In this document: positions 1 to 64,000 of the stretch, piece after piece
How positions within the stretch are numbered: the stretch's first letter is position 1
Layout: every line of letters begins with the position of its first letter
Origin: a virus
Direction: 5' to 3' (one strand)
Length of the DNA: 64,000 bases
Virus record (IMG/VR): IMGVR_UViG_3300020112_001619
Translations under genes and position numbers: made by a program
The notes under the pieces: generated by a model
The model's database searches: none
The model's input: only the letters and a program-made list of their open reading frames with translations
What the model was told of the DNA's origin: nothing

Positions 1-183
1 TTCACGCCCAAAAGGCACAATACTTGAAACATCTTTAGGATTAGGTATTGTATGTGATACAGGTGATTTTGCAAAAACCAATTCAAAACAAATAGATATT
101 GCCACAAATTGGTAATTCACGATAAGATATTGAACGGAGAGCTGGTTTTATCTAGCTCTCTTTTCATTAAGATAGGAGAAAAT

Positions 184-561
184 ATGGCAAAATCAGAATT
201 AAGACCTGAAGACGATAAGCCAATATTGTCTTTAAATAGTATACGAAAAGTATGTTTTGACATTATGCGTGATCAAAAGCCAAATCCAAATGATCCAGAA
301 CATTATTTTAGCCAAGGTATTGAAACATTAATGATGGCTATTGAAGAAGATTTTAGAAATCAATATAGAATGTTCACAATATTTGATAGAGCAAAAGTCA
401 AAATTGCAACAGGTTATGACGAAAATGATAAACCGAATATGACATTCGTCATATCTACAAATGCTGATGAACCAATCACAGCTGAAGAAGAAATATTTAT
501 GAGATCAATGTGGAAAACAAATACAAAGTTGAACTTTGTAGTAAATCCAAATTATGAATAA
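184..561 (+). CDS. hypothetical protein (ORF track starts at 109; internal ATG at 184 with an AGGAG ribosome-binding site preferred)
   Basis: Long ORF in the coding strand. AGGAGAAAAT precedes the ATG at 184. No recognisable motifs. Confidence 0.45.
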   Translation: MAKSELRPEDDKPILSLNSIRKVCFDIMRDQKPNPNDPEHYFSQGIETLMMAIEEDFRNQYRMFTIFDRAKVKIATGYDENDKPNMTFVISTNADEPITAEEEIFMRSMWKTNTKLNFVVNPNYE

Positions 562-572
562 GAGGTGAAATC

Positions 573-1157
573 TTGAATAATCCTATAATTATATTTTGCG
601 GAAAATCAGCATCAGGTAAGGATGCACTTTTAAAAGAACTTGTTAAAAATTACGGATTTAAGCCTATTGTCAGTGCAACATCTCGTCCAATACGAGACGG
701 TGAAATTGATCATGTAGATTATCACTTCAAATCAACAGATGAATTCCAGGATATGATTCGTAACGATGAATTAGTTGAATATCGTGCATATGACACACTT
801 ATAAATGGAAGTCCTAAAACTTGTTATTATGGTGTTCCAAAATCAAGTATTGAACAAAATAATGACAAATATGTTGCAGTACTGGAATTAAAAGGTCTTG
901 CGAAATTCAAAGAATTATTCAAAGACCGAGTTATCACATTTTTGATTGAAGCTGATAATAAAATACGTAAAGATCGAGCTGAAAAAAGAGGCTCTTTTAA
1001 TGAAAAAGAATGGAACAGACGTCTTGAAACAGATGACTATGATTTTAATATGAGTGCTGAATTTTATCAGGATTTTATTAATCATACCATTACAAACAAT
1101 GGTGACCTTACTATTGAAGAACTTGCTAACTTAATTGTTGATATGATAAAGGAGTAA
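573..1157 (+). CDS. guanylate kinase-like nucleoside monophosphate kinase
   Basis: P-loop GKSASGKDALL followed by SATSRPIRDGEIDHVDYHF and YGVP, which match the guanylate kinase TTRxPRxGExDGxDYxF signature. TTG start preceded by AGAGGTG. Confidence 0.7.
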   Translation: MNNPIIIFCGKSASGKDALLKELVKNYGFKPIVSATSRPIRDGEIDHVDYHFKSTDEFQDMIRNDELVEYRAYDTLINGSPKTCYYGVPKSSIEQNNDKYVAVLELKGLAKFKELFKDRVITFLIEADNKIRKDRAEKRGSFNEKEWNRRLETDDYDFNMSAEFYQDFINHTITNNGDLTIEELANLIVDMIKE

Positions 1158-1159
1158 TT

Positions 1160-1984
1160 ATGCGAGCATTACTTAAAAATAGTTACAGAGGTTTTAAAAA
1201 AGAATTAGCTGGTACATGGGTAGATATTGATACTACATCATTATTTACAAACCAGTATAATACAACTGAAGAATATGGCAATATGCGAATCTTTGATGGT
1301 GATATTGAAAGAATTGAAGATGATGCACGAATTGGAAAAGGCCGTTGTAAATACTGTGGTGCTATCGTCAATTTTGGCGAAGAAGATAAACATTTTGAAC
1401 AGAAAGCAGAAAGAAACTGTGAAAAATGCTTCTATTATGGTAGAGTTTATGATGAAACAAAGACTACTGAAGAAGATGACGGTGCCACTATCGTTAAAAC
1501 AACCGTTATGAAATATCATAAAGAATGTAATTACAACAAAGACAAAAGACATGGTGAAAGCAGTTGTAATAATGATGAATGCAAAGCATATGACATTGAC
1601 TGGTTCACACCAGATAATACATTTTTCTTAAGATATCCTAATGGATATATTACAACTAAATTCTCATTTGCTGGTCCAAATGCACTTACTGATTGGGTTC
1701 CAAATCCAGGAATGACATTCATTAAGTATAATGATAAATTAGGATCTTACACCTTAGAAGCAAAAATATTTAACTTTGATGGTATTACCGGTTGTGTTGA
1801 ATATTTTACACTTCATAATGGAAATACAACCATTAGATTCAGATACGATAGTACAAAAGATGAATTCATCGTATTTGATGGTATTAATTCAAGTCCTAAT
1901 ATCAAAGAACATATACTTGATATGCGTTATGCAATTAGTTCAAAAGTAGAATCAAAAGTGAAAAAGCTTATGACACAATTCTAG
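1160..1984 (+). CDS. hypothetical Cys-rich protein
   Basis: ORF with GGAG ribosome-binding site. Cys pairs CKYCG and CEKCF suggest a zinc ribbon. Confidence 0.5.
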   Translation: MRALLKNSYRGFKKELAGTWVDIDTTSLFTNQYNTTEEYGNMRIFDGDIERIEDDARIGKGRCKYCGAIVNFGEEDKHFEQKAERNCEKCFYYGRVYDETKTTEEDDGATIVKTTVMKYHKECNYNKDKRHGESSCNNDECKAYDIDWFTPDNTFFLRYPNGYITTKFSFAGPNALTDWVPNPGMTFIKYNDKLGSYTLEAKIFNFDGITGCVEYFTLHNGNTTIRFRYDSTKDEFIVFDGINSSPNIKEHILDMRYAISSKVESKVKKLMTQF

Positions 1985-1995
1985 GAGGAATAATA

Positions 1996-3927
1996 ATGGC
2001 TAGAAAGAAAGCTGAAGAAACCAGAGTACCTGAAGTTAATCAGGATCCATACGCTGAACAGAAAAAAACATTAGAAGATTGCGAACGCATTCTTCATGAA
2101 TTTTATAAATGTGCTATCATACGTCCTACAGGATTCGGTAAGACATTTTTATTAACATCTTTAATCAATCGTTATTCAAAAGTCTTGTACCTATACCCTG
2201 CACAAGTTATTCGTAACACGGTTGTCGATACGTATTACAATTCTATGTATTCTGATGAATTGGAAGACTATATCGACGAAAATGGTGATGTGATTGATCC
2301 AGAAACTATCGATGCTTTGAAAGAAATTTCTAAAATCGAAAATTGTGATCTGATGACATATTCTAAGCTGATTCGTTTAGCAAACGAAGATATTGAAGCT
2401 ATGGATTATGATCTTATCATTATGGATGAATGTCATCGTATTGGTGGACGTAGAACAAAATATGCTGTTGAAGTATTAATGCGTTCTCATACAGATACAC
2501 GATTTGTAGGTGCGACAGCAACCCCTACAAGAATGGATAATTTTGATGTAGTGTCTTATTTCTTTGATGATCGATGCACATACACCTATACATTATTTAA
2601 CGCAATAGAAGATGGTCTTTTACAAAAACCTAATTATTGTTTTTGTACTGAAAATCCTAGAAAGGATTTGGAAGACGCAGCTAAAGAAGCCTGTGAAGAT
2701 GTAAAAGATCCTGAAATTGTAAAGATTTTGGATAGACATGCATTTGAGATTTCAAAGTTGAATGGTATGCCACACATCATTGAAACTGTATGCAAAGACT
2801 ACGTCGAAAACACATCATATATGAAGTTTATCGTATTCTTTACATCAATTAAGCACATGAAAGATCGATTTGATGATGTAAAAGAATGGTTCCACGAAGC
2901 ATACCCAAAGCACAAAATTGTTGAACATCGTATCAGCAGTGCTAACAAGACAGAAGCTTCTAATGTTGATTTACTTGATGATATCCTACCACAGTCAAAA
3001 ACAATTGATTTAATTGCATGTATTGATATGCTTAATGTAGGTTATCATGTAAATAACTTGACCGGAATTATTATGTATCGTAAAACACAGAGCTCTACAA
3101 TCTTTATTCAGCAGTTAGGTAGAGCATTATCTGCAGGAGCAAATAATTCAGCTATCGTATTTGATGTTGTTGACAATCTGCATGTAAAAGCAGCATATAA
3201 CATCAAGCAGATTCCAAAAAGAACATCTCCAAATAAAACAACAACATTAATATCAGCAAATAGCAATCTTGATAAAACAATTGTTGATGAAATCGATGGT
3301 AAAACACTTGTTGAAAATCCAATTGCTTTGAGAATTGATAGAAATGGCGTTGTTTGGAATACAGATGATGAAAATGAAGCACCAATTAAAACTGATTTAC
3401 ATCTTGATAAGAAAACTGGTCGTATCGTTGATGCACACGGTAATGTAACAAACAAAATGATTGTTCCAGGAACAGACCAGGTTGTAGATATGTGTGATGT
3501 ATCGAAAAATAACTGTAATCAGTTTGATGACAAATGTATTAATATGGTTGGTTATATGGCAACATATAGAGAAATCATTGCAAAAGCTGTAGCTGAACCT
3601 TTAACACAGCGTTGTAAGTACGCATTAGAACTTCATTTTAGAAGCTGGTGTTATGCTAATAACATTCCATATCCAATTAGTGATTCAGAACTCACTGCTA
3701 TGTATAACAAAACAAAAAATGAGTTCTATAAAGATTTCTTGAGAATTATCAGAATCAACAAGATTCCATATAATCTTCAGGATGCTCAGGCTCTTTTACA
3801 AATTGGTAATGGTGATGGTCAGGTTCCACTTAGTATTTGTGCTTCAGCAAGAAATGTATCAATTGAACAGATCTTGAGAGAGTTCAACATACCAAACGAA
3901 CTTACAGATAATAGAAAAGCTGTATAA
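1996..3927 (+). CDS. SF2 DEAD/DEAH-box-like helicase; N-terminal domain is paralogous to that of the 46827 helicase-sigma fusion
   Basis: Motif I RPTGFGKT, motif II IIMDECH, motif III GATATPTR. AGGAGG ribosome-binding site. Confidence 0.7.
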   Translation: MARKKAEETRVPEVNQDPYAEQKKTLEDCERILHEFYKCAIIRPTGFGKTFLLTSLINRYSKVLYLYPAQVIRNTVVDTYYNSMYSDELEDYIDENGDVIDPETIDALKEISKIENCDLMTYSKLIRLANEDIEAMDYDLIIMDECHRIGGRRTKYAVEVLMRSHTDTRFVGATATPTRMDNFDVVSYFFDDRCTYTYTLFNAIEDGLLQKPNYCFCTENPRKDLEDAAKEACEDVKDPEIVKILDRHAFEISKLNGMPHIIETVCKDYVENTSYMKFIVFFTSIKHMKDRFDDVKEWFHEAYPKHKIVEHRISSANKTEASNVDLLDDILPQSKTIDLIACIDMLNVGYHVNNLTGIIMYRKTQSSTIFIQQLGRALSAGANNSAIVFDVVDNLHVKAAYNIKQIPKRTSPNKTTTLISANSNLDKTIVDEIDGKTLVENPIALRIDRNGVVWNTDDENEAPIKTDLHLDKKTGRIVDAHGNVTNKMIVPGTDQVVDMCDVSKNNCNQFDDKCINMVGYMATYREIIAKAVAEPLTQRCKYALELHFRSWCYANNIPYPISDSELTAMYNKTKNEFYKDFLRIIRINKIPYNLQDAQALLQIGNGDGQVPLSICASARNVSIEQILREFNIPNELTDNRKAV

Positions 3928-3932
3928 TAATT

Positions 3933-3960
3933 AGGGCTGGATTTTTGCCAGCCCTATATT
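3933..3960 (+). terminator. rho-independent terminator
   Basis: Hairpin AGGGCTGG-ATTTTTG-CCAGCCCT followed by an AT-rich tail. Confidence 0.6.
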
Positions 3961-3978
3961 AAAATAGGAGATGTATAT

Positions 3979-4752
3979 ATGGTGCGTGACCACTTAAATA
4001 ATGAATTTGCATCAATCAAAGAAATGTGCAAATTTTATAATATAGGTTTAACAACTTATAAGAGAAGGCGTGCCAAAGGCATGACTATCGAAGAAATACT
4101 GACTGCAGAAAATCGATTACATTCTGCATGTGAAGATCATTTAGGTAATCATTTTGAATCAAAACAAGATATGTGTGATTATTACAATATATCAAAAGAT
4201 ACACTCAATATTCGATTGAAAAAAGGAATACATTTAAAAGATATTCTTACAAAAAGTCGTAAACGAGCTGTAAAAGATCATTTAGGAAACCCTTATAACA
4301 CCATTTTAGAGATGTGTGAAGCTTATAATATTAGTTATTCTATATATCAAAGCAGACGAAAAGCAAACATGTCGTTAGAAGAAATTTTAACAACACCTGT
4401 TACTAAGCGTGGACAAGTTGATCCTTACGGTAACAAATTTGCAACTGTTGAAGATATGTGTAAAGTATATAATAGAACAATTGATGGTTATGCTCATTGT
4501 AAACAACGAGGTTATTCACAATACGAAGGTTTAGGAATCATTCCTATACTTAGTAGTTTTATCAAAGATTGTGAAATACTCGATATTACAATATTGAACG
4601 TAATAGATAAACGTCCTGACAGACCAAGTGATTTCTATATGTGCTTACATAATGATCACGAAGTAATAATGTCACATAAACAAATCATTGATTATGTAGA
4701 ACAGCATAAATACGAATTGATGCCTGAATATTTAAAACAAAAGGCGGTATGA
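3979..4752 (+). CDS. tandem helix-turn-helix-like (NUMOD1-like) repeat protein, paralog 1 (4 repeats plus conserved C-terminal domain)
   Basis: Repeats of consensus DHLGNxFxSIxxMCxxYNISxxTYxxRxxKGxSLEEILT. C-terminal GIIPIL...FYMCLHNDHEV module is shared with the 5439 and 55424 paralogs. Confidence 0.6.
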   Translation: MVRDHLNNEFASIKEMCKFYNIGLTTYKRRRAKGMTIEEILTAENRLHSACEDHLGNHFESKQDMCDYYNISKDTLNIRLKKGIHLKDILTKSRKRAVKDHLGNPYNTILEMCEAYNISYSIYQSRRKANMSLEEILTTPVTKRGQVDPYGNKFATVEDMCKVYNRTIDGYAHCKQRGYSQYEGLGIIPILSSFIKDCEILDITILNVIDKRPDRPSDFYMCLHNDHEVIMSHKQIIDYVEQHKYELMPEYLKQKAV

Positions 4753-4780
4753 TTATCGCCTCTTAGGAGATGAACAATTT

Positions 4781-5056
4781 ATGACCTTAAACAAACTTAT
4801 CCATAAATGCTTCAAAGATACTGATCGAGAAGCATTAACAAATGATAAAAACATATTAAGTGCTATTTATATGGATTATATGTCAGGGCATAAAGACATA
4901 AATATGCAGAACGCCAAAACTGCAATCTTAAATATCAATAAAATATGTATAGAACAAAGATTTAAACCTTTGTTTTCAGGAAATATGAACTCTAAAGCCG
5001 ATGTCTTAAAGTTCGCAAAAAAAGTCATGGTCGATGACATTAGAGACAATAATTAA
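4781..5056 (+). CDS. hypothetical protein
   Basis: ORF with AGGAG ribosome-binding site. Confidence 0.4.
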   Translation: MTLNKLIHKCFKDTDREALTNDKNILSAIYMDYMSGHKDINMQNAKTAILNINKICIEQRFKPLFSGNMNSKADVLKFAKKVMVDDIRDNN

Positions 5057-5067
5057 GGAGTGCAATT

Positions 5068-5427
5068 ATGAGTCCAGAAGAAGAATTAGAAAAAATTAAA
5101 ATTTCAAGAGATTTATTTATACAGGTAGTAAAAGAAACTTTTAATAAAGAACAATATGAAAAATTATTAGACTTTATTGAAGAATGTCGCAATAAAGATG
5201 GCTGGATTTTACAGTATCATAATGAAACTGTATTAATTTATGATACAGCTACTGACAGATATATTTCATGGTATAAAATCGTACATCTTGGTAGATCTCT
5301 TAACACAAATATCAATACTGTATATGATTTACGATCATTCTTAAAACAGATTATGTACGATGTATTTGATGTCCCCGAACCAGAAGATGAATCAGAAAAT
5401 GAATCAGAAGATAATATGGAAAATTAG
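5068..5427 (+). CDS. hypothetical protein (acidic C-terminus)
   Basis: ORF with AAGGAG ribosome-binding site. Confidence 0.45.
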   Translation: MSPEEELEKIKISRDLFIQVVKETFNKEQYEKLLDFIEECRNKDGWILQYHNETVLIYDTATDRYISWYKIVHLGRSLNTNINTVYDLRSFLKQIMYDVFDVPEPEDESENESEDNMEN

Positions 5428-5438
5428 AGGATTAAAAT

Positions 5439-6383
5439 ATGGCTCATTGTATAGACCACAATGGCATCAAGCATCAATCTGCTCGAGCTATGTGTGAATA
5501 TTATGGTGTTGATTATGACCAATATAGAAATCGTAAAAAATGTTATAATTTAACTATTGAAGAAGCCTTAACCGGCAATTATAAAGAAAAAAGAGATACT
5601 ACGATATTCGATCATAAAGGAAATAAATATAATTCTATTGTTGATATGTGTGAAGCTTATAATATAAACACTAGCACATTCAATTATCATAGAAGACAAG
5701 GAAAATCATTAGAAGAATGTCTTACATTCAGAAATGATACATCTATAACAGATCATGAAGGCAATGTATGGCCTACAAAAAAAGCTATGTGTGAAGCTTA
5801 TGGAATAACTGTTAAAACATATGACAGCCGCATTCGTGACGGTTGGTCGTTAGATAAATGTTTAACAACATCAAGAATATATTCGAATAAAAAAGTAATT
5901 GCACCGAACGGTATAGAATATGAATCAATCACAAAAATGTGTGAAGCATATAATGTAAATACATCAGCTTATTGTAAACGTCGTTCAGAAGGCAAATCTA
6001 TGGAAGAAGCATTAATTCCTATTCGTATAAAAACTGCTACAGATCCATTTGGTCAAATATTTGAATCAACAAAAAGTATGTTAGCATATTATAATATTGA
6101 TAATTCAACATTTTATGGTAGATTTTATAAACATAGATATTCTTTAGCTGAATCATTAGGTATTATACCTATGTTAAACGTTTATACTAGAAATACTGAT
6201 ATGGTGAAAATCACAGACAATCTAATAATTGTAAATTCTATCGATGGATCACCTAAGAAGAAACCAAAATATTTCTTATGTGTATTGAATGATTATGAAG
6301 TTGTATTAGATAGAAATACAATTATTGAATTAGGTTTAGATTATTATCGTAAAAATGTATTACCTTTCAAAAAATCAGCATAA
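5439..6383 (+). CDS. tandem helix-turn-helix-like (NUMOD1-like) repeat protein, paralog 2 (5 repeats plus C-terminal domain)
   Basis: Same DHxGNxYxSIxxMCEAYNIxTSTxxxRRxxGxSLEEALT repeat, then C-terminal GIIPML...KYFLCVLNDYEV. Confidence 0.6.
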   Translation: MAHCIDHNGIKHQSARAMCEYYGVDYDQYRNRKKCYNLTIEEALTGNYKEKRDTTIFDHKGNKYNSIVDMCEAYNINTSTFNYHRRQGKSLEECLTFRNDTSITDHEGNVWPTKKAMCEAYGITVKTYDSRIRDGWSLDKCLTTSRIYSNKKVIAPNGIEYESITKMCEAYNVNTSAYCKRRSEGKSMEEALIPIRIKTATDPFGQIFESTKSMLAYYNIDNSTFYGRFYKHRYSLAESLGIIPMLNVYTRNTDMVKITDNLIIVNSIDGSPKKKPKYFLCVLNDYEVVLDRNTIIELGLDYYRKNVLPFKKSA

Positions 6384-6456
6384 ATACTGGATTTTGTAGC
6401 AATTATGCATTAAAATAATAGGTACACTAAATTAGAAAGGAGTGTCCAAAACAACC

Positions 6457-8769
6457 ATGAACATTTTGAAACGTGACGGTAAAGAAATTGAATACGATGG
6501 TATTAAAATTCAAAACGCCGTCAGTAAAGCAAATAATGAAGTAACTGTTGATAAACAGTTATTGGAATCACAAATTAAAGTAATTGAAGAAAAAGTTAGA
6601 ATCAAACTTAATAATTTAGGACATACAGCTACTGTCGAAGAAATTCAGGATATGGTTATTCATGAAATTATGAGACAGCAGGCATTCGAAGTTGCCCAGG
6701 GTTATACTGAGTTCAGATTCAAACAGATGCTCAAGCGTAAAAAGAATACAACTGATGATAATATTTTATCATTAGTTGATTATGAAAACGAAGAGATCAA
6801 ACAGGAAAATTCAAACAAAAATCCTATGATTGCATCTACTCAGCGTGACTATATTGCAGGTGAAGTTAGTAAGGATATTACTTGGAGAATTTTATTACCT
6901 GAAAAGGTTAAAAAGGCACATGATGACGGTAGAATTCATTTTCACGATGCCGATTATTTCCTTCAGTATATTTACAACTGTTGCTTAATCAACCTTTTAG
7001 ATATGTTGCTTAATGGAACTGTTATTACAGAAACAGCAATCACAACACCAAAAGGAATTTTAACAACAGCCACTGTCGCTACACAAATTATTGCACAGGT
7101 AGCTTCTAATCAGTATGGTGGACAGACTTTCTCACTTGCTCATCTTGCTCCGTGGGTTGACATCTCACGTCAGAGACTTCGTGCAGAAGTTAGAGAAGAA
7201 AGAATTGAAAATGGTGATGATCTTAGTGAAGAAAAGATTAATCGTACTGCTGAACGTAGACTTAAGAAGGAAATCAGAGCTGCAATTAAGACAATTCAGT
7301 ATCAGTTAGTAACTCTTATGACTACAAATGGACAGACACCATTTGTCAGCATGTATATGCATATTGATGAGCCAACTGATCCTCAGACAAAGCATGATTT
7401 AGCTATGCTTATTGAAGAAGTATTTACTCAGAGAATCAAAGGTCTTCCAAATGAAGAAGGCGTATGGATTACACCTGCCTTTCCTAAATTGTTATATGTA
7501 CTTGATGAATCAAATACATATGAAGGTTCTGAATACTTCTATCTTACAAAGTTAGCTGCTGAATGTACAAATAAGCGTATGGTTCCTGATTATATCAGTG
7601 CAAAGAAAATGCGTGAATATACTGGTGGTGATGTATATGGCTGTATGGGTTGCAGAAGTTTCTTAACAGTAGATAGATTTGCTGATAAAGTAGGAAACAT
7701 TTCTAACTCCGGTACATTTGATATGACAAAACATCACTACTATGGTCGTTTCAACCAGGGCGTTGTTACTATTAACCTTGTAGACGCCGCTTGTGCTTCA
7801 AATGGCGATATGGATAAATTCTGGGAAATCTTAGACGATACTCTTGAAATTTGTCATATTGCACTTCAGCATAGACATAATCGTCTTAAAGGTACAACAT
7901 CAGATATTGCACCTATTCTTTGGCAGCATGGTGCTATTGCTAGACTTAAGAAAGGTGAAAAGATTGATAAACTGTTATACGACGGTTATTCAACAATTTC
8001 ATTAGGCTACGCTGGTCTTTATGAAATGTGTATGCGTATGACTGGAAAATCACACACAGATCCAGCAGCAAGACCTTTTGCACTTGCAGTAATGCAGCAT
8101 CTGAACGATAAATGTAATGAGTGGAAGAAAGCTGAAAATATCGATTATTCACTTTATGGAACTCCACTTGAAAGCACAACTTATAAGTTCGCTAAGAGTC
8201 TTCAGAAGAAATATGGTATTATCAAAGATGTAACAGATCATGGATATATTACAAACTCTTATCATGTAAATGTCCGTGAGCATATTGATGCATTTGAGAA
8301 ACTTAAATTTGAAGCTGAGTTCCAAGAACTTTCTCCAGGTGGTGCTATCAGTTATGTTGAAATTCCAAACATGAATAACAATATGGATGCACTCATCAAA
8401 ATGATTCAGTTTGTATATGAGAATATCAAATACGCTGAATTCAATTCAAAATCAGATTATTGTCACGTATGTGGATTCGATGGCGAAATTGAAATTGTTG
8501 AAGATGATGCTAAAAAGTTAATCTGGAAATGTCCTTGTTGTGGAAATACTGATCAGAATAAAATGAACGTAGCCCGCAGAACATGTGGCTATATCGGCAC
8601 ACAGTTTTGGAATCAAGGTCGAACTCAAGAAATTCGAGACAGAGTATTACATACAGACATTATGATGGTTGAACAGACAGATTTATCATCGAATGATTCA
8701 GATGAACCTGGACCAATCAATACATTTGCAATTCCTGATAATATCATTGAATCAGAAAAAACAGAATAA
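6457..8769 (+). CDS. nrdD: anaerobic ribonucleoside-triphosphate reductase (class III) NrdD
   Basis: N-terminal ATP-cone (ILKRDGKEIEYDGIKIQNAV). C-terminal zinc site CHVCG...CPCCG. Glycyl-radical motif RTCGYIG. Size of about 770 aa. Confidence 0.9.
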   Translation: MNILKRDGKEIEYDGIKIQNAVSKANNEVTVDKQLLESQIKVIEEKVRIKLNNLGHTATVEEIQDMVIHEIMRQQAFEVAQGYTEFRFKQMLKRKKNTTDDNILSLVDYENEEIKQENSNKNPMIASTQRDYIAGEVSKDITWRILLPEKVKKAHDDGRIHFHDADYFLQYIYNCCLINLLDMLLNGTVITETAITTPKGILTTATVATQIIAQVASNQYGGQTFSLAHLAPWVDISRQRLRAEVREERIENGDDLSEEKINRTAERRLKKEIRAAIKTIQYQLVTLMTTNGQTPFVSMYMHIDEPTDPQTKHDLAMLIEEVFTQRIKGLPNEEGVWITPAFPKLLYVLDESNTYEGSEYFYLTKLAAECTNKRMVPDYISAKKMREYTGGDVYGCMGCRSFLTVDRFADKVGNISNSGTFDMTKHHYYGRFNQGVVTINLVDAACASNGDMDKFWEILDDTLEICHIALQHRHNRLKGTTSDIAPILWQHGAIARLKKGEKIDKLLYDGYSTISLGYAGLYEMCMRMTGKSHTDPAARPFALAVMQHLNDKCNEWKKAENIDYSLYGTPLESTTYKFAKSLQKKYGIIKDVTDHGYITNSYHVNVREHIDAFEKLKFEAEFQELSPGGAISYVEIPNMNNNMDALIKMIQFVYENIKYAEFNSKSDYCHVCGFDGEIEIVEDDAKKLIWKCPCCGNTDQNKMNVARRTCGYIGTQFWNQGRTQEIRDRVLHTDIMMVEQTDLSSNDSDEPGPINTFAIPDNIIESEKTE

Positions 8770-8777
8770 TTATTATT

Positions 8778-8815
8778 GCAAGAGTGGGTGTAAAAACTCA
8801 CTCTTGTATTAATTA
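8778..8815 (+). terminator. rho-independent terminator after nrdD
   Basis: GCAAGAGTG...CACTCTTG hairpin followed by a T-rich tract. Confidence 0.6.
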
Positions 8816-8854
8816 TAAGAAAAATTAACAATTACAATAATAAGGAGGCTACCA

Positions 8855-9622
8855 ATGTCCGAATTAGATACAAAGATTGAAAAACTAAAAAGCATGATTG
8901 CTGAAGCTAATCATATAGCCTTCTTTGGAGGTGCAGGTGTTTCAACTGAAAGTGGAATACCTGACTTCAGAAGTAAAGATGGTTTGTATAATCAGCACGA
9001 TGTAAATTTTGAACAGTATAAACCAGAATATTTATTAAGTAATGAATGTTTGGTAAGACATCCAAAAGTATTCTACGAATTTTACAGACAAAAATTAGAT
9101 TGTAGAACCATTGAACCAAATATCACACATAAGAAGTTAGCAGAACTGGAACAATCAGGTAAAAGAGTGTCAATTATCACACAAAATATTGATGGATTAC
9201 ACGAAAAAGCTGGTTCAAAAGAAATATACAATATTCATGGTACAACTATGAAAAACTATTGTATGTATTGTCATCACGAATTTGATGGCAATTTCATTTT
9301 TGAATCCGATGAAGAAATACCAACATGTCCATATTGTGATCCATCAGAAACATCTGGTTTGAAAAACTATGTAAGACCTGATGTAACACTCTATGGTGAA
9401 GCATTACCTAACTCATTTGATGATGCTGTTTCTATTGTAAAACAAGCTGATCTTATGATTGTAGCAGGTACATCACTTACAGTATATCCAGCTGCTAACA
9501 TCATATCATATTTGAATGAAAATGCTTATCTTGTCATGATCAATCGTGATCCAACTGATAAAGATGGTTATGCTGATTTAGTCCTTCATTGTGGACTAGG
9601 AGAAGTATTTTCAAAATTGTAA
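8855..9622 (+). CDS. Sir2-family NAD-dependent protein deacetylase (sirtuin, CobB-like)
   Basis: GAGVSTESGIPDFRS, QNIDGLHEKAG, catalytic NIHG and the Zn tetrad CMYC...CPYC are all present. Confidence 0.85.
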   Translation: MSELDTKIEKLKSMIAEANHIAFFGGAGVSTESGIPDFRSKDGLYNQHDVNFEQYKPEYLLSNECLVRHPKVFYEFYRQKLDCRTIEPNITHKKLAELEQSGKRVSIITQNIDGLHEKAGSKEIYNIHGTTMKNYCMYCHHEFDGNFIFESDEEIPTCPYCDPSETSGLKNYVRPDVTLYGEALPNSFDDAVSIVKQADLMIVAGTSLTVYPAANIISYLNENAYLVMINRDPTDKDGYADLVLHCGLGEVFSKL

Positions 9623-9638
9623 AAATGAGGTAACTTAA

Positions 9639-9917
9639 ATGGCAAAAGTAAACATTGATACACTAAATGATGTTATTGTCAATTTGGATCTCACAGAAAC
9701 TGAAGATGATGACGCTCTTTTTGATACATCTGAATTATTAACTTGTTTAGAAACAAATGGTTGTATCGACTTAAAATCATATGTTGATTCAGAAGTTAAT
9801 ACAGCTCTTAAATTATTCAAAAAGAATGTCATTAAATATATTGAAATGACACAATTTGATAATGAAAACATCAAAAATGCGTTAATCAACAAGATAGCAA
9901 CAATGCCATCTGAATAA
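9639..9917 (+). CDS. hypothetical acidic protein
   Basis: ORF with GAGGT ribosome-binding site. The antisense ORF 9635..9964 is rejected. Confidence 0.4.
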   Translation: MAKVNIDTLNDVIVNLDLTETEDDDALFDTSELLTCLETNGCIDLKSYVDSEVNTALKLFKKNVIKYIEMTQFDNENIKNALINKIATMPSE

Positions 9918-9934
9918 GATAATCGAGATGATAT

Positions 9935-10141
9935 ATGAGAGTACAAATTGATAATGTAATTCATTTCGTAACATCTGTTACCGATATGGGTGATAAACTA
10001 CTTTTAAAGACACATGATTCAGGAGATGTAGAAATTCCAATCATCAAACGTGAAGATTTAGAAGCTCTAGTCATGCAGCTTTTAGTAAATGGCCACGCTC
10101 GTATCATAAATTCGGATAAAACATCCGAAGCACAAATTTAA
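9935..10141 (+). CDS. hypothetical protein
   Basis: ORF with a weak ribosome-binding site. Confidence 0.35.
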   Translation: MRVQIDNVIHFVTSVTDMGDKLLLKTHDSGDVEIPIIKREDLEALVMQLLVNGHARIINSDKTSEAQI

Positions 10142-10154
10142 AAATGGTGAATAT

Positions 10155-10313
10155 TATGAAGAAAATTAAATATAATATAGCATTTGTAACTATGGTTATT
10201 AAAAATTTGATGCTTGATATGATATACCCATTTTTACCAACTTCATTAAAATACGATAATTTAGCTAAGAAAGTATTAATTATGATAAATTTCCTTGAAA
10301 ATTATACGGATTA
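10155..10313 (+). CDS. small hydrophobic protein (52 aa; not in ORF track)
   Basis: Start at ATGAAGAAAATT after GGTGA. Hydrophobic core. Fills a 187-bp gap. Confidence 0.3.
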
Positions 10314-10328
10314 ATATGGAGGAAAATT

Positions 10329-11609
10329 ATGGATCAAAATCATGAACCATTAGCATCCAGAATGCGACCTACAAGTCTTGATAATTTTATTGGTCAAAAA
10401 CATATCGTAGGTGAAAACACATTACTTAGACGAATGGTAAAAGCTGATCAATTAAAAAGTATGATACTTTATGGTCCACCTGGTACTGGTAAGACAAGTA
10501 TGGCTAATGTAATAGCTAACACAACAAATGCAGAATTCTGTCAAATTAATGCCACCATATCAAACAAAAAAGAAATGGAAGAAGTTGTAAAATTTGCTAA
10601 AGAACGATTAGAATCAGAAGATAAACAGACCATTTTGTTTATTGATGAAATCCATAGATTCAACAAGGCACAACAGGATTTTCTGTTACCTTATGTTGAA
10701 AATGGCACTCTAATCTTAATAGGAGCAACAACAGAAAATCCATTTTTTGAAGTCAATAAAGCACTTCTATCAAGATCTACAATCTTTGAACTCAAGCCTT
10801 TAACTGTCGAAGATTTAGGTGAGCTTTTAAGATTAGCAATCTCTGATAAAGAACGTGGATATGGTAATTTAGACATTGATATCTCAGATGCTGCAATCAA
10901 TTTTATAGCTGATATGAGTTCAGGTGACATCAGACATGCTTATAACAGTTTGGAATTAGCTGTTATAACAACAACACCTGATGAATCAGGAAAAATCACA
11001 ATTGATTTAGATGTCGCACAAAACTGTATTCAGAAAAAATTATTGAATTATGACAGAGATGGTGATATGCATTACGATACAATCTCTGCATTCATAAAAT
11101 CAATGAGAGGTTCAGATCCTGATGCAGTTATGTACTATCTTGCAAGATTAATTGAATCTGGAGAAGACATTAAATTTATTGCAAGAAGAATTATGATACA
11201 TGCTGCTGAAGATGTAGGCTTAGCCGATCCAATGGCACTTGTGGTTGCAACCAATGCATCACTTGCTGTTGAAAGAATCGGTATGCCTGAAGGACGAATC
11301 ATCTTAGCAGAAGCAGCACTCTATGTTGCCAGAGCACCAAAATCAAATTCAAGCTGTGTAAGTATAGATAATGCGATGAAATTGGTATCATTCGCAGGTG
11401 ACTATGATATACCAGCATATTTGAAAGATGCTCATTATAAGAGTGCTTCAAAATTAGGTCATGGAATTGGCTATAAATATCCACATGATTATCCGAATGG
11501 ATGGGTTGATCAGCAATACCTTCCTGATAAACTTGTAGGATTTAAAGGCAACATTTACGAAAAGAAACCAACAGATGATGCATATTTTAAAAAAGTTAGA
11601 GGCGAGTAA
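10329..11609 (+). CDS. rarA: replication-associated recombination protein A (RarA/MgsA) AAA+ ATPase, copy 1
   Basis: MRPTSLDNFIGQKHIVGENTLLRRMV...LYGPPGTGKTS and Walker B ILFIDEIHRFNKAQQD. C-terminal MgsA_C-like helical domain (YDxxxDxHYDxISAFIKSMRGSDPDA). Confidence 0.85.
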   Translation: MDQNHEPLASRMRPTSLDNFIGQKHIVGENTLLRRMVKADQLKSMILYGPPGTGKTSMANVIANTTNAEFCQINATISNKKEMEEVVKFAKERLESEDKQTILFIDEIHRFNKAQQDFLLPYVENGTLILIGATTENPFFEVNKALLSRSTIFELKPLTVEDLGELLRLAISDKERGYGNLDIDISDAAINFIADMSSGDIRHAYNSLELAVITTTPDESGKITIDLDVAQNCIQKKLLNYDRDGDMHYDTISAFIKSMRGSDPDAVMYYLARLIESGEDIKFIARRIMIHAAEDVGLADPMALVVATNASLAVERIGMPEGRIILAEAALYVARAPKSNSSCVSIDNAMKLVSFAGDYDIPAYLKDAHYKSASKLGHGIGYKYPHDYPNGWVDQQYLPDKLVGFKGNIYEKKPTDDAYFKKVRGE

Positions 11610-11639
11610 AATCGCCTTTAACTATTTATAGGTGAATTA

Positions 11640-11963
11640 ATGAGTATTAGTCAAAATAAAATAAATGTCCGCAATATGTCAATTAGCGAAAAAAGACAAA
11701 AACTTTATAATAATCTACCAAAAACACTAGGTAGGATCACAAAGCTTACAATTCATAAAAAAGGTTTTAAAAAACTAGGTTATTATACAATTATTAATTC
11801 GCCTAGAAAACAACTCTTTTATCTTTATGAAACAGATAAAAAAGAAAGACCTATTAATGAAATTGGGCTATTTGAAAATCTATATGATGTAGTAGATAAT
11901 ATATTATTGCATTCAGGTGCAATAACAAAAGAAGAATATGACACTTTCATAAAATCAATATAA
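11640..11963 (+). CDS. hypothetical basic protein
   Basis: ORF with AGGTGA ribosome-binding site. Confidence 0.4.
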   Translation: MSISQNKINVRNMSISEKRQKLYNNLPKTLGRITKLTIHKKGFKKLGYYTIINSPRKQLFYLYETDKKERPINEIGLFENLYDVVDNILLHSGAITKEEYDTFIKSI

Positions 11964-11975
11964 TAGGAGAATAAT

Positions 11976-12383
11976 ATGAAATATTTGATTTTTGGAAAAC
12001 CAGGAAAGAATTATCCAACAGATAGACTTTATAATGTAGCAACAAATGAAACTGAAATGCAATCAATAATAGATTCACTAAACGATGTAGGGATTACTAC
12101 AAAAATTGTTACAGAAAAAGAATATTTTAAAAACTGCAACGATTTTGAAGAACAATTATATAGAACATTAGACGCTTTAGGTGGCTTTAGTGAAATTCTT
12201 GATCATGGTGCAGTACTTGTATCTATTTCGATACGAGGCGATTGGAAACACGAACACTTACATTGCGATCATATTTTATCAAAATTATTTGATATGCGTC
12301 ATATTAATGACATTACAACTGAATCTGATGGCAGTGATTATTACACTAGTACACATTATTACATACGTGAAAAAGCTAGTTAA
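11976..12383 (+). CDS. hypothetical protein
   Basis: ORF with AGGAGA ribosome-binding site. Confidence 0.45.
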   Translation: MKYLIFGKPGKNYPTDRLYNVATNETEMQSIIDSLNDVGITTKIVTEKEYFKNCNDFEEQLYRTLDALGGFSEILDHGAVLVSISIRGDWKHEHLHCDHILSKLFDMRHINDITTESDGSDYYTSTHYYIREKAS

Positions 12384-12397
12384 GAGGATAATAAATT

Positions 12398-12952
12398 ATG
12401 AAATATATAGTGGAATATGAAACAGAAAATGGTGGATCTGGATATGTAGATGTTTCAAAAATTGATGCAATGGGCTCATACTCATATTGTGAAAATGATG
12501 GCACACATTACATTACATGGATTGGCTCATATATTATCGTAAATGGCGTAAAGATACTATCTAAAACACCAATCGATAAATTATGGCATAATTATCGAAG
12601 CATGCTTGCAACAAAAAATAACCATAAACACCAAAAGAAAAAAGCAAAAGAAGAAGCTGAATCAAAACAAAAAGAATTAAAAAAGATGTCTAAAATCAAA
12701 GAAGAAAGCATTGATCCATCAATTGCAAAATCTTTTAGTGAATGGTTGAATTCTAGCATATCTCTTGATTTGCCAGAAGTATATACTGTAAAAACAATAA
12801 CAAAAAATGCTCTTAGTAGAAACAACATTTATGTTTGGGGACAGTTATATTTAAAATCAGCTAAAGAAATTAGTCAGATGCGATATATAAGCTACCATTC
12901 AGCTGAACTTTTAGTTGACATTATAAATCGAATGAAAGATTATTATAAGTAA
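12398..12952 (+). CDS. hypothetical protein
   Basis: ORF with AGAGGA ribosome-binding site. Confidence 0.45.
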   Translation: MKYIVEYETENGGSGYVDVSKIDAMGSYSYCENDGTHYITWIGSYIIVNGVKILSKTPIDKLWHNYRSMLATKNNHKHQKKKAKEEAESKQKELKKMSKIKEESIDPSIAKSFSEWLNSSISLDLPEVYTVKTITKNALSRNNIYVWGQLYLKSAKEISQMRYISYHSAELLVDIINRMKDYYK

Positions 12953-12977
12953 AAAACTTAAAAAAAGAGGTGTAATT

Positions 12978-13379
12978 ATGGGCCAATGTTATGATGTAAA
13001 AATTAAATTACGATTTGATGATTGTGAAAAAGTAGTGCTTGCTATGCAAAAATATATGGATTCCATTGATGGTAAAACAGCTAATCTTGGTATTGATTAT
13101 TGGAAAGACAAAGGCTTAGATTTCGACAAACTTGATGACATGATGAAAGTATGGATTACTGATAGAAATTTCAGTGTATCTCATGGCCGATTAAATCACG
13201 TATATCGTGCAAGCTTTGACGCATCTTATGGTTGGGGCGTTACAATGCTAAACATATTTGATGCGATTGCTCCAACACTCAATGATAATTCTGAAATCAC
13301 AATTATCGATGATAGTGAAATTATAAACAAAACAATTAAAGGAGGCACGATAGAATGCAAAACAAGAAATCTATGGTAG
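12978..13379 (+). CDS. hypothetical protein
   Basis: ORF with AGAGGTG ribosome-binding site. Confidence 0.45.
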   Translation: MGQCYDVKIKLRFDDCEKVVLAMQKYMDSIDGKTANLGIDYWKDKGLDFDKLDDMMKVWITDRNFSVSHGRLNHVYRASFDASYGWGVTMLNIFDAIAPTLNDNSEITIIDDSEIINKTIKGGTIECKTRNLW

Positions 13380-13528
13380 TAGCATTATTATCACTTACGA
13401 TAATATCTACGATTATAACAACTATTGCGTCAATCATATCTTATAGATTAGGTTATTGCAACGCTGCAGATGAATATATCGGTGCATCCGAATGTAAACC
13501 AATGAGAGCTATCAAATTATTCTTTTAA
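13355..13528 (+). CDS. small single-pass membrane protein (57 aa; not in ORF track)
   Basis: GGAGG at 13341, nine nucleotides upstream of the ATG at 13355. Sequence MQNKKSMVVALLSLTIISTIITTIASIISY has a hydrophobic helix. Overlaps the end of the upstream gene. Confidence 0.35.
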   Translation: MQNKKSMVVALLSLTIISTIITTIASIISYRLGYCNAADEYIGASECKPMRAIKLFF

Positions 13529-13546
13529 TAATGTGAGGTATTTCTT

Positions 13547-13957
13547 ATGGGTTTAGACATGTATTTATTTCGATTTAAAAAATCACATATACCAAGTAAA
13601 GAACTTGCAAATAGAATGTTAGAAGATTTAATGGATGAACATCCAGAATTAACATTCTTTACTAATATTCGTATAAATGACCCCATGTATGAAAGCGTTA
13701 AAAAGTATCTAACAAAAGTGAAAATACAAGAAACTGTATTAAATGTTGATGCTGTATTTAAAGACAATAATCTTAAATTTGACGAAGCCCATATTTCTGG
13801 ATACGGTCATACAAATAAAGGAATTGAATTATTTGTAACACATAATACAGATAATTCAAAATCAAAAACAATACTTATAGATTATACAAATACAAAATAT
13901 CAAAAAATCATATCAAGAACAGTATATTATTGTGAAAAAACAGAAGTATTTTATTAG
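13547..13957 (+). CDS. hypothetical protein
   Basis: ORF with GAGGT ribosome-binding site. Confidence 0.45.
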   Translation: MGLDMYLFRFKKSHIPSKELANRMLEDLMDEHPELTFFTNIRINDPMYESVKKYLTKVKIQETVLNVDAVFKDNNLKFDEAHISGYGHTNKGIELFVTHNTDNSKSKTILIDYTNTKYQKIISRTVYYCEKTEVFY

Positions 13958-13990
13958 AGAAAAGCTGATGATATTTCAGATATCATTCAT

Positions 13991-14176
13991 ATGAAATATC
14001 CAAAACCTATAGAAAATTGTGGATATTATAAGTTAGAACCAGAATTACTTACAGAAATTATAAATGAAACTATTAAAAGATATGGTAATGATAATGGTAT
14101 TTCTGATATATGGGATAATAATTATGAAGCGTTAACAAAAAATCCTTCAGATGTTGTATATCATGAATGGTATTAA
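13991..14176 (+). CDS. hypothetical protein
   Basis: ORF with a weak ribosome-binding site. Confidence 0.35.
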   Translation: MKYPKPIENCGYYKLEPELLTEIINETIKRYGNDNGISDIWDNNYEALTKNPSDVVYHEWY

Positions 14177-14185
14177 GGAGTAATA

Positions 14186-14710
14186 ATGAATTACGGACAA
14201 CTAATATTCAATGATACAGCTAATGGACCTGGATTTAGAGTTTCATTATTTGTATCAGGTTGCACAAATAAATGTCCTGGATGTTTTAATGTAGATACTT
14301 GGAACTTCAATTATGGTAATGTTTATGACAATGATGTTGAAGTTAAAATTATCGAAGAATTGAAAAAACCACAATATGCAGGACTAACAATTCTTGGTGG
14401 TGAACCATTTGAACCTGAAAATCAGGGTGTTGTAAACAGTTTAATTCAGAAAGTAAAAAAACTGTTACCAGATAAAACAATTTGGGTTTACACAGGATCC
14501 TTATATGAAGAATTAATTGATCCTTCTTATAAGAAATTTACTAATGTAACATATAAAATACTACGAGATATTGATGTTCTTGTTGATGGACCATTTATAT
14601 TAGCTGAGAAAAATGTAGCTCTTAGATTTAAAGGCTCAAATAATCAGCGAATTATTGATGTACAGAAAACAATAAAAAACAACAATGATGTTGTATTATA
14701 TGTTGATTAA
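14186..14710 (+). CDS. nrdG: anaerobic ribonucleotide reductase activating protein NrdG (radical SAM)
   Basis: CTNKCPGCFN (CxxxCxxC) radical-SAM cluster motif, GGEPF, about 170 aa. AAGGAG ribosome-binding site. Confidence 0.8.
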   Translation: MNYGQLIFNDTANGPGFRVSLFVSGCTNKCPGCFNVDTWNFNYGNVYDNDVEVKIIEELKKPQYAGLTILGGEPFEPENQGVVNSLIQKVKKLLPDKTIWVYTGSLYEELIDPSYKKFTNVTYKILRDIDVLVDGPFILAEKNVALRFKGSNNQRIIDVQKTIKNNNDVVLYVD

Positions 14711-14767
14711 AACAATAACATATTGTAAAATAAAACCAATATTTCTATAAGAAAGGTTTTAATTATT

Positions 14768-15136
14768 ATGTCTCTATGGATTCAATCGTTATATATAAAC
14801 GACAGACGTTGTGAACCAAGATATCAATTGCCACATCCGTTTCAAATATCGATTATTACTGATGATAACCAGGATATTAGCGCAAATGTGGAAAATATAA
14901 GTATCGATGGAATGTGTATAAAACCACATAAAGCATTATCATCAAAAATTAAAAAAATTTTAGTTTTTGATAATCTTATATCACATAACGCATTACGTTT
15001 AGATGTAGTGCAAAAATATGAAAATGTATCCAATGATCTAATAGGCATTGAAATTCAAAAACAACGTAATAAACCAGATTTTGATAAATTTGTAGGAGTT
15101 ATGGTTGTAATGAATAATGCTCTTCGTTTATACTAA
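14768..15136 (+). CDS. PilZ domain (c-di-GMP receptor-like) protein
   Basis: RRCEPR (RxxxR) at residues 13-18 and NISIDG (D/NxSxxG) at 42-47. Spacing of 24 aa is typical of PilZ. Confidence 0.5.
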   Translation: MSLWIQSLYINDRRCEPRYQLPHPFQISIITDDNQDISANVENISIDGMCIKPHKALSSKIKKILVFDNLISHNALRLDVVQKYENVSNDLIGIEIQKQRNKPDFDKFVGVMVVMNNALRLY

Positions 15137-15143
15137 TTTTTAA

Positions 15144-15174
15144 CTCTTGGTGTAAAAGCCAAGAGCATTTTTAT
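15144..15174 (+). terminator. rho-independent terminator
   Basis: CTCTTGG-TGTAAAAG-CCAAGAG followed by CATTTTTAT. Confidence 0.65.
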
Positions 15175-15197
15175 ATGAAAGGATAAGTATTTTTTTT

Positions 15198-15671
15198 ATG
15201 CAATTACATGAAACTATGGGCTATTGTCCAATGTGTGGCGAAGCAAGCCACGCTGTTTTAACAGATGACGAATGGAATAATTATATGCAATATTATATGT
15301 ATAAAAACAAACCTATTCAGGAATTGTTACCAACAGCACCACTTGATTTACGTGAATTTTTAAGATCTGATGAAGACAATCGATATTGCGGTCATTGTCA
15401 GGAATTATTATTTGGTCGTAAAGCATCTGGTAGAATTAAAGAAACAGAAGGTGGCCTATTAGAACTTCTTGATGGATATGAATTTGAAAATCTTGAAGAA
15501 TATGATAAGCTATTTGAAGAAGCGATGGCTCTTATGAAAACACGAGATGATTTCAGTTACGTAATTCCAACATATGAATGGAACGAACATACATTGGAAA
15601 AACACTATGACAAATTAACTGAAAGTGAACATTTCATACTTGCTAATCGTAAAGAAGCAAAAGCTATTTAA
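15198..15671 (+). CDS. hypothetical zinc-ribbon protein
   Basis: CPMCG...CGHC four-Cys arrangement. Confidence 0.45.
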   Translation: MQLHETMGYCPMCGEASHAVLTDDEWNNYMQYYMYKNKPIQELLPTAPLDLREFLRSDEDNRYCGHCQELLFGRKASGRIKETEGGLLELLDGYEFENLEEYDKLFEEAMALMKTRDDFSYVIPTYEWNEHTLEKHYDKLTESEHFILANRKEAKAI

Positions 15672-15701
15672 ATCAATTAATTTTTTGGGAGGATCAAAAT
15701 A

Positions 15702-16298
15702 ATGAGAAATTTTGAATTTGCAAGAAACATGGAAGAATTAAAGAACGGCAATACCGTAAAAGCATTTGAAAAAGCTGAAATTCCAGAATATCAGACCACA
15801 AGAGCAGCCGGTGCCGATTTCTTTGCAGCTGTTGATACAGATATCCCTAGTGTTTGGGCAGGTATTTGGAAAATTTTAAAAGGTCATACTCTTGAACTTT
15901 TGCACTTCAAAACAGATTCAAATGTTGTATCTGATATCGAAGAAGTAAATAATATCTCTAAGCTTTTTAATCCAACACTTATCCATACAGGAATTAAAGC
16001 TTGTATGAATATGGACGAAGTGTTATATTTATATAACAGATCATCAAACCCTAAAAAGCTTGGATTAATTCTAGCTAATTCGGTAGGCGTTATTGATGCT
16101 GATTATTATGACAATCCTGACAACGATGGTGAAATCATGTTTGCATATCTCAACATCAAACCTTGGACTGTGCATATTAAAGCTGGCGACAGAATTGGAC
16201 AGGGTGTATTCCAGACAATTTTAAGACCTACAGGTGATGGTCTTAGAATTAAAAATGTCGAAAGAAGTGGAGGCTTCGGTTCAACAAATACTAAATAA
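15702..16298 (+). CDS. dut: dUTP diphosphatase (dUTPase)
   Basis: dUTPase motifs AAGADFFA, GVIDADYYDN...GEIMFAYLN, GDRIGQG and C-terminal RSGGFGSTN. Confidence 0.8.
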   Translation: MRNFEFARNMEELKNGNTVKAFEKAEIPEYQTTRAAGADFFAAVDTDIPSVWAGIWKILKGHTLELLHFKTDSNVVSDIEEVNNISKLFNPTLIHTGIKACMNMDEVLYLYNRSSNPKKLGLILANSVGVIDADYYDNPDNDGEIMFAYLNIKPWTVHIKAGDRIGQGVFQTILRPTGDGLRIKNVERSGGFGSTNTK

Positions 16299-16330
16299 TT
16301 CATAAATGAGTAAATTCATAGCCTATTTAA

Positions 16331-16366
16331 AATGTGGGAATTAGTAACTGATTTCCACATTTTTTA
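16331..16366 (+). terminator. rho-independent terminator
   Basis: AATGTGG...CCACATT hairpin followed by TTTTT. Confidence 0.6.
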
Positions 16367-16402
16367 GGCTAATTGAACAATTTTACATAGGAGATACTAA
16401 AA

Positions 16403-16846
16403 ATGTACAAAATGATATATGCAAATAATAAAAAAGTGTATTTCGACTATTTTATTGAAGACAAGTTTGAAGCTGGTATTGCTCTTGTTGGTACAGAAGT
16501 AAAAGGCTTAAAAACAAAAGGCTGCAGTATTAAAGAATCATATATTGATATCGTAAATGGCGAAGCATATATCATTCATATGCATATTGCTCATTATGAA
16601 CAAGGTAATATCTTTAACACTGATCCATTTAGAACTCGTAAATTATTGCTTCATAAACAGGAAATCAATAAACTTTTAGCTAAAACAACTGAAAAAGGCT
16701 ATACAATTGTTCCAACATCTGTTTACGAAATAAATGGTAAAATTAAAATCGAAATAGCGTTAGCTAAAGGTAAACACAATTATGACAAGCGAGCTTCTCT
16801 AAAAGAAAAAACAATTAAAAGAGAAATCGAAAAAGAGAGGTATTAA
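16403..16846 (+). CDS. smpB: SsrA-binding protein SmpB
   Basis: Near-canonical SmpB: AGIALVGTEVKGLK, IAHYEQGNIFNTDPFRTRKLLLHKQEINKL, YTIVPTSVY, KIEIALAKGKHNYDKR. Length 147 aa. Confidence 0.9.
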   Translation: MYKMIYANNKKVYFDYFIEDKFEAGIALVGTEVKGLKTKGCSIKESYIDIVNGEAYIIHMHIAHYEQGNIFNTDPFRTRKLLLHKQEINKLLAKTTEKGYTIVPTSVYEINGKIKIEIALAKGKHNYDKRASLKEKTIKREIEKERY

Positions 16847-16849
16847 CAA

Positions 16850-17515
16850 ATGGCAATAATTAAATATTACAAAAATGAAGAAGGTGAACTTAAAAGATTC
16901 ACAATAGATGTTGATGATAATCCACCTGATCCTAGATTAGAATTTGAAAATCTTGCACATATGTATATTTGGTGGAATCGATATTCTATGGGCGACAATG
17001 AAGGTGAAAGCAATCCTGATATTGTAATTAGGGATATTTTAAATACAATTGATCCATCATTTGATCCTGCTGACAAACCATTAAATGAACTTATTGTAAC
17101 ATTACAGACTCAATATACAGAGCAAATCAAAATCTTACCTTGTTTTGTATTAGAACATTCAGGTGTAATGGTTTCTTGTGCACCTTTTAGTGATAGCTGG
17201 GATTCAGGATTCGCTGGATTTATTTACATCTTAAGAGAAGAAGCTGATGACGCTGGTATTCTTTGGTCAGATGCTAGAACAAATATCTTAGCCGAGATTG
17301 ATACATATAATATGTATCTTTGTGGTCAGGTATATATGTTTGATCTTGACGATGACAATGGATACATTAGCGGTTATTATTCTGATAAATCAGAAAACGA
17401 ACTTATAAAAGAAATTCAAATAGAAGCTGGTTTAGGTGATGCCAGATTATATGACGAAGACGAAGTTATCGTTGAAATCATCGAAAAAATATCTTTAAAA
17501 CCAGGAGTTGATTAA
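16850..17515 (+). CDS. hypothetical acidic protein
   Basis: ORF with AGAGAGG ribosome-binding site. Confidence 0.5.
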   Translation: MAIIKYYKNEEGELKRFTIDVDDNPPDPRLEFENLAHMYIWWNRYSMGDNEGESNPDIVIRDILNTIDPSFDPADKPLNELIVTLQTQYTEQIKILPCFVLEHSGVMVSCAPFSDSWDSGFAGFIYILREEADDAGILWSDARTNILAEIDTYNMYLCGQVYMFDLDDDNGYISGYYSDKSENELIKEIQIEAGLGDARLYDEDEVIVEIIEKISLKPGVD

Positions 17516-17541
17516 AATCAAAACAACAAGGAGTATTAAAA

Positions 17542-19365
17542 ATGCCAAAAATTGCATGTACCGACCATTTAGGTAATGAATTTAAAAGTATTCAGAGTAT
17601 GTGCGATTATTGGCATATATCTCTAACAACTTATTCAAAACGAAAAAAACTTGGTTATTCTTTAGAAGATTGTTTAAATCACAAAAAATTATCAAAAGCA
17701 AAACCTGCTTTTGATCATCTAGGTAATAAATTTATATCAATAGATGCTATGTGTGATCATTATCACATTTCACGTTCAACATTTGAAAACCGCTTAGCTA
17801 GACATTGGCCATTATGTGAAGCTCTTACTAAAGAAAGATACAATAATTATTCTAAAGATAAAATATTGGATCATAAAGGTCAAGTTTTTGCTACTAAAGA
17901 TCAGTTAGCAAGTGCTTACGGTATATCAAGAATGACATTAGATGCCAGATTACGTAAAGGTATGAGTTTAGAAGAAGCTTTAACAACGCCTTTAAGAACC
18001 CACGGCTATACTGATCATTTAGGGAATTATTTTAAAAATCAGCATGAAATGGCTGAATTTTGGCATATTAATGAATCAACACTTGCTTTAAGACTTCGTA
18101 AAGGATTGTCTATAGAAAAAGCTCTTGAGGTTGTATCAATCGAAGTTACTGATCATAAGGGTATAACTTATCATTCTATGACTGCTATGTGTGATGCTTA
18201 CGAAATTTCACGATCAACAGTTGAACGAAGATTAGCTAACAGATGGTCACTTGAAGAAGCACTAACTTATCCATCCACAACACATAAAAAATTCAAAGAT
18301 CATTTAGGTAAAGAGTATAAGACTTTTGGATTAATGTGTAAAGCATGGAACATGCCAGATTCAACAGTTCAAAACAGATTATATAAGTTAGGATATTCAC
18401 TAGAAGATGCTTTAACAAAACCAACAAATACTCAAAATACAGTAGGTAAAACTTGTAAAGATCATTTAGGGAACGAATATCAATCAGTAGCAACTATGTG
18501 TTGTAATTATGGCTTACCTAGAAACGTATTTCATAGGAGAATAAAAGATAGTTGGGATTTAGAAAAAGCATTAACAACACCACCATCACGAGCAAACGGT
18601 CAAGGTAAAGTTATTTACGATCACAAAAAGAATGCTTATTCATCTGTTGGTGAAATGTGCAAAGCTTATGGAATTGATTTTGCAATGTATGGCTCCCGCA
18701 TTCGTCAAGGATGGTCATTAGAAAAAACACTCACAACGCCGCCTGAAGAAATACAAATAGGTAAAAAAGAATGTGTAGATCACAAAGGAAATCATTTTAA
18801 GTCACAAGCAGAAATGATGCGTTTTTGGGGTGTAACAAAAGATCAACTAAGATCAAGAATTGAGCTTGGCTGGACTTTAGCTGAAATCTTAGAGTCTCCT
18901 GCTCATCAAAGTCATAAAAGACCATGTGTTGACCATCTCGGTAAAAAATGGGCATCAAAAGAAGAAATGCTTGCACATTATGGTGTAAGTGGTCCAATTT
19001 TCAATCGAAGATTAAATGTTATGGGCTTATCATTAGAAGAAGCTTTAACAGGACATTCTCTTCATGCAAATCAGATGACTGATCCTTTAGGAAATTTCTT
19101 TGAATCAGTTTCTGATATGTGCGACGCTTGGGACACACCAACAGCCACATTTTACCATTGGTATAACAAATTATATCCAAACAACTTAAGAATGGCTCTC
19201 GTAAGACCAAAAACAAATTGGTCATATAAAGATGTAAAAATCATTAAAACTATTAATAAAAAGTTCTATGAGGTAATGATAAACAATCACACAGCAATAT
19301 GGACTCAAGAACAAATATGTGATTATTACATTAATAACTTTAAACCACATATCGAACCTAAATAG
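17542..19365 (+). CDS. tandem helix-turn-helix-like (NUMOD1-like) repeat protein, paralog 3 (about 11 repeats; 607 aa)
   Basis: Eleven consecutive units DH(L/K)GNxFxSxxxMCxxYxISRSTxxxRLxxGWSLEEALTxP. Distinct C-terminal domain (IWTQEQICDYY) shared with the 22763 paralog. Stop lies 10 nt upstream of the sigma factor start. Confidence 0.65.
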   Translation: MPKIACTDHLGNEFKSIQSMCDYWHISLTTYSKRKKLGYSLEDCLNHKKLSKAKPAFDHLGNKFISIDAMCDHYHISRSTFENRLARHWPLCEALTKERYNNYSKDKILDHKGQVFATKDQLASAYGISRMTLDARLRKGMSLEEALTTPLRTHGYTDHLGNYFKNQHEMAEFWHINESTLALRLRKGLSIEKALEVVSIEVTDHKGITYHSMTAMCDAYEISRSTVERRLANRWSLEEALTYPSTTHKKFKDHLGKEYKTFGLMCKAWNMPDSTVQNRLYKLGYSLEDALTKPTNTQNTVGKTCKDHLGNEYQSVATMCCNYGLPRNVFHRRIKDSWDLEKALTTPPSRANGQGKVIYDHKKNAYSSVGEMCKAYGIDFAMYGSRIRQGWSLEKTLTTPPEEIQIGKKECVDHKGNHFKSQAEMMRFWGVTKDQLRSRIELGWTLAEILESPAHQSHKRPCVDHLGKKWASKEEMLAHYGVSGPIFNRRLNVMGLSLEEALTGHSLHANQMTDPLGNFFESVSDMCDAWDTPTATFYHWYNKLYPNNLRMALVRPKTNWSYKDVKIIKTINKKFYEVMINNHTAIWTQEQICDYYINNFKPHIEPK

Positions 19366-19375
19366 GAGAAATCTT

Positions 19376-20530
19376 ATGAATACAACAACGAAAAATAAGA
19401 CAAAACAAACTAAAAATACATCATTGATTGATGATCCATTAGATTCTTCTATTTCATCATCTGATACATTAGATGAAGAACCTGAAGATGCAGACGTTGA
19501 ACCAGATATGGCTGATCTTGAAAGTATTGACGATTCACCTGATGCAGAGGCAGATGTTGCAAATTTAATAGCTTTATATGAAGCAAGCGACAAAGCATTA
19601 GATCCAGTAACACAATACTTAAGAGAAATTGGTACAATACCTCTTCTTTCAAAAGAAGATGAACAAATTTTAGGTAAACAAATAAGTGATCTAAAAGATG
19701 CAATTGCCGAACGTGATGAAATTTTAGAAAAACCTAAATTAACAAAAAAAGATGAAAAGAGATTAGAAAAGTTAAAAGTAACAATTTCAGAATGCACAAT
19801 TGCTAAAAACAAATTATGCGAATCAAATCTGAAATTAGTTGTTAGTATCGCAAAACGATATAATTTCAGATCGTTATCTGAATTTCTAGACATCATACAA
19901 GAAGGTAATTTAGGTCTTATCAAAGCAAGTGAAAAATTTGACTATACAAGAGGATTCAAATTTAGTACATATGCAACCTGGTGGATAAGACAAAGCATCA
20001 CAAGATCTATGGCTGAAACAGGAAGACTTATCAGATTACCTGTTCATATATCTGAAGATATCAATAGAATCAAAAGAGCGAAACGCAATATATTAGCCAA
20101 GACTAATAAAGAAGCTACAATTGAAGATATTGCAGCAGAAGTCAATTTACCTATTGATAAAGTAAAAGACCTTATTAGACTTGAACAGGAACCTATGTCA
20201 CTAAATATGACCGTAGGTGAAGACAATGATTCTACAGTAGGCGATTTTATACCTGATGATACATTGCAAACACCTGAAGAAAAAATGGCAGAACAAAATA
20301 TTCATGATGTGTTATTTGATGTATTCAAACAAGCAAAATTATCAGATAAAGAAATTGACATTATTTGTAGAAGAAACGGTATCGACCGACCTGATAAACA
20401 AACACTTGAAGAAATTGGCAAAGATTATAATATCACCAGAGAACGAGTGCGACAAATAGAAGCCAAAGTCGTTAAAAAATTGAGACATCCAAAATATGCA
20501 AAAATATTAAAAGAATTACTTGAACCGTAA
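19376..20530 (+). CDS. RNA polymerase sigma-70 family factor (primary-like, regions 1.2-4)
   Basis: Region 1.2 YLREIGTIPLLSKEDE. Region 2 DIIQEGNLGLIKASEKFDYTRGFKFSTYATWWIRQSI. Region 4.2 TLEEIGKDYNITRERVRQIEAKVVKKLRHP. ATG at 19376 with AGGAGA ribosome-binding site (ORF track start 19319 rejected). Confidence 0.85.
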   Translation: MNTTTKNKTKQTKNTSLIDDPLDSSISSSDTLDEEPEDADVEPDMADLESIDDSPDAEADVANLIALYEASDKALDPVTQYLREIGTIPLLSKEDEQILGKQISDLKDAIAERDEILEKPKLTKKDEKRLEKLKVTISECTIAKNKLCESNLKLVVSIAKRYNFRSLSEFLDIIQEGNLGLIKASEKFDYTRGFKFSTYATWWIRQSITRSMAETGRLIRLPVHISEDINRIKRAKRNILAKTNKEATIEDIAAEVNLPIDKVKDLIRLEQEPMSLNMTVGEDNDSTVGDFIPDDTLQTPEEKMAEQNIHDVLFDVFKQAKLSDKEIDIICRRNGIDRPDKQTLEEIGKDYNITRERVRQIEAKVVKKLRHPKYAKILKELLEP

Positions 20531-20596
20531 TTCATCAGATTGGAGGTTGGTATAAATATCAATCTCCAATACTTATTTAAAAAGGACAATAAAAAA

Positions 20597-20839
20597 ATGT
20601 TATCTGAAGAAATCATATTAAATAATTTCACAAAAGATGAAATAGATCAAATGTTAAAAATACTGCCTAAAGATGAACAAATTGTTATGCGAATGTATTT
20701 TGGAATAACATGTGATAAGCTTACTTTAGAGGAAATTTCAAATATGATAAAAATACCGGTCTGGCGATTAGAACAAGCAAAACTAAACAGCTTGATCGTA
20801 TTGGATGAAACATATGACATAGCAAACAGAATCGCATAA
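20597..20839 (+). CDS. small stand-alone sigma-70 region-4-like helix-turn-helix protein (80 aa)
   Basis: LPKDEQIVMRMYFGI...LTLEEISNMIKIPVWRLEQAKLNSL resembles ECF/sigma region 4. ATG at 20597. Follows a hairpin terminator at about 20531-20575. Confidence 0.45.
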   Translation: MLSEEIILNNFTKDEIDQMLKILPKDEQIVMRMYFGITCDKLTLEEISNMIKIPVWRLEQAKLNSLIVLDETYDIANRIA

Positions 20840-20853
20840 ACGGAGGAATAAAC

Positions 20854-21042
20854 ATGCCTGATAATACAAATCAGATTGATGAGATTATTAATGACATCAA
20901 TGAATTATTAAATAAACTACCTAAAGATCTACCACTTGAAATTGTAGATGAAGAAGGTAATAAAGCATGGCTACATTTAAAAAGTTTAGAATATGATGCT
21001 AACGACAATATCGTAAAAGTATGGTCAGAAGCAACAAATTAA
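20854..21042 (+). CDS. hypothetical protein
   Basis: ORF with GGAGG ribosome-binding site. Confidence 0.4.
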   Translation: MPDNTNQIDEIINDINELLNKLPKDLPLEIVDEEGNKAWLHLKSLEYDANDNIVKVWSEATN

Positions 21043-21057
21043 TTGAGGTGAAACATT

Positions 21058-21582
21058 ATGAAATATGTAAAAATTAATGCGTTATTACCAGTTCAAGAAG
21101 ACTATATTCCAGGCACATGGAATGATAATAAATCTACAAAAGATCAGATAGAATCACAGATATCAAATTCTGTAAGTGATAGCTTCTACGATGACGATTG
21201 TATATTAGACATTTCTTTTGTAGATGATGATACTGAAATGCTTATTGGTGAAACATTATATAATTCTGAAGCAAATGATAATGCCACATTCGTTTATGGA
21301 ATGTGTGACATGAGTGTTGCTGCTGAATTACCTGAAAATGAAGCAATTGAAATGCTTTCTCAAAACATTCTTATGGCTCCAGATAGTGTTACTTACTATT
21401 TATCAAATGCTCGTGAAAACATAGGTATGATTGAACGTAAAATCAAAGAAGATCTTCTTAAGATGCTTGATCATGAATGTGAAGTATTTGATCCAATATG
21501 TGATGGACCTGTAGAACTTGGCGAAGGTATTGGTATGGCCAGAGAATTTATCGAAAATTATTTTAAGGAACGAGGTATTTAA
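21058..21582 (+). CDS. hypothetical acidic protein
   Basis: ORF with GAGGTGA ribosome-binding site. Confidence 0.5.
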   Translation: MKYVKINALLPVQEDYIPGTWNDNKSTKDQIESQISNSVSDSFYDDDCILDISFVDDDTEMLIGETLYNSEANDNATFVYGMCDMSVAAELPENEAIEMLSQNILMAPDSVTYYLSNARENIGMIERKIKEDLLKMLDHECEVFDPICDGPVELGEGIGMAREFIENYFKERGI

Positions 21583-21584
21583 TT

Positions 21585-22400
21585 ATGAAAAAGAGTATGT
21601 CAATTTTATTACTTTTTGTAATGGTGATTAGTCTTGTAGCCTGTGGTAATAACACATCAACAGAAAACAAAAGTGTTGATACAAATAATTTAACACCTGC
21701 TGTTAGTGAAGCAACTGAAACAATTGCTGATACCGTAGCTGAAACAGACACCACAGATACTGTATCTGATGCAACTACTGTAGAAGAAACTACTGAACCT
21801 ATTCAGGTTGTAAATACTACAGATATGATGCAGACAATTTACGATAACCTTCATGCAAAAAATTATCCTGACAGCTTGATTGCTGCTTTAACTGCTTTCA
21901 TCATGCAAAATTCAAATCTTAATCCGGCAGCTGCTGAATTTGCATATGCTGTCCCTGATGCATATCAGGAATTTATAGTTACAACATATGAAAATATAGA
22001 CAGAGAAGAAATTCTGAAATATTATTTTGCTTACGGTGAATATCTTGTAGGTGAAGGTATCTTAACAAATGCATCATTATACAAAGAAGATGCTTATGGT
22101 TACACTGCTGTTGGAATTGGATTACTTGGTTGGATTGGTAACAGAGCTCATGAACTGATCAATTTCACAACAGACCATGAAAAACCTTGGTATGATATTG
22201 ATTCTCAATTAGATTTCATTGATTTTGAAATAAACACCTATTACAATGGAATCGTAATTCCATCATTTGAAGGACTATCTTATGAAGAAGCTCTTGAAAT
22301 TGTAAACGAGAATTATATCAACGCTTCACCTGAAAGCTATGCTGATACTCTCACATATCTTGAAACAGTTGAAGAATTAATGGAACAAATTAATAAATAA
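21585..22400 (+). CDS. lipoprotein (Thr/Asp-rich linker), function unknown
   Basis: Signal peptide MKKSMSILLLFVMVISLVAC with lipobox LVAC. Confidence 0.55.
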   Translation: MKKSMSILLLFVMVISLVACGNNTSTENKSVDTNNLTPAVSEATETIADTVAETDTTDTVSDATTVEETTEPIQVVNTTDMMQTIYDNLHAKNYPDSLIAALTAFIMQNSNLNPAAAEFAYAVPDAYQEFIVTTYENIDREEILKYYFAYGEYLVGEGILTNASLYKEDAYGYTAVGIGLLGWIGNRAHELINFTTDHEKPWYDIDSQLDFIDFEINTYYNGIVIPSFEGLSYEEALEIVNENYINASPESYADTLTYLETVEELMEQINK

Positions 22401-22406
22401 TAATAT

Positions 22407-22432
22407 AAGGCGATATTTATTATCGCCTTTAT
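22407..22432 (+). terminator. rho-independent terminator
   Basis: AAGGCGATA-TTTAT-TATCGCCTT hairpin. Confidence 0.6.
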
Positions 22433-22444
22433 AGGAGAAAAAAC

Positions 22445-22744
22445 ATGATTATTATTGCTATAGAATCATTTAGTTCTGTAGGTACAACTGATGGTATTGA
22501 TATCACAACATTTGATGATGATGTCAAAGCTATTGAATACATCAACGAATTTTTGCCAGACGATGCAATAGACAAATCAAAAACAACTTTAACTGAATAT
22601 GTCGAAGAATTAAAAAATTTTGATAGATATGAATATGAAGAAAAACATGAATCTGATAACAATTTTGATCCATCAGATATTGATTTAGTATTAACTATAA
22701 ACATTGATAATGATCAATTATTCTGTAGTACAGGATATTGGTAA
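22445..22744 (+). CDS. hypothetical acidic protein
   Basis: ORF with AGGAGA ribosome-binding site. Confidence 0.4.
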   Translation: MIIIAIESFSSVGTTDGIDITTFDDDVKAIEYINEFLPDDAIDKSKTTLTEYVEELKNFDRYEYEEKHESDNNFDPSDIDLVLTINIDNDQLFCSTGYW

Positions 22745-22762
22745 AAAAAGGGATGATGTAGT

Positions 22763-23905
22763 ATGACACCACATACAGCAAAACAACATGAAGACCATTT
22801 AGGTAATGTATATCCATCTTTTGCAGACATGTGTAAAGCATATAATAAACCTAGCAATACTGTAAGAAACAGACTTGATAGAAATTGGACATTAGAGCAA
22901 GCATTAACAATTGATAATAAAAATACAGCTGTTAAAGTTAAACCTATCAAAATATGGACTGATCATTTAGGTAATGAATTTCCAAGTGTTCGAGCTATGG
23001 CTGAACATTATGGGATTACTGAAAAAATATTTTGGTCAAGAAAAAGAATACTAAATTGGCCACTAGAAAAAATCTTGACAACACCAATTCAAGATATGGA
23101 CGCTCCGGCAAATGCCATACCAATTGTTTGTAATGGTATTGAATTTAAATCAGTAAATGCATTATGTAAATACTATTGTATACCAAGAACAACTTTTAAA
23201 TTAAGGTTACAACAAGGATATACACCAGATGAAGCCGTAAATATTAAACCGAAAAAAACAAAAGGTTTGGTAAAAACAAAAATAACAGATCCCTGGGGAA
23301 AAGAATTTCCATCTTTGGCTGCATTATGTAAAGAATATCATGTCACTAAAGATTTAGTGAGATCACGATTAGATTTAGGCTGGACTATGGAAAAAATTTT
23401 AACAAATCCTCAAGTCATAGATCCACACAAACCATGTATCGGACCTGACGGAAAACAATACGATGGTTTTAAAATTATGGCAGAATCTTTTGGATTATCT
23501 GAATCAACACTCAGAGGTCGATTAGCTCAAGGATATTCATTAGAAGATGCTATTTATAATTGGGAAAATAACATATTTCATCCTCAAACAGATCATCTTG
23601 GGAATAAATTTAATGCTACAGCTGATATGATGCTTTACTGGAATATTTCAAATAGTTCATATTGGGCTTATATGAAAAGACGAAATATTGTAAATCCAAC
23701 AGATAAAGATAAAGCAAAAGTATTAGACGTTATCAAGCCAAAAAAGAAATTTGCAGATATTACAATTGTAAAAAAAGTTGCAAAAAATTATTATGAGATA
23801 TGTAAAGATAATAAAAATTATATTTGGTCACATGACCAAATATGGAATTATTATCGAAGCACTATCAATATAGTATTTGAGAAAGGAGACTTATGCAATA
23901 CGTAA
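22763..23905 (+). CDS. tandem helix-turn-helix-like (NUMOD1-like) repeat protein, paralog 4 (about 7 repeats)
   Basis: Repeats DHLGNxxPSxxxMCKxYxxxxxTxxxRLxxxWTLEQALT. C-terminal NYIWSHDQIWNYY is related to the 17542 paralog. Confidence 0.6.
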   Translation: MTPHTAKQHEDHLGNVYPSFADMCKAYNKPSNTVRNRLDRNWTLEQALTIDNKNTAVKVKPIKIWTDHLGNEFPSVRAMAEHYGITEKIFWSRKRILNWPLEKILTTPIQDMDAPANAIPIVCNGIEFKSVNALCKYYCIPRTTFKLRLQQGYTPDEAVNIKPKKTKGLVKTKITDPWGKEFPSLAALCKEYHVTKDLVRSRLDLGWTMEKILTNPQVIDPHKPCIGPDGKQYDGFKIMAESFGLSESTLRGRLAQGYSLEDAIYNWENNIFHPQTDHLGNKFNATADMMLYWNISNSSYWAYMKRRNIVNPTDKDKAKVLDVIKPKKKFADITIVKKVAKNYYEICKDNKNYIWSHDQIWNYYRSTINIVFEKGDLCNT

Positions 23906-24216
23906 TCGATAGTAGAAAAGCAGACATGCCACCATATGCAATTGATTGTATCATTCACCATAAAAATTCTGATGGTAGTGACTATTGGACTGCAAATATT
24001 ATGGCAGAATATACAGATACAAACAATGTTAAACACGATAACTTAATCACACATCCGACTGCTTATACAAATGAGTATTCTGAATCAATTGATTGGAATA
24101 AATTGAAAATCATTTTAGAAGAGTTAGGACTTGGCAAAATTACAAAGAAGATGCTAAAATGTGATTTTTATACTAAACGAAATGGTGTATCCACCTATTA
24201 TAAAATAGTAACTTAA
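23893..24216 (+). CDS. hypothetical protein
   Basis: ORF with AAGGAGA ribosome-binding site. Confidence 0.4.
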   Translation: MQYVIDSRKADMPPYAIDCIIHHKNSDGSDYWTANIMAEYTDTNNVKHDNLITHPTAYTNEYSESIDWNKLKIILEELGLGKITKKMLKCDFYTKRNGVSTYYKIVT

Positions 24217-24241
24217 TCGATTCTAAGTAAAGGTATAAAAT

Positions 24242-24859
24242 ATGATCGAAAACTTTGTAACAATTGATGAAACTGAAATATTGGAACGCTTAGGTGAATT
24301 TTGTGGAGACGCTGATGAAGCAAATCTTGCTGAATTTTTACCACAACTTTATACACCTGCAATCATAGGCGTAACAGATACAAAACAAATTGTATATAGT
24401 GCTTCAAGAATGTATACCGTGCTTACAAATAACGGAAAATCACCATCTGAAGCAGATAATGAAATGATTATGATTACAAGTCAGAACAGTAGTGATACCA
24501 GCGAATATAAACCGTTCATTGTGTACGATTTACCTGGATATAACGCATCTGATACAAGAAATAGGACAGATAGTGAATATCTAAAAGACTGTATCAGAAA
24601 TCATTTCAAAAATATACCAGATGTATTAAATAAAATTGGTGTTCTCGATGATTACGCTACATCGATAATCGGTATTGGTGAAGAGTATATATTCTACGAT
24701 CAAGACGAGATGATTCAATATCTTCTTGATGTTGAAAACATGACAGAAGAAGAAGCATGGGATTATTTCTCATATAATACAGAAAGAGCCATGCCTTATA
24801 TTAATGTTCAAGTAGAAAAAGCACCAATAATAGTGTATAATTTTATAGACAATTATTAA
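24242..24859 (+). CDS. hypothetical protein
   Basis: ORF in the coding strand. Confidence 0.45.
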   Translation: MIENFVTIDETEILERLGEFCGDADEANLAEFLPQLYTPAIIGVTDTKQIVYSASRMYTVLTNNGKSPSEADNEMIMITSQNSSDTSEYKPFIVYDLPGYNASDTRNRTDSEYLKDCIRNHFKNIPDVLNKIGVLDDYATSIIGIGEEYIFYDQDEMIQYLLDVENMTEEEAWDYFSYNTERAMPYINVQVEKAPIIVYNFIDNY

Positions 24860-24876
24860 ATTGAGAGGTGTTTATT

Positions 24877-25974
24877 ATGAAAAAATCAAAAATCATGACA
24901 AGCTTTTTGATTGCAACGCTTAGCATGACAATGTTGCTTGTCGGATGTACAAAAGAAACAGTAGAAGAACCAAAATCAAATGTTGAGATTGTCAATGAAG
25001 TATCAGATATGTCTGAATCATTAACTGATCTCATTGATAAGTATGATGATGGCAATGGCGTTCATACTGATTTAACAGAAGAAATGGATCTTCCATCACT
25101 TAATTCGATTCCTGAATATTCTGGAACCGCTTATGTTGAATTGAATAACAACATCCCATATATTCAGATTAGTGAACCAGAAGATGGTAAAGAATATGGC
25201 GAATTTGAACTATATTCAGCACTTGATGATTTAGGAAGATGTACTTCAACATTTGTATGTATCAAAGCAGACCATATGCCAACAGAAGAACGTGGTCCAA
25301 TCGGTAGCGTAAAACCTACAGGCTGGCATACAATTAAATACAATGATTTAATTGACGGTAATTATCTTTACAATCGTTGCCACCTGATTGGTTATCAATT
25401 AACAGGACAAAATGCAAATCCTTGCAACCTTATTACAGGTACAAGATATTTGAATGTAATCGGTATGCTACCTTTTGAAAATCAAATTGCTGATTTTATG
25501 AAGGCAAATCCTGACACGCATGTTCTCTATCGTGTAGAACCACTATTTAAAGATGATGAACTTGTAGCAAGAGGCATTTTGATGCAGGCAAAATCTCTTG
25601 AAGATAATGGTGAAGGATTAAGCTTCTGTGTATTCTGTTATAATGTTCAGCCAGGAATTGAAATTGATTATGCGACTGGTGATTCAAAAGAAAATCCTGA
25701 CATTGTTGCTAATGATTATGATTATAATTCGTCAGAAGTAATTGATGAAGATAATGTATCTGAATTAGAAGCTGACACATCCGTCACAGAAGTAGCTGAA
25801 GACGTTGAAAATATTTATATTGTAAATGCAACAAACGGAACAGTTCATAAATATGACTGTCCAAATCTTCCAGCAACACAAAACAGACATGAATTTGCAT
25901 CATATGATGAAGCAATCGCTGAATCAATCAACATTCATGGAGAAGAAAAATTATGTGGTAATTGTATGAAATAA
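24877..25974 (+). CDS. secreted lipoprotein, DNA/RNA non-specific endonuclease-like (EndA/NucA-type)
   Basis: Signal peptide with lipobox LLVGC. Nuclease-like motif NRCHLIGYQLTG...NLITGTRYLN (RGH-type). ATG at 24877 (ORF track GTG at 24868 lies within the ribosome-binding site). Confidence 0.55.
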   Translation: MKKSKIMTSFLIATLSMTMLLVGCTKETVEEPKSNVEIVNEVSDMSESLTDLIDKYDDGNGVHTDLTEEMDLPSLNSIPEYSGTAYVELNNNIPYIQISEPEDGKEYGEFELYSALDDLGRCTSTFVCIKADHMPTEERGPIGSVKPTGWHTIKYNDLIDGNYLYNRCHLIGYQLTGQNANPCNLITGTRYLNVIGMLPFENQIADFMKANPDTHVLYRVEPLFKDDELVARGILMQAKSLEDNGEGLSFCVFCYNVQPGIEIDYATGDSKENPDIVANDYDYNSSEVIDEDNVSELEADTSVTEVAEDVENIYIVNATNGTVHKYDCPNLPATQNRHEFASYDEAIAESINIHGEEKLCGNCMK

Positions 25975-26078
25975 TACAAACTAACAAATAAATAAAAATA
26001 TAAATAACAGCTGTTATGATACTTATGATACATAAATATCTTAGCAGCTGTTGTTATGTTTATGAGGTTTTATCAACT

Positions 26079-26450
26079 ATGATCGATATAATCAAACCAA
26101 GACATAAAGTAAGTGAAACAACTTATGAAATCTGTTTTTATAAAGACGAAGAAATCTGCTGGGGCTTCCCTGCAGACGAAAATGGCAACTTAATTAAAGA
26201 TGCCAATTATGAAAATTGGAAGCCTAATTATGATAAAGCTATGGCCGATCCAACCTATACTCATAGATTAGAAAAACAAATAAACACATGGACAGAAAAT
26301 GCTCAAGCAAAATGTCATTGTGGTGAAACAATCGAATTATATAATGAGTATATGGGTGCATGTGAATGTCCATCATGTGGTCAATGGTACAATGTTTTTG
26401 GTCAGGAACTTAAGAACCCAAGTGAATGGGAAATGGCTGAAGATTATTAA
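26079..26450 (+). CDS. hypothetical zinc-finger protein
   Basis: CHCGE...CECPSCGQ. Start at MIDIIKP with GAGG ribosome-binding site. Upstream part of the track ORF overlaps the perfect palindrome ATAACAGCTGTTAT. Confidence 0.4.
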   Translation: MIDIIKPRHKVSETTYEICFYKDEEICWGFPADENGNLIKDANYENWKPNYDKAMADPTYTHRLEKQINTWTENAQAKCHCGETIELYNEYMGACECPSCGQWYNVFGQELKNPSEWEMAEDY

Positions 26451-26476
26451 AAATTTCATAACGGAGGAATAATATA

Positions 26477-27073
26477 GTGAAAACTATTAAAGATTTCGCA
26501 AAAAAAGATTTAGCAGCAATAATGTACGTACATTATTTAAAAAATGTTTGTGAAGATAATTTCTCTTTCGACAAAGGTAAAACACGAAAAGAAATTGAAA
26601 AACACTATAAGTCATTATCATTAACGAATGATGAACTAAATGGAATAATTAGTAAAATCACATCTTCTATGGAAGAAGGTACAGATTATGACGCAATGTA
26701 TTTCAGAATAAAAGGTTTAGATGATGACTTCTTCTTACAAATAACTTCTCTCATTGATTATCATGGAAAACGTGCCGGAAATTATAAAGGAAACTGTAAA
26801 TGGGCTGATGTTGGAATGTTCTGGAATGATGGTACCGATTGCGATTTTGAAGATCTACCATCAAGACATTTCTTCGATATTCATGTCACATATAATAGTT
26901 CAAAAGATGGTGATGGATACTCTATTTTTCTTGAAACATTAACAAATGATGAAGATGAAGCTGTTAATTATGCTGTATCAAATCACTTATTTACTGAAGA
27001 AGGCGATGAAGCATATGTCGATTATGTCGACGAAATTGATGAAGAAGATTATCATGACGCAACAGGTAAATAA
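26477..27073 (+). CDS. hypothetical protein (GTG start)
   Basis: ORF with GGAGG ribosome-binding site and acidic C-terminus. Confidence 0.4.
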   Translation: MKTIKDFAKKDLAAIMYVHYLKNVCEDNFSFDKGKTRKEIEKHYKSLSLTNDELNGIISKITSSMEEGTDYDAMYFRIKGLDDDFFLQITSLIDYHGKRAGNYKGNCKWADVGMFWNDGTDCDFEDLPSRHFFDIHVTYNSSKDGDGYSIFLETLTNDEDEAVNYAVSNHLFTEEGDEAYVDYVDEIDEEDYHDATGK

Positions 27074-27180
27074 TTTAATTTATATGTTGAAAACACTTGA
27101 TTCTTATATAATTTTATAGTAAAATATATAAGTCGAAACAATAAACAACAATTTTTTAGATCAGAAAGAGGTGTATACGA

Positions 27181-27420
27181 ATGAAGAAATTCACAATCCG
27201 AATTAACACTATTGAAAGAGTTAAAGATTTTTGCCAGGAGACTTCAAAGCTTATGTGTGATGTTGATGTTATGCATGGTCACTACGTAATTGATGGTAAG
27301 TCTATTATGGGAATCTTCTCACTTGACTTATCAAAAGACCTTGAAATGGTAATTTATTCAGAGGATCCTGCTGTACTTGCACAGGTTGAAGAGAACTTCG
27401 CAAGATTTATTATTAAATAA
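27181..27420 (+). CDS. HPr/Crh-like phosphocarrier-fold protein lacking His15 but retaining the Ser46 (KSIMG) motif
   Basis: Aligns along its length with HPr/Crh: FTIRINT ~ VEVRLKT; DGKSIMGIFSLD ~ NAKSIMGLMSLA; EDPAVLAQVEENF ~ EDEQEALEKLAAYV. The His15 position is not His. Confidence 0.6.
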   Translation: MKKFTIRINTIERVKDFCQETSKLMCDVDVMHGHYVIDGKSIMGIFSLDLSKDLEMVIYSEDPAVLAQVEENFARFIIK

Positions 27421-27447
27421 TAAAAAAAAATCAAAGGAAAAAATCAT

Positions 27448-27762
27448 ATGGATAGTTTAGATCGCATCAAGACTCGTGTAAAACGAGCACTCATATGGAA
27501 TGAAGATAATTGTCGAGACGACGACAAAATACTATATTATATGGTCTGCAGAGATATTTGTTCTGAAGGTGACGTTGAAATAGACTCACTTACATTTAAA
27601 GATGTTATGTATTCAGAAACAATCAGATTTCCATCTATGGAATCTGTTAGACGTTGCAGACAAAAATTGCAAGAAGAAGAACCATCTCTAAGAGGTGCAA
27701 AATATCGTGTACGTAAAAAAGAATTAGAGACGGTTTATAGAGAAACTTTTAAGAAAGATTAA
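27448..27762 (+). CDS. hypothetical protein
   Basis: ORF with ribosome-binding site. Confidence 0.4.
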   Translation: MDSLDRIKTRVKRALIWNEDNCRDDDKILYYMVCRDICSEGDVEIDSLTFKDVMYSETIRFPSMESVRRCRQKLQEEEPSLRGAKYRVRKKELETVYRETFKKD

Positions 27763-27770
27763 TGTATGTA

Positions 27771-27804
27771 AGGCCTATTCAAATATTTTGAATAGGCTTT
27801 TTTG
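27771..27804 (+). terminator. rho-independent terminator
   Basis: AGGCCTATTC...GAATAGGC followed by TTTTTT. Confidence 0.7.
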
Positions 27805-27834
27805 TCTCACAATTAAATATAGGAGAATAAAAAA

Positions 27835-28014
27835 ATGTCAAATGACAATAATCAAATTATTGAAAAGTTGAAACAGATAAGACATGATGCTTCAAAAATT
27901 CGAGAATTAAAATTAGGACCTTGGGACGAACAATATGTAAAAGATTACGTAAATAAAATTTTTGGATCTATTACAAAAATTGAAAATATTGTCACGAATA
28001 TGCCACAAGCATAA
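27835..28014 (+). CDS. small hypothetical protein (59 aa; not in ORF track)
   Basis: AGGAGAATAAAAAA then ATG at 27835. Stop at 28012-28014. Confidence 0.35.
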   Translation: MSNDNNQIIEKLKQIRHDASKIRELKLGPWDEQYVKDYVNKIFGSITKIENIVTNMPQA

Positions 28015-28037
28015 ATTAAAAAATAGGAGGTAATAGT

Positions 28038-29417
28038 ATGATTGAACCATTAGCTTCTATGATGCGACCACAAACTTTAGACGAAGTATTTGGTCAAGAA
28101 CACATTTTATCTTCTGGCAGATTGCTTAGAAGAATGATTGAGGCCGACATATTGTCATCAATTATTTTGTATGGTCCACCAGGTACCGGTAAAACTACAA
28201 TTGCTACAATAATTGCTAACACAACTAATTGTGAATTTGAAGCAATTAATGCAACAACAGCTGGCAAAGCTGATATGGTAAAAATAACGGACAAAGCAAT
28301 CAAAAATCTAAAAGAGAACAATAAACGAACAATTATGTTCATCGATGAAATACATAGATTCAACAAAGCACAGCAGGATTATCTATTACCATTTGTCGAA
28401 AAAGGTATCGTTATTCTCATTGGTGCTACAACCGAAAATCCATATTTTGAAATTAATGGTGCATTGTTATCAAGATCTAAGATTTTTGAATTACATCCAT
28501 TGGACAAATCAGCTATGAGCCAAATTATAGACAGAGCAATTTTGAAACTAAACATAGAAGCAAAAAATATAAATATTGCTTATGATATTGTATTAACACC
28601 AGATGCCAAAGATTTCTTTATCAATATTGCAGATGGTGATGCAAGACAGATTTTAAATGCTCTCGATCTAGCATACCAAACAACTGAATATGATGACGCC
28701 GGTATTATGACGATCAACTTAGAAGTTGCTGAAGAATGTATTCAGAAAAAAATCAAACAATATGATAAAAATGGTGACAACCATTATGATTCTATATCAG
28801 CATATATTGAATCTATCAAACATTCTGAAGTAGACGCAGCACTTTACTATTTGGCAAGAATGCTCGATAGAGGTGAAGATCCGAAATATATAGCACGACA
28901 ATTAATTAAGATTGCATCAAGAGATATTGGAACTGCTGATCCATATGCTTTAACATTATGCGTGAGCACATTTTTAGCAGTAGAACGAGTAGGTATGCCT
29001 GACTGTAAATTCGGTCTTGCTGAAGCCACTGTTTATACATCACTCGTTCCAAAATCTAACACAGTAACATCTGCGTTAGAACTTGCAATGGAAGATGCTT
29101 CAAATCTATCTAACATTGAGATACCAACAACTCTTAAAGATGAATCTTACAAATCAGCATGGAAATTAGGTCACGGTGGCGTATCTGATGTATTTGCATC
29201 ACCTATTAATTACGATGGCTTTGAATGTATGCCTGAAGATTTAGTAGGTAAACGATACTATTATCCAAGTGATTTAGGTAAAGAAATCGACATGAAAAAG
29301 TACAATGATTGGAGATTAAAAGTAAAAGATGCTGTTAATCAATATATCAGCGAACATCCTGAAGATTTAATCCCACAATCACCGAACAGACCGATTAATC
29401 CAAATACACAAAAATAA
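28038..29417 (+). CDS. rarA: RarA/MgsA AAA+ ATPase, copy 2 (diverged paralog of 10329..11609)
   Basis: MRPQTLDEVFGQEHILSSGRLLRRMI...LYGPPGTGKTT, IMFIDEIHRFNKAQQD, and C-terminal YDKNGDNHYDSISAYIESIKHSEVDAALYYLARM. Confidence 0.85.
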   Translation: MIEPLASMMRPQTLDEVFGQEHILSSGRLLRRMIEADILSSIILYGPPGTGKTTIATIIANTTNCEFEAINATTAGKADMVKITDKAIKNLKENNKRTIMFIDEIHRFNKAQQDYLLPFVEKGIVILIGATTENPYFEINGALLSRSKIFELHPLDKSAMSQIIDRAILKLNIEAKNINIAYDIVLTPDAKDFFINIADGDARQILNALDLAYQTTEYDDAGIMTINLEVAEECIQKKIKQYDKNGDNHYDSISAYIESIKHSEVDAALYYLARMLDRGEDPKYIARQLIKIASRDIGTADPYALTLCVSTFLAVERVGMPDCKFGLAEATVYTSLVPKSNTVTSALELAMEDASNLSNIEIPTTLKDESYKSAWKLGHGGVSDVFASPINYDGFECMPEDLVGKRYYYPSDLGKEIDMKKYNDWRLKVKDAVNQYISEHPEDLIPQSPNRPINPNTQK

Positions 29418-29422
29418 TAAAT

Positions 29423-29468
29423 ATATCTCGCTTATTCTTTCAAAAGGATAGCGAGATATTATTTTTAT
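29423..29468 (+). terminator. rho-independent terminator
   Basis: ATATCTCGC...GCGAGATAT followed by TATTTTTAT. Confidence 0.7.
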
Positions 29469-29625
29469 GCAAGTAAATGTAGGCCGCCACATTCGCTACA
29501 AAATTTGTGTGAAATCTTATTTGTTCCTAAAAAGATGTATTACTACATATATTTTAAACATGTAATTATTAGATCTTTTTAATATTATGTGTGATGTAAT
29601 TAGATCATTAAAATCATCGTTAACG

Positions 29626-29658
29626 AACACTTGTTGCTAACGCAACAAGTGTTCTAAC
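29626..29658. promoter_or_regulatory. perfect 13-4-13 palindrome GAACACTTGTTGC-TAAC-GCAACAAGTGTTC (operator or origin-like site)
   Basis: Read directly. Sits in a 365-bp AT-rich intergenic region that also holds direct repeats ATGTAATTA(TT)AGATC at about 29561 and 29594. Half sites resemble GAAC-N4-GTTC. Confidence 0.5.
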
Positions 29659-29782
29659 AATGATTCTTGAACTATCGAACAATCTTATGTTTCTCGATCA
29701 TTTTCAATAAGGGTGTAATAAAAGGATCATATATTTATAGAAGCATATTATTGGCACAACTAATATTTTTAAAGGGGAGAGT

Positions 29783-30388
29783 ATGCACATGGCAACAAAC
29801 GTAGTAAAATTAACAAATTTTAAAAACGACAATTTATCAGAACAAATAGCAATACAAAGAGTTACAGGTTATGCAGGTAACAAATATGATAAAAGCTATC
29901 GACCTATGCGTCAGACAACAACAGTTGAAAGAATTGCAAAAAATGAACAGCCAAGAAGACCTAGAAGAAAGAAACTTACAAAAGCTCAAAAATTTTGGAG
30001 AGCATGGGGCGAAACAATCAAAGCTGTAGCTATTATTGCAATCATTGTTACATCTGTTGTGATTACCACAATTAAAATTTGTAATTTCAAAAACAATAAC
30101 CGTATGCGTGATTATGGTAGAGATAAAGTATTCACAACATATACGGTGAAACACGGAGACACAGTTTGGAGCATCTCTAGAGATATGTGTATCTTAAATC
30201 CTGAATATCCAAATACAGGCAAATATGCAGCTGAAATTATGAATTCAAACCATTTAAATTATAATGGTGATATCAAATCAGGAGATATGCTCATTCTTCC
30301 ATATTTCGTAAATTTTGACGAAAACACAGGTGATATCTACGAAAAATATGGAATTGATCCAAACAGACATCTTGATAAAGATAACTAA
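29783..30388 (+). CDS. membrane-anchored LysM domain protein
   Basis: One TM helix (AVAIIAIIVTSVVITTI). C-terminal LysM (YTVKHGDTVWSISRDM...GDIKSGDMLILP). Alternative ATG at 29789 has better ribosome-binding-site spacing. Confidence 0.6.
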   Translation: MHMATNVVKLTNFKNDNLSEQIAIQRVTGYAGNKYDKSYRPMRQTTTVERIAKNEQPRRPRRKKLTKAQKFWRAWGETIKAVAIIAIIVTSVVITTIKICNFKNNNRMRDYGRDKVFTTYTVKHGDTVWSISRDMCILNPEYPNTGKYAAEIMNSNHLNYNGDIKSGDMLILPYFVNFDENTGDIYEKYGIDPNRHLDKDN

Positions 30389-30409
30389 AAATAGGAGGCC
30401 ATTTAGTCT

Positions 30410-31792
30410 ATGATTAACTATAATTTCCCAAAAAGTTATGACACATTAAATGATGATCAAAAACTTATATTCAATATGTTGGTCAATGGATTAAATTCTA
30501 ACCAGCATTTCTTTTTAACAGGTAATGCCGGAGTAGGAAAAAGTTATCTAATCAATACATTTTCTGAATTTTGTGCATTAAATAATATAAACATTGTGAA
30601 GACTGCTCCAACAGGAGTAGCTGCAACAAATGTTTACGGCGTAACATTGCATAAACAGTTCAAACTGCCATTATCAGTACTTGATGAGACACTTACCGGA
30701 TCACAATTTGCAAATATCCGACGAATAATTCAATACATCGATATTTTACTAATTGAAGAAATATCAATGTGTAGAATTGACATTTTTGATAATGTTATAA
30801 AAAACATACAAGAAGCAAATAAAGTACGATTAAAATCAGGCAAACAACCAATTATGATTATTGTTGCTGGCGATTTTGGACAATTACAACCAGTCGTAAC
30901 AGATCAGGATAGAATCAATTACGCAAAGCTAACTGGTAAAGACATTGGAAATGGCTGTTGCTACAATTCGCATTATTGGACAGATCTTAATTTCATACCT
31001 TTAATGCTCACACAGGCAATGAGACAATCTGATGTAAAATTCTGCTCAGCTTTAGACAATATCAAAATTGGACTAAAACAAGACATTAATTACTTAAATG
31101 CAAATTCAGCAAATGCTGCAATACCAGATGGTATTTGGTTATGCGGTTATAACAACACAGCCGATGAGAAAAACGCATTAGGTATCTATAACTTACCAGG
31201 TGACTTACACACATCAACAGCTATTGTATCAGGAAAAGCAAACATTAAACATTCAAGTTTCGCTGAAAGCATTCCTTACAAATTAAATGCTCGAGTTATG
31301 ATGTGCATGAACGATCGAAACACACCACAAAGATATCATAACGGTGCTTTAGGAACAATCGTGGCTATCGCTAGTCCAAACATGGTAATAGTGGAGCTTG
31401 ACTCTGGTGCAACGATCAATGTTGAAAAATTTAGATTACCATTTTACGAATACAATGTCGTAAATGGAAAAATAGTACAAAATGAAGTTGGAAGCATAAC
31501 ACAATTCCCATTCAAAATCGGTTATGCTATTACAATTCATAAATCTCAGGGACAAACATATGACAAAATGAATCTTGTTCCTGAAATCTTTATAGCAGGA
31601 CAATTATATGTAGCACTTTCTAGATGTAAAGATTTATCAAAAATCTACATTCAGCCTGATAAATTTGGTCAAAAAATCACAGAAAAGAAAATCATGCCAA
31701 ATATGGAAATCGTAAAATTCATAATCAATATTGATAAAGAATACAACGACTATAAAAAGTATTTCTTATCAACAGTTGGATTCACTAATTAA
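30410..31792 (+). CDS. PIF1/RecD-like SF1 helicase
   Basis: Walker A LTGNAGVGKSYLI, DEISM Walker B (LLIEEISMC), and C-terminal ITIHKSQGQTYD...LYVALSRCK motifs typical of the Pif1/RecD2 family. Confidence 0.75.
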   Translation: MINYNFPKSYDTLNDDQKLIFNMLVNGLNSNQHFFLTGNAGVGKSYLINTFSEFCALNNINIVKTAPTGVAATNVYGVTLHKQFKLPLSVLDETLTGSQFANIRRIIQYIDILLIEEISMCRIDIFDNVIKNIQEANKVRLKSGKQPIMIIVAGDFGQLQPVVTDQDRINYAKLTGKDIGNGCCYNSHYWTDLNFIPLMLTQAMRQSDVKFCSALDNIKIGLKQDINYLNANSANAAIPDGIWLCGYNNTADEKNALGIYNLPGDLHTSTAIVSGKANIKHSSFAESIPYKLNARVMMCMNDRNTPQRYHNGALGTIVAIASPNMVIVELDSGATINVEKFRLPFYEYNVVNGKIVQNEVGSITQFPFKIGYAITIHKSQGQTYDKMNLVPEIFIAGQLYVALSRCKDLSKIYIQPDKFGQKITEKKIMPNMEIVKFIINIDKEYNDYKKYFLSTVGFTN

Positions 31793-31808
31793 TATTGGAG
31801 GTAAACAC

Positions 31809-32108
31809 ATGCGAAAAAACTCAAGAATGCATATTAGTGCTGAAGTAATAGCAACAATAGTGGTAATCGCTATAATAGCAATACCTGTATTAGCAACAAT
31901 GCTATATAAAAGTGTTGCAGGTAACAGAGTTTTTATTGACACAACTTACAAATATGAATCGGCAATCGTAAGGTTGCCAGACGATACCATTATTGAAGGC
32001 CCAGTTACAAAATGGTCAGATTATGAAGATGGTGATCAAATACAAGTTGAAATTGAAGGTGTTACATATTTAGTACATGCTTCAAACATAGTATTAAAAA
32101 CAAAATAA
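31809..32108 (+). CDS. NfeD-like short membrane protein (TM plus OB-fold beta domain)
   Basis: N-terminal TM helix, then GPVTKWSDYEDGDQIQVEIEGVTYLVHASNIVL resembling the NfeD C-terminal beta-barrel. First gene of the SPFH operon. Confidence 0.4.
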   Translation: MRKNSRMHISAEVIATIVVIAIIAIPVLATMLYKSVAGNRVFIDTTYKYESAIVRLPDDTIIEGPVTKWSDYEDGDQIQVEIEGVTYLVHASNIVLKTK

Positions 32109-32125
32109 ATAAAGGAGTATAGCCT

Positions 32126-32557
32126 ATGGATTTAATATTGGTGTATCTAATAACCTATATTGTGGGATTTGCAATCATATTTGCAACATCTATGGCTATT
32201 GTAAAACGCACATACAATGCATCAGCACTATTATTAGGAATATTAGCAGCTTTTATAGTACCGTTAATTTTTGAAATAATATTATTCAAAGCGTTTGAAA
32301 CACATAGTGATGAAGGCACAATCATAGGTTCTTACAACTTAGTAAAAAGTGAATATATAATCCCACAATCATCAGGTTCACATATTCAGATCATCTATGA
32401 TTGTGATGGAGTATATAAAAGTAGTGATCTTCAAAATAAAAAAGTATTACATGATGATGGTGAATCCAGAATCGTTCTAATCGAAAAACGATGGGGATTT
32501 TTAACAAATACTATTGAAGAATACTACATAAATGATGTTAATAACGGAGGAGAATAA
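32126..32557 (+). CDS. NfeD-like membrane protein
   Basis: Two or three N-terminal TM helices plus a soluble beta-rich C-terminal domain. Immediately upstream of the SPFH pair. Confidence 0.4.
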   Translation: MDLILVYLITYIVGFAIIFATSMAIVKRTYNASALLLGILAAFIVPLIFEIILFKAFETHSDEGTIIGSYNLVKSEYIIPQSSGSHIQIIYDCDGVYKSSDLQNKKVLHDDGESRIVLIEKRWGFLTNTIEEYYINDVNNGGE

Positions 32558-32559
32558 AA

Positions 32560-33543
32560 ATGTACTCAGAAGACGTTAAATTTGCCAGAACAATTATCAA
32601 TATTGTTTGTGGCGTAATTCTTGGACTTTTTGTTATTATCTGCATTGCCAGATGTTTATTTCAGGTAAGGGAAACCGAATCAGTAGTTGTTACAAATTTT
32701 GGTGTACCTAGACTTGTTGAAGAAAAAGGTTTGCAGACAAAGAAACCTTGGGAGAAAAAGACCAGAGTTGATACAACTGTTAAAAGTTTATCTGTTGGAT
32801 ATTATCAGGATCAGGAATCGGGTGAATATCACGAAATTCCTTCTGAATCAATCATGATTACATCTGATTTTAACCTGTTAGATATTGATTTCGATATTCA
32901 GTATCGTGTCAGTGATCCTATTCAGTATTTATATGCATCAGATGATCCTGATACAATTCTTAAAAATATTGCGATGTCAAGCATTAGAAGTGTAGTGTCA
33001 GCATACTCTGTAGATAGCGCTATTACTACAGGTAAATCAGGTATTCAGGCTGCTGTTAAACAGTCAATTATTGATGAACTCAACGAAAGTAACATTGGAA
33101 TTACTCTTGTAGATGCTGTAATCCAGGACGTAGAACCACCTACAGTAGAAGTAAACAATGCATTTAAAGAAGTAGAAACAGCTAAGCAGGGTAAAGAATC
33201 TGCACTCAATGAAGCACGAGCATATCAGAATCAGGAAATTCCTAAGGCTGAAGCTGATGCAGATAAGATTGTTCAGGAAGCTGAGGCTACAAAAGCAGCA
33301 CGTATCAATGAAGCAAATGCTGAAGTTGCTGCACTTAATGCGAAATTTGAAGAATACAAGAGATATCCTCTAATCACTAAGCAGAGAATGTTCTATGAAA
33401 CAATGCAGAAAGTACTTCCATCTGTACGAATCCTTATTGATACAGAAGGAGACGGTGTTTATAAGCATTATAGCTTAAGTGATTTAGAAAAAAATACTCA
33501 GAAAGTAACACCTATTATTGAAACTGACGGAGGCGAACAGTAA
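32560..33543 (+). CDS. SPFH/band-7 protein, HflK-like
   Basis: N-terminal TM, SPFH domain, and Ala/Glu-rich coiled coil (KAEADADKIVQEAEATKAARINEANAEVAALNAKF) typical of HflK. Confidence 0.7.
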   Translation: MYSEDVKFARTIINIVCGVILGLFVIICIARCLFQVRETESVVVTNFGVPRLVEEKGLQTKKPWEKKTRVDTTVKSLSVGYYQDQESGEYHEIPSESIMITSDFNLLDIDFDIQYRVSDPIQYLYASDDPDTILKNIAMSSIRSVVSAYSVDSAITTGKSGIQAAVKQSIIDELNESNIGITLVDAVIQDVEPPTVEVNNAFKEVETAKQGKESALNEARAYQNQEIPKAEADADKIVQEAEATKAARINEANAEVAALNAKFEEYKRYPLITKQRMFYETMQKVLPSVRILIDTEGDGVYKHYSLSDLEKNTQKVTPIIETDGGEQ

Positions 33544-34538
33544 TGTCAAACGAAACAAAAGTTAAATTCAGACTGCCACTTCTGGTATGGATTATTATTA
33601 TCGGTATTATTGGTGCAATCATCTTTTCAATGTGCACATATACAACAAAAGCTGATGAATATGCTGTTAAATATCAATTCGGTAAAATTGTCGATATTGA
33701 AACTGAACCAGGCTTAAAGACAAAGACACCTTTCATTCAGTCAATCAAAAAGATCAAAAAGCCATCTCGTCTTTATGACTTAAGTGCTTCAGAAGTCATT
33801 ACTTCAGATAAGAAGAACATGATTATTGATGCTTTTGTTGTTTGGCAGATTAATGATCCTAAGATTTTCACATCATCACTTAATGCATCTGATACAACAG
33901 CACAGTCTCGACTTGACACAATTGTATTCAATGCAATTAAAACAACAGTCTCTAGTATGACTCAGGACGAAGTAATTGCATCAAGAAATGGTACAAAAGA
34001 TATTGAAGTTGTAGAAACAACACTTGATGATGTAACACTTCAGGAAGCAGCTACTACCGATGAAACAAAAGACGTAAAAATTATTTCTATTTCAGATAAA
34101 TTAATGGCTGCTATTGGTAATCAGTGTGATCAGTATGGTATTAAGGTCACAAATATTGAAATTAAGATTTTGGACCTTCCTGATGAAAATAAAAATGCTG
34201 TATATAATCGAATGATTACTGAAAGAAAGAATATTGCAACAGCATATACAGCTCAGGGTCAGTCTGAAGCTCAGAAGATCAAGAATGATACTGATAAGCA
34301 GACATCAATCATGCGATCAGAAGCTGATGCCACAAAGGCTAAAACAATTGCTGAAGGTGAAGCTGAATACATGAGGATTCTTGCAAGTACATACAATAAT
34401 CCAGAAAAGGCAGATTTCTATCTGTACACAATGGAGCTTGATACATTGAGAGAATCACTATTAAAAAATCCATATGACAATGTTCTTATTATTGATAAGA
34501 ATAGTCCATTTGCTTCATTGTTTAATGGTATTGAATAA
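33543..34538 (+). CDS. SPFH/band-7 protein, HflC-like
   Basis: N-terminal TM, SPFH domain and coiled coil. Translationally coupled to the upstream HflK-like gene (ATG overlaps its TAA). Confidence 0.7.
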   Translation: MSNETKVKFRLPLLVWIIIIGIIGAIIFSMCTYTTKADEYAVKYQFGKIVDIETEPGLKTKTPFIQSIKKIKKPSRLYDLSASEVITSDKKNMIIDAFVVWQINDPKIFTSSLNASDTTAQSRLDTIVFNAIKTTVSSMTQDEVIASRNGTKDIEVVETTLDDVTLQEAATTDETKDVKIISISDKLMAAIGNQCDQYGIKVTNIEIKILDLPDENKNAVYNRMITERKNIATAYTAQGQSEAQKIKNDTDKQTSIMRSEADATKAKTIAEGEAEYMRILASTYNNPEKADFYLYTMELDTLRESLLKNPYDNVLIIDKNSPFASLFNGIE

Positions 34539-34613
34539 CAATATATTTCAGGACTATGAGATGATCTTATAGTCCTGAATGATTATAATACTTAAACAGA
34601 AAGGAATTCATGT

Positions 34614-34856
34614 ATGACAACACCTTTTAGTATTGATTTAAACACAAATGAAAACAAAAAGCTTATAAAGGCTTTGCTTGATGCAATCGCACTTGATAAA
34701 GCACCATATCAGCTTGGCTCCAATACATTAGAAGATGCTGCAACTCTTAGATCAAAACTAGAATATGAAAGTTTCTGTATAAATCATGAAGTCCTTTATG
34801 AAGATATGACAGAAGACGATTTTGAACAAGCATATTATGAGAATTATACAGCATAA
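34614..34856 (+). CDS. hypothetical protein
   Basis: ORF with AAAGGA ribosome-binding site. Confidence 0.4.
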   Translation: MTTPFSIDLNTNENKKLIKALLDAIALDKAPYQLGSNTLEDAATLRSKLEYESFCINHEVLYEDMTEDDFEQAYYENYTA

Positions 34857-34868
34857 GGAGTGATAGAT

Positions 34869-35180
34869 ATGGATATTGGTCACAAAAGATTCATACGTAA
34901 GAAATACGAAGATGAATCGCATAATACCGCAATTATCGCTATTGACGATGATACAAATGAAGAAACAATCATCAGTACCAATTTATCTCATTGCGGGATA
35001 TATCTTTCAGAAGATTCCTTCGTTGTCGATCAAACAATTCTCGACAATAACGAAGATTTTATAAGAGCATTTGCTCTTGCATTTTGCGATATGTCTAAAA
35101 TCAAAGCAATTCGTGTCGGAAGCTACGATACGATCATCTTAACGTTGAATGATATCAACGAAATTGAAATGATTGCCTAA
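34869..35180 (+). CDS. hypothetical protein
   Basis: ATG at 34869, eight nucleotides after AAGGAG (ORF track GTG at 34860 lies in the ribosome-binding site). Confidence 0.4.
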   Translation: MDIGHKRFIRKKYEDESHNTAIIAIDDDTNEETIISTNLSHCGIYLSEDSFVVDQTILDNNEDFIRAFALAFCDMSKIKAIRVGSYDTIILTLNDINEIEMIA

Positions 35181-35229
35181 TCATATTGCAAAATTACAAA
35201 ATTAGTTTAGAATAGGAGAAAATCTAATC

Positions 35230-35850
35230 ATGGAAACACCAATTTACGGATCTGCTATGCCACATAGCGCAAATCTTGTACCAACTGTAATCGAACAGAC
35301 AAATAAGGGAGAAAGAGCATTTGATATCTTTTCCAGACTCAATAAAGAAAGAATCATCTTTTTAACTGGTGAAGTAAACGATGCTATGGCTAGTATCATT
35401 CAGGCACAGCTCTTGTTCCTTGAATCTGAAGATCCTGATAGTGATATTTACATTTATATCAACAGTCCTGGTGGATCAGTAACAGCCGGTATGGCTATTT
35501 ACGATACTATGAATTTCATCAAGCCTGATGTCGGTACAATTTGTACAGGACTTGCAGCATCTATGGGTGCATTCTTACTCTGTGCAGGAGCCGATGGAAA
35601 GAGAATCTGCTTACCAAATGCTGAAGTAATGATTCATCAGCCTTTAGGTGGATCTCAGGGACAGTGTACAGATATGCTTATTTCAGCAAGACATATTGAA
35701 AGAACAAGACATAAGCTTGAATCTATTATCGCTGCTAAGTCTGGAAAGACAATTGAAAAAGTTCATGAAGCATGTGAAAGAGATAATTGGCTTACTGCAG
35801 AAGAAGCAAAGGAATTCGGACTTATTGATGAAATCAAGGTTCATAGATAA
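35230..35850 (+). CDS. clpP: ATP-dependent Clp protease proteolytic subunit ClpP
   Basis: Catalytic triad context GLAASMGAF (Ser), MIHQP (His) and the Asp region. Typical length 206 aa. Confidence 0.9.
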
Positions 35851-35973
35851 TCCATAAATCCAAAAATAAATAATCATTTATAATGGGCATAAACAATGAG
35901 TTTATGTCCATCAATAAGTGATTATTCACTTATATTCAAATATCAAAACCTAAACAAAAAGGAGAAACAGCTT

Positions 35974-37206
35974 ATGTGTATTATTTGTGGTAACAACACA
36001 AAAAATGACTTAAACATTAAAACATATCAGGGAGAAGTATTTAGTATTTGTCCTAGTTGCTTTGAAGGTATTTTAAGACAGCTTACAAAATCAAATATGA
36101 TCGGAATCCCTGTTTATGCTTCTGGTGATGAGGACGATGATTACGAAGATTTCTACTATGAAACAGACGAAGATTTTAAGAATGCACTTAAAAAGCTTAC
36201 TCCAAAGCAGATTAAGGCAATTTTAGATCAGTATGTTATTGGACAGGAAGATGCAAAAACTGTCGTATCTGTAGCAATCTATAATCACTACAAAAGAATC
36301 ATTCATGATAGAACAGATATTCAGAAGTCAAATATCTTAATGGTAGGACCAACTGGCGTAGGTAAGACTGAAATTGCCAGAACTATCGCAAAGATTTTAG
36401 ATGTACCATTCGTAATTGCAGATGCTACTACATTGACAGAAGCAGGTTACGTCGGTGATGATGTTGAAAACATCCTATTAAAGCTTCTTCAGGCCGCCGA
36501 TTTCGATACAGAAGCTGCTGAGCATGGTATCATCTACATAGACGAAATTGATAAAATCGCTCGTAAAGGTGAAAACGTATCAATCACTAGAGATGTATCT
36601 GGTGAAGGTGTACAGCAGGCACTACTTAAACTTATTGAAGGTGCAAAAGTAAACGTGCCAACTCATGCTGGTAGAAAGCATCCTAGAGAAGAATGTGTCG
36701 AGATCGATACATCAAATATCTTATTTATTTGTGGTGGTGCATTTGAATCACTTACAATGGATAAAACAAAACATAATTCTTTAGGTTTTGTGACACCTGA
36801 ATCTGAAGACAAAAAGAAAAAGATCGATGCTAAAGATCTTATGAAACAGGGGCTTATTCCTGAACTTATCGGAAGATTACCTATTGTCGTAAAACTTGAT
36901 GAGTTATCAGAAAATGACTTAAAGCGTATCTTAGTTGAGCCAAAAAATAGCATCTTAAAGCAGTACACTCAGCTCATTGAACTTGATGATGTAAAGCTTA
37001 CAGTTGATGATTCAGCAATTGATTTTATTGCTAATAAGGCATACACAAATGAAACTGGTGCCAGAGGTTTAAAAGCTATCATGGAAGACTTCATGACTGA
37101 AATCATGTTTGAGATTCCAGATGACATGACCGTTGGTGAAATCATTTTAACAGCCAATGAAGATAACACAGAACTTACTTATAAGAGAATTGAAAGAGTA
37201 GCTTAA
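35974..37206 (+). CDS. clpX: ATP-dependent Clp protease ATP-binding subunit ClpX
   Basis: N-terminal C4 zinc finger (CIICGN...CPSCF), Walker [25 protein letters not shown] motif. ATG at 35974 with GGAG ribosome-binding site (track start 35896 rejected). Confidence 0.9.
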
Positions 37207-37268
37207 GAAACTATCTTTTAAATTATTCACATCAATCCTAATAATTTAGCTATATATAGCAAAACACT

Positions 37269-37297
37269 TGATGTATCGTCAAAAAAATGCTATAATA
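37269..37297 (+). promoter_or_regulatory. sigma-70-type promoter (TTGATG-17-TATAAT)
   Basis: TTGATG, 17-nt spacer, TATAAT, read upstream of the 37332 gene. Confidence 0.5.
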
Positions 37298-37331
37298 TAA
37301 TTAGAAAGAAATGGAAAGGAGATGCGTACTT

Positions 37332-37619
37332 ATGAGTGGTTTTTGGGAATCGCAGGCTGGTGTTGATACCGGCATAGCTATCCAAGAACTCGCCAAAGCA
37401 ACTAACAGAAGCAAAGCCACCAAATATGAGACAGAAATGCACATTAAGACTTTCGTCTTCAAATATGACTTCTCTCTTGACACAGGTAGCATCACTAATG
37501 CTGATAAGACGCTTGACGAATTCATCAAGGATAAACTTGTAATTGATCTAAAAGTCAACAGACTTGATGAGGAACATATTGCATACGTAGTTATGTACAA
37601 ATATGCACCTAAAAAATAA
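37332..37619 (+). CDS. hypothetical protein
   Basis: ATG at 37332, ten nucleotides after GGAG. Confidence 0.4.
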   Translation: MSGFWESQAGVDTGIAIQELAKATNRSKATKYETEMHIKTFVFKYDFSLDTGSITNADKTLDEFIKDKLVIDLKVNRLDEEHIAYVVMYKYAPKK

Positions 37620-37703
37620 ACAGATCAAAATATAAAGACTCACAATCTTAATCGTAACAAATTAGGCTGTGAGTCTTTACTATTAATAGGAGACTTAACT
37701 AAA

Positions 37704-38198
37704 ATGGATGACACATTTAAACTACTAGTAGTTGGATCAAGATCAATTAGAGATTATGATCTAATAAAAAAAGAATTAGATAAAATAATCGATAATCGTG
37801 TACCATTTGATCAAATTGAAATTGTAAGTGGTGGTGCAAATGGTGTTGATTCTTTAGTCCGTAAATATGCCCTAGATAACGGGTGCCAATATAGAGAATG
37901 TCTTGCTCAATGGCGTAGATATGGACGATCAGCTGGATATAGACGTAATTTCGACATGCATAAATACATTGCTGAGAGTAAATATAGAGCATGCGTTGCA
38001 TTTTGGGATGGTGTCAGTTCTGGTACAAAACATAATTTTGAACTGGCTGATCAATTCAAAAATCCATTAAAAATAATTCGTATAAATATCGGCCAGGCAT
38101 CTATAGAAGAATACATAATACCTGATGTAGCTGAAATAACTGAAAACGAATATGCTATTGAACAAGGTAATGCTAAAATTAACATATTAGCAAAATAA
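37704..38198 (+). CDS. SLOG/DprA-like Rossmann-fold protein (DUF2493-like)
   Basis: VVGSRSIRDY...EIVSGGANGVDSLVRKYAL...YRRNFDM...AFWDGVSSGT matches the DprA/Smf-type GxR...SGGAxGxD...RN...FWDG pattern. Confidence 0.5.
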   Translation: MDDTFKLLVVGSRSIRDYDLIKKELDKIIDNRVPFDQIEIVSGGANGVDSLVRKYALDNGCQYRECLAQWRRYGRSAGYRRNFDMHKYIAESKYRACVAFWDGVSSGTKHNFELADQFKNPLKIIRINIGQASIEEYIIPDVAEITENEYAIEQGNAKINILAK

Positions 38199-38221
38199 CA
38201 TTAAATTATGCGTATAAGAAC

Positions 38222-38265
38222 AATCAGCTTTGTTTATCAACGCTGATTAAATGTTTCTTTTTATT
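38222..38265 (+). terminator. rho-independent terminator
   Basis: AATCAGC-(13 nt)-GCTGATT followed by AAATGTTTCTTTTTATT. Confidence 0.65.
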
Positions 38266-38596
38266 AGTGTGGATGGCAGACCGCTATATCTTGTATGGCC
38301 ATCATCGGAGTTTTTCGTATGCTAACTACATTGGTGTTTTTCTCCGACTCATATCGTACAAGACACTTTAATGTAACATCTCCTGCGACAGTGGCAGCAT
38401 ATTAGGAGTGAGAGATTACAGATATGCTTCCTTTCTAAAAAAATTCATAAAACATAAATACATTTTATTAAAAATCATGTGCAATTAGTCCAAAATAATA
38501 AAAACATATTGTTGTATAGCCTAACATGTGTTATTGTATGAATATACACAACGTATATATTATATATAACAAAATTAAGAAGGAAGGTTTATACAA

Positions 38597-39208
38597 ATGT
38601 TAAGTGGACTTAAAAGCTATGACAAACTACAAGCTATGGTTGGTAAAAAAGAGACAAAAGCTAAATCAGTATCAATCATAGAATCAAAAACAAACGCCTT
38701 AATCAGAGCAATGGAACAAGATAACTTCCAATACTTTGATGGCGATCCAGAAAACGCAAGAATTGCCTTAAATACTTGTTATGACACAATTCGTGAGCAT
38801 GCTCAATCATTATCAAAAAGAAATGATAGAAGTAATGTCAATGAATCATTCAAAGAAGTATATCAAAGAACAGGAAACTCTGAAGGATTAGGAAATATCC
38901 AAACAGAAGAATCATCAGTAGAATCAAACATTGCAGAATCAAGAGTATATGCAAAAAACGCATTACAAAATTTAAACGCAATGTGTCGCCACTACAATAT
39001 TCCTGAATTTATGACGCAGGCTAATATGCAAAAAGGTGAAAATATTGATCAATTTGCAATTGCCTTCAATCAGAGGTATACTGATATTGAGAAGAGTGAC
39101 GAATTGTTCAAAGCATTTATGCAAGGTGGTAATACTAGAACACCTGAACTGTCAACCTCTGAATATCAGAATAATTATGATCAATCACCGAGAGGACCCG
39201 AAATATAA
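38597..39208 (+). CDS. hypothetical protein
   Basis: ORF with GAAGGAAGG ribosome-binding site. Confidence 0.45.
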   Translation: MLSGLKSYDKLQAMVGKKETKAKSVSIIESKTNALIRAMEQDNFQYFDGDPENARIALNTCYDTIREHAQSLSKRNDRSNVNESFKEVYQRTGNSEGLGNIQTEESSVESNIAESRVYAKNALQNLNAMCRHYNIPEFMTQANMQKGENIDQFAIAFNQRYTDIEKSDELFKAFMQGGNTRTPELSTSEYQNNYDQSPRGPEI

Positions 39209-39553
39209 ATGAATCCTGCGATCAGAAAAACAAACAATGCCGATAAAAGCTTATCGATAATAATTGAAAATGATTATTATAAAATAAGTGTTGTATATAC
39301 AGGTAATTATGATGATGATTTAAAAAACAATATGATTAATCAAGACAATATTGGTGTGTATATTATCCCATTTGATAAAAACTATCCTAAAATAAGATGT
39401 GTATATACAAATGTTGATAAACCAATTGATAAAATCATTACAGAAGGGTGTGTAGGCCCTGATACCGTAAATGCAATACATGCAGCTCAGGAAATGTTAA
39501 CATGTACAAAAACAATTATGAAACAATATTTTCCTGATATCTGGACAAATTAA
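39209..39553 (+). CDS. hypothetical protein
   Basis: ATG immediately follows the upstream stop. Confidence 0.4.
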   Translation: MNPAIRKTNNADKSLSIIIENDYYKISVVYTGNYDDDLKNNMINQDNIGVYIIPFDKNYPKIRCVYTNVDKPIDKIITEGCVGPDTVNAIHAAQEMLTCTKTIMKQYFPDIWTN

Positions 39554-39750
39554 AAAAAATCATAAGAGAGGTAACACATTATGGAAAAAATTTGGGGATA
39601 ACTATTATTAACTTAAATTAAAAAAATCATAAGAAAGGTATTACATTATGGAAAAAATTTGGGGATAACTATTATTAACTTAAATTAAAAAAATCATAAG
39701 AAAGGTATTACATTATGGAAGAAATTTGGGGCTAATTATTATTAACTTAA
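39549..39750 (+). repeat. three tandem direct repeats of 67-68 bp abutting the 5' end of the tmRNA gene
   Basis: Copies at 39549-39616, 39617-39683 and 39684-39750. Copy 2 is ATTAAAAAAATCATAAGAAAGGTATTACATTATGGAAAAAATTTGGGGATAACTATTATTAACTTAA. Each holds a Shine-Dalgarno-like GAAAGG plus the mini-ORF ATG GAA (A/G)AA ATT TGG GG(A/C) TAA. Confidence 0.9.
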
Positions 39751-40124
39751 GGGCTTGCAAAGGTTTCGACTGGGTATTATAAGTATCTCAAGCATGTAGA
39801 GGATGATGGACACCTCTTAAATCCGACATCAAAGAATAATCGCTAACGATTATGAAGAGCTCTGCGCAGCCTAGTAGCGCCAGCTAGTGTAAACTAGCCG
39901 TCAACTCATATGAGTATCACCGCTGTATCTCATATGGGCAATAGTAGCGGTTAAGCGATGAGTGAACTGAGATGGAACTCACCGACGAAAACTCCGGCGT
40001 CTTAGTGTGTGTATAGAAGCGTGTTGGTTTGCTAATTACAGGCACTATAAAGGGATAACCAAATAAACATGTAGAAAAAGATATGGAGATATTTAGGACA
40101 GGGGTTCGACTCCCCTCAGGTCCA
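39751..40124 (+). ncRNA. ssrA: tmRNA (SsrA), standard one-piece form; predicted tag peptide ANDYEELCAA
   Basis: 5' GGGCUUG-CAAAG-GUUUCGACUGGG matches the tmRNA 5' consensus. The 3' T-arm AGGGGTTCGACTCCCCT plus CAGGTCC pairs 7/7 with the 5' GGGCTTG (two G-U pairs). Tag reading frame is GCT AAC GAT TAT GAA GAG CTC TGC GCA GCC TAG TAG at 39842-39877, preceded by AATAATC as in the E. coli AAUAGUC resume context. Confidence 0.8.
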
Positions 40125-40216
40125 CTAGCCAAAGTAATTTGGTGAACAATTTTATAAAGTCCATAAGGTCTTTATAGATACTTATGGCATATCCCCCCCC
40201 AATAGAGACAAATATT

Positions 40217-40252
40217 GAAACTATCGTGCGTTAAAACATGATAGTTTTTTTA
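40217..40252 (+). terminator. rho-independent terminator downstream of tmRNA
   Basis: GAAACTATC-(loop)-GATAGTTT followed by TTTTTTATTT. Preceded by hairpin CCATAAG...CTTATGG and a C8 tract at 40193-40200. Confidence 0.7.
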
Positions 40253-40297
40253 TTTGCCTTCTATTAACAATTGTTTTCAAAGAAAAGGAAATGAAAA

Positions 40298-40477
40298 ATG
40301 GAAAGAAATGTTTACATCGCCAGAATTATTGGATGTCTTATTGCAATCATATTTATTGTCAGTGCAAGATTTAGAGTAGATTGTGATTTAACATCTATAA
40401 CAATCACTATTACAAATATATCATTGCTATTGATATTGCATTCAATTGGCGGATTAATGAAATACCATTCTCTTTAA
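40298..40477 (+). CDS. small membrane protein (59 aa; not in ORF track)
   Basis: AAGGA ribosome-binding site then ATG at 40298. Hydrophobic IARIIGCLIAIIFIVSA and ITITNISLLLILHSIGGL. Confidence 0.3.
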   Translation: MERNVYIARIIGCLIAIIFIVSARFRVDCDLTSITITITNISLLLILHSIGGLMKYHSL

Positions 40478-40495
40478 TTTTTTTATGTTAAAATA

Positions 40496-40524
40496 TTGAA
40501 TAATCTACAATTATGTAGTACAAT
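40496..40524 (+). promoter_or_regulatory. near-consensus sigma-70 promoter (TTGAAT-17-TACAAT) driving the tRNA-like RNA block
   Basis: TTGAAT at 40496-40501, exactly 17-nt spacer, TACAAT at 40519-40524. Next terminator is at 40898-40933. Confidence 0.6.
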
Positions 40525-40624
40525 GATTAAGCGATAAACTATTCATGTTGAGGCGGCCGGTACACTTATGTGCCAATAACAAATTGTAATAATAAAAATT
40601 ACGCCGGACGCTGACTACATTTTA

Positions 40625-40693
40625 CTCTTAAATGCTTAAAAGGTAAGCACATATTACATGATATGTAAGTCGGTTCGACTCCTACTTAAGAGT
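40625..40693 (+). tRNA. tRNA-like element (candidate anticodon CAT) with non-canonical anticodon loop
   Basis: Acceptor CTCTTAA/TTAAGAG pairs 7/7. D-arm GCTT-AAAAGGT-AAGC. T-arm GTCGG-TTCGACT-CCTAC. Anticodon helix ACATAT/ATATGT has only a 6-nt loop TACATG and a 2-3-nt variable region, so function as a tRNA is uncertain. Confidence 0.35.
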
Positions 40694-40810
40694 TTCGAGT
40701 TTGATAAATTAAAAATTGCAAATTGCTCCCCCTTTTACTTTTTATGATTTATTAAATTCGACACACGATTATACCCAGGTCGTGGATTAAATTTTTCAGT
40801 TACTAAAAAG

Positions 40811-40871
40811 GCCGGGTGGTGCTTGTGGGGTGCATACCCACATGAGAGGGGTTCGACTCCCCTAACCCGAA
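40811..40871 (+). ncRNA. D-armless tRNA-like or tmRNA-3'-like element carrying the identical T-arm of the tmRNA
   Basis: AGGGGTTCGACTCCCCT is identical to the tmRNA T-arm. Hairpin TGTGGG-GTGCATA-CCCACA has an anticodon-loop-like GCA. There is only a 5-bp acceptor-like helix CGGGT/ACCCG and no D-arm. Confidence 0.3.
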
Positions 40872-40897
40872 AGGGTGGATATTTTTGATTGAAAAAA

Positions 40898-40933
40898 GGT
40901 GATATGTAGTTACTACATATGTACCTTTTTTTT
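40898..40933 (+). terminator. strong rho-independent terminator
   Basis: GGTGATATGTAG-TTA-CTACATATGTACC followed by TTTTTTTT. Confidence 0.75.
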
Positions 40934-40972
40934 AGCATATAAAGCATTTTTCAAGAAAGGATAATGTCATAA

Positions 40973-43024
40973 ATGGATCCAAATACTAATCATGACGATG
41001 AACTATTAGCATCGTTAACAAAAAGAATTTATCATTTAGAACAGGAAGTTATCAAACTAGGTGGATCACCATATGTTGAAACTGTTGAAAAACCAAAACC
41101 AGAAATAAACAATACTGTTCAAATGCAAAATACACCATATGTTCCAAAACCTGAACCTGTATTAGAAAATATGGTATATGCACAACCAAAACCACAAAAT
41201 ATAACAACACCTAAAACTTCTGTTAAAAAGAATCAGAATATTGAAAATAAAATTGGTAAAAATCTGATGGCAATTATGGCATCAGTTCTTATATTCATAA
41301 GCTTAATACTATTTGGTAGCATCGCATTTATGTATCTATCAAACTTTGCAAAAGCAGGAATTATGTATTTAATCAGTATAGCAATCGCTATATTTGGTAT
41401 TAAAAAGTCACCAAAACGAAATGCTTTACCTGATAAGCAATATAAATACAAAACATTCTATACGTCATTGGCTGCATGCGGTATTGGTGCAACTTATATA
41501 TCAAGTTTAATATCATATTTCATATTTAATATATTTAACTTACCATTATTTATTATTGCAATTATAGCCTGGCTTGTTGCAACAATGATACTTGCTTATA
41601 ATTATTCAAATATTTTTGTATATATTTGCAATATCGGTTTGATCATAGCCACATTATTAATAACTTTCCAATTTGGAAACAGCTTATTCGGATTCATTAT
41701 TTATACAATATGTTTAGTTGCATTGTATATTATAAGACATAGCGATAATTTCAACAAAGATTGTTTTTATTTCATGCAATATCCAATCATGTTCATAATT
41801 TTAACAGCAATCTCTAATGGCTTTATATCATATATCATAATTGCATTTATCACTATTGGTGTATTTATTGCAGCCAATATAATCTATGATATGCAGCCTA
41901 AACACATAACAACAAATATATTAACATTAATACTGAACACTTTTGCAATTATATATTTTGTATCATCTAAAAACACAAAAGTATTTGATACAAAAGAACT
42001 ATTCATATACATTAGTATTATTATGGCAATCACCATAAGTATTGTGTACTATATGAGATATAAAAATAAAATCAAAGCATTACAGTATACAGCTTACGTA
42101 ATTATGTTAGTAATCTCATTAGCCACATTCGCTTCAACAACTGTTTATGATTATGTTGGATTCTTTCCATTTGCAATCCTTATGTTCTTAGGATTCATAA
42201 CAAAAGATGTATATTTAAGAATTGGTGGATATGCTTCATTATTCTTAACATTAAATGCCAGCATATTAAACGAAAACGAATATGCCTTCTATATGGTATG
42301 TATTATGTTTTTAATAGCAGCATATGTACTATCAGTTATCACTAATTACACTTGTGCAGATAAATATGCAATAACAGGGATATTCTTAATTGCAACACTA
42401 TCATTCTTAAATGAAATTGATTGTTCATATATTATAACATTTAGTATATTTGCAATAATTTCAATGATTATGAATACCAAATGGTATCATATGAATTACG
42501 AAACACATAAAGAAGAAATAGCATCAAAAATTATTGGATATGTGTTAAATAGTATATTAATGTTAACAGGTCTTATTGGCATAATTGCTGAAGGATTAAC
42601 ACCATCAATTATCGAACTTTCTATTGTAACGTTGATAACTGTTGTATTATACTGTATTAATACAAAAAGATTATTCAATCTTACATTACCTGAAATGCTC
42701 ATAGGTATATACATATGTTTAAAATTTACGATCCTAATATTAGCAATCTTAATAAGATTTGAAGCAGCATCATTTGTAATTTCAATTGTAGGAATATTAA
42801 TAGCGATTGTATGTATCATATTAGGTTTCAAAGTGAAACATAAATCATTTCGATTATACGGCCTCATTGTATCATTAATATCAGTGGCAAAACTGATGTT
42901 ATTTGATATTCAATATAGTTCAACATTACTTAGACCTGTTGGATTTTTCATTGCTGGAATTCTATGTTTCGCTATCAGTTTTACATATTCAAAACTAGAA
43001 AAGCAATCGAATAAAGGAGACTAA
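40973..43024 (+). CDS. large polytopic membrane protein (about 20 TM helices; DUF2339-like architecture)
   Basis: About 110-aa soluble N-terminus with coiled-coil-like segment, then continuous hydrophobic helices along 570 aa. Confidence 0.5.
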   Translation: MDPNTNHDDELLASLTKRIYHLEQEVIKLGGSPYVETVEKPKPEINNTVQMQNTPYVPKPEPVLENMVYAQPKPQNITTPKTSVKKNQNIENKIGKNLMAIMASVLIFISLILFGSIAFMYLSNFAKAGIMYLISIAIAIFGIKKSPKRNALPDKQYKYKTFYTSLAACGIGATYISSLISYFIFNIFNLPLFIIAIIAWLVATMILAYNYSNIFVYICNIGLIIATLLITFQFGNSLFGFIIYTICLVALYIIRHSDNFNKDCFYFMQYPIMFIILTAISNGFISYIIIAFITIGVFIAANIIYDMQPKHITTNILTLILNTFAIIYFVSSKNTKVFDTKELFIYISIIMAITISIVYYMRYKNKIKALQYTAYVIMLVISLATFASTTVYDYVGFFPFAILMFLGFITKDVYLRIGGYASLFLTLNASILNENEYAFYMVCIMFLIAAYVLSVITNYTCADKYAITGIFLIATLSFLNEIDCSYIITFSIFAIISMIMNTKWYHMNYETHKEEIASKIIGYVLNSILMLTGLIGIIAEGLTPSIIELSIVTLITVVLYCINTKRLFNLTLPEMLIGIYICLKFTILILAILIRFEAASFVISIVGILIAIVCIILGFKVKHKSFRLYGLIVSLISVAKLMLFDIQYSSTLLRPVGFFIAGILCFAISFTYSKLEKQSNKGD

Positions 43025-43033
43025 TAATCAACT

Positions 43034-43597
43034 ATGGGACAAAAACAACATCATAAATATAAGATAAAAATTCCACATATAAATACAAAAATCAAAGTGA
43101 AAAAATCATCAATGATGATATTTTCATATGTATCACACACAATTGTTAACTTTTTTGCAAATTATGGATATTTGATATTAAGTGTTGCAATAGCATACAT
43201 CATTTTTAAATATTCAAATCAACCAGCAACTGAATCAGCAAATGCGAGTCATAAAGCATACGCAATATTATCTCAGTTACCTTTAGCGAAAGCAATATTT
43301 AATGTGATACCGATAAGAAAATGTGCTCATATGTTTTTGTATTGTATATTAAGTCTAACAGTATTTATGCATTTTAGATTCAAATCTGAAATACCTCATA
43401 TATGGGCTTTACTATCTTGCTTTATATATGCTTGCACTGATGAATTTCATCAATTATTTGTACCTGGTCGAGGAGCAGTAATATCCGACATAGGCTTTGA
43501 CTGTATAGAAGCCTTCATCGGAATCATAACAACATCAATCACATTGCGTTTAATCTATAAATATTTAGAACGTCATGATGATTATATAAATTATTAG
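43034..43597 (+). CDS. VanZ-like membrane protein
   Basis: Four TM helices with ACTDEFHQLFVPGRGAVISDIGFDCIEAFIG resembling the VanZ-family ExxQxFxPGR...D...N/D..G motif. Confidence 0.45.
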   Translation: MGQKQHHKYKIKIPHINTKIKVKKSSMMIFSYVSHTIVNFFANYGYLILSVAIAYIIFKYSNQPATESANASHKAYAILSQLPLAKAIFNVIPIRKCAHMFLYCILSLTVFMHFRFKSEIPHIWALLSCFIYACTDEFHQLFVPGRGAVISDIGFDCIEAFIGIITTSITLRLIYKYLERHDDYINY

Positions 43598-43620
43598 ATA
43601 TAAAAGGAGATTTATTTTAA

Positions 43621-43878
43621 ATGGTAATATTAGACGATAAGCAAAACGCAGGTAACGTTACACTTATATGTAAATGTTCATTCTGTGGAGAAACAGGTGT
43701 ATACTACATGAATGAAGATGAATCAAAAACATTAATGAAATACAGAGTGGAACAACCTGTAACACCTCTGTCAGAACTATTCCCTAAAGTACCAGCTTGG
43801 ATCAGAGCTGGCGCAATTGATACATTGACAAAAGGAAAATGTCAATGTCCAAAATGTATTAATAAGGCAGGATTATAG
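43621..43878 (+). CDS. hypothetical Cys-cluster protein
   Basis: CKCSFCGE...CQCPKC. Confidence 0.4.
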   Translation: MVILDDKQNAGNVTLICKCSFCGETGVYYMNEDESKTLMKYRVEQPVTPLSELFPKVPAWIRAGAIDTLTKGKCQCPKCINKAGL

Positions 43879-43882
43879 AATT

Positions 43883-44227
43883 ATGGAATTTAAAATAACA
43901 AAAAACACAATAGACAATGTAAATACATTTTATAAAGTCTTAGAATTTACAAATGATCATTATATTATAAGGTTCGCAAATTTTGGGCCACCTGAAGATG
44001 AATTACATGATTTATCAAAATATTCATTAGAATGTACTGAGGTCATGCCGTTCACATACCCTAAAATTGTTGGAAGATATCCTAATATATTCATAAGTTT
44101 TGAAGATATTAAACCTTTACAGATATCTAGAGTTGATAGTATAATTAATGGTATAAAGATTGCTAAAAAATCAGTCATCGAATTAAAAAAAGCAATTAAG
44201 ATGTGGGAGGAACAAAATAATGCTTGA
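43883..44227 (+). CDS. hypothetical protein
   Basis: ORF in the coding strand. Confidence 0.4.
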   Translation: MEFKITKNTIDNVNTFYKVLEFTNDHYIIRFANFGPPEDELHDLSKYSLECTEVMPFTYPKIVGRYPNIFISFEDIKPLQISRVDSIINGIKIAKKSVIELKKAIKMWEEQNNA

Positions 44228-44801
44228 TATGTTAAAAAACAGTGAAAAAAAAGAACAACATTGCGATATTATTAAAAAAGAAATGGAAATAATCGCAAGA
44301 ATCCAGGAAGGTAATTTTGATCTATTTGACGGTGATAAAGAGGAAGTAATTAAAACTATCGGATCTCAAATGAATTATTTTCCAAAATATGTAAATGCTG
44401 TTATCGACCAGCAAATTCAAACACCTATTATATATGCTACTAAAGAAGGACAAGATCTCAGAGATGCTATTCAAGACTTAGATTCATACAGAAGATCTGT
44501 GCATGAAGCTGCTATTGGTGCATGTAATATTCTCAATCGTATATGTGACAGGTTAGGATTAGAACCATTCACAACAATTGATACAACTGACAGATATGCT
44601 GTTGCTGATTTTGCAGGTAAATTCACAAGCCAAGTATTTGCAGATGGTACTGCTACAACAATGGATGAAGCAGCATACAATGAACCAGCTCCATATCAAG
44701 GGAATGCTTACGATCACTTAAAGCAATTGGAAGAACGTATGAATAAAAAAGAAGCAGAAACAGCAACACCAGAAACAAATGCACCTGACGTAGCAGATTA
44801 A
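44220..44801 (+). CDS. hypothetical protein
   Basis: GGGAGG ribosome-binding site. Overlaps the upstream stop. Confidence 0.45.
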   Translation: MLDMLKNSEKKEQHCDIIKKEMEIIARIQEGNFDLFDGDKEEVIKTIGSQMNYFPKYVNAVIDQQIQTPIIYATKEGQDLRDAIQDLDSYRRSVHEAAIGACNILNRICDRLGLEPFTTIDTTDRYAVADFAGKFTSQVFADGTATTMDEAAYNEPAPYQGNAYDHLKQLEERMNKKEAETATPETNAPDVAD

Positions 44802-44888
44802 AAAATATTGAATCATTTTACAAAGAGCTTATTTTGATAACAAAATAGGCTCTTTATCTATGTGAAAAAATATAGGAGGTATATACAA

Positions 44889-45533
44889 ATGGCCGATTAT
44901 TATGCCGTTGCAATTGGACGAACACCAGGTATTTACAATACTTGGGCTGATTGTGAAGCCCAAACTAAAGGGTTCAAAAATGCAAAATTTAAAAAATTCA
45001 AAAGTTATGATGAAGCTGCCACATTCGTAGGAATACTTGAAAATGAACCTATTGAAAATAAAACAACGGAAACTGTGCATCAAGTAAATAGTGCAACTGA
45101 TGTAAATCTACAGTATCCATACGCTTTTGTTGATGGATCATTTAACTCAACAACAAATACTTTCGGTTATGGCGGTTTCTTAGTTGTAGATGAAACATCT
45201 GAACCAATTATTATTCAGGGTAACGGTGAAGATCCTGAACTTGCATCCATGAGAAATGTAGCTGGCGAAATTTATGGTTCACAAGCTGCTATTAAGAAAG
45301 CTCTTGAATTAGGATTAACTTCATTGCATATTTACTACGATTATATGGGAATTGAGCATTGGGCTGCTGGTACATGGAAACGAAACAAAAGTGGCACAAT
45401 TGCTTACTATGATTATATTCAGAGTATTAAATACAAAATCAAATTATATTTTGTTAAAGTTGCTGCTCATACAGGAATCCCTGGCAATGAAGAAGCTGAC
45501 AGACTCGCTAAACAATCTGTTGGTATTGAATAA
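44889..45533 (+). CDS. rnhA: ribonuclease H1 with N-terminal hybrid-binding domain
   Basis: N-terminal hybrid-binding domain (YYAVAIGRTPGIYNTWADCEAQTKGFKNAKFKKFKSYDEA). Catalytic FVDGSF, E..AA..AL and C-terminal AAHTGIPGNEEADRLAK. ATG at 44889 after AGGAGG. Confidence 0.8.
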   Translation: MADYYAVAIGRTPGIYNTWADCEAQTKGFKNAKFKKFKSYDEAATFVGILENEPIENKTTETVHQVNSATDVNLQYPYAFVDGSFNSTTNTFGYGGFLVVDETSEPIIIQGNGEDPELASMRNVAGEIYGSQAAIKKALELGLTSLHIYYDYMGIEHWAAGTWKRNKSGTIAYYDYIQSIKYKIKLYFVKVAAHTGIPGNEEADRLAKQSVGIE

Positions 45534-45619
45534 AAATAAAATATTAAGAAGAACTAATATGCTGGCAAATTAAAATAAAAAATTTGTCAGCATAATTTAT
45601 ATTATAGGAGGTCAAGTAA

Positions 45620-45997
45620 ATGAAAATTGAAAATGGTATTAAGAAACTTGAACGTGGTGATAAGATTAAAGTACAGAGTATATTAGCAGAAATCGCAACA
45701 TGTCATTATCAGGATTATGATCCAAATAATGATACATTTATTGCAGAATTTTATGACACTAATGGTAATATTAGAAACTGGCATCAAACTTCGGACGGTG
45801 GTGTTGTAATCCCTCGTCCTGAATCAAAAGAAATTTGGGTAGGATTTGAAAAACAGCATGCTGACGATGATGACAGTATTTACAATTTTGATGCTATGAA
45901 AACATTCGATACTGAAAGAGAAGCTATGGACTGGCGAGATAAAAATATTGAGTATCGTGTTTATAAATATTGCGGCTCCGTAAATTTAACAAACTAA
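45620..45997 (+). CDS. hypothetical protein
   Basis: ORF with GGAGGT ribosome-binding site. Confidence 0.4.
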   Translation: MKIENGIKKLERGDKIKVQSILAEIATCHYQDYDPNNDTFIAEFYDTNGNIRNWHQTSDGGVVIPRPESKEIWVGFEKQHADDDDSIYNFDAMKTFDTEREAMDWRDKNIEYRVYKYCGSVNLTN

Positions 45998-46335
45998 TGA
46001 TTGAAAGCACATTAGAAGCATACCTGATTAAAAAATGTAAAGATAATAACATCTTCATATGTAAAAATACAGGTATGAACGGAATGCCTGATCGATTAAT
46101 TCTCAAAAATGGTAAACATTTCTTCATTGAATTGAAAAAACCAGGTGATAAACCAAGAGAATTACAAACAGAAATTATAAAACGCATGGAGAATAAAGGA
46201 GCAATTGTCCATGTGATCGATTCAAAAGAAGGAATTGATGATATCATTGAAGAAATTAATAGAAAGGATAAACGTAAAAAATATGGATATCGTTCAAAAT
46301 TTGATATCAGGGCCAAAGAAGACAATATTCTTTGA
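45997..46335 (+). CDS. VRR-NUC domain nuclease (PD-(D/E)xK)
   Basis: GMPDRLIL...FFIELKKPGDKPRELQTEII...GAIVHVI matches the VRR-NUC GxPD...E.K...Q pattern. ATG overlaps the upstream TAA (TAATG). Confidence 0.55.
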   Translation: MIESTLEAYLIKKCKDNNIFICKNTGMNGMPDRLILKNGKHFFIELKKPGDKPRELQTEIIKRMENKGAIVHVIDSKEGIDDIIEEINRKDKRKKYGYRSKFDIRAKEDNIL

Positions 46336-46804
46336 TCAAGACGGAGTAGTCGCAATTTATGAAAGATGGGCGTATTTACCAGATAAAGCAGGTGTAATGC
46401 CTTTCTTAAAAGAAAGAAATCATTATTTCAGACACTGTGGCATTGACGATTATGCATGTGCATTAGTTAGAGCATGTATTGCTGCAGGTCATGATGTATA
46501 TATTCTTACAAAAATACCACCAGAAACACCATTTTTAGCTGTTGATAAAGTAGATTGGCTTAGAGATAATCTTCCAGAAATTAATGAAGATCATATCATC
46601 ATTGCCACATCTGATAAAGCTGAACTTATAAAAGTTATCACAGAAGTATCATGTCTAAATGAAAATATGATTCTTATTGATGATTATAATCCAAATCTCG
46701 AAGATTGGATTGCTGCAGGTGGTAAAGCAATCAAATACATCAATGGATTAAATAATCCAGACACATTTGATGGTGATAAAATATATCGCCAAATAAAAAA
46801 GTAA
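46283..46804 (+). CDS. HAD-family 5'(3')-deoxyribonucleotidase-like hydrolase
   Basis: HAD motif I FFDQDGVV, later LIDDYNPNLEDW. Start chosen at the ATG before motif I. Overlaps the VRR-NUC gene by about 50 nt. Confidence 0.5.
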   Translation: MDIVQNLISGPKKTIFFDQDGVVAIYERWAYLPDKAGVMPFLKERNHYFRHCGIDDYACALVRACIAAGHDVYILTKIPPETPFLAVDKVDWLRDNLPEINEDHIIIATSDKAELIKVITEVSCLNENMILIDDYNPNLEDWIAAGGKAIKYINGLNNPDTFDGDKIYRQIKK

Positions 46805-46826
46805 TTGAAAGAGAGTAACACACGAT

Positions 46827-49607
46827 ATGAGGATAAAAAAATTAGAACATAATGAAAAAACATATGATGATCTAAGACCATATATTCTAAGAAAAGAAAA
46901 TTGTTGCGTTGTAAATCCTTGTGGTTCAGGAAAAAGCACAATTATAGCTTCCATCATTGAAGAATTTTATGAATTAGGTATTATTGTCATCACAAAACAA
47001 GCAAATGCAAAAGCTTATTATTACGAAAAATGCCCAATATTCGAACAACAGAATATACCAGTTATAACATACAATAGATTACATGATCTATATAAAAAAG
47101 ATAAATTAAAGAGCTTGAAAAACATCAAAATCTGTATTTTTGATGAAGCTCATTATATAGGAGCAAATAGTTGGTATGATTCTGTTACTGAATTATTAAA
47201 AATAACAGAAGCTACAGCAATCGGTGTTACAGCAACACCACAACGATACGAAGATCAAGGATCAGATCGATCAATTATTGATTTCTTTTCAGGTAATTCT
47301 GTAGGAAATTATACAGCAAAAGACCTTCAGAGAAAAGGTGTATTTATTGAGCCTGAGTACATTATTACATTGGCATCACTTGATACTGAAATCAATAAAC
47401 GAATTGATAAACTGAATGAAATAGATGATCTTACGGATAAAGAACGTGAAACTTATATAAGTCGATTAAATGAATTACAGGATAACTGGGCTGAAAAAGA
47501 ATGTCCTAAAGTAGTTATGTCAAAAGTATTAGATGATTACATGTATAGACCAAATGGAAATAAAATACTTGTATTTTCTAAAAATATTGAAGCAATTGCT
47601 AAAGACATGAAATATGTTAAAGATATTCTTGAATCAATATATCCTGACAAAAAGATTGGACTATATGAATACACTCATTTTAGCAGCGAATCTGTCTTAC
47701 AAGAATTTTTAACAAATGATACTAACTATATCAACGTTATATTTTCTGTTAATAAAATCTGTGAAACAATTCATATTCCAGATCTAAACGTACTAATATT
47801 TTTAAGAAGTTCTTATTCAAACAGGATCATTACACAACAGGCTGGCCGAGTTAATGATATTAATAATCCATACAAAAGTTTAATTCTCGATATGGTAGAC
47901 AATTTATCAAAATTTGGCAAAAAGAATAATCTTGATTCATTAGAAAATATTCAGAAAACTGTTAAAAAAGAACAGCAAGAAAATAAAACAACTGTACGAT
48001 TAAATCTATCTTATATGTATGGTTCTATTGGGTTGTTTAATAAAATTGACAGTTTAACAAAAAAATATCAGCTATATGATTATATGGGTGCAACAGGTAC
48101 AATCACTCAGTTATGTACTATTTTCAGAAAAGACAAAGATGAAGTTATGAAACTGATCAAAGATAATCAGTTATCAGTGTATGATGCATTAGACACTGTA
48201 CCTAGTCAAAGAAAATGGTCAAATGATATGTTAAATGATGATTCATATGATTTACTTACAAATATGGATTATACATTAACACCTGAAGATAACGAATTAG
48301 TCGAAAAATTTTACCCATACATTCAAGATATTGCAAAAACAAAAAATTGTACAGATGAAGATATTATTGGAAATGCTGCATTATATCTATGTAATATTGC
48401 ACATAAATACAATACTGAAAACATAACAACAAGTCAAAACATGTATTTCAGAAACAGTATTGCTAATTTCATAGTGAGATCTATGCGAAAAATGTATGAT
48501 CATAATGATATGATAGAAGATTCACTATCAGATGTCGTATCATCTGGCGAGTATGTATCAAAATATGCTGAACTTTCGGAATTAAAAGATATCATATTTG
48601 AATTATTAAATACTTTAACTGAAAAAGAACATCGTGTTATTGCTATGAGATTTAATATCTATGGTAATGGACCACAATCATTATTCAGTGCAGGACGTAT
48701 ACTTGGTGATGTATCTAGAGAACGAATAAGACAAATAGAAGCAAAAGCTATACGAAAATTACGACATCCTAGTAGATCAAGAAAATTAAAAGGTTTCTTA
48801 AATGGCGAAGAATTATCAGAAATTGAACCATATACTTATCTAACATATATAGGATCAGAAAATTTACCTGAAGCAAATGCTGAAGTATTCAGATGGATTA
48901 ATGAACATATCAATATGGCTATTTTGAAATACGGTCCTAATTATAAAGAAGAGTTTACCATCGTTCAAAAATCTGATACAAAATGTGAACCTGTTACAGA
49001 AAAAGAGTCAGTAGAATCTTTAAACAAACGCTTAAATAAAGTAGTTCTTAAAACTGCTGAAAAAAGAGTTGGTATTCGTATTAATAGACCAGTTAAATAC
49101 GACAAAATCACAATAAAAAAGTATCGAGGTGATCAATATCAAATTGGAAAGACACAAGCAATTGACAACATACAGTCTGTTACAACATATGAATACATTG
49201 ACGCTATTGACGCCACAGTTGCTTCAACATTATCAAATCTGCTGAATAACAATGAGAATCCTTTCTGGATTCATGACGCATTATTCAAACCTTTTGAAGA
49301 TGTAAAATATAAACATATCTTACATCCTGCTGTAAAAGAGATTTTAAAACAAAATCAAATAATTTCACCTGCATTCTTAATAACAAAGACAAGAGATGAA
49401 ATTCACGAATTATTAACAGTAGGTGCAAGACTTAAAGCGGCTCAATGCTACAAAGTAGATGCTTTATTATCAGATGATGATATTTGGTTTATGAAAAACT
49501 TCGGTGAAATCATAAAAATATTAGAAGGAAGCGTTGAAACATTAGAAGCAATCAAAAGAGAAGCATTATCACTTTTATATGATCAAAACATCGAAATTGT
49601 TTGTTAG
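46827..49607 (+). CDS. fusion protein: SF2 helicase-like N-terminal domain plus sigma-70 region 2/region 4 domains plus about 290-aa unknown C-terminal extension
   Basis: Helicase motifs [26 protein letters not shown] are paralogous to the 1996 protein. Sigma region 2-like [18 protein letters not shown]...[17 protein letters not shown]. Region 4.2 [53 protein letters not shown] nearly matches the RpoD consensus. Confidence 0.7.
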
Positions 49608-49616
49608 GAGAACTAT

Positions 49617-50024
49617 ATGCAGGAACGACAAATTAAACGATATAAAAAGATAACCCCTCAGTCTATGAGGGAGTTATCTGAACGAATTATCAATTACTTT
49701 GATAAAAAAGGTTATTGGTCAGATTGTGCAATTTATGTAGATGGCGAACGCTGGTCATCTGATAATTATGGAAACAGCAACAAAATTGCACAAAAAACTA
49801 AAAAAGATGTTGTATATTATGTAGAGTATGACATTGATGTCAATGATTACTTAAAGTATAATAACCCTAAAGCAATAAGCATCATATTCGATGGTTCACC
49901 TCTTTATATGGAGATATTCAATAATTTTGATATTGTTTGGAACCTATCTGAACGATTTTTAGCACCATACAAATTGTATTTTGAATTAGGTGACCAATGG
50001 AATATGACAGCGTATTCAATTTAA
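49617..50024 (+). CDS. hypothetical protein
   Basis: ORF with AGGAGA ribosome-binding site. Confidence 0.4.
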   Translation: MQERQIKRYKKITPQSMRELSERIINYFDKKGYWSDCAIYVDGERWSSDNYGNSNKIAQKTKKDVVYYVEYDIDVNDYLKYNNPKAISIIFDGSPLYMEIFNNFDIVWNLSERFLAPYKLYFELGDQWNMTAYSI

Positions 50025-50048
50025 TAATTAGTAAAGGAGTGATTATTT

Positions 50049-50261
50049 ATGTCTAGCAATTATATTATTACAGTAAACAACGATCAGACTTTTGGTGGTT
50101 GGGGCCGTTTTGGCGAAATCTTGATCAACGATAAAGACAGATCAAACCTTGCATACAGAATGACCAAAACTCTTGCTACAAGAACTGTACCAAAGATTGA
50201 AGCATTCTTAAAAGAAAAAGGTATATCCAACAGAAGTCTTGAAATCAAAAAGATCGCTTAA
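50049..50261 (+). CDS. hypothetical protein
   Basis: ORF with AAGGAG ribosome-binding site. Confidence 0.4.
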   Translation: MSSNYIITVNNDQTFGGWGRFGEILINDKDRSNLAYRMTKTLATRTVPKIEAFLKEKGISNRSLEIKKIA

Positions 50262-50265
50262 TAAA

Positions 50266-50302
50266 AAGCAAGTATCTACAGAAATGTAGGCTTGCTTTTT
50301 TA
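50266..50302 (+). terminator. rho-independent terminator
   Basis: GCAAG...CTTGC hairpin followed by TTTTTT. Confidence 0.6.
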
Positions 50303-50355
50303 AGTCTACATCTATTAAACTATAGAATAATGATTAGAACGGAGGAACCCACATT

Positions 50356-50775
50356 ATGTTGATATTTGTAACATTTTTACTACTCGTTTTCGCATCAACA
50401 CTCATCTACGCATCTATGAATGTAATGAAAACAACTTCATATCTCAAAAAAGTATGTACCAGTACAATATCTGGCACAATTACAAAAAATGAAATAGACA
50501 GTAATTACCATGATGGAATGAATTACGACATATTTTATCCAGTTGTTAAGTACGCTGTAAATAACAACATATATGAAGCCGCTACTCATTTTGGAACTAT
50601 AAAACAAATATATAAAGAAAATGATACAGTTGATGTACATATTAATCCTAGCAATCCAAAAGATTTTTGGATCAAACATTATTTAAATTTCAACGATATA
50701 TGGCTTATGCTTCCATCAGCAGCTGTAGCCATAGAATTAGCTATATACTGTGCTGTATTAACATTTATATCATAG
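50356..50775 (+). CDS. two-TM membrane protein (DUF3592-like topology)
   Basis: N- and C-terminal TM helices flank a beta-rich soluble domain. Confidence 0.4.
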   Translation: MLIFVTFLLLVFASTLIYASMNVMKTTSYLKKVCTSTISGTITKNEIDSNYHDGMNYDIFYPVVKYAVNNNIYEAATHFGTIKQIYKENDTVDVHINPSNPKDFWIKHYLNFNDIWLMLPSAAVAIELAIYCAVLTFIS

Positions 50776-50776
50776 T

Positions 50777-51049
50777 ATGAAAGAATCAAGCTACAACAGA
50801 CAATTAGAGAGATATATTTATAACAAATTATATGAAACATTTGGATACCCAAAAATTGAAAATATGTATAATGGGAAAACAAGAACACATATCCCAACTG
50901 AATCAATTAAAGGATATGAACATGTTTTATATGTCGCAAAAATGATATACTCTATAAAACATGATGAGATACTAAAAACGAATGTATTAATGTCTGAAGA
51001 TCAATACAATAAAATAATTGATATTGTGGACAATATATTCAACATCTAA
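50777..51049 (+). CDS. hypothetical protein
   Basis: ORF with no clear ribosome-binding site. Confidence 0.3.
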   Translation: MKESSYNRQLERYIYNKLYETFGYPKIENMYNGKTRTHIPTESIKGYEHVLYVAKMIYSIKHDEILKTNVLMSEDQYNKIIDIVDNIFNI

Positions 51050-51066
51050 AGTAACGAGGTATTAGA

Positions 51067-51951
51067 ATGGCAACAAAAGGTGATGAATACACACAACACA
51101 CTCTAAGGGAAATTATGAATTATGGATTTTTAGATGTAAATCCTAGACCTAAATACCCTGATGGAACGCCTGCACATACATTAAGTGTAAATCACAAAAT
51201 GTTTCAATATAATCTGCAGGAACACGAAAGTCCAATGTTAACATTAAGACCAATAGCGTGGAAATCAGCAATTAAAGAAATACTTTGGATTTATCAAATG
51301 CAGAGTAATTCACTTGATGATCTCCACAAACTAGATATTAAATATTGGGATCAGTGGGATATTGGAAACGGCACTATCGGATGTCGATATGGTGCAACTG
51401 TAAAAAAACACAACTTAATAAATAAATTGTTAGATGGTTTAAAAAATGATCCATTTGGACGACGTCACATTATGTGTATGTGGCAAGAAGATGATTTTCA
51501 TGATGCTACTGGAGGAACTGATAAAGGGTTAAACCCATGTTGTTATGAAACAATATGGAACGTAAGAAAAGTCCCACACAACCATGTGGAAGGACAAGAT
51601 ACAATCTATTTAGATATGCTTATGAATCAGAGAAGTTCAGACTATGCTGTATCAAATTCAATTAATGAAATTCAATACATTGCATTACTTTTAATGGTTG
51701 CAAAACATTGTGGTTTTGAACCAGGCGTGTTTACTCATATATCTGAAAATGTTCAAATTTATAACAGACACACAGAGCAAGCTGAAATTCTTTGTAAGAG
51801 AACACCGTTGGGATCAAATCCATATCTTGTATTAGACACAGATAAAACTAATTTCTTTGATTTTGATATCACAGATTTTAAAATGATGGATTTTAACTTA
51901 GGTGAAGTAAAAGCACATAACCCTCAGTTAACTTTTGATTTAGGCGTTTAA
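51067..51951 (+). CDS. thymidylate synthase (ThyA) family enzyme, diverged; dUMP-type Asn retained
   Basis: RRHIMCMWQ (R-R...W), NPCC (nucleophile Cys region), QRSSDYAVSNSINEIQY aligning to QRSCDVFLGLPFNIASY with the Asn conserved. The GLPF and DTHLY regions are diverged. Confidence 0.7.
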   Translation: MATKGDEYTQHTLREIMNYGFLDVNPRPKYPDGTPAHTLSVNHKMFQYNLQEHESPMLTLRPIAWKSAIKEILWIYQMQSNSLDDLHKLDIKYWDQWDIGNGTIGCRYGATVKKHNLINKLLDGLKNDPFGRRHIMCMWQEDDFHDATGGTDKGLNPCCYETIWNVRKVPHNHVEGQDTIYLDMLMNQRSSDYAVSNSINEIQYIALLLMVAKHCGFEPGVFTHISENVQIYNRHTEQAEILCKRTPLGSNPYLVLDTDKTNFFDFDITDFKMMDFNLGEVKAHNPQLTFDLGV

Positions 51952-51955
51952 TATT

Positions 51956-51992
51956 AAACAGGATTATCAACTCACGGTAATCCTGTTTCTAA
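51956..51992 (+). terminator. rho-independent terminator
   Basis: AACAGGATTAT...TAATCCTGTT followed by TCT. Confidence 0.55.
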
Positions 51993-52096
51993 TTAAGAAT
52001 CTAAATTGATAGTCTATTAAATTTTATAAAAATAAAAATCAGATATACCACATTCGTTACATAATGTGATGCACAATTTTATACAATCATTGTCCA

Positions 52097-52135
52097 AAAA
52101 CACCTGACACTATCGTGCCAGGTGTTTTTACTACA
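52097..52135. terminator. bidirectional-looking hairpin terminator flanked by ACAAT-N-ATTGT palindromes
   Basis: AAAACACCTG-(12 nt)-CAGGTGTTTT. Palindromes ACAATCATTGT at about 52083 and GACAATAATTGTC at about 52143. Confidence 0.5.
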
Positions 52136-52326
52136 ATTTTTGACAATAATTGTCGTAAGCATATCTAGACCATTAATACACTGTAGTGTAACTCGCTAAA
52201 ACATACAAACAATTCATTATTTGTTTATTAGCACAATAAAAAATACAAAAAACAATGGTTTAAAGCTTATCAAATCAAAAAACTTAATGAAACCTGACAA
52301 CATTAAATTGAATGGAGGAGTTAACG

Positions 52327-52977
52327 ATGATTAATAATGATTTGTATGAACGAACTATTGCATTTGTAGACACTATATGTGGTAAAGATACAAGTGGTCA
52401 TGACACAGAGCATGCTATTAATGTATGCTCATTAGCTGTAAAAATAGCAAATTTAGAAAACAATATCGATATGGACAAAGTACAGTTAGCAGCATTGCTG
52501 CATGATGTCGATGATCATAAATTATCACCAAACACATATGAAACAAAACAAAATGCACGTGATTTTTTAAAATCTGAAAAATTTAATGATGAATATATAA
52601 ATGAAATATGTAATATTATTAATGGCGTATCATGGTCGCATAATCGTGGTAAAAAACCAGCAAATATAGAAACAGCTTGTGTACAAGATGCTGACCGTAT
52701 TACAGCTATTGGTGCTGTAGGTATTGCTAGAGCATGTGCTTATGGCGGTAGCGTAGGAAACCCGTTAAGTGAAACCATTAAGCATTTTTATGACAAATTA
52801 TTGCATGTACGTGGTGAATTAAATACTGAAAGTGCAAAAATAATCAGTAGACCACATCAAGAAATCATGCTTAATTTTCTAGAACAATATCATACAAATA
52901 TGAATCAACAATGTCCACAAATGTTGTATGATAAAATAAATGAATTAAAACAAGAAAATATGTTGATAAAATTATAA
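52327..52977 (+). CDS. HD-domain phosphohydrolase
   Basis: H...HD (HDTEHAINV) and LHDVDD motifs. ATG at 52327 after GGAGG (track start 52312 is the ribosome-binding site). Confidence 0.65.
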   Translation: MINNDLYERTIAFVDTICGKDTSGHDTEHAINVCSLAVKIANLENNIDMDKVQLAALLHDVDDHKLSPNTYETKQNARDFLKSEKFNDEYINEICNIINGVSWSHNRGKKPANIETACVQDADRITAIGAVGIARACAYGGSVGNPLSETIKHFYDKLLHVRGELNTESAKIISRPHQEIMLNFLEQYHTNMNQQCPQMLYDKINELKQENMLIKL

Positions 52978-52994
52978 AAAGAAAGGACATTCTC

Positions 52995-53195
52995 ATGGGA
53001 AAAATATTTACATTTTATGAAGTAAAGCACAGGGTATCTTGGGATCGTTTTGAATCACAAGGCAAATTTGCAACACTAGCCGCTGCCAGAAACTATATCA
53101 AAAATGCAAATCAAATGGATTTATCCATAACAGAACATATTTTTACAATAAATCCTGACAATACAATTACTGATTCTCAGACAATAAATGTTTAG
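52995..53195 (+). CDS. hypothetical protein
   Basis: ORF with AAAGGA ribosome-binding site. Confidence 0.4.
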   Translation: MGKIFTFYEVKHRVSWDRFESQGKFATLAAARNYIKNANQMDLSITEHIFTINPDNTITDSQTINV

Positions 53196-53208
53196 AAAGG
53201 TTGTTCAT

Positions 53209-53436
53209 ATGGGAAAATATTTTAAATACAATACTGATTTTAAACCTCGATATCCTGAGGATTTTAATAAAATCAAACGTTATTTAGAAGCTGTTGGTAC
53301 TTTAAACTGTACTGATGAAAAACTTGAAGAATTATATGCTGAATTTAGTGAAGACAAATATGCAGCTGGTTGGTTAATAATTGATCATACTATATTAGAA
53401 GAATTTGCAAATTATCTGAACAACATGGAGAACTAA
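53209..53436 (+). CDS. hypothetical protein
   Basis: ATG at 53209 after AGAAAGG. Confidence 0.4.
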   Translation: MGKYFKYNTDFKPRYPEDFNKIKRYLEAVGTLNCTDEKLEELYAEFSEDKYAAGWLIIDHTILEEFANYLNNMEN

Positions 53437-53438
53437 TT

Positions 53439-53975
53439 ATGGCAAATTACAAAATTGAAAATGTAGATATCTACAATAACCACAACGATGTATATATCAT
53501 ACCTGATTATATCTATGATGTTTTAAAAAATATCAATGATAGACAATCATCAGAAAACAACACTAAATATATTTTTAAAAATAGAATTATAAGTGAAACA
53601 GACGAAAAATATGACTCAATATATCCAAGTACAACACCTAGCTATATTTGTTTTGAATCAAATCCAAATAGCCAATGTGATATCACTTTATGGACATATG
53701 ACGATGGACATATTCATATAAACGACGGCTGTTATCCTATGGTTATTCGTTATGTGTTCGAATTATTAGGTATTCAAGAAGCATGTATGGAAGGTCATTT
53801 TGACATGACTAGAGGACCTATTACATTAAATGATATTTTAGAAATTACAAAATATTATGATTCAAGTTCCATCACAGGTCCAAAATCATATAGTGATTTA
53901 TTAGATGATTATTGCACTAATCTTAAATTACTTAGTGATGGAATTATTGAAGAAGGTGAACGATACATACATTAG
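53439..53975 (+). CDS. hypothetical protein
   Basis: ORF with GGAG ribosome-binding site. Confidence 0.45.
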   Translation: MANYKIENVDIYNNHNDVYIIPDYIYDVLKNINDRQSSENNTKYIFKNRIISETDEKYDSIYPSTTPSYICFESNPNSQCDITLWTYDDGHIHINDGCYPMVIRYVFELLGIQEACMEGHFDMTRGPITLNDILEITKYYDSSSITGPKSYSDLLDDYCTNLKLLSDGIIEEGERYIH

Positions 53976-54122
53976 ATTAATAATGGAACAACTGATAAAA
54001 CTGAATTGCAGACATTATTAAATCAGATCACACCTTTATTATCTGATATTGAATGTAAAATCAATCAACTTAAATCAATTTCAAATAAAATTTACACACT
54101 TGAATAAAAGGAAAATCAAATA

Positions 54123-55061
54123 ATGCAGATTAAAACTTGGAGAGATCCATATGATGCTGGTTTTTCACCAACAACACCTACAGAAATAACCATCAATCCG
54201 GGTTTAACTGTATTAGTTGGTTGTAACGGTGCTGGTAAAACCACTTTATTACATAATATAAAAGATGTTTGTCGTGATTCAAACACACCTTGTCATCTAT
54301 TTGATAATTTATCTGACGGAGGTAATAACGCCTGGGGATTTTTACTAGGTGGTGGCACTGAATTTGAAGGTGACGATTATGGACTTGGTGGATTATTATT
54401 TTCATCATCTGAAGGTGAAAGTATTAAAGTCAACATTGGCCGCCAAAGCACAAAATATAAAGAGTTTTTAAGAACTGGCTATTTCAAAAATAAAAGCCAT
54501 AATTTTGCAAAAATATTTCATGATGATATGCCTGATATTGTAAACAGTAATGTCAGAATTTTATTATTTGATGCTACTGATTCTGGTATGAGTATTGACG
54601 CTATCTGTGAAATTAAAGCTCTTTTCAAATTAGTTTTAGAAGATGCTGCAAAATTAAATTTAGAAACTTACATCATAATTTCTGCAAATGAATACGAATT
54701 ATGTAGAAATGAAAACTGTTTTGACGTAAATACCGGTAAATACGTAACCTTTAAAGACTACGAAGATTATCGCAAATTTATAATTGGTAGTCGTAAGAAA
54801 AAAGAAAAACGTATTGAAAAACAGCAAATTTGGCGTGACAAAAAGAAACAGCAAGAAATCAAAACATACGAAAAGTTAAAAGCTGAAACTATTGAAAAAC
54901 TAAATAAATTAAAAGCAAAATACATTAATAATCATGAATCTTATAGCATAAAATGGCAAATGGACGATGTTGTTCGCAAATTTGACGATTTTATTAGACA
55001 CGCTAGATTTAACGATTTTGAAAGTATTGATATCAATCAATTTATGGAGGATAAAGAATGA
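54123..55061 (+). CDS. compact ABC-type ATPase (AAA_21-like) with Lys/Glu-rich coiled-coil tail
   Basis: Walker A GCNGAGKTT. Signature-like LFSSSEGES. Walker B and D-loop ILLFDATDSGMS. C-terminal KKKEKRIEKQQIWRDKKKQQEIK. Confidence 0.55.
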   Translation: MQIKTWRDPYDAGFSPTTPTEITINPGLTVLVGCNGAGKTTLLHNIKDVCRDSNTPCHLFDNLSDGGNNAWGFLLGGGTEFEGDDYGLGGLLFSSSEGESIKVNIGRQSTKYKEFLRTGYFKNKSHNFAKIFHDDMPDIVNSNVRILLFDATDSGMSIDAICEIKALFKLVLEDAAKLNLETYIIISANEYELCRNENCFDVNTGKYVTFKDYEDYRKFIIGSRKKKEKRIEKQQIWRDKKKQQEIKTYEKLKAETIEKLNKLKAKYINNHESYSIKWQMDDVVRKFDDFIRHARFNDFESIDINQFMEDKE

Positions 55062-55351
55062 TATTAGCAGCTGCAATTAAATATCATATCGACGCTACAG
55101 ACTCTGACGTAGTTTTATGCGGAGCCAGACACGGTGACGTGTTTGTACAATTAAAGCAATTAGGTTTTGAAGCCAGAAAAGGCTACACAGAAATTGAACA
55201 AGGTTTTATCGATCATAAAAACAACTTCTTGACCAGAGAAGAAGCATATGAGCATGCAAAAATGTGTGGTCAGATATGTGAAAAAATTCAATACGAAAGA
55301 GAAGAAAAAGGATTATTTGGAAAACAAATGATCTCAGAAGATTTATGGTGA
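55058..55351 (+). CDS. hypothetical protein (translationally coupled to ATPase)
   Basis: ATGA overlap with the upstream gene. Confidence 0.4.
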   Translation: MILAAAIKYHIDATDSDVVLCGARHGDVFVQLKQLGFEARKGYTEIEQGFIDHKNNFLTREEAYEHAKMCGQICEKIQYEREEKGLFGKQMISEDLW

Positions 55352-55423
55352 TTTAGATTAAAAAAATTACAAAATAATTTTCAAATATTTAAACTGCTTA
55401 AAATTACATAGAAGGGTGTTAAT

Positions 55424-56173
55424 ATGATAAAAGATCACGAAGGACATGAATTCGAATCTATAACCGATAAATGTAAAGTGTATAATATATCACGAACGAC
55501 ATATAGAAATCGTATCAAAAAAGGTATGTCAGAAAAAGAAGCATTAACAACACCTGTTAAACGAAAACAACAATCTATAAATTATAACGGTGTTCATTAC
55601 AATAAATTATCAACATTTTTAAAAGCGTACAATTTATCAATGAGTGATTATTATAATGCTAAAAATCTTGGTTGGTCATTAGACGAACTTGTCCATAAAT
55701 CAAAATCATTTGATTGTGTTGACCCATATGGTAACACTTTTAATAATATGCAATCGTTATTAAAGCATTATAATATAAGTAAAAAACAATACTATTATTG
55801 GTTAGATAAAGGTAAAACATTAAAAGAAATAATAGATTTACAGTATTCAAAGCATCATATATGTGATCCATTTAACAATGAATTTGATTCTGTAGACCTT
55901 ATGTACAAATGTTACAATTTACCAAAACACATATATCAATCAAGAAAAGACAGAAATCTACCAATATCTCAAGTATTAGGTATTGTACCAATGCCTTCAA
56001 AATTACATCAAATCAATAATTCTGATTATTACATACTCAAAACCGATGATTACGGTGAAATCATAATACCTTTTGAAACATTAGAGAAATACTATATTTC
56101 AAAATTTGATCAATCAAAACTTGATAAGTCTTATATGATAAATAATAACGAAGAACTTAATAAGATTCAGTAA
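55424..56173 (+). CDS. tandem helix-turn-helix-like (NUMOD1-like) repeat protein, paralog 5 (4 repeats plus C-terminal domain)
   Basis: DHEGHEFESITDKCKVYNISRTTYRNRIKKGMSEKEALT and three further degenerate units. C-terminal GIVPMP...DYYILKTDDYGEI. Confidence 0.55.
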   Translation: MIKDHEGHEFESITDKCKVYNISRTTYRNRIKKGMSEKEALTTPVKRKQQSINYNGVHYNKLSTFLKAYNLSMSDYYNAKNLGWSLDELVHKSKSFDCVDPYGNTFNNMQSLLKHYNISKKQYYYWLDKGKTLKEIIDLQYSKHHICDPFNNEFDSVDLMYKCYNLPKHIYQSRKDRNLPISQVLGIVPMPSKLHQINNSDYYILKTDDYGEIIIPFETLEKYYISKFDQSKLDKSYMINNNEELNKIQ

Positions 56174-56264
56174 AAACTAATTTATAATATCATATATGCC
56201 CTCAAACTCTTTAACATAACAACACACCATTTGTAACACAATTACAAAACGAGAAATATTAAAT

Positions 56265-56789
56265 ATGTACATAACAGACATAAAAGAATTAGAAAACTTT
56301 ATAATTGATGAATACAAGATATTTCACCCACAGAGAAACCCAAAAGCAGACATCATAGCATATATATCAAGCAACGGAATTGATAGCGTTTATGATGTAT
56401 TTTATGACGAAAATACAGGTCAATATATAGATGGTTATGGTATGCCTTGTGAATATGCAATTACAGAATGCATGCTTACAACACCATCAAAACAAAAAAT
56501 CGAAGAAATGGAAAAACGTGATAATACACTATTATGCGCCGAATTCTATTACAAAGCAGTAATACATCTTCCTATAAAAGAATATCTGTCCGGCGATTTA
56601 AGAATATACATTGAAAGTATCAGTCATAAACGAATGAAAGGTTTCGTGACAACAACAGATTATGTGGCTGCAGATGATGAAATTGCTTTAAATTGTCAAC
56701 TTTGGCAAACAAGCAAATTAAACAGAAAATGTGTTAATATTGATGAAATTCCCGATTATCTAGATGCAAAAATTGTTTTCAAATCATAA
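56265..56789 (+). CDS. hypothetical protein
   Basis: ORF in the coding strand. Confidence 0.4.
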   Translation: MYITDIKELENFIIDEYKIFHPQRNPKADIIAYISSNGIDSVYDVFYDENTGQYIDGYGMPCEYAITECMLTTPSKQKIEEMEKRDNTLLCAEFYYKAVIHLPIKEYLSGDLRIYIESISHKRMKGFVTTTDYVAADDEIALNCQLWQTSKLNRKCVNIDEIPDYLDAKIVFKS

Positions 56790-56845
56790 TTTACATTGCA
56801 ATAAATAAAACCTAATCGATTAAAAATAACTAAAAAAAAGCACCT

Positions 56846-56882
56846 ATCGTAGAACAAAATCTTCAATAGGTGTTTTTAAATT
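56846..56882 (+). terminator. rho-independent terminator
   Basis: GCACCTAT...ATAGGTG followed by TTTTTAAA. Confidence 0.55.
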
Positions 56883-56899
56883 AATAGGAGAACATGCCC

Positions 56900-57211
56900 A
56901 TGATTAATCTTAAAAAGTTAATTAAAAACAATCCTAGATATAAGGATTTCACGCTGCTTGAATGCCCCGTTCGTTTCAAAGATATGCAAGCAGATAATGA
57001 TATCCAGCTTGTACAATTACATAGCATTTCAGAATGCGGACCTAATGATATCGTAGGTTTTTGTGGAGTATGCTCCTGGACAAACAATGAATTAAAATCA
57101 CTTGATGGTGATAGTTATTCTGATGAAATGCTTGTATATGGATATTCATGGTTCACAAACGAAGATGAAAATATCACAAAAGCAATTGATATATTAGTGT
57201 TAGATTGGTAA
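56900..57211 (+). CDS. hypothetical protein
   Basis: ATG at 56900 has better ribosome-binding-site spacing than 56894. Confidence 0.4.
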   Translation: MINLKKLIKNNPRYKDFTLLECPVRFKDMQADNDIQLVQLHSISECGPNDIVGFCGVCSWTNNELKSLDGDSYSDEMLVYGYSWFTNEDENITKAIDILVLDW

Positions 57212-57234
57212 ATACATAAAAAGGAAATATTGAC

Positions 57235-57720
57235 ATGAAATATTATGAAATAATAGCACCATCAGATACAACCAAATTACGTGACGGTTTTATTGGGACA
57301 AGTGATACTAGTGATGCACCTGTAAATCTTATAGCCGCAGAAAATGACACAGAAATGTTACAAATATTTCAAAACATATTAGACATGTATCAAAATGGTT
57401 TCACGTTTCCATATCATAACGATAAAGTATACGATATTCACGAATACACAATTAATGAAATTACAACCAATACATCTATTGATATAGGTGATTGTGAGTA
57501 TTATGGAAAACAATTTGAAACACCAAACGCACAACTTAATATGTACATAGTTTTAGCTGAATATAAACCAAATGGAATATATCACATAATAATAACTGAT
57601 GATGAGAATAATGAAGAATTAAAAAGTTATCAAGAATGTTATAAAGTTATTAAAATCACTAAATCATGTGCTATAGCATTAGATGATTATCACTATGAAA
57701 TATTTGAAATGAATAAATAA
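57235..57720 (+). CDS. hypothetical protein
   Basis: ORF with AAGGAAA ribosome-binding site. Confidence 0.4.
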   Translation: MKYYEIIAPSDTTKLRDGFIGTSDTSDAPVNLIAAENDTEMLQIFQNILDMYQNGFTFPYHNDKVYDIHEYTINEITTNTSIDIGDCEYYGKQFETPNAQLNMYIVLAEYKPNGIYHIIITDDENNEELKSYQECYKVIKITKSCAIALDDYHYEIFEMNK

Positions 57721-57734
57721 GAAAGGTACAAATC

Positions 57735-58229
57735 ATGTTATCAAAAATGAATATCAATAAAATTTGCAGAACAGGCCTATACAAACATGAACCTGTAGCT
57801 TCATGGCGTGGATCTATGTATGCAAGTGATTTATATTGGTGTTTTAATTGGACATTCAAACCAATATATGATAAATCAAATAAATGCTGGTATATGGTTG
57901 ATACTTATTACAACGATAAATATATCGAATTAACTGATGAAAATTTTGAAGAATTTGAATTCATTTTTGATTTCAACAAAGTTCATTCAGTAGCAAAAAG
58001 CTTCAATTTCGAAGATTATGATGAATCAGACTATTGGTACAATGTCGCTATCGACAGTGGTGGTCATCAATACGGTAAAGCATTTATCAAAAATGATGCT
58101 AAACGTATTAAATCAAAAGTAATTGAACGCTATGAATATGAGATTGCCGGATTAGAAAGACAACTTAAATATAAAAAAGAACAGCTAAAAAAAATCAAAA
58201 ATGACGAAATTGATCTAACTTATGTATGA
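57735..58229 (+). CDS. hypothetical protein
   Basis: ORF with GAAAGG ribosome-binding site. Confidence 0.4.
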   Translation: MLSKMNINKICRTGLYKHEPVASWRGSMYASDLYWCFNWTFKPIYDKSNKCWYMVDTYYNDKYIELTDENFEEFEFIFDFNKVHSVAKSFNFEDYDESDYWYNVAIDSGGHQYGKAFIKNDAKRIKSKVIERYEYEIAGLERQLKYKKEQLKKIKNDEIDLTYV

Positions 58230-58249
58230 CAATTAGGAGAAAATAATTT

Positions 58250-58645
58250 ATGACTGATATTGAAAAATATATTTACACAACGAGAAAATCAGAATTTTTC
58301 AACATGATATATCGTTCAAAACCAATTGCTACACTATATCGTAGACAATATGATCCAGTAACCATCGTTATTTATAAAAACGCTTACCATATTAAAACTA
58401 AATACAATGATATAAAAGAATTATATCCGATAGCACTTGAAAACATGGATTACATGGCTCATTTATATGCATCATATCAGCTTCATAAATTACGTGAATT
58501 TATCGAAGATAATATTAAAGAGCATCCATATTTACCTGAACAAATCAAAGTAGAATTAATCAACACTGATCGCAGATTTTATTACAGCGATAAAACACAT
58601 GAACATTTTCAGCACTGTGAACTAAACGGTACTGCAATATGCTAA
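58250..58645 (+). CDS. hypothetical protein
   Basis: ORF with AGGAGA ribosome-binding site. Confidence 0.4.
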   Translation: MTDIEKYIYTTRKSEFFNMIYRSKPIATLYRRQYDPVTIVIYKNAYHIKTKYNDIKELYPIALENMDYMAHLYASYQLHKLREFIEDNIKEHPYLPEQIKVELINTDRRFYYSDKTHEHFQHCELNGTAIC

Positions 58646-58661
58646 TCAGAAAGGAATATTT

Positions 58662-58979
58662 ATGGGTTATATCTTAAATGATAAACATAAAAAAGATCAC
58701 TATTTGTTAAAATATGGTTTTGAATGGGATAATTCACCAGTAGCTGGAAACAAACCTGCTTTTGAACGTGGTTATAGTCATCATGATACACTTGAATTTG
58801 CATATGTATCTGTAAATTTAGAAGACAAACTCATTAACATCTACAATGAATATGATTGTGGTGGTTTGTTATGGGAACAGGAAGATACTATACCTGACAA
58901 TATTGATATAGATGACGAACAGGAATTCATAACATGGCTTGATAACTATGTTACTGAAACTCTTGATAATCATTTTTAA
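58662..58979 (+). CDS. hypothetical protein
   Basis: ORF with GAAAGGA ribosome-binding site. Confidence 0.4.
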   Translation: MGYILNDKHKKDHYLLKYGFEWDNSPVAGNKPAFERGYSHHDTLEFAYVSVNLEDKLINIYNEYDCGGLLWEQEDTIPDNIDIDDEQEFITWLDNYVTETLDNHF

Positions 58980-59016
58980 TTATTCAAAAAAAAATAACAA
59001 AGAGGTTTATTTTATT

Positions 59017-59493
59017 ATGGAATACAACAACACAATTACTATAGCAACTATTGATTTAAATAATATTGATTTTGAAAATCTATTTAGAAAAACAAATTTT
59101 GATATTTCTGATATTATCTGGGATGTGCTGCGTGATAATCCAAAACGTAGATTTACTATTGATAATGTTAATTTTGCAATTGATCCACCTATGTTTATGA
59201 GTATAAATGATTGCAATGGTGATTTTTCATTATTTGTATCAACAGATGATAAAGAAATGATAATGCGTGCTGAATCAGATACAATTTTACAACAGCTCAT
59301 TCACGACAGGATATCAAATATTGTATCTGACGTAAAAGAGCGTCTCAATAAAATCAAAATTCCTACAACGCAGCTCAAATTCATTACGTATTTCAATACA
59401 AAATTCTATGTTGAAATAGGACATGATCAGCCAGACACATTAACACTTGATTGTGATTTTAATCAGACGATTGAAGACTTATACTGGACATAA
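59017..59493 (+). CDS. hypothetical protein
   Basis: ATG at 59017 after AGAGG (track start 58939 overlaps the upstream gene). Confidence 0.4.
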   Translation: MEYNNTITIATIDLNNIDFENLFRKTNFDISDIIWDVLRDNPKRRFTIDNVNFAIDPPMFMSINDCNGDFSLFVSTDDKEMIMRAESDTILQQLIHDRISNIVSDVKERLNKIKIPTTQLKFITYFNTKFYVEIGHDQPDTLTLDCDFNQTIEDLYWT

Positions 59494-59536
59494 CATAAAA
59501 CAATAAAACCATATAATCACTAGAGGAGAATATTAT

Positions 59537-59899
59537 ATGAAACAGTATTACCTTAGTTTATCTGATATCGATAAGCTTTTAAAAAATGCATATTTGGAAA
59601 TAAGCAATAAAGATCTACATATTACTGAAAACACATCAAAATCAGATGTTCAAACACTTGCTTGCAGCAAATTTAGAGAATTTACATCGAAAAACGCTCG
59701 TAGACTTGTTATCTCAAACGAGCTAAACGCCCATATTAAAGATTTTGAATTAGAAGGCTGCGAGATATCAGAAGAAGATATTGATAACGTTTTAAATCGA
59801 ATGGATGCTAATGGTGATAGTCTTGAAGATGCTTGTAAAAACGTCTTATCAAATATTAAAGCTGTTCTCGAATATGAAACCGTAGATCTTGATGAATAG
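59537..59899 (+). CDS. hypothetical protein
   Basis: ORF with GAGGAGA ribosome-binding site. Confidence 0.4.
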   Translation: MKQYYLSLSDIDKLLKNAYLEISNKDLHITENTSKSDVQTLACSKFREFTSKNARRLVISNELNAHIKDFELEGCEISEEDIDNVLNRMDANGDSLEDACKNVLSNIKAVLEYETVDLDE

Positions 59900-60021
59900 G
59901 CTGAAGATAATTGGTGTACAGAATGTAGAGCACATTATTCAGAAGGGCATATTGATATTCCTTGCAAAGGTGATAAAGCAAATTGTCCTAACATTTAAAT
60001 ATCGTATAGGAGATCAATACA

Positions 60022-60315
60022 ATGATACAATTTGAAAAATTATTAACACTATCAACTGCACATATATGTAAAGAAACAGCAGATAAATTAGATGCTGATC
60101 CTGAAACAAACTGTTTAGGTCTTTGTGTTTACAATAAGGCACAATATGGTTGGTTCATAGCTGATATTCAGCATGCCCCAAACGTAAAAGGTTTTGATGA
60201 ATTACCTGAAGACTTACATAATCTCATTTTGTTTGCAAAAGATCTAGGTGTAGATATTCTATGTTTAGATTGTGACGGTGATGAATTACCATATTTAGAA
60301 ACATATACTTGGTAA
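60022..60315 (+). CDS. hypothetical protein
   Basis: ORF with AGGAGA ribosome-binding site. Confidence 0.4.
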   Translation: MIQFEKLLTLSTAHICKETADKLDADPETNCLGLCVYNKAQYGWFIADIQHAPNVKGFDELPEDLHNLILFAKDLGVDILCLDCDGDELPYLETYTW

Positions 60316-60335
60316 AACACATAGGAGATTTTATA

Positions 60336-60734
60336 ATGACAAAAACAAAAATAAATAATTTTCCAGAAGAGTTCATGAAGAAAATTGCTGATCTAATGGA
60401 CGAATGTGCAAAGCACGATACAAATAATTGTACTGTGAAGTTTAAATATGGCAAACATATTTTAGGTGTAGAAATGACATTCCTAATTGCTGATGAAGTA
60501 ACAACGCCTAACCCGCAAGTTATCATCAATAACAATAACTTTATGTATAGATTTTACGTAGAAAACTCCACAGACGGATTATACTGCATCGAAACAACTG
60601 GTGCATCTGAAGGCGACGCTCAAAAGAAAGCATCTGATCTAGGTTTATTCAAAAATATCGAAGATAAGTATCATATTACAAGGATTGAAGAGTTTCAAAT
60701 TGTAAAAACTAACGACACTGCTAATCATTCTTGA
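60336..60734 (+). CDS. hypothetical protein
   Basis: ATG at 60336 after AGGAGA. Confidence 0.4.
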   Translation: MTKTKINNFPEEFMKKIADLMDECAKHDTNNCTVKFKYGKHILGVEMTFLIADEVTTPNPQVIINNNNFMYRFYVENSTDGLYCIETTGASEGDAQKKASDLGLFKNIEDKYHITRIEEFQIVKTNDTANHS

Positions 60735-60755
60735 TAAACCATTATGAGGTGACAA

Positions 60756-61013
60756 ATGATATATTACAGGATACTAAGATCAAATAGCGATAAAAAAGAT
60801 ATACTAAAAGTACCAAATAATGATGTAACACTTGCTAAAACAACATTGTTTGATTATTTGAAATATTATTATCCAATAGATGAAGCAAATGCAATTGCTA
60901 CTTCATTATCCACATATTGTATAACCGAAAACAATACAAAAAATTATAAAACTATTTTCAATGCGAATAATGCTATACCTATTGGTATCATTATTCAATG
61001 CAAACACGATTAG
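60756..61013 (+). CDS. hypothetical protein
   Basis: ORF with GAGGTGA ribosome-binding site. Confidence 0.4.
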   Translation: MIYYRILRSNSDKKDILKVPNNDVTLAKTTLFDYLKYYYPIDEANAIATSLSTYCITENNTKNYKTIFNANNAIPIGIIIQCKHD

Positions 61014-61021
61014 GAGGAATT

Positions 61022-61441
61022 ATGTCAGAAGCATTACATTTTTCTATTAGCGGTGAATATATTACAGAACTTGCTAGAGAACGTTTTTTTCACGATAAAA
61101 ACTTAACAGGTGCTATTGATATTATCAAATCAGCTACAATGAATGACAAGCTATCCGAAAGCGAACATATTATGCTTTGTCTTGAAATCATTGCTGGTAA
61201 AAAAAGTATTGTTGGCACATATCCAGGAGACGATTATGGCATTGAAGAAAATGATGATTTGAACATCAATATTATGGATTTCTTTAAGATCATTGATGAT
61301 AACGCCATAGCCAGAGAAAATGAAAAAGAAGAAGCTAACAAAATTCTGCAGAAATATAGTTTCGTATTATCACAACTTGATGAGTATCTACAGCTATTGC
61401 ATGCAGTCTATACATGCAATATGTTGGAACTAATGTTATAG
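61022..61441 (+). CDS. hypothetical protein
   Basis: ATG at 61022 after AGGAGG. Confidence 0.4.
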   Translation: MSEALHFSISGEYITELARERFFHDKNLTGAIDIIKSATMNDKLSESEHIMLCLEIIAGKKSIVGTYPGDDYGIEENDDLNINIMDFFKIIDDNAIARENEKEEANKILQKYSFVLSQLDEYLQLLHAVYTCNMLELML

Positions 61442-62217
61442 AACTTGGATTAACTACAATTTCTGCTCCTAATGATTTGGAAGAACTATCATCAGAATAC
61501 TGTTCAGACTTTGAAGTTTTTAAAGTTAAATTAAAAAATTTTATGGGTTTTGGTTTAAACTCTAGGCCTATCCGTATTAAAAATGAAAATGGTGAATGTA
61601 GCAGTATTATGCCAAAAACACAATATTCGTTTTGTTATGTAAAAGATAATGAATGCGATATTGAAAAAGATATTTTTGAAGGCGATGATTTACCATTTAA
61701 GACATATGACTCATACGAAGAACTTTATGAAATCTATAAAAAGCACATTTTAGAACTTGATATTGCTTGTCATAGACGCAAACACGATATTACAATCATT
61801 GGAATAACACCATACGACATGAGTATAAACGCAGAATTGTATAGTGAATCATTAGAATCTGTTCTTAAATGTCTGTTAGATGATGCCACAGAAGATATAG
61901 CTGATGCAATAAATGCTGTAAAAAAAGAAAATCTTAAAAATAAGCAAACCAATTCTGGATCAAGAGATATTATAAGTTTATGTATCAGATTATTATCACT
62001 TACTGCATTATTAGGTGCTTGGATTACTATCAAGCCATATCTGCTTAATACTGTAAAAATAATCGACATGTCTGCAAGTGAATCAACACAAAACATGTTA
62101 AATGATATGTCAATAAAATTACTTGATTGGATGGGCTTTATATTAACAATCATATTTGCTACAGCAATAATATTAACAATGAATATGATAATGAAAAAAT
62201 TATTACATAACCGATAA
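61414..62217 (+). CDS. hypothetical protein with C-terminal TM helices (start uncertain)
   Basis: Long ORF with hydrophobic C-terminus (ALLGAWITIKPYLL...GFILTIIFATAIILTM). Overlaps the upstream ORF by 28 nt. Confidence 0.35.
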   Translation: MQYVGTNVIELGLTTISAPNDLEELSSEYCSDFEVFKVKLKNFMGFGLNSRPIRIKNENGECSSIMPKTQYSFCYVKDNECDIEKDIFEGDDLPFKTYDSYEELYEIYKKHILELDIACHRRKHDITIIGITPYDMSINAELYSESLESVLKCLLDDATEDIADAINAVKKENLKNKQTNSGSRDIISLCIRLLSLTALLGAWITIKPYLLNTVKIIDMSASESTQNMLNDMSIKLLDWMGFILTIIFATAIILTMNMIMKKLLHNR

Positions 62218-62247
62218 ACTATAAAACAACAGAAATGAGGGATATAT

Positions 62248-62688
62248 TTGATAGATTTTTTATCATTGCAAAAATCAAATCCATCTAGTTATAATTCAAC
62301 AAGTGGTAATAATAATTCAAATAATAACAATCAAAATCAAGGATCATATAATTCAAATGGATCATCTGGAAATAATAATTCTAATAATCCATCTAAAAAC
62401 AATGGTTCGAAAAATGCATCTAATGCAATCAATAAACTAAATAATATGATGAATAATTTATTCAATAGTATGAATAATAATTCAAACAATCATAACGCAA
62501 ACAATTCAACAAACACAAATCAAAATAACAATCAAGGACAACAGAATAACAACAATGGTAGTGCTGGAAATCAAAATCAAAATAGCACAAATTGTAACCC
62601 AAATAACAATAGTCCATGTTGTCCTAATTGTATGAATTACAATTGCCCAAAATTCAATAATCGTAATACAGGGTATATTGGACCGTAA
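62248..62688 (+). CDS. Asn-rich low-complexity protein with C-terminal Cys cluster (TTG start)
   Basis: About 55 percent Asn/Ser/Gln, ending CCPNCMNYNCPKF. GAGGG ribosome-binding site. Confidence 0.4.
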   Translation: MIDFLSLQKSNPSSYNSTSGNNNSNNNNQNQGSYNSNGSSGNNNSNNPSKNNGSKNASNAINKLNNMMNNLFNSMNNNSNNHNANNSTNTNQNNNQGQQNNNNGSAGNQNQNSTNCNPNNNSPCCPNCMNYNCPKFNNRNTGYIGP

Positions 62689-62715
62689 TTAAAAAAAGGG
62701 AAGGAATCAAACATT

Positions 62716-63057
62716 ATGCAAAATAACCAACCAACAGTAAATCCTTATGAAGAAAAATTAAAAAGATTGTTAGGACAGTCAACAGGTAGCTATGAACCAT
62801 TTACCCCGATAATATATATTGCTAGAAATTGGTATGATGGCGATTGGAACCTATTAGGTGTTTATGCGTCAAAGAAAGAAGCTACAGCTGCTTTAAAAGA
62901 TCCTAACAACTTTGATGAAGATGAAACAGCACCACTTATAGATGATGATCATATTTATTCACTTAAAACAAAAGCAGCAAATGAACATGAATTAGATATT
63001 ATCATCAATGCATTAAAAAATGCTCCTGATGTATATTGGGACGATTGGACACATTAA
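62716..63057 (+). CDS. hypothetical protein
   Basis: ORF with AAGGGAAGGA ribosome-binding site. Confidence 0.45.
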   Translation: MQNNQPTVNPYEEKLKRLLGQSTGSYEPFTPIIYIARNWYDGDWNLLGVYASKKEATAALKDPNNFDEDETAPLIDDDHIYSLKTKAANEHELDIIINALKNAPDVYWDDWTH

Positions 63058-63075
63058 TATCAGGAGGTGATATTT

Positions 63076-63324
63076 TTGGCTAGACCGTTAAAAATTGTAT
63101 CAAAATGTGCAACAAACGAAGATCATAAATACATAATGTGTAAACACGCACAAGAGCCTTCTGACGGAAAAGTCATAACAACTAAATTTGATATGGATTT
63201 ATGTGACGATCTTGATGAATTTCTAAATGTGTTACATATTAACAACGAGATATCTGAAACAGAAAAAGATGAAATTATGACCGTCTATTATTATACAGAT
63301 GAACGATACAAAAATCATCATTAA
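63076..63324 (+). CDS. hypothetical protein (TTG start after AGGAGGTGA; track GTG at 63067 is inside the ribosome-binding site)
   Basis: ORF in the coding strand. Confidence 0.35.
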   Translation: MARPLKIVSKCATNEDHKYIMCKHAQEPSDGKVITTKFDMDLCDDLDEFLNVLHINNEISETEKDEIMTVYYYTDERYKNHH

Positions 63325-63340
63325 TGAAAGAAGGTCTACT

Positions 63341-63892
63341 ATGAAAAAGGTGAAATATATGTTATCAGCTACAACAATCATCATATGTATAAACATATTG
63401 ATATTTTTAATGATGAAAATCAAAATTATAAATCCTAAAATGTTAGGATCAAGTTATGAAACGGTAATTGTTAAGCGCCAATTTTTTAGAATCATAACTG
63501 CAGCATTCACACAATATGAATTTTATCATATCTTTTGTAACATGTATTCCTTAGTATCACTTGGATCCATATTAGAATCAAAACTTGGGGCAACAAAATT
63601 TGTAATAATTTATATGTCATTTGTTGTATTATGTGGTACAACTTCCGTATTCATACACAAATCCATAGGTGATGTTAATACATTAAGTATTGGTGCCTCT
63701 GGTGTTATCTGTGCTTTATTCGCAATGTTGTTAGTGTATGGGATAAGAATAAATGGACCAGGAATATTGAGAAATTACATAATTACAATTGCGATGCTTA
63801 TATTTATGACATTTGATCGAAGAATTGACTCAATCGCTCATTTTACAGGTGTGGGTTACGGGATATTATTTTCATTCTTATTTCTAAAATAA
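63341..63892 (+). CDS. rhomboid-family intramembrane serine protease
   Basis: Six TM helices. Catalytic GASG (IGASGVICALFAML) and His in AHFTGVGYGILF. HIFCNMYSLVSLGSILE matches the HxxxNxxxL rhomboid motif. ATG at 63341. Confidence 0.65.
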   Translation: MKKVKYMLSATTIIICINILIFLMMKIKIINPKMLGSSYETVIVKRQFFRIITAAFTQYEFYHIFCNMYSLVSLGSILESKLGATKFVIIYMSFVVLCGTTSVFIHKSIGDVNTLSIGASGVICALFAMLLVYGIRINGPGILRNYIITIAMLIFMTFDRRIDSIAHFTGVGYGILFSFLFLK

Positions 63893-64000
63893 TTATTTAA
63901 ACAATACAAAAAGGCGATTTTGCTGATACTATCGTATCAGCAAAATCTACCTTAATACACGCTTATTCAAAAATATAACAATTTTTGAACTAACCAGACA

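Follow-up and report, generated by a model that had tools for sequence, protein, structure and literature searches.

In this study we describe five dispersed paralogs, A–E, encoded in a 64,000-nucleotide stretch of DNA from a large uncultured phage (referred to here as the window) and built from tandem helix-turn-helix-like units. We consider it somewhat probable that A–E, which carry no nuclease domain, recognise long composite DNA sites sequence-specifically, probably as regulators. Since the unit is shared in relatives with homing-type nucleases or a sigma factor, A–E are most likely sequence-specific DNA-binding proteins. Our computations show their anatomy, predicted fold and conservation pattern, the orthology unit by unit, the fusions in relatives and the lack of a nuclease domain; we infer that they bind DNA, that helix 2 of the unit serves as the reading helix and that the arrays have a regulatory role. 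The reading offered in a first-pass annotation, a modular DNA-binding family of NUMOD1-like repeats, is partly supported.

All five ORFs are located on the plus strand, exactly at the coordinates of the first-pass annotation (Table 1). They are intact, each is preceded by a Shine-Dalgarno-like sequence, and their GC and GC3 match the phage-wide mean. The annotated repeat counts hold for A, B, C and E (4, 5, 11 and 4 units), while D has six units and not about seven, which brings the total to 30 rather than 31. Units are ~48–51 amino acids long, spaced at 44–58 aa (median 51). A search of the window, translated in six frames, with the unit profile matched A–E alone (E 1e-217 to 1.6e-70), the next-best ORF reaching E 0.003. 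The pI of the array proteins is 8.3–9.25, and the net charge of a single unit is approximately zero. The last unit of A is degenerate, with DPYG instead of DHxG, and is followed by the C-terminal module.

Table 1. Coordinates of the array genes, their units and C-terminal modules, and two genes nearby
Feature	Position (nt)	Strand	Description	Basis
Paralog A	3979..4752	+	257 aa, 4 units then C-terminal module	ORF and four unit-profile matches
A unit starts	3988, 4135, 4276, 4420	+		
A C-terminal module	4546..4749	+	aa 190-257, putative three-strand-plus-helix	Aligns with modules of B-E and relatives; structure by analogy with B model
Paralog B	5439..6383	+	314 aa, 5 units then C-terminal module	ORF, unit profile, PHROG
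B unit starts	5454, 5610, 5751, 5907, 6042	+		
B last unit plus C-terminal module	6033..6380	+	aa 199-314, one compact predicted domain	
Paralog C	17542..19365	+	607 aa, 11 units then C-terminal module	ORF, unit profile, Pfam, PHROG, AlphaFold2 model, ortholog P0002
C unit starts	17563, 17713, 17869, 18013, 18151, 18298, 18460, 18619, 18778, 18931, 19081	+		
C C-terminal module	19207-19362	+		
Sigma-70 family gene	19376..20530	+	Regions 1.2, 2, 3, 4	Pfam
Paralog D	22763..23905	+	380 aa, 6 units then C-terminal module	ORF, unit profile, Pfam HTH_36, colinear relatives
D unit starts	22793, 22961, 23132, 23288, 23447, 23591	+		
D C-terminal module	23717-23902	+		
Endonuclea_NS_2	24868-25974		Non-specific endonuclease, two genes downstream of D	
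Paralog E	55424..56173	+	249 aa, 4 units then shorter C-terminal module	ORF, unit profile, PHROG
E unit starts	55433, 55586, 55721, 55865	+		
E C-terminal module	55991-56170	+	Shorter	

In the AlphaFold2 model of C, each of the 11 units is predicted as a beta-hairpin followed by three helices, and the helix-turn-helix previously read into each repeat is predicted in every unit modelled (those of C and unit 5 of B). A superhelical solenoid, raised as a possibility for the 11-repeat protein, is not predicted: the pTM of the C model is 0.29 and unit spacing is variable. Because most inter-unit linkers have a pLDDT below 50 and the remaining ones are of lower confidence than the units, the model reads as beads on a string. 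Three helix-turn-helix Pfam families score above their cut-offs, namely HTH_psq (39.3 bits, cut-off 20.4) and Phage_CI_repr on C, and HTH_36 (32 bits, cut-off 25) on D. Structure searches found no solved-structure homolog of the array proteins, and fold searches returned no significant match.

The anchor residues of the unit had been described as invariant; the window units alone contain neither an invariant column nor one that is at least 90% conserved. Strong conservation appears only when 1,324 family units are compared, where D is conserved at 99%, G at 98%, L at 96%, R at 91%, H at 90%, M at 87% and C at 78%, with D3, G6, L40, R29 and H4 forming the 90–99% group. Positions with an entropy above 3 bits are 2, 8, 10, 12, 13, 17, 22–24, 27, 28, 31, 32 and 42 of the unit. 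These hypervariable positions gather on hairpin strand 2 and on the turn plus helix 2, where a recognition helix would be expected.

On sequence statistics, A–E group with PHROG families 1065, 201 and 3377 and, in the case of C, with PF07768. The profile phrog_1065 matches all five (C 4.7e-76, D 3.9e-27, B 1.7e-15, A 2.2e-13, E 2.1e-9). PVL_ORF50 (PF07768, cut-off 27 bits) is passed by C at 44.2 bits, A (15.5) and B (13.9) lie below the cut-off, and D and E give no match up to E 1. This profile has 116 positions, of which the window units cover the first half only, and precomputed matches to it are present in many relatives. The array family is large, with 8,561 clusters at 50% identity, and is already catalogued without a function, hence it is not new to databases; our literature searches found no published function for the PF07768 and PHROG families, nor any report of long arrays of them. 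The proposed kinship of the unit with NUMOD1 (PF07453, cut-off 22.8 bits) fails at the level of Pfam, since that profile matches neither the five proteins up to E 1 nor 29 single units up to E 0.1. The sole direct NUMOD1 match is a weak one (E 0.0059) outside the repeat units of relative P0146; four other relatives have precomputed NUMOD1 entries, for which strength and position are not given.

The broader connection to the DNA-binding regions of homing endonucleases stands. The window proteins match phrog_3377, labelled ‘HNH endonuclease’, in its C-terminal, non-catalytic half only (A at positions 102–191 of 196, E 6.1e-14; E at E 1.1e-11). In relatives, the array is found beside nuclease-associated domains: after NUMOD4 (39.3 bits, cut-off 23.4) and a weak HNH_3 match in P0146, with GIY-YIG in P0314 (23.9 bits, cut-off 22.6) and with DUF2726, a PD-(D/E)xK family, in P0029 (36.2 bits, cut-off 24.7). 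Of the 261 relatives surveyed, 29 carry a module of PD-(D/E)xK type whose motif is D..(I/V)E.DGxQH. In agreement with the first-pass annotation, no nuclease family was detected in A–E using Pfam, PHROGs, NCBIfam and PADLOC, and no split-off nuclease domain was detected in the flanking ORFs. Homologs that were uniformly fused to nucleases would have pointed to ordinary homing endonucleases; instead, a nuclease domain occurs in ~12% of the 261 best-scoring relatives, so that the nuclease-free state is the majority in this biased sample.

The co-occurrence of the array with HNH, GIY-YIG and PD-(D/E)xK domains is also what one would expect if A–E were relics or domesticated forms of free-standing homing endonucleases that have shed the nuclease, i.e. 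either drifting selfish remnants or blockers that shield the phage's own homing sites from nuclease-bearing relatives in co-infecting phages. We regard this origin as unlikely. The location of the genes speaks for it: they lie between conserved genes of replication and nucleotide metabolism (helicase, NrdD, SIR2, ClpX-like, sigma; B ends 58 nt before NrdD). In more distant phages the positions of family members differ, with genes on one or the other side of the helicase in L166 and L168 and flanking the ClpX-like gene in L174. Moreover, a search of 5.8 billion proteins returned no relative of B above 38% identity. Against it, besides the low share of nuclease-bearing relatives in the biased sample, the composition of A–E is entirely phage-like, and the paralogs, mutually just 25–35% identical, are therefore old. 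The repeats are old at the DNA level too: Tandem Repeats Finder reported no repeat array within 17000–24500, a segment covering C and D, and the conserved DNA segments of the repeats are only 60–79% identical.

A further argument against decay comes from orthologs. The syntenic ortholog of C, P0002, is 69% identical; in this and a second ortholog (56% identical) unit starts agree with those of C to within 1 residue, and at matching index the units have 57% and 48% of their hypervariable residues in common, compared with 12–13% for units of different index. The helix-2 residues of C units 6–9 are 86–100% identical in the orthologs. A trend towards the same unit-specific conservation is seen between D and its colinear 6-unit relatives P0338, P0082, P0067 and P0127 (359–365 aa, 34–43% identical). 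That all five ORFs are intact, and that unit number and unit-specific residues are preserved in the colinear orthologs of C and D, argues for purifying selection on a function.

The C-terminal extension had been divided into two distinct modules (GIIPML...FLCVLNDYEV and IWTQEQICDYY). Both types align with each other, and profiles seeded from each recovered 54 and 65 matches with a union of 66 among the 261 relatives; therefore, they represent a single module, predicted to consist of three strands plus a helix. Modelled by AlphaFold2 together with unit 5 of B, it forms one domain (pLDDT 91, pTM 0.82) in which the module packs onto the degenerate last unit. No invariant polar residue is present in the module alignment. 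Lacking conserved polar residues suggestive of catalysis, the module is taken to be a capping, dimerisation or partner-binding domain. It is common to 66 of the 261 relatives, and 107 have no C-terminal extension whatsoever.

Paralog C lies next to the phage sigma-70 gene. Read from the sequence, the gap from the C stop codon (19365) to the sigma ATG (19376) is 10 nt, as previously annotated, and C is probably co-expressed with the sigma factor. In L001, the sole close relative, the C ortholog occupies the same site and is directly followed by another gene, although the product there is not assigned to sigma, and the adjacency is absent for C-type genes in the more distant L162, L163 and L175. 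In one relative, P0353, a complete sigma-70 protein whose regions 2–4 align to the window sigma (E 1e-8) continues into six units directly after region 4; it is the single such fusion. A functional link between C and sigma is only suggested by this fusion and by the adjacency in two closely related phages. The phage also carries tmRNA and SmpB. An iterated DNA motif matching repeat order, which had been proposed as a sign of target sites, was not found within the window, nor was any other candidate target site.

An alternative is that the arrays are targeting subunits which recruit a separate enzyme through the C-terminal module. Candidate partners would be a nuclease (e.g. the Endonuclea_NS_2 product encoded near D) and RNA polymerase carrying the sigma factor of the phage. 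The discrete, confidently predicted module with its lack of catalytic-looking residues and its recurrence in relatives would suit such a role, as would the sigma–array fusion and the proximity of C to sigma; however, the many relatives without any C-terminal extension, and a sigma adjacency that is not kept beyond the closest relative, make it quite improbable. Least credible, to the point of being very improbable, is that the arrays bind RNA or act as protein scaffolds instead of binding double-stranded DNA in the manner of helical-repeat RNA binders ending in PD-(D/E)xK-type domains: it is compatible with the empty fold searches, with the phage's investment in RNA and translation functions (tmRNA, SmpB, sigma) and with an analogy to FASTK/RAP proteins, where an array-plus-PD-(D/E)xK architecture can be RNA-directed (review PMC12687428), but the units score against numerous helix-turn-helix Pfam families of DNA binders, in some cases above threshold, in homing-type nucleases of the HNH and GIY-YIG kinds they take the place of the DNA-binding region or lengthen it, and they are discrete hairpin-plus-helix domains on flexible linkers rather than a continuous helical solenoid.

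Under the preferred reading of A–E as sequence-specific DNA binders, each ~48–51-residue unit would fold on its own into a helix-turn-helix-type bundle made of a beta-hairpin and three helices. Conserved residues would form its scaffold: DHxGN of the hairpin, MC..Y of helix 1, R of helix 2, and GWSLEEALT of the turn and helix 3. DNA contacts like those made by the I-TevI helix-turn-helix would fall to the hypervariable residues of strand 2, the turn and helix 2, while flexible linkers of 2–15 residues would let successive units track the DNA, such that how many units there are, in which order, and with which recognition residues would set the target. The C-terminal three-strand-plus-helix module would cap the degenerate last unit. 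Elsewhere, the array would direct HNH, GIY-YIG and PD-(D/E)xK nucleases and, once, a sigma factor to their targets; the nuclease-free arrays of this phage would most likely regulate or occlude specific sites in phage or host DNA.

Several known systems offer parallels. I-TevI (PDB 1I3J), NUMOD1 and I-TevI_DNA-bd share with the unit a strand followed by a short helix-turn-helix and the pattern D/G..F.S...a...(Y/F).IS.....R, and homing endonucleases likewise use a flexible-linker helix-turn-helix as the nuclease targeting arm. Aligned by hhalign against I-TevI (the query sequence matches 1i3j_A over residues 130–245 at E 4e-77), the unit profile falls in register with residues 208–235, although weakly (E 0.0084, probability 4.7%); Pfam I-TevI_DNA-bd (PF20987, cut-off 27 bits) gives sub-threshold scores, in relatives only. 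The window arrays differ from I-TevI and NUMOD proteins in the missing nuclease, the extra third helix (GWSLEEALT) and the conserved DHxGN hairpin. They also differ in length, since the window proteins have 4–11 units and relatives up to 17, whereas homing endonucleases are known to carry just a few NUMOD-type modules each.

As in TALE repeats and C2H2 zinc-finger arrays, small units that combine a conserved scaffold with a few hypervariable positions are repeated in tandem, unit number and order differ among paralogs and are kept among orthologs, and natural nuclease fusions exist. Unlike these systems, the family has no fixed repeat length (44–58 aa), no predicted rigid superhelix (pTM 0.29) and no established residue-to-base code, and its DNA binding is putative. 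Sigma-70 region 4 and T4 MotA, a phage activator that works with sigma, read promoter-proximal DNA by helix-turn-helix, and in P0353 the units follow region 4; by sequence, the units are not members of the region 4 family.

Finally, the unit might be a natural programmable DNA-reading module, in which hypervariable strand-2 and helix-2 residues specify a short word and arrays of 4–17 units add up to long addresses; in huge phages of gut Firmicutes, sets of these arrays would serve as bespoke regulators, and mobile nucleases and even a sigma factor would have borrowed them as targeting arms. We hold this extension to be rather unlikely. If true, the family would be a third natural scaffold of the zinc-finger and TALE kind, with thousands of ready-made specificities.

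The five array genes of the window (A-E, coordinates in the table below) lie on the plus strand exactly where the first-pass annotation had placed them. A profile built from excised units and run on the window translated in all six frames matches these five open reading frames alone (E 1e-217 to 1.6e-70; 11, 6, 5, 4 and 4 matches), the best ORF outside A-E reaching E 0.003. The match counts therefore give 30 units, so that the repeats claimed for the five ORFs stand but the total of 31 does not, D carrying six units and not about seven. A Shine-Dalgarno-like sequence precedes every one of the five genes, the first unit starts at residue 4-11, and both GC (0.26-0.33) and GC3 (0.15-0.19) fall inside the spread of the other window genes (means 0.313 and 0.201).

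Pairwise protein identity among A-E is 25-35%. An alignment of 29 window units (one was left out) has no invariant column and none conserved at ≥90%, so that for the window alone the description of the anchor residues as invariant was too strong. The repeats are old at the DNA level; Tandem Repeats Finder detected no repeat array in 17000-24500, which spans C and D, and the best-conserved repeat segments are 60-79% identical in DNA sequence. Iterated target sites in the phage DNA had been envisaged, but a motif search of 4.5 kb of intergenic window sequence yielded the ribosome-binding site ATAGGAGA alone. Promoter and terminator scans gave results at chance level, and the terminator scan flagged the hairpin between the helicase gene and A on the minus strand only.

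Array genes and other features of the window
Feature	Coordinates	Strand	Description
A	3979-4752	+	257 aa, 4 units; starts 51 nt past helicase
B	5439-6383	+	314 aa, 5 units; ends 58 nt ahead of NrdD
C	17542-19365	+	607 aa, 11 units; stop 10 nt ahead of sigma ATG
D	22763-23905	+	380 aa, 6 units
E	55424-56173	+	249 aa, 4 units
Hairpin	3932-3956		GC-rich, 9-bp stem (TAGGGCTGG...CCAGCCCTA), in the 51-nt helicase-A gap
MgsA/RarA-like AAA+ ATPase	10329-11609	+	paralogous to the next
MgsA/RarA-like AAA+ ATPase	28038-29417	+	paralogous to the previous
SmpB	16403-16846	+	Pfam 187 bits; two genes upstream of C, likewise in locus L001
ORF directly past sigma-70 gene	20540-20839	+	99 aa; weakly matches phrog_351 'RNA polymerase sigma factor' and, in Pfam, sigma region 4 (E 2.8e-4)
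DNA/RNA non-specific endonuclease	24868-25974	+	Endonuclea_NS_2, 80.6 bits; two genes downstream of D
tmRNA	39751-40125	+	tag peptide ANDYEELCAA
Helicase-sigma fusion	46827-49607	+	926 aa; DEAD/ResIII helicase core with internal Sigma70_r4 (residues 593-647, 44 bits), an unusual fusion

In an AlphaFold2 model of C built on an alignment of 16 relatives (mean pLDDT 78, pTM 0.29), all 11 units look alike, each with two short strands forming a hairpin over DHxGNxF and helices of ~7, 9 and 6 residues. Structure prediction thus agrees with the helix-turn-helix per unit proposed from the sequence. In six of the ten inter-unit linkers the pLDDT drops below 50, and in the remaining four confidence is also lower than within units; combined with the low pTM, this argues for beads on a string and not for the superhelical solenoid that had been considered for this 11-unit protein. 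Nor is the repeat one of fixed length, since the start-to-start spacing of units varies across the family (median 51 aa, 5th-95th percentile 46-64, bulk 44-58; n = 1,836 neighbouring pairs).

Past the last unit, residues 565-599 of C are modelled as three strands and a helix (pLDDT ~89). Two different C-terminal modules had been claimed; we find one family instead, both types aligning through intermediates such as the relative P0133, and profiles made from either type recovering nearly the same proteins (54 and 65 matches, union 66). The module alignment contains no invariant polar residue suggestive of catalysis. The last unit of B is degenerate (DPxG replaces DHxG and GIIP replaces ALT.P), and a second model, of this unit with the C-terminal module (pLDDT 91, pTM 0.82), points to a single compact domain predicted to comprise both. 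Cys and His recur in the unit scaffold of A-E and family-wide (His at position 4 in 90% of units, Cys at positions 16 and 1 in 78% and 43%, respectively), the C protein having 15 Cys and 30 His; each unit may contain a metal or redox site.

The NUMOD1-like character assigned to the units in the first-pass annotation was not recovered with the NUMOD1 profile (PF07453), which has no match in A-E at E ≤1 and none in 29 single units at E ≤0.1. A weak alignment was obtained with I-TevI: hhalign pairs unit positions 6-33 with I-TevI 208-235 (E 0.0084, probability 4.7%), which is the helix-turn-helix subdomain, and the two are in register (G..F......a..f.IS.....R). The I-TevI query sequence agrees with PDB 1i3j_A, residues 130-245 (E 4e-77). 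Units of relatives score just under the cut-off of Pfam I-TevI_DNA-bd (PF20987), as in P0314 (26.1 bits versus 27), with further sub-cut-off matches in P0367, P0287, P0065 and Vpf497. Judging from these weak alignments, the units would work like the I-TevI/NUMOD1 helix-turn-helix, of which they are probably distant relatives.

Searches of A-E against Pfam, PHROGs, NCBIfam and PADLOC revealed no nuclease domain, and the flanking small ORFs (4781-5056, 5068-5427, 22445-22744, 23893-24216, 24242-24859, 55058-55351 and 56265-56789) contain no hidden or frameshifted nuclease, in line with the earlier impression that none is visible in the five proteins. Homologs are not uniformly fused to a nuclease either, such a domain being found in just ~12% of the relatives surveyed. 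This survey covered 261 family proteins, the top matches of several searches and a sample biased toward long arrays, with 4-17 units each (median 8). A C-terminal extension is absent in 107 of them; 66 carry the three-strand-plus-helix module, 29 a ~140-190-aa module with the motif D..(I/V)E.DGxQH, 21 a zinc-ribbon-like module and 14 a module with the ending RPDLL..YDK.NPTG.Y. The C-terminal module of P0029 is DUF2726 (Pfam 36.2 bits, cut-off 24.7), which we take to be a member of the PD-(D/E)xK clan. In P0314 the array is followed by GIY-YIG (Pfam 23.9 bits, cut-off 22.6), and Vpf497 of Vibrio phage f237/VfO3K6 has weak, GIY-YIG-like matches to T5orf172 and MUG113 past its repeats. Ahead of the array in P0146 lie NUMOD4 (39.3 bits, cut-off 23.4), an HNH_3 match just below threshold and a weak NUMOD1 match. 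The array is therefore an appendage of three nuclease superfamilies, and these fusions behave as the modular DNA-binding regions of homing endonucleases do. A further relative, P0353, is a sigma-70 factor running directly into six units; its region 2 passes the Pfam cut-off, and its regions 2-4 match the window sigma factor at E 1e-8.

Aligning 1,324 family units brought out the hypervariable positions that had been anticipated: 14 have an entropy above 3 bits (unit positions 2, 8, 10, 12, 13, 17, 22, 23, 24, 27, 28, 31, 32 and 42), and D3, G6, L40, R29, H4, M15, G33 and C16 are 78-99% conserved. In the model, the high-entropy positions map to hairpin strand 2 and to the turn plus helix 2, the place expected for a recognition helix. 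The syntenic ortholog of C at the related locus L001 (P0002, 69% identical) has unit starts that agree with those of C to within one residue, and P0005 is a further 11-unit relative (56% identical). At the 14 hypervariable positions, same-index units share 57% of residues with P0002 and 48% with P0005; at the seven that lie in the turn and helix 2, these values rise to 68% and 64%. For different-index units the share of hypervariable residues is 12-13%. Helix-2 positions are 86-100% identical in units 6-9 of C and have diverged in units 1-3. D has colinear six-unit relatives (359-365 aa, 34-43% identical) with a diagonal signal of 0.41-0.22 versus 0.13, two of which match it exactly in helix 2 of unit 4. 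Thus, C and D are constrained in the number, order and spacing of their units and in the 'reading' residues, a pattern that would fit a composite binding site. It also speaks against decay, and we regard it as unlikely that A-E are domesticated or decaying relics of homing endonucleases, including ones kept for 'site-blocker' immunity, even with arrays joined to nucleases elsewhere in the family. That A-E are targeting subunits of an enzyme supplied in trans seems improbable to us; the non-specific endonuclease encoded downstream of D could be such a partner or an enzyme of host-DNA degradation. Very unlikely, finally, is that the arrays bind RNA or protein instead.

The window, with a GC content of 31%, is a one-strand block of a large uncultured phage; its contig measures 70 kb, and helicase relatives are found on contigs of up to 377 kb among the matches listed. 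It encodes a DEAD-type helicase, NrdD and its activase, SIR2, two MgsA-like AAA+ proteins, dUTPase, thymidylate synthase, guanylate kinase, PIF1 helicase, a ClpX-like ATPase and a complete sigma-70, as well as SmpB and tmRNA, a complete trans-translation pair. The 10-nt distance between the C stop and the start of the sigma gene was confirmed. In L001, the sole close relative available, the C ortholog is at the same place and the gene directly past it overruns the contig end. Wide conservation of the C-sigma adjacency was rejected, as it is absent at the C-type genes of loci L162, L163 and L175. By a thin link, the tight spacing and the sigma-array fusion hint that C might act promoter-proximally.

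In less closely related phages of the lineage (helicases 50-57% identical), a stretch of 15-20 kb contains between one and three family members, at different places: one ahead of and one past the helicase in L166, two past the helicase in L168, two in L162, and one on either side of the ClpX-like gene in L174. The lineage mixes stable members (C and D) and fast-turnover members (B); among 5.8 billion proteins there is no relative of B above 38% identity. Of 80 IMG/VR loci from phages with a related NrdD, only 3 match the units, each weakly and over two units, which argues that the multi-copy expansion is specific to this lineage; loci gathered via sigma were host-like sigma genes. Other features of the related phages include 1.7 kb without a credible ORF that separates a C-type array gene from SmpB (L162, 11672-13442), where a non-coding RNA, perhaps tmRNA or an intron, may lie; a reverse transcriptase gene (RVT_1; L168, 16141-17397) that comes ~1.3 kb after two array genes and precedes a 1.5-kb gap in the gene calls (17398-18908), a region that could be a retroelement or diversity-generating element; and an AcrVA2-like protein (Pfam PF26125) encoded between the helicase and an array gene (L166, 4640-5842).

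C exceeds the Pfam cut-off for PVL_ORF50 (PF07768; 44.2 bits versus 27) and also for HTH_psq, DUF4250 and Phage_CI_repr, D does so for HTH_36, and A, B and E stay under every Pfam cut-off. All five match phrog_1065, a family of no known function (E 4.7e-76 to 2.1e-9), and phrog_3377 'HNH endonuclease' at positions ~90-196 of 196 only, which is its non-catalytic C-terminal half; NCBIfam and PADLOC gave nothing meaningful. A PDB sequence search found no related solved structure, with spurious matches only (designed toroids, Vps28). The weak match of the unit profile to the yeast Vps28 C-terminal domain (2caz_B, E 0.004; NKHFQSIEAFCDTYNITASNAITRLERG), which is accompanied by Pfam VPS28 among the sub-threshold matches of array relatives, probably reflects convergent evolution of a short helical motif.

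Among 1.84 billion representatives, the unit profile matches 8,561 clusters at 50% identity with E ≤1e-3 (4,141 at ≤1e-10; 1,736 at ≤1e-30). With C as the query, the 90%-identity clusters retrieved number at least 455; none has a name other than 'hypothetical', and Lachnospiraceae or Clostridiales labels occur on a few. The family is hardly present in cultured phages: no near-identical DNA was found among GenBank phages, and tblastn with C or a canonical 9-unit relative gave weak matches only, in 6 and 4 records (Vibrio f237/VfO3K6 Vpf497, Bacillus IEBH and BMBtp1, and a Geobacillus phage). Vpf497 (L170, 1426-2919), a protein of unknown function that shares this kind of helix-turn-helix repeat, comes from filamentous phages of Vibrio parahaemolyticus O3:K6. 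The module type, a helix-turn-helix of the homing-endonuclease kind, is already known, and the family is catalogued as PHROG 1065 and Pfam PF07768. Our literature search found no paper on PVL_ORF50 function or on such long arrays and no description of the architecture. Features that appear to be undescribed are the stand-alone organisation with 4-17 units, how large the family is, its occurrence in several copies within one lineage of large gut-type phages, the way variable residues are conserved unit by unit, and the range of fusions (a sigma factor and three families of nuclease).

On balance, we lean slightly towards A-E being nuclease-free, sequence-specific DNA-binding arrays. The computations establish their anatomy, predicted fold and conservation, the fusions of relatives and the lack of a nuclease domain; DNA binding, and all that follows from it, is inferred. 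The conserved residues would fold each unit, and the variable strand-2 and helix-2 residues would touch DNA, as in the I-TevI helix-turn-helix. Successive units would track the duplex via flexible linkers, so that the ordered set of units specifies a long asymmetric site, with the C-terminal domain capping the array and perhaps serving dimerisation or partner binding. Plausible outputs without a nuclease would be transcription activation or repression, or site occlusion. It is doubtful that the arrays amount to a programmable scaffold that reads DNA in the manner of zinc fingers or TALEs.

Should these proteins be ordinary regulators, the value would be smaller, namely a functional hypothesis for PHROG 1065/Pfam PVL_ORF50 and a marker gene family of this phage lineage. 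If they do bind DNA as we propose, the family would be a reservoir, very large and essentially unstudied, of proteins that bind long DNA sites, and in it nature has already coupled a modular array with nucleases of three families and with a sigma factor. This would bear on how homing-type nucleases acquire new targets, possibly on protein engineering, and on the means by which huge phages control genes, whether their own or the host's.

Follow-up and report, generated by a model that had tools for sequence, protein, structure and literature searches.

Can a segment of phage-like DNA carry a working apparatus for ribosome rescue and protein degradation, and do the parts of that apparatus belong together? 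The question is raised by a window (the whole stretch of DNA analysed, 64,000 nucleotides) for which the original prediction had claimed, on one phage segment, a complete toolkit of SmpB, tmRNA, ClpP and ClpX together with HflK-like and HflC-like proteins preceded by two NfeD-like proteins. The trans-translation and Clp components and the HflK/HflC pair proved to be intact, as indicated by their motifs, their conservation in two relatives and purifying selection. The NfeD identity, the unity of the toolkit and its single acquisition were not supported. We take these points in turn.

Components of the gene set

SmpB, ClpP and ClpX were all found where they had been predicted (Table 1). SmpB scores above the NCBIfam equivalog cut-offs (NF003843, 186.6 against 130; TIGR00086, 175.2 against 119.1), and the basic C-terminal tail (GKHNYDKRASLKEKTIKREIEKERY), which starts GKHNYDKRASLKEK, is present.

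Table 1. Features of the gene set, with amino acid (for the tmRNA, nucleotide) identity to the syntenic relative named and dN/dS
Feature	Position	Strand	Match or description	Identity	dN/dS
smpB (147 aa)	16403..16846	+	PF01668 (1.6e-55)	87% (L087)	0.05
ORF1, small single-pass membrane protein (99 aa)	31809..32108	+	first gene of tight block upstream of hflK		0.23
ORF2, small membrane protein (143 aa)	32126..32557	+	two TM helices and beta-sheet domain
hflK (327 aa)	32560..33543	+	PF01145; N-terminal TM and SPFH domain	75% (L081)	0.15
hflC (331 aa)	33543..34538	+	PF01145	76% (L081)	0.11
acidic 80-aa orphan	34614..34856	+	between hflC and clpP; no family match	72% (L081)	0.14
106-aa orphan	34860..35180	+	directly upstream of clpP; no family match	63% (L081)	0.08
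clpP (206 aa)	35230..35850	+	PF00574 (1.5e-80)	91% (L081)	0.09
clpX (410 aa)	35974..37206	+	NF003745, TIGR00382	77-79% (L081)	0.06
three tandem 67-nt units	39548..39748	+	TRF score 357, 94% matches
tmRNA (ssrA)	39751..40127	+	Rfam RF00023 and ARAGORN	87% (L081)
terminator-like hairpin	40217..40248	+	12-bp stem and T-run; consensus match only

The tmRNA, claimed at 39751-40124, scores 146.7 bits with RF00023 over the full model (positions 1-374), for which the gathering score is 47, and ARAGORN reads in it an in-frame tag, ANDYEELCAA, followed by stop codons; with the first Ala contributed by the charged tRNA-like domain, the full tag is AANDYEELCAA. The alignment, read directly, pairs 5' GGGCUUG with 3' CAGGUCC in the acceptor stem and includes a G3:U pair; the tRNA-like part also has a T-arm. 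By sequence, the tmRNA has its full length, an acceptor stem of alanine identity and a tag in frame, and alanylation, SmpB binding and tagging are predicted for it. Because the 3' CCA is not encoded, host processing would be required. The E. coli tag ends LAA and that of the Lachnospira locus (ANKELAIAA) ends IAA, whereas the element's tag ends CAA, with Cys as the antepenultimate residue; since this end is unlike the other two, recognition by ClpX is assumed. We rejected the possibilities that this is a host ssrA bordering a prophage or the remnant of an att site, because the tmRNA is complete in length, is situated within the element 23 kb away from smpB, departs from the Lachnospira sequence except in the tRNA-like domain and is kept in L081.

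The departure from the host-type tag might mean that tmRNA and SmpB act against the host, titrating host factors or redirecting tagged host proteins by way of a private tag, and truncated phage tmRNA-like molecules have been proposed as SmpB titrators (PMC4131195). We regard this as very improbable here, because the tmRNA is full length with its tag frame intact and is accompanied by an intact SmpB of its own; a decoy would need neither.

The tandem 67-nt units lie directly upstream of the tmRNA, the last one stopping 2 nt before it. Each consists of an SD-like purine run, a mini-ORF (ATG GAA A/GAA ATT TGG GGN TAA, encoding MEKIWG or MEEIWG) and a -10-like box, TATTATTAAC. The motif does not occur elsewhere in the window, and chance would be expected to produce 0 copies. 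One relative, L081, has two copies of the unit upstream of its tmRNA, with another SD sequence and the same mini-ORF, and the unit is absent upstream of Lachnospira ssrA. The terminator-like hairpin is situated 90 nt downstream of the tmRNA. A sigma-70 promoter scan gave fewer matches than shuffled sequence.

ClpP exceeds the cut-offs of PF00574 (269.8 against 20.2) and NF001368 (314.7 against 249) and falls just under that of TIGR00493 (304.6 against 308.6). Its AASMG, MIHQP and ERDN motifs align with the catalytic Ser, His and Asp motifs of the solved ClpP chain 4emp. By sequence it is a ClpP of the cellular type with an intact Ser/His/Asp triad. ClpX likewise exceeds its equivalog cut-offs (NF003745, 508.8 against 359; TIGR00382, 478.6 against 370.75), and an AAGGAG ribosome-binding site 8 nt upstream of position 35974 indicates that the start called earlier is right. 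Besides an acidic linker it has a complete AAA+ module, in which Walker A and B, pore-1 (GYVG), pore-2, RKH, LGF, sensor-2 and GARGL all align with solved ClpX, LGF being the reading of the ClpP-docking (IGF-type) loop. The prediction had singled out the ClpP triad and the ClpX pore loops as residues whose degeneracy would tell against it, and they are intact. Its proposed check of the ClpX zinc finger and tag-binding residues gave a divided answer. The tag-binding loops are kept and the four Cys are present (CIIC-x20-CPSC), as is the four-Cys motif in 112 of the 120 closest ClpX homologues, but the N-domain is divergent and PF06689 (zf-C4_ClpX) does not match it at E<=0.01.

ClpP and ClpX could instead serve in virion assembly or maturation, or be packaged, rather than degrade tagged proteins. 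Both have been found in virions of phage G, with a possible structural or assembly role (PMC12484599), a survey of jumbo phages suggests that ClpX/ClpA may have a translocase or assembly function (PMC7824862), and the window's ClpP matches PHROG head-maturation protease families. Against such a role, which we consider unlikely, the ClpP is of the cellular type, clears the NF001368 cut-off while scoring 101.7 against a cut-off of 120 with the ClpP-related head-maturation protease model, and, at 206 aa, is not fused to a scaffold or capsid protein; the RKH and pore loops with which ClpX recognises ssrA tags are retained; and no structural gene lies nearby. The reading of ClpP itself as a prohead protease was dropped on the same model score.

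HflK and HflC each pass the equivalog model of their own family (TIGR01933, 197.8 against 159.4; TIGR01932, 150.2 against 134.4), which bears out the predicted SPFH pair; both have hydrophobic N-termini (membrane anchors) and SPFH domains, and the hflK stop and the hflC start share 1 nt. Among 50,697 GenBank phage records no genuine phage was found to have such a pair, and it is the unusual part of the gene set. The two small proteins encoded upstream of it had been called NfeD-like, a claim that is not borne out: searches of Pfam with a threshold as loose as E<=10, of NCBIfam and of PDB sequences give no NfeD match for either, and the modelled ORF2 domain gives no match to the NfeD/OB fold. 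ORF1 is without a match in Pfam, NCBIfam, PADLOC and PDB, and a set of 1.84 billion representative proteins yields just 6 relatives of ORF2, none of them belonging to NfeD-sized families. Both are best described as lineage-specific orphans, and none of the tests run identifies them as NfeD. One ORF2 homologue lies on a 944-bp contig, whose context is uninformative. FtsH and SspB, for which a search had been proposed, are not encoded in the 64-kb window, and neither are ClpS and Lon; with no FtsH in the window, any function of HflKC would depend on a host partner.

Nature of the element

The window contains 94 ORFs on one strand only, with 91% coding sequence and a GC content of 31%, and about 75% of the ORFs are orphans. 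The 74 ORFs that were not individually scanned against PHROGs yielded only 18 Pfam families (E<=1e-5). Matches to PHROGs include a Dda-like helicase, NrdD/G, ThyA, dUTPase, RNase H, a resolvase and sigma factors, and a PVL_ORF50-like repeat family is present. A gene-dense, single-strand, orphan-rich setting of this kind is typical of a huge phage, though the case is circumstantial: PHROGs and Pfam recognised no gene for capsid, portal, terminase or tail in any of the 94 ORFs, an absence that counts for little since the genome is probably far larger than the 64 kb of the window, and a PHROG sweep of the flanks of ClpX relatives gave no structural genes. Because the window holds no structural gene, we infer phage identity from architecture and content of the phage type and from relatives of ClpX, some on IMG/VR UViGs (the longest reaching 268 kb), others on phage-like contigs. 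The claim of a phage segment is therefore plausible from context and from relatives of viral type, while the structural genes that would complete it are absent from the window.

The segment could also be bacterial chromosome, a megaplasmid or another large mobile element carrying second copies of ssrA, smpB, clpPX and hflKC. Apart from the missing structural genes, large putative plasmids are known to carry analogous suites of translation genes (Al-Shayeb et al., PMC7162821), and the source contig is only 70 kb long. We judge this improbable in view of the single coding strand, the orphan content, the phage-type replication and nucleotide genes and the PVL_ORF50-like repeats, together with the absence of ribosomal, rep/par and conjugation genes from the window. 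The bacterial homologues, moreover, occur in quite different contexts, rnr-smpB-ssrA and the hflKC loci both having ordinary chromosomal settings, and the nearest relatives of ClpX lie on IMG/VR viral and phage-like contigs. Most likely the window is the early/nucleotide-metabolism region of a large phage-like element, probably a huge phage of gut Lachnospiraceae.

The element is rare, with two syntenic relatives (L081 and L087) in public assemblies. Nothing close was returned by megablast of 11 kb of the window against GenBank phages, by tblastn of element-specific proteins against phages, by searching IMG/VR with HflK, the Dda-like helicase and the helicase-sigma fusion, by scans of GTDB genomes and JGI metagenomes, or by an exact tag-coding DNA probe in these three collections. 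A defence-system reading of the locus was dropped for want of support from PADLOC, which found no match for ORF1, ORF2, HflK, HflC, the two orphans upstream of clpP, ClpP or Sir2 and only generic AAA+ matches for ClpX. The window also encodes Sir2 and a helicase-sigma fusion, an MgsA/RarA-like gene occupies 10329-11609, and a rhomboid protease is encoded 23 kb downstream of the tmRNA.

Conservation, origins and proposed role

SmpB, HflK, HflC, ClpP and ClpX are under strong purifying selection, with dN/dS of 0.05-0.15 in comparison with the two syntenic relatives, in which synonymous sites are near-saturated. The gene order ORF1-ORF2-hflK-hflC-two orphans-clpP-clpX is kept in L081, where a 99-aa homologue of ORF1 and the acidic orphan occupy the same positions and the tmRNA specifies an identical tag; the SmpB region is conserved in L087. 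GC3 in these genes (0.20-0.26) agrees with that of the element (0.21) and not with the values in bacterial homologues (0.29-0.36), so the genes are long-resident.

Their origins differ. The nearest named relatives of SmpB and HflK, at about 65% identity, are from Lachnospira and other Lachnospiraceae (65% for Lachnospira SmpB, 62-65% for chromosomal Lachnospiraceae HflK). The ClpX clade was found only on phage-like contigs of 147-575 kb with phage-type neighbours; relatives of ClpX also occur on IMG/VR viral contigs, one of which (L001) has a tRNA array and a tmRNA of its own besides homologues of ClpX, Sir2 and sigma. A single acquisition, for which a phylogeny of each protein had been proposed as a test, finds no support in this split between Lachnospiraceae-like genes and a separate clade seen on phage-like contigs. 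The toolkit is likewise not one unit, as smpB is surrounded by unrelated genes at a distance of 18 kb upstream of clpP. Judged from these relationships, the gene set was assembled piecemeal.

Piecemeal assembly raises the possibility that the genes are unconnected morons, acquired independently for small separate benefits or to replace host factors that are lost after shut-off, with no circuit and no link to HflKC. Their differences in origin and age and the distance of smpB from clpP are in keeping with this, as are the subsets carried by other huge phages (ClpP, ClpX and tmRNA in phage G; SmpB and ClpX in Lak phages; ClpX and tmRNA on contig L001). Yet the order hflK-hflC-orphans-clpP-clpX-...-tmRNA and the exact tag have been kept despite near-saturated synonymous sites, and in bacteria the pathway from tmRNA tagging to ClpXP is well established. 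We consider the moron explanation possible but doubtful.

With moderate confidence, we favour the view that the element is a likely huge phage of Lachnospiraceae whose host-type quality-control genes were collected piecemeal, at different times, and are kept under selection. During infection, its tmRNA and SmpB would free ribosomes stalled on broken or non-stop mRNAs, which would matter as host transcripts are degraded and host expression shuts off. The released peptides would carry AANDYEELCAA, and the element's ClpXP, probably with that of the host, would then unfold and degrade products ending in AA-COOH as well as other substrates. HflK and HflC, which share 60-65% identity with their host counterparts, would form a membrane assembly enclosing host FtsH and there tune the degradation of membrane or regulatory proteins, as HflKC does in E. 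coli. The link from tmRNA and SmpB to ClpXP would follow, by analogy, from the established bacterial pathway; the link of HflKC to the other parts is adjacency only.

A more elaborate proposal is that the locus forms a private, self-regulated tagging and degradation circuit. The ELCAA tag may be preferred by the element's own ClpX, a member of the phage-only clade; the output of tmRNA may be set by the triplicated leader, whose MEKIWG mini-ORF may sense ribosome availability; and HflKC may, with the two orphan membrane proteins, retune FtsH. If all this were true, the phage would seize both cytosolic and membrane proteolysis, but taken jointly the proposal seems to us decidedly unlikely.

With tmRNA, SmpB, ClpP, ClpX, HflK, HflC and the rhomboid protease, the set is among the fullest collections of rescue and proteolysis genes on a phage-like element, and it lends support to the idea that huge phages maintain or re-aim host translation and quality-control machinery during long infections. 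The complete hflK-hflC pair on a phage-like genome and the conserved tandem leader with its mini-ORF directly upstream of a tmRNA are new enough to be worth pursuing, and the element offers a concrete test case for whether a phage tmRNA tag matches a phage ClpX. In practice its impact is limited by the rarity of the element and by a host that is probably uncultured.

Comparison with known systems

The combination of genes is less unusual than first assumed, since huge phages with tmRNA and SmpB (PMC7162821) and phage G with ClpP, ClpX and tmRNA (PMC12484599) have already been described. Bacillus phage G (499 kb) is similar in having adjacent clpP and clpX genes (gp257/gp258) with 48% identity to the window pair, a tmRNA (PMC12484599, PMC4131195) and an MgsA/RarA-like gene (gp70) 51% identical to that of the window, and its host is also a Firmicute, though Bacillus rather than a member of the Lachnospiraceae. 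Unlike the element, it lacks hflK-hflC, its tag is AKLNITNNELQVA, SmpB is not reported for it in the accounts cited, and it has no DNA similarity to the window. In tblastn searches, 15 Prevotella phage records match the window's SmpB and Lak genomes match its ClpX, but at identities below 60% and of about 48%, respectively, and their hosts belong to another phylum; no hflKC was found in Lak phages or in the huge phages of Al-Shayeb et al. (2020). Phage-borne ssrA has also been reported from mycobacteriophages of cluster C (Bxz1-like), which have a full-length gene; the survey lists ssrA only, and the hosts are unrelated (PMC4131195).

Like the HflK and HflC proteins that govern the stability of lambda CII through FtsH in E. 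coli, those of the element pass equivalog models and combine N-terminal anchors with SPFH domains. The HflK/C cage around FtsH is described as large and as controlling the access of membrane substrates (PMC12048511). The pair differs from that of E. coli in being element-encoded, with no FtsH in the window and no CII/CIII analogue identified, and in following two element-specific small membrane proteins that are absent from bacterial hflKC loci. NfeD-SPFH operons (ybbJ-qmcA, yuaF-yuaG) likewise have small membrane genes directly upstream of SPFH genes, and the element's small ORFs, with gaps of 17 and 2 nt, are probably co-transcribed with theirs in the same manner. ORF1 and ORF2 nevertheless lack an NfeD sequence signal at any threshold, and HflK and HflC are not known as usual partners of NfeD.

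Measured against the trans-translation and ClpXP systems of E. coli and B. subtilis, the element differs in the antepenultimate Cys of its tag, in a ClpX N-domain too divergent for the Pfam zinc-binding domain and in having no SspB, and its genes are dispersed on a mobile element, outside the rnr-smpB-ssrA and tig-clpP-clpX contexts of bacteria. The E. coli tag starts AAND and ends Ala-Ala, and the 11-residue tag of the element does the same. All four dedicated components of the bacterial system are present in the element with their defining motifs.

Components of the rescue and proteolysis gene set

The original prediction described trans-translation genes, clpP, clpX and an HflK/HflC-NfeD module lying together, and this observation proved real throughout by coordinates, HMM scores and motifs, with the exception of the NfeD label. 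ARAGORN, Rfam, Pfam and NCBIfam placed the tmRNA and SmpB at the predicted positions or a few bases from them, ClpP and ClpX were found at their predicted sites with motifs intact, and both members of the SPFH pair were confirmed.

Features of the window, with dN/dS where calculated (window versus its syntenic relatives)
Feature	Coordinates	dN/dS	Remarks
Tandem-repeat proteins	3979-4752, 5439-6383, 17542-19365, 22763-23905, 55424-56173
Sir2-family protein	8855-9622
MgsA/RarA-type AAA+ paralogues	10329-11609, 28038-29417
SmpB	16403-16846	0.05	Pfam and two NCBIfam equivalog models passed
Sigma factor, RpoD-like, full	19319-20530		regions 1.2, 2, 3, 4
ORF1	31809-32108	0.23
ORF2	32126-32557	0.36
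HflK (SPFH protein)	32560-33543	0.15	HflK equivalog cut-off passed
HflC (SPFH protein)	33543-34538	0.11	HflC equivalog cut-off passed
80-aa orphan	34614-34856	0.14
106-aa orphan	34860-35180	0.08
ClpP	35230-35850	0.09	cellular type; NF001368 score 314.7 (cut-off 249)
ClpX	start 35974	0.06	both ClpX equivalog models passed
YspA/SLOG-domain protein	37704-38198
67-nt repeats	39548-39748		three tandem units
tmRNA	39751-40127		full-length; ARAGORN and Rfam
tRNA-like elements	40624-40694, 40795-40871		degenerate, sub-threshold
DUF2339 protein	40973-43024		683 aa, polytopic
VanZ-like protein	43034-43597
Helicase (SNF2/DEAD-type) fused to sigma-70 region 4	46827-49607		926 aa
Rhomboid intramembrane protease	63299-63892

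The tmRNA scores 146.7 bits in Rfam, against a gathering score of 47, and covers model positions 1-374. The Rfam alignment shows an acceptor stem formed by 5' GGGCUUG and 3' CAGGUCC, within which lies a G3:U pair, the mark of alanine identity; the window tmRNA lacks an encoded 3' CCA. The encoded tag, ANDYEELCAA, is followed by two stops and with the charged alanine becomes AANDYEELCAA, 11 residues ending in AA. Its third-from-last residue is Cys, whereas the Lachnospira tag has Ile and that of E. coli has Leu. The tag is identical in L081, a syntenic relative whose tmRNA is 87% identical to that of the window, while adjoining coding DNA is about 75% identical. SmpB retains its basic C-terminal tail. 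It shares about 65% identity with the SmpB of Lachnospira; in one Lachnospira contig smpB occupies the classical rnr-smpB-ssrA order and the tmRNA encodes ANKELAIAA.

The three 67-nt units upstream of the tmRNA are 88-93% identical, and the last ends 2 nt short of the tmRNA; the motif has no further occurrence in the window. Every unit carries a purine-rich SD-like run, a mini-ORF of six codons (ATG GAA A/GAA ATT TGG GGN TAA, encoding MEKIWG in the first two copies and MEEIWG in the last) and a -10-like TATTATTAAC box. Two copies precede the L081 tmRNA, with a different SD (GGAGGA) and the same mini-ORF and downstream box. The repeat core was not found upstream of Lachnospira ssrA, where there is an ordinary TTGACT/-10 promoter instead. 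The array is either a multiplied, tandem promoter or a translated leader. Downstream of the tmRNA, relaxed ARAGORN settings returned the two tRNA-like elements, the second of which has a Cys(GCA)-like fold, in which the acceptor and D arms are weak, and a 20-nt T-arm in common with the tmRNA (95%). In L081 a standard tRNA-Cys(GCA) occupies 16035-16128, and a Cys codon lies within the tmRNA tag.

The ClpP motifs AASMG, MIHQP and ERDN align with the same motifs in solved ClpP (chain 4emp). Assignment to the ClpP-related head-maturation proteases was rejected, with a model score of 101.7 below the cut-off of 120. The ClpX start is preceded by an AAGGAG ribosome-binding site, and residue-by-residue comparison with solved ClpX aligned Walker A, GYVG, Walker B, pore-2, GRKHP, LGF, the Arg finger and sensor-2. 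Conservation of the tag-binding loops, which the original prediction had singled out together with the zinc finger, is thereby supported; for the zinc finger the picture is mixed, for although C-x2-C-x20-C-x2-C is present, the N-terminus is too divergent to match the Pfam ClpX zinc-finger model. Among the best 120 matches in the ClpX clade, 112 have the four-Cys N-terminus and all 120 have GYVG and RKH.

The NfeD label, applied to two small membrane proteins (ORF1 and ORF2) upstream of hflK, gained no support from any test run, with no NfeD match for either in Pfam (E<=10), NCBIfam or PDB sequences. Among 1.84 billion representative proteins, no more than six are related to ORF2, which AlphaFold models (pLDDT 79.8) as a membrane hairpin of two helices together with a beta sheet. 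Both ORFs are element-specific orphans whose only tie to HflKC is position, kept in one relative. The nearest named relatives of HflK are Lachnospiraceae HflK proteins (57-65% identity), including those of Candidatus Colinaster and Agathobacter. Two Lachnospiraceae hflK loci that we inspected are ordinary chromosomal settings beside AddAB or ribosomal protein genes, and the small ORFs and clpPX are absent near both. The HflKC block matched none of the PADLOC defence models.

Replicon and relatives

The window contains 94 ORFs, exclusively on the + strand, with 91% coding density, 31% GC and a steady rise in cumulative GC skew; AT and GC skew dip over 40-44 kb. Nucleotide and DNA metabolism is represented by NrdD/NrdG, thymidylate synthase, dUTPase, guanylate kinase, RNase H, a Holliday-junction resolvase, a non-specific endonuclease and an HD phosphohydrolase, and replication by Dda/PIF1-like and SNF2-like helicases and the two MgsA/RarA paralogues, which have cross-matches of about 50% identity with the syntenic relatives. 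No close relative of the helicase-sigma fusion was found in IMG/VR. Other genes encode Sir2, YspA/SLOG, rhomboid, VanZ and DUF2339 proteins. Only 18 Pfam families were matched at E<=1e-5 by the 74 ORFs without an individual PHROGs scan. The window contains no ribosomal, plasmid-maintenance or conjugation genes.

Public assemblies yielded two syntenic relatives; the public runs with relatives are SRR28408344 and SRR21151042. L081 (21 kb) matches the window in gene order: endonuclease, helicase, MgsA and LysM, each separated from the next by further genes, then ORF1, ORF2, hflK, hflC, the orphans, clpP, clpX and YspA, with the tmRNA beyond. L087 (26.6 kb) carries NrdD and, further on, dUTPase, SmpB and an HTH-repeat protein. 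Close relatives are absent from GenBank phages, IMG/VR, GTDB species genomes and JGI metagenome contigs.

Members of the ClpX cluster lie on contigs of up to 575 kb. The two contexts inspected (L089, 147 kb; L090, up to 451 kb) are single-stranded in gene orientation and orphan-rich, and include a CCA-adding enzyme, a Ro-like RNA-binding protein, a ligase and methyltransferases. Both are collinear with L002, a 268-kb IMG/VR viral contig, and all three have in common a block of a DUF2828/Ro-like RNA-binding protein, a 255-272-aa orphan, ClpX and then the CCA-adding enzyme. ClpP follows ClpX by a few genes in L002 and L089 and was not found in the examined L090 flank; L090 also carries a small acid-soluble spore protein gene. 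These contigs look like members of a single group of huge phages of spore-forming Firmicutes. A distant IMG/VR relative, L001 (IMGVR_UViG_3300029589_000009), carries nine tRNAs in an array together with a tmRNA of its own at 1657-2003 (tag ADNSELLAVA). That tmRNA lies 8 kb upstream of a ClpX sharing 57% identity with the ClpX of the window, and L001 also has Sir2 and sigma homologues. L001 is a second phage-like lineage in which a member of this ClpX clade is paired with a tmRNA.

Judged by its architecture, its genes and the company of its ClpX, the window most likely comes from a huge phage, of which it would be the early/metabolic part. The claim that the genes share one phage segment fits these features, but the window has no virion genes and its phage identity is unproven.

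Several further families accompany the set. At least five paralogous proteins consist of tandem PVL_ORF50-like helix-turn-helix units of about 45 aa (DHLGN-F-S---MC--Y-I---T---R---G-SLEEALT), often ending in a conserved non-repeat tail. They match PVL_ORF50/HTH_psq and PHROGs 1065/3377/201 and are a large, expanded, putative DNA-binding family. Taken with HflKC, the rhomboid, DUF2339 and VanZ-like proteins suggest that remodelling of membranes, or quality control of their proteins, is emphasised. The Sir2 protein has homologues in L087 (95% identity) and L001 (56%); the SLOG protein, just downstream of clpX, is kept in L081. Sir2 and SLOG domains are often linked with NAD/nucleotide signalling in phage-host conflict. 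In PADLOC the Sir2 protein was unmatched and the SLOG protein had weak matches only.

Selection and origins

Comparison of the window with L081 and L087 showed synonymous sites near saturation (pS 0.39-0.70 in smpB, clpP, clpX, hflK and hflC) and little amino-acid change (dN/dS in the table). GC3 of these genes (0.20-0.26) resembles that of the element (0.21), unlike that of bacterial homologues (0.29-0.36), and all of them are therefore long-resident. They were acquired on more than one occasion: HflK and SmpB are nearest Lachnospiraceae, and ClpX falls in a separate clade. The proteostasis reading is reasonable, but to call the set a single toolkit is an overstatement.

Proposed roles and known systems

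In bacteria, alanyl-tmRNA and SmpB enter stalled ribosomes and append a tag, and ClpX reads the C-terminal Ala-Ala-COOH via its pore and RKH loops and passes the protein to ClpP. The parts encoded here are intact, and from them we infer their roles. The element's tmRNA, SmpB and ClpXP might sustain ribosome rescue and clearance after host shut-off; alternatively, the occasion could be broken mRNAs made by phage nucleases. The element's HflK/HflC, about 60-65% identical to host proteins, plausibly joins host FtsH. Neither FtsH nor SspB, both named in the original prediction as homologues to look for, was found in the window, nor were ClpS and Lon. The E. coli HflK/HflC proteins are described as a cage around FtsH that controls membrane-substrate access (PMC12048511).

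Much of this has been seen before. Huge phages with tmRNA and SmpB are published (PMC7162821), jumbo-phage surveys list ClpP and ClpX (PMC7824862), and Lak megaphages have matches to the window SmpB and ClpX. Phage G has adjacent ClpP-ClpX and a tmRNA (PMC12484599, PMC4131195), and its virions were found to contain ClpP as well as ClpX (PMC12484599). Its ClpP-ClpX pair is 48% identical to that of the window, and its MgsA-like gp70 is 51% identical to the first MgsA/RarA paralogue; among the matches listed, the only genuine GenBank phages with MgsA/RarA are Bacillus phages G (51%) and SP-15 (45%). Single SPFH genes are also known, for example the HflC-like moron of Burkholderia phage CSP3 (PMC10269572). 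A tblastn search of 50,697 GenBank phage records for an hflK-hflC pair turned up nothing but short fragments and contigs of Salmonella chromosome filed there in error. An alignment-based scan of IMG/VR gave one contig with the pair, L091 (IMGVR_UViG_3300028886_000137, 10001-11737; 47% and 41% identity), which is 49 kb long with 29.5% GC and viral by its IMG/VR filing. Since tmRNA with SmpB, ClpP-ClpX with tmRNA, and single SPFH genes are all precedented in phages, the ensemble belongs to a known kind, and its least precedented component is the phage-borne hflKC pair.

Follow-up and report, generated by a model that had tools for sequence, protein, structure and literature searches.

An HPr-like protein without the PTS histidine is encoded by a gene at positions 27181–27420 of a 64,000-nucleotide viral sequence (IMG/VR record IMGVR_UViG_3300020112_001619, hereafter the window). 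The protein, 79 a.a. in length, belongs to a separate family of short (76–83 a.a.), His-less HPr-like proteins, which retain the regulatory serine of HPr in an exact K-S-I-M-G motif. The gene is not peculiar to phages: it copies a large host family, which databases already annotate in generic terms. Taken together, the evidence suggests that phages have copied a so far unstudied core regulator of gut Clostridia, the function of which is inferred.

The gene and its transcription unit

The features of the gene and its immediate surroundings are the following, with Ser41 assigned by alignment and the ribosome-binding site by direct reading of the sequence.

27097..27125, + strand: promoter-like TTGATT - 17 nt - TAAAAT, inside the 107-nt gap 5' of the gene; weak
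27165..27173, + strand: Shine-Dalgarno-like AAAGAGGTG, 7 nt 5' of the ATG
27181..27420, + strand: CDS of the 79-a.a. His-less short HPr-like protein, ATG at 27181, stop codon included
27199..27219, + strand: codons 7–13 (R-I-N-T-I-E-R), shortened β1-α1 loop and start of helix 1
27298..27312, + strand: codons 40–44 (K-S-I-M-G), ungapped on HPr/Crh residues 45–49
27301–27303, + strand: codon of Ser41, the equivalent of HPr Ser46 (the HprK/P target in HPr)
27448..27762, + strand: 104-a.a. ORF, 3' of the HPr-like gene after a 27-nt gap
27770..27800, + strand: terminator-like hairpin with a 14-bp stem followed by a T-run, likely end of a two-gene unit

A spurious ORF or a chance motif is ruled out by the ribosome-binding site, the hundreds of homologues, the confident fold and the invariant motif. 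Promoter-like sites are not above expectation in this AT-rich region (11 observed vs. 9.6 expected from shuffled sequences), and terminator-like sites number 2, against 0.3 expected in shuffles. There is no terminator between the HPr-like gene and the 104-a.a. ORF, and the only nearby terminator-like hairpin stands 3' of this second ORF, so the two genes probably form one transcription unit. The 104-a.a. ORF has no Pfam match, and its linkage to the HPr-like gene is not conserved, as none of 160 other loci has a homologue of it at this place. Likewise, the four small ORFs that flank the HPr-like gene have neither a Pfam match nor a homologue near the gene in those 160 loci.

The HPr fold

The window protein has the HPr fold, as profile comparison, structure prediction and structure search agree. 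An alignment of 24 homologues (A1) was used as input for AlphaFold2 (AF2) and for profile comparison. When the A1 profile was compared by hhalign with the HPr and Crh proteins of B. subtilis, residues 1–79 were placed on HPr residues 3–84 (probability 97.4%, E = 9e–12). The protein also matches solved HPr and Crh chains at the sequence level; in these alignments, residues 17–76 lie without gaps on HPr 22–81, with an offset of five residues. The AF2 model (mean pLDDT 94.4, pTM 0.82) contains β-strands at residues 2–6, 27–32, 35–38, and 54–59, and α-helices at residues 11–22, 42–46, and 63–72. This predicted order, β-α-β-β-α-β-α, corresponds to the HPr topology, an open-faced β-sandwich. In a Foldseek comparison of the model with the PDB, ranks 1–39 were all HPr or Crh (TM 0.57–0.77), and the first non-HPr fold came at rank 41 with an E-value of 0.4. 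The matches include HPr from its complex with HprK/P (1kkl), HPr or Crh chains from CcpA complexes (1rzr, 2fep, and 1zvv), and the HPr complexes with glycogen phosphorylase (9s8k) and Rsd (4xwj). The end-to-end match with the PTS phosphocarrier fold proposed in the preliminary description is thus borne out. An unrelated ferredoxin-like fold can be set aside, as all strong PDB matches are HPr or Crh. With a best score of 32 bits for the family profile against PDB sequences, no solved structure lies within the family itself.

At the level of curated sequence models, the outcome is mixed. The protein passes Pfam PTS-HPr (PF00381) narrowly (E = 2.1e–5, 24.9 bits vs. a gathering score of 23), and falls below the cut-offs of TIGR01003 (19 vs. 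47.9 bits), NF010352 for HPr (21.8 vs. 110 bits) and the Crh equivalog NF010354 (22.9 vs. 123 bits), so that no curated model covering the short His-less family was found among these three; PHROGs has no family for the window protein. Bacterial family members and the homologue from the Enterocloster phage PMBT24 obtain similar scores on the curated models. For control, Crh of B. subtilis scores 165.2 bits on NF010354; the B. subtilis HPr and Crh sequences used here each match their own NCBIfam equivalog above cut-off.

Absence of the phosphotransfer site

Residues 1–31 of the window protein are without any histidine. In the hhalign alignment, Met1 to Arg13 lie on Gln3 to His15 of HPr, and Ala16-Arg17-Pro18 are then deleted, which leaves Arg13 opposite His15. 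In the AF2 model, helix 1 is predicted from residue 11, which makes Thr10 the N-cap equivalent of His15. From this helix start and the offset of five from residue 17 onward, Thr10 would be the counterpart of His15, and three residues would be deleted from the β1-α1 loop. On either alignment, the G-x-H-A-R-P segment of HPr is absent, which goes beyond a mere substitution of His15: R-I-N-T-I-E-R (codons 7–13), with three residues fewer, replaces the HPr active-site segment T-A-D-S-G-I-H-A-R-P, and the position of Arg17 is either occupied by Glu12 or deleted, depending on the alignment. The preliminary description, which had His15 replaced by Glu/Arg, was therefore right that the histidine is missing and that an arginine can be placed opposite it, but the loop is also three residues shorter.

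These features are shared across the family. Position 10 is Thr or Ser in 80% of the viral and 99% of the bacterial copies (Thr10 in the window protein), position 12 is mostly Asp, Glu, or Asn (Glu12 in the window protein), position 15 is Lys, and no family member inspected has the G-x-H-A-R-P active site. Lacking His15 and Arg17, and with a loop three residues shorter, the window protein cannot be a PTS phosphocarrier.

Conservation of the serine face

Residues Lys40-Ser41-Ile42-Met43-Gly44 lie ungapped on Lys45-Ser46-Ile47-Met48-Gly49 of HPr, and the K-S-I-M-G of HPr and Crh is matched exactly, as expected of the Ser46-type site that had been proposed. Conservation was determined over 52 viral and 86 bacterial sequences of the family, all of them distinct. 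In these sets, Ser41 is conserved in 100%, Lys40 in 96–100%, and Ile42, Met43, and Gly44 in at least 90% each; Asp38 and Tyr35 (94–100% each) and Phe17 (90–100%) are also retained. The case that the preliminary description named as refuting, a Ser46-equivalent context that varies among homologues, is thereby excluded. Viral and bacterial copies alike scarcely deviate from the consensus S-G-R-Y-V-I-D-A-K-S-I-M-G-I-F-S-L-D-L-S-K, and the conserved patch as a whole extends over the β3 strand, the serine and helix 2 to where helix 1 begins. It is with this face that HPr contacts all of its partners, as in the complexes among the fold matches. The viral copies have a mean mutual identity of only 40%, and no sequence in the set shares more than 53% identity with the window protein. 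That the motif is kept although the viral copies average 40% identity indicates strong purifying selection on the serine face; judged by sequence conservation, the serine and the helix-2 face are under strong constraint. The window protein deviates at two positions, with His34 in place of the Arg of the family, and Tyr59 in place of the His of the bacterial copies.

A core gene family of Clostridia

The family has a recognizable signature (K15, F17, D29, G33, Y35, I37, D38, S41-I-M-G44, and F46-S-L-D-L50), all of which is found in the window protein, together with 16 of the 16 invariant columns of alignment A1. A search of 5.8 billion proteins returned 454 clusters (90% identity) at E ≤ 1e–3, nearly all of them 76–83 a.a. 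long, with best matches that are 47–63% identical and reach E-values down to 2e–18. Through an exhaustive search of 50%-identity representatives, 134 were found at E ≤ 1e–10 and 2063 at E ≤ 1e–3, though the weak tail of the latter may contain ordinary HPr. Among the representatives listed, the serine is present in 149 of 149 and the His motif in none; one (P0123) is a fused two-domain protein.

For the bacterial carriers, one genome per species was scanned with a stringent pattern, which yielded at least 600 stretches, at least 575 of them confirmed. The family is therefore present in at least 575 species genomes of Clostridia. The best 80 of these belong to Lachnospiraceae, Blautia, Oscillospiraceae/Ruminococcaceae, Ruminiclostridium, Hungatella, Thermoanaerobacterium, Caldanaerobacter, and others. 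In 65 of the best 80 loci, the short HPr-like gene (mini-HPr) has one and the same synteny, with DUF1292, RuvX, IreB, and MtaB (a MiaB/MtaB-type radical-SAM enzyme) on one side and ThiI, NifS (a class-V aminotransferase), RsmE, and PrmA on the other. Such conserved synteny argues for a vertically inherited core gene and not for prophage cargo. In these 65 loci, mini-HPr is alone on its strand and the housekeeping neighbours are on the opposite strand, an arrangement that gives no clue to function. Tandem pairs of mini-HPr genes are found in seven loci.

The only contextual hint at function comes from three loci that hold extra copies in sugar operons: (i) a Blautia operon with a solute-binding protein (SBP), two permeases, a MalK-type ATPase, mini-HPr (after a 2-nt gap), and a GH32 gene; (ii) an operon of an Oscillospiraceae MAG with GH32, a PfkB kinase, and an overlapping mini-HPr; and (iii) a third contig with LacI, SBP, two permeases, a MalK-type ATPase, and mini-HPr. 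These operons hint at carbohydrate utilization. In the literature on PMBT24, Crh and HprK in Clostridia, phage HPr, auxiliary metabolic genes, and PTS evolution, as far as it is searchable, neither the short family nor an HPr of phages is described, and nothing is found on the phosphorylation of the family, its partners, or its presence in phages.

Copies in large gut phages

That the window itself is phage DNA is evident from its content and its relatives. It is a one-strand phage region with 31% G+C, a module for replication and nucleotide metabolism, and it carries the genes of NrdD, a clamp loader, helicases (among them PIF1), sigma-like proteins, a non-specific endonuclease, a RarA/MgsA-type AAA+ ATPase, LysM and SPFH proteins, Sir2, thymidylate synthase, RNase H, and a phage lysozyme, as well as a tmRNA gene. 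The closest relatives of the window are uncultured human-faecal phages, whose clamp loaders share 58–64% identity with its own, and Bacillus phage G, with 51% identity in this protein; 20 kb of the window have no DNA similarity to known phages. The "MgsA" neighbour (28038–29417) is not the methylglyoxal synthase known as a partner of Crh; it is a RarA-type AAA+ ATPase, and the shared name is a coincidence. Neither HprK/P nor any other PTS gene was found among the 30 ORFs of the window that were scanned.

A search for HPr relatives in other phages, which the preliminary description had suggested, recovered members of the family in at least 117 IMG/VR contigs, many of them 100–390 kb long, and in nine GenBank phage records, six of which are cultured Enterocloster bolteae phages. 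Large gut phages have repeatedly acquired genes of this chromosomal family of Clostridia. Around the viral copies, the bacterial housekeeping synteny is absent, and the neighbours are most often genes of dNTP synthesis: thymidylate synthase (ThyA) is found at +1 in 32 loci, a count that includes many closely related phages and overstates independent events, followed by DHFR, dUTPase, NrdD, and guanylate kinase/NT5C. The position of the phage copies among genes of dNTP synthesis and not of carbon metabolism runs counter to a role in carbon control. As the carriers of the family are Clostridia and phages of Clostridia, the Firmicute host that had been proposed for this phage can be narrowed down: it is very probably a Firmicute of the class Clostridia.

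Proposed function and alternatives

The reading preferred here, held with about even confidence, is that the window protein is a host-derived, serine-regulated signalling protein that takes no part in PTS phosphate transfer, and that it is the phage copy of a host regulator. The K-S-I-M-G context is characteristic of HprK/P substrates and typical of organisms with HprK/P, and HPr of E. coli has a different sequence around the serine at the position of Ser46. Since this context is exact in the window protein, and since HPrK of Faecalibacterium prausnitzii phosphorylates Ser46 of a regulatory HPr (PMC11906611), the host HprK/P would be expected to phosphorylate and dephosphorylate Ser41 according to the energy and carbon state of the cell. 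The serine and helix-2 face would act as a docking surface, as it does in HPr, through which mini-HPr could relay this state to a partner; this could be the ATPase of an ABC importer for sugars, for instance, or a transcription factor, and CcpA would not be required. The phage copy, expressed from an early or middle metabolic region, may add to, compete with, or override the signal of the host mini-HPr, and may thereby bias carbon and energy metabolism towards phage replication. In all known substrates of HprK/P, among them Crh, helix 1 begins with A-R-P-A (cf. the 1KKL/1KKM complex). As this segment is missing from the mini-HPrs, their recognition by HprK/P is not assured.

A more specific form of this proposal, which is tentative and falls on the unlikely side, is that the mini-HPrs constitute a separate HprK/P signalling branch in Clostridia that has its own partner, such as a sugar ABC importer ATPase or a non-CcpA regulator, and that has been captured many times by gut phages. 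Phages would then seize the carbon and energy signalling of the host while running their own dNTP synthesis.

On the other hand, the K-S-I-M-G motif at the N-terminus of helix 2 could be kept for folding or binding without phosphorylation. The protein would then be a phosphorylation-independent binder of an enzyme or transporter, in which the serine serves only for helix capping and the interface. Unphosphorylated Crh acts on methylglyoxal synthase, and HPr of E. coli binds glycogen phosphorylase and Rsd. That proteins of the HPr fold bind many partners through the same face (9s8k, 4xwj) fits such a role, and so does the fact that some bacterial copies directly follow the gene of a MalK-type ATPase or a PfkB kinase. 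In the account given in PMC11906611, Crh controls the methylglyoxal bypass (Landmann, 2011). However, the exact K-S-I-M-G is typical of HprK/P organisms, and the finding of 100% Ser in very divergent copies, with no mixture of Ser, Thr, and Ala, suggests that chemistry takes place at this residue, which makes a binder of this kind rather unlikely.

A decoy is improbable for a different reason. Such a protein would bind the host HprK/P, or another partner of HPr, through the helix-2 face and titrate it away from the real HPr; the level of P-Ser-HPr would shift, and catabolite control would be relieved or locked with no signal passed on. A conserved HPr-like docking face on an otherwise divergent protein would be expected of a decoy, the phage copy comes on top of the host's own copy, and a small, abundant early protein would suit titration. 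Yet the same constraints act on the bacterial core copies, for which a decoy role is unlikely, and the ancestral function should thus be something else.

The preliminary description had seen in the protein the arrangement of Crh, that is, a phage-encoded co-repressor of CcpA that would be phosphorylated by HprK/P, mimic P-Ser-HPr, and impose or distort catabolite repression. The absence of His15 together with an exact K-S-I-M-G is indeed the functional logic of Crh, the fold matches include chains from CcpA complexes (1zvv, 1rzr, and 2fep), and the hosts are Firmicutes. Orthology to Crh is nevertheless rejected, with 22.9 bits on NF010354 against the cut-off of 123 and the 165 reached by Crh itself; the window protein scores no closer to Crh than to HPr, and A-R-P-A is missing. 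Arg17 takes part in CcpA signal processing, as reported from Horstmann et al. (2007) in PMC4591507; its position is Glu in the window protein and acidic or Asn across the family. Furthermore, in F. prausnitzii, a member of the Oscillospiraceae, seryl-phosphorylated HPr2 did not bind a CcpA-like protein and acts with the DeoR-type regulator FruR instead (PMC11906611). Given the acidic Arg17 position and the use of FruR in F. prausnitzii, a role of the window protein as CcpA co-repressor appears rather doubtful, and the CcpA route is the weakest link of the earlier reading. Hardly credible at all is a genuine PTS phosphocarrier that passes phosphate from Enzyme I to EIIA components, as the annotation of the PMBT24 protein implies: the Pfam score above the gathering score and database names that read "HPr family phosphocarrier protein" speak for it, but the histidine and the G-x-H-A-R-P segment are missing and the TIGR01003 and NF010352 cut-offs are failed.

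Significance

Carbon control in Firmicutes centres on HPr and the phosphorylation of its serine, and Lachnospiraceae and Oscillospiraceae dominate the human gut and the rumen. A second, His-less messenger that is a core gene in these bacteria would change the view of catabolite control there; F. prausnitzii already seems to depart from the CcpA paradigm. If the mini-HPrs do form a separate HprK/P branch captured by phages, this would be the first virus-encoded component of PTS-type regulation. The presence of an intact serine face in more than 100 phage genomes suggests that phages may manipulate the carbon signal, a form of host takeover that is not described for PTS-type regulation. The claim is readily testable, with a small soluble protein, one candidate kinase, and S41A as a control. 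The sequences are already in databases under generic names, with the phage copies annotated automatically, and the name "phosphocarrier protein HPr" is wrong for the His-less family. Even if the protein were a structural relic only, the correction of this misleading name would remain useful.

Comparison with known systems

With HPr (PtsH) of Firmicutes (1kkl, 2hpr, 1ptf, and 3le1), the window protein shares the fold and an identical K-S-I-M-G; in contrast to HPr, it has neither His15 nor Arg17, and its loop and C-terminal helix are shorter. Among phage proteins, the "phosphocarrier protein HPR" of Enterocloster phage PMBT24 (WDQ45469.1) is of the same family, being 43% identical over 97% of the length, and homologues of this family are also found in phages CB457P1/P2 and CB473P1–P3. 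PMBT24 represents a different phage lineage, with no DNA similarity to the window, different neighbours, and unrelated downstream ORFs, and the paper on PMBT24 makes no mention of the HPr-like gene. Two predicted viral proteins in BFVD/UniProt have the same fold: A0A8S5S213 ("PTS HPr component phosphorylation site," Siphoviridae sp. ctCIv11; TM 0.89, 30% identity) and A0A8S5S9E0 ("HPr domain-containing protein"). Both are known from automatic annotations of metagenomic phages only, and one related entry is mis-named "Catabolite control protein A."

HPr2 of F. prausnitzii is alike in that it is a regulatory HPr paralogue of gut Clostridia that is phosphorylated on Ser46 by HPrK, but unlike mini-HPr, it has normal length and keeps His15. 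The closest functional parallel is Crh of Bacillus (NF010354; 1k1c, 1mo1, and 1zvv), which has the HPr fold, K-S-I-M-G, no His15, and no role in PTS transport. However, Crh is 85 a.a. long and has a full loop with Gln15-Ala-Arg17-Pro, whereas the window protein is 79 a.a. long and has a 3-residue deletion and a Glu at the Arg17 position. Crh is found in Bacillus, and the short His-less family in Clostridia and their phages, a difference in taxonomic range that argues for an independent His-less lineage. The mini-HPrs thus follow the functional logic of Crh, an HPr paralogue without the transport histidine in which the regulatory serine is kept, and stand outside the Crh family.

Gene neighbourhoods of mini-HPr

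Additional bacterial copies of mini-HPr, the short His-less HPr-like protein encoded at 27181-27420 (+) in the window, are housed in sugar-utilization operons, where the gene immediately preceding mini-HPr encodes either an ABC ATPase of the MalK type or a PfkB kinase, with GH32 fructosidases adjoining. The operons occur at three mini-HPr loci (L-numbers denote loci in other genomes, in their own coordinates):

L123, 1823-7554
L119, 33-2273
L007, 2510-8231

This placement is the sole contextual clue to function. In many other phages (viral loci L012-L091), a dNTP-synthesis cluster surrounds the mini-HPr gene, with ThyA directly downstream, followed by DHFR, dUTPase, NrdD, and guanylate kinase/NT5C. 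Example loci are:

L075, 6226-7128
L048, 7129-8139
L066, 5036-5584
L023, 8718-11072

The window differs from this arrangement, as ThyA (51067-51951) and NrdD (6442-8769) each lie approximately 20 kb from the mini-HPr gene. An ATPase gene is found 600 nt 3' of the latter:

28038-29417, +, RarA/MgsA-type AAA+ ATPase (domains MgsA_C, AAA_assoc_2, and AAA)

Its identification as the methylglyoxal synthase MgsA, the known partner of the Bacillus HPr paralogue Crh, was rejected; the two have only the name in common, and thus no functional tie between this ATPase and the HPr-like gene follows.

Other genes of the window

Further features of the window are:

8855-9622, +, Sir2-family protein (PF02146, E=1e-56)
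17542-19365, +, and 22763-23905, +, paralogous ORF pair matching phrog_1065 and an HNH-endonuclease PHROG
19319-20530, +, sigma-like ORF (403 aa)
24868-25974, +, DNA/RNA non-specific endonuclease (PF13930)
39751-40127, +, full-length tmRNA gene (Rfam RF00023 and ARAGORN)
46827-49607, +, 926-aa ORF with a helicase region (phrog_16) and a sigma-factor-like region (phrog_351), separate from the 403-aa ORF

The Sir2-family gene adjoins that of NrdD, and its product may be an NAD-dependent deacetylase or be related to defence or counter-defence. In the paralogous pair, the PHROG matches fall in several repeated stretches. The endonuclease has a hydrophobic, lipoprotein-like N-terminus (...LLVGC...), which suggests a secreted or membrane-anchored nuclease. 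The tmRNA matches RF00023 at 146.7 bits (gathering score 47), and ARAGORN predicts an unusual tag peptide, ANDYEELCAA.

Bacterial and phage copies of mini-HPr

Tandem mini-HPr gene pairs are present in 7 of 80 bacterial species genomes (the best 80 of at least 575), and a single representative protein, P0123, is a fused two-domain mini-HPr of 157 aa. The tandem and fused entries comprise:

L001, 7650-8231
L093, L095, L100, L116, L130, L151, and L161
protein P0123

Together, these copies hint that mini-HPr may work as a dimer or pair. At residue 59, host and phage copies differ systematically: the position is His in 96% of bacterial family sequences versus only 42% of viral copies, and codon 59 of the window gene (27355-27357) encodes Tyr.
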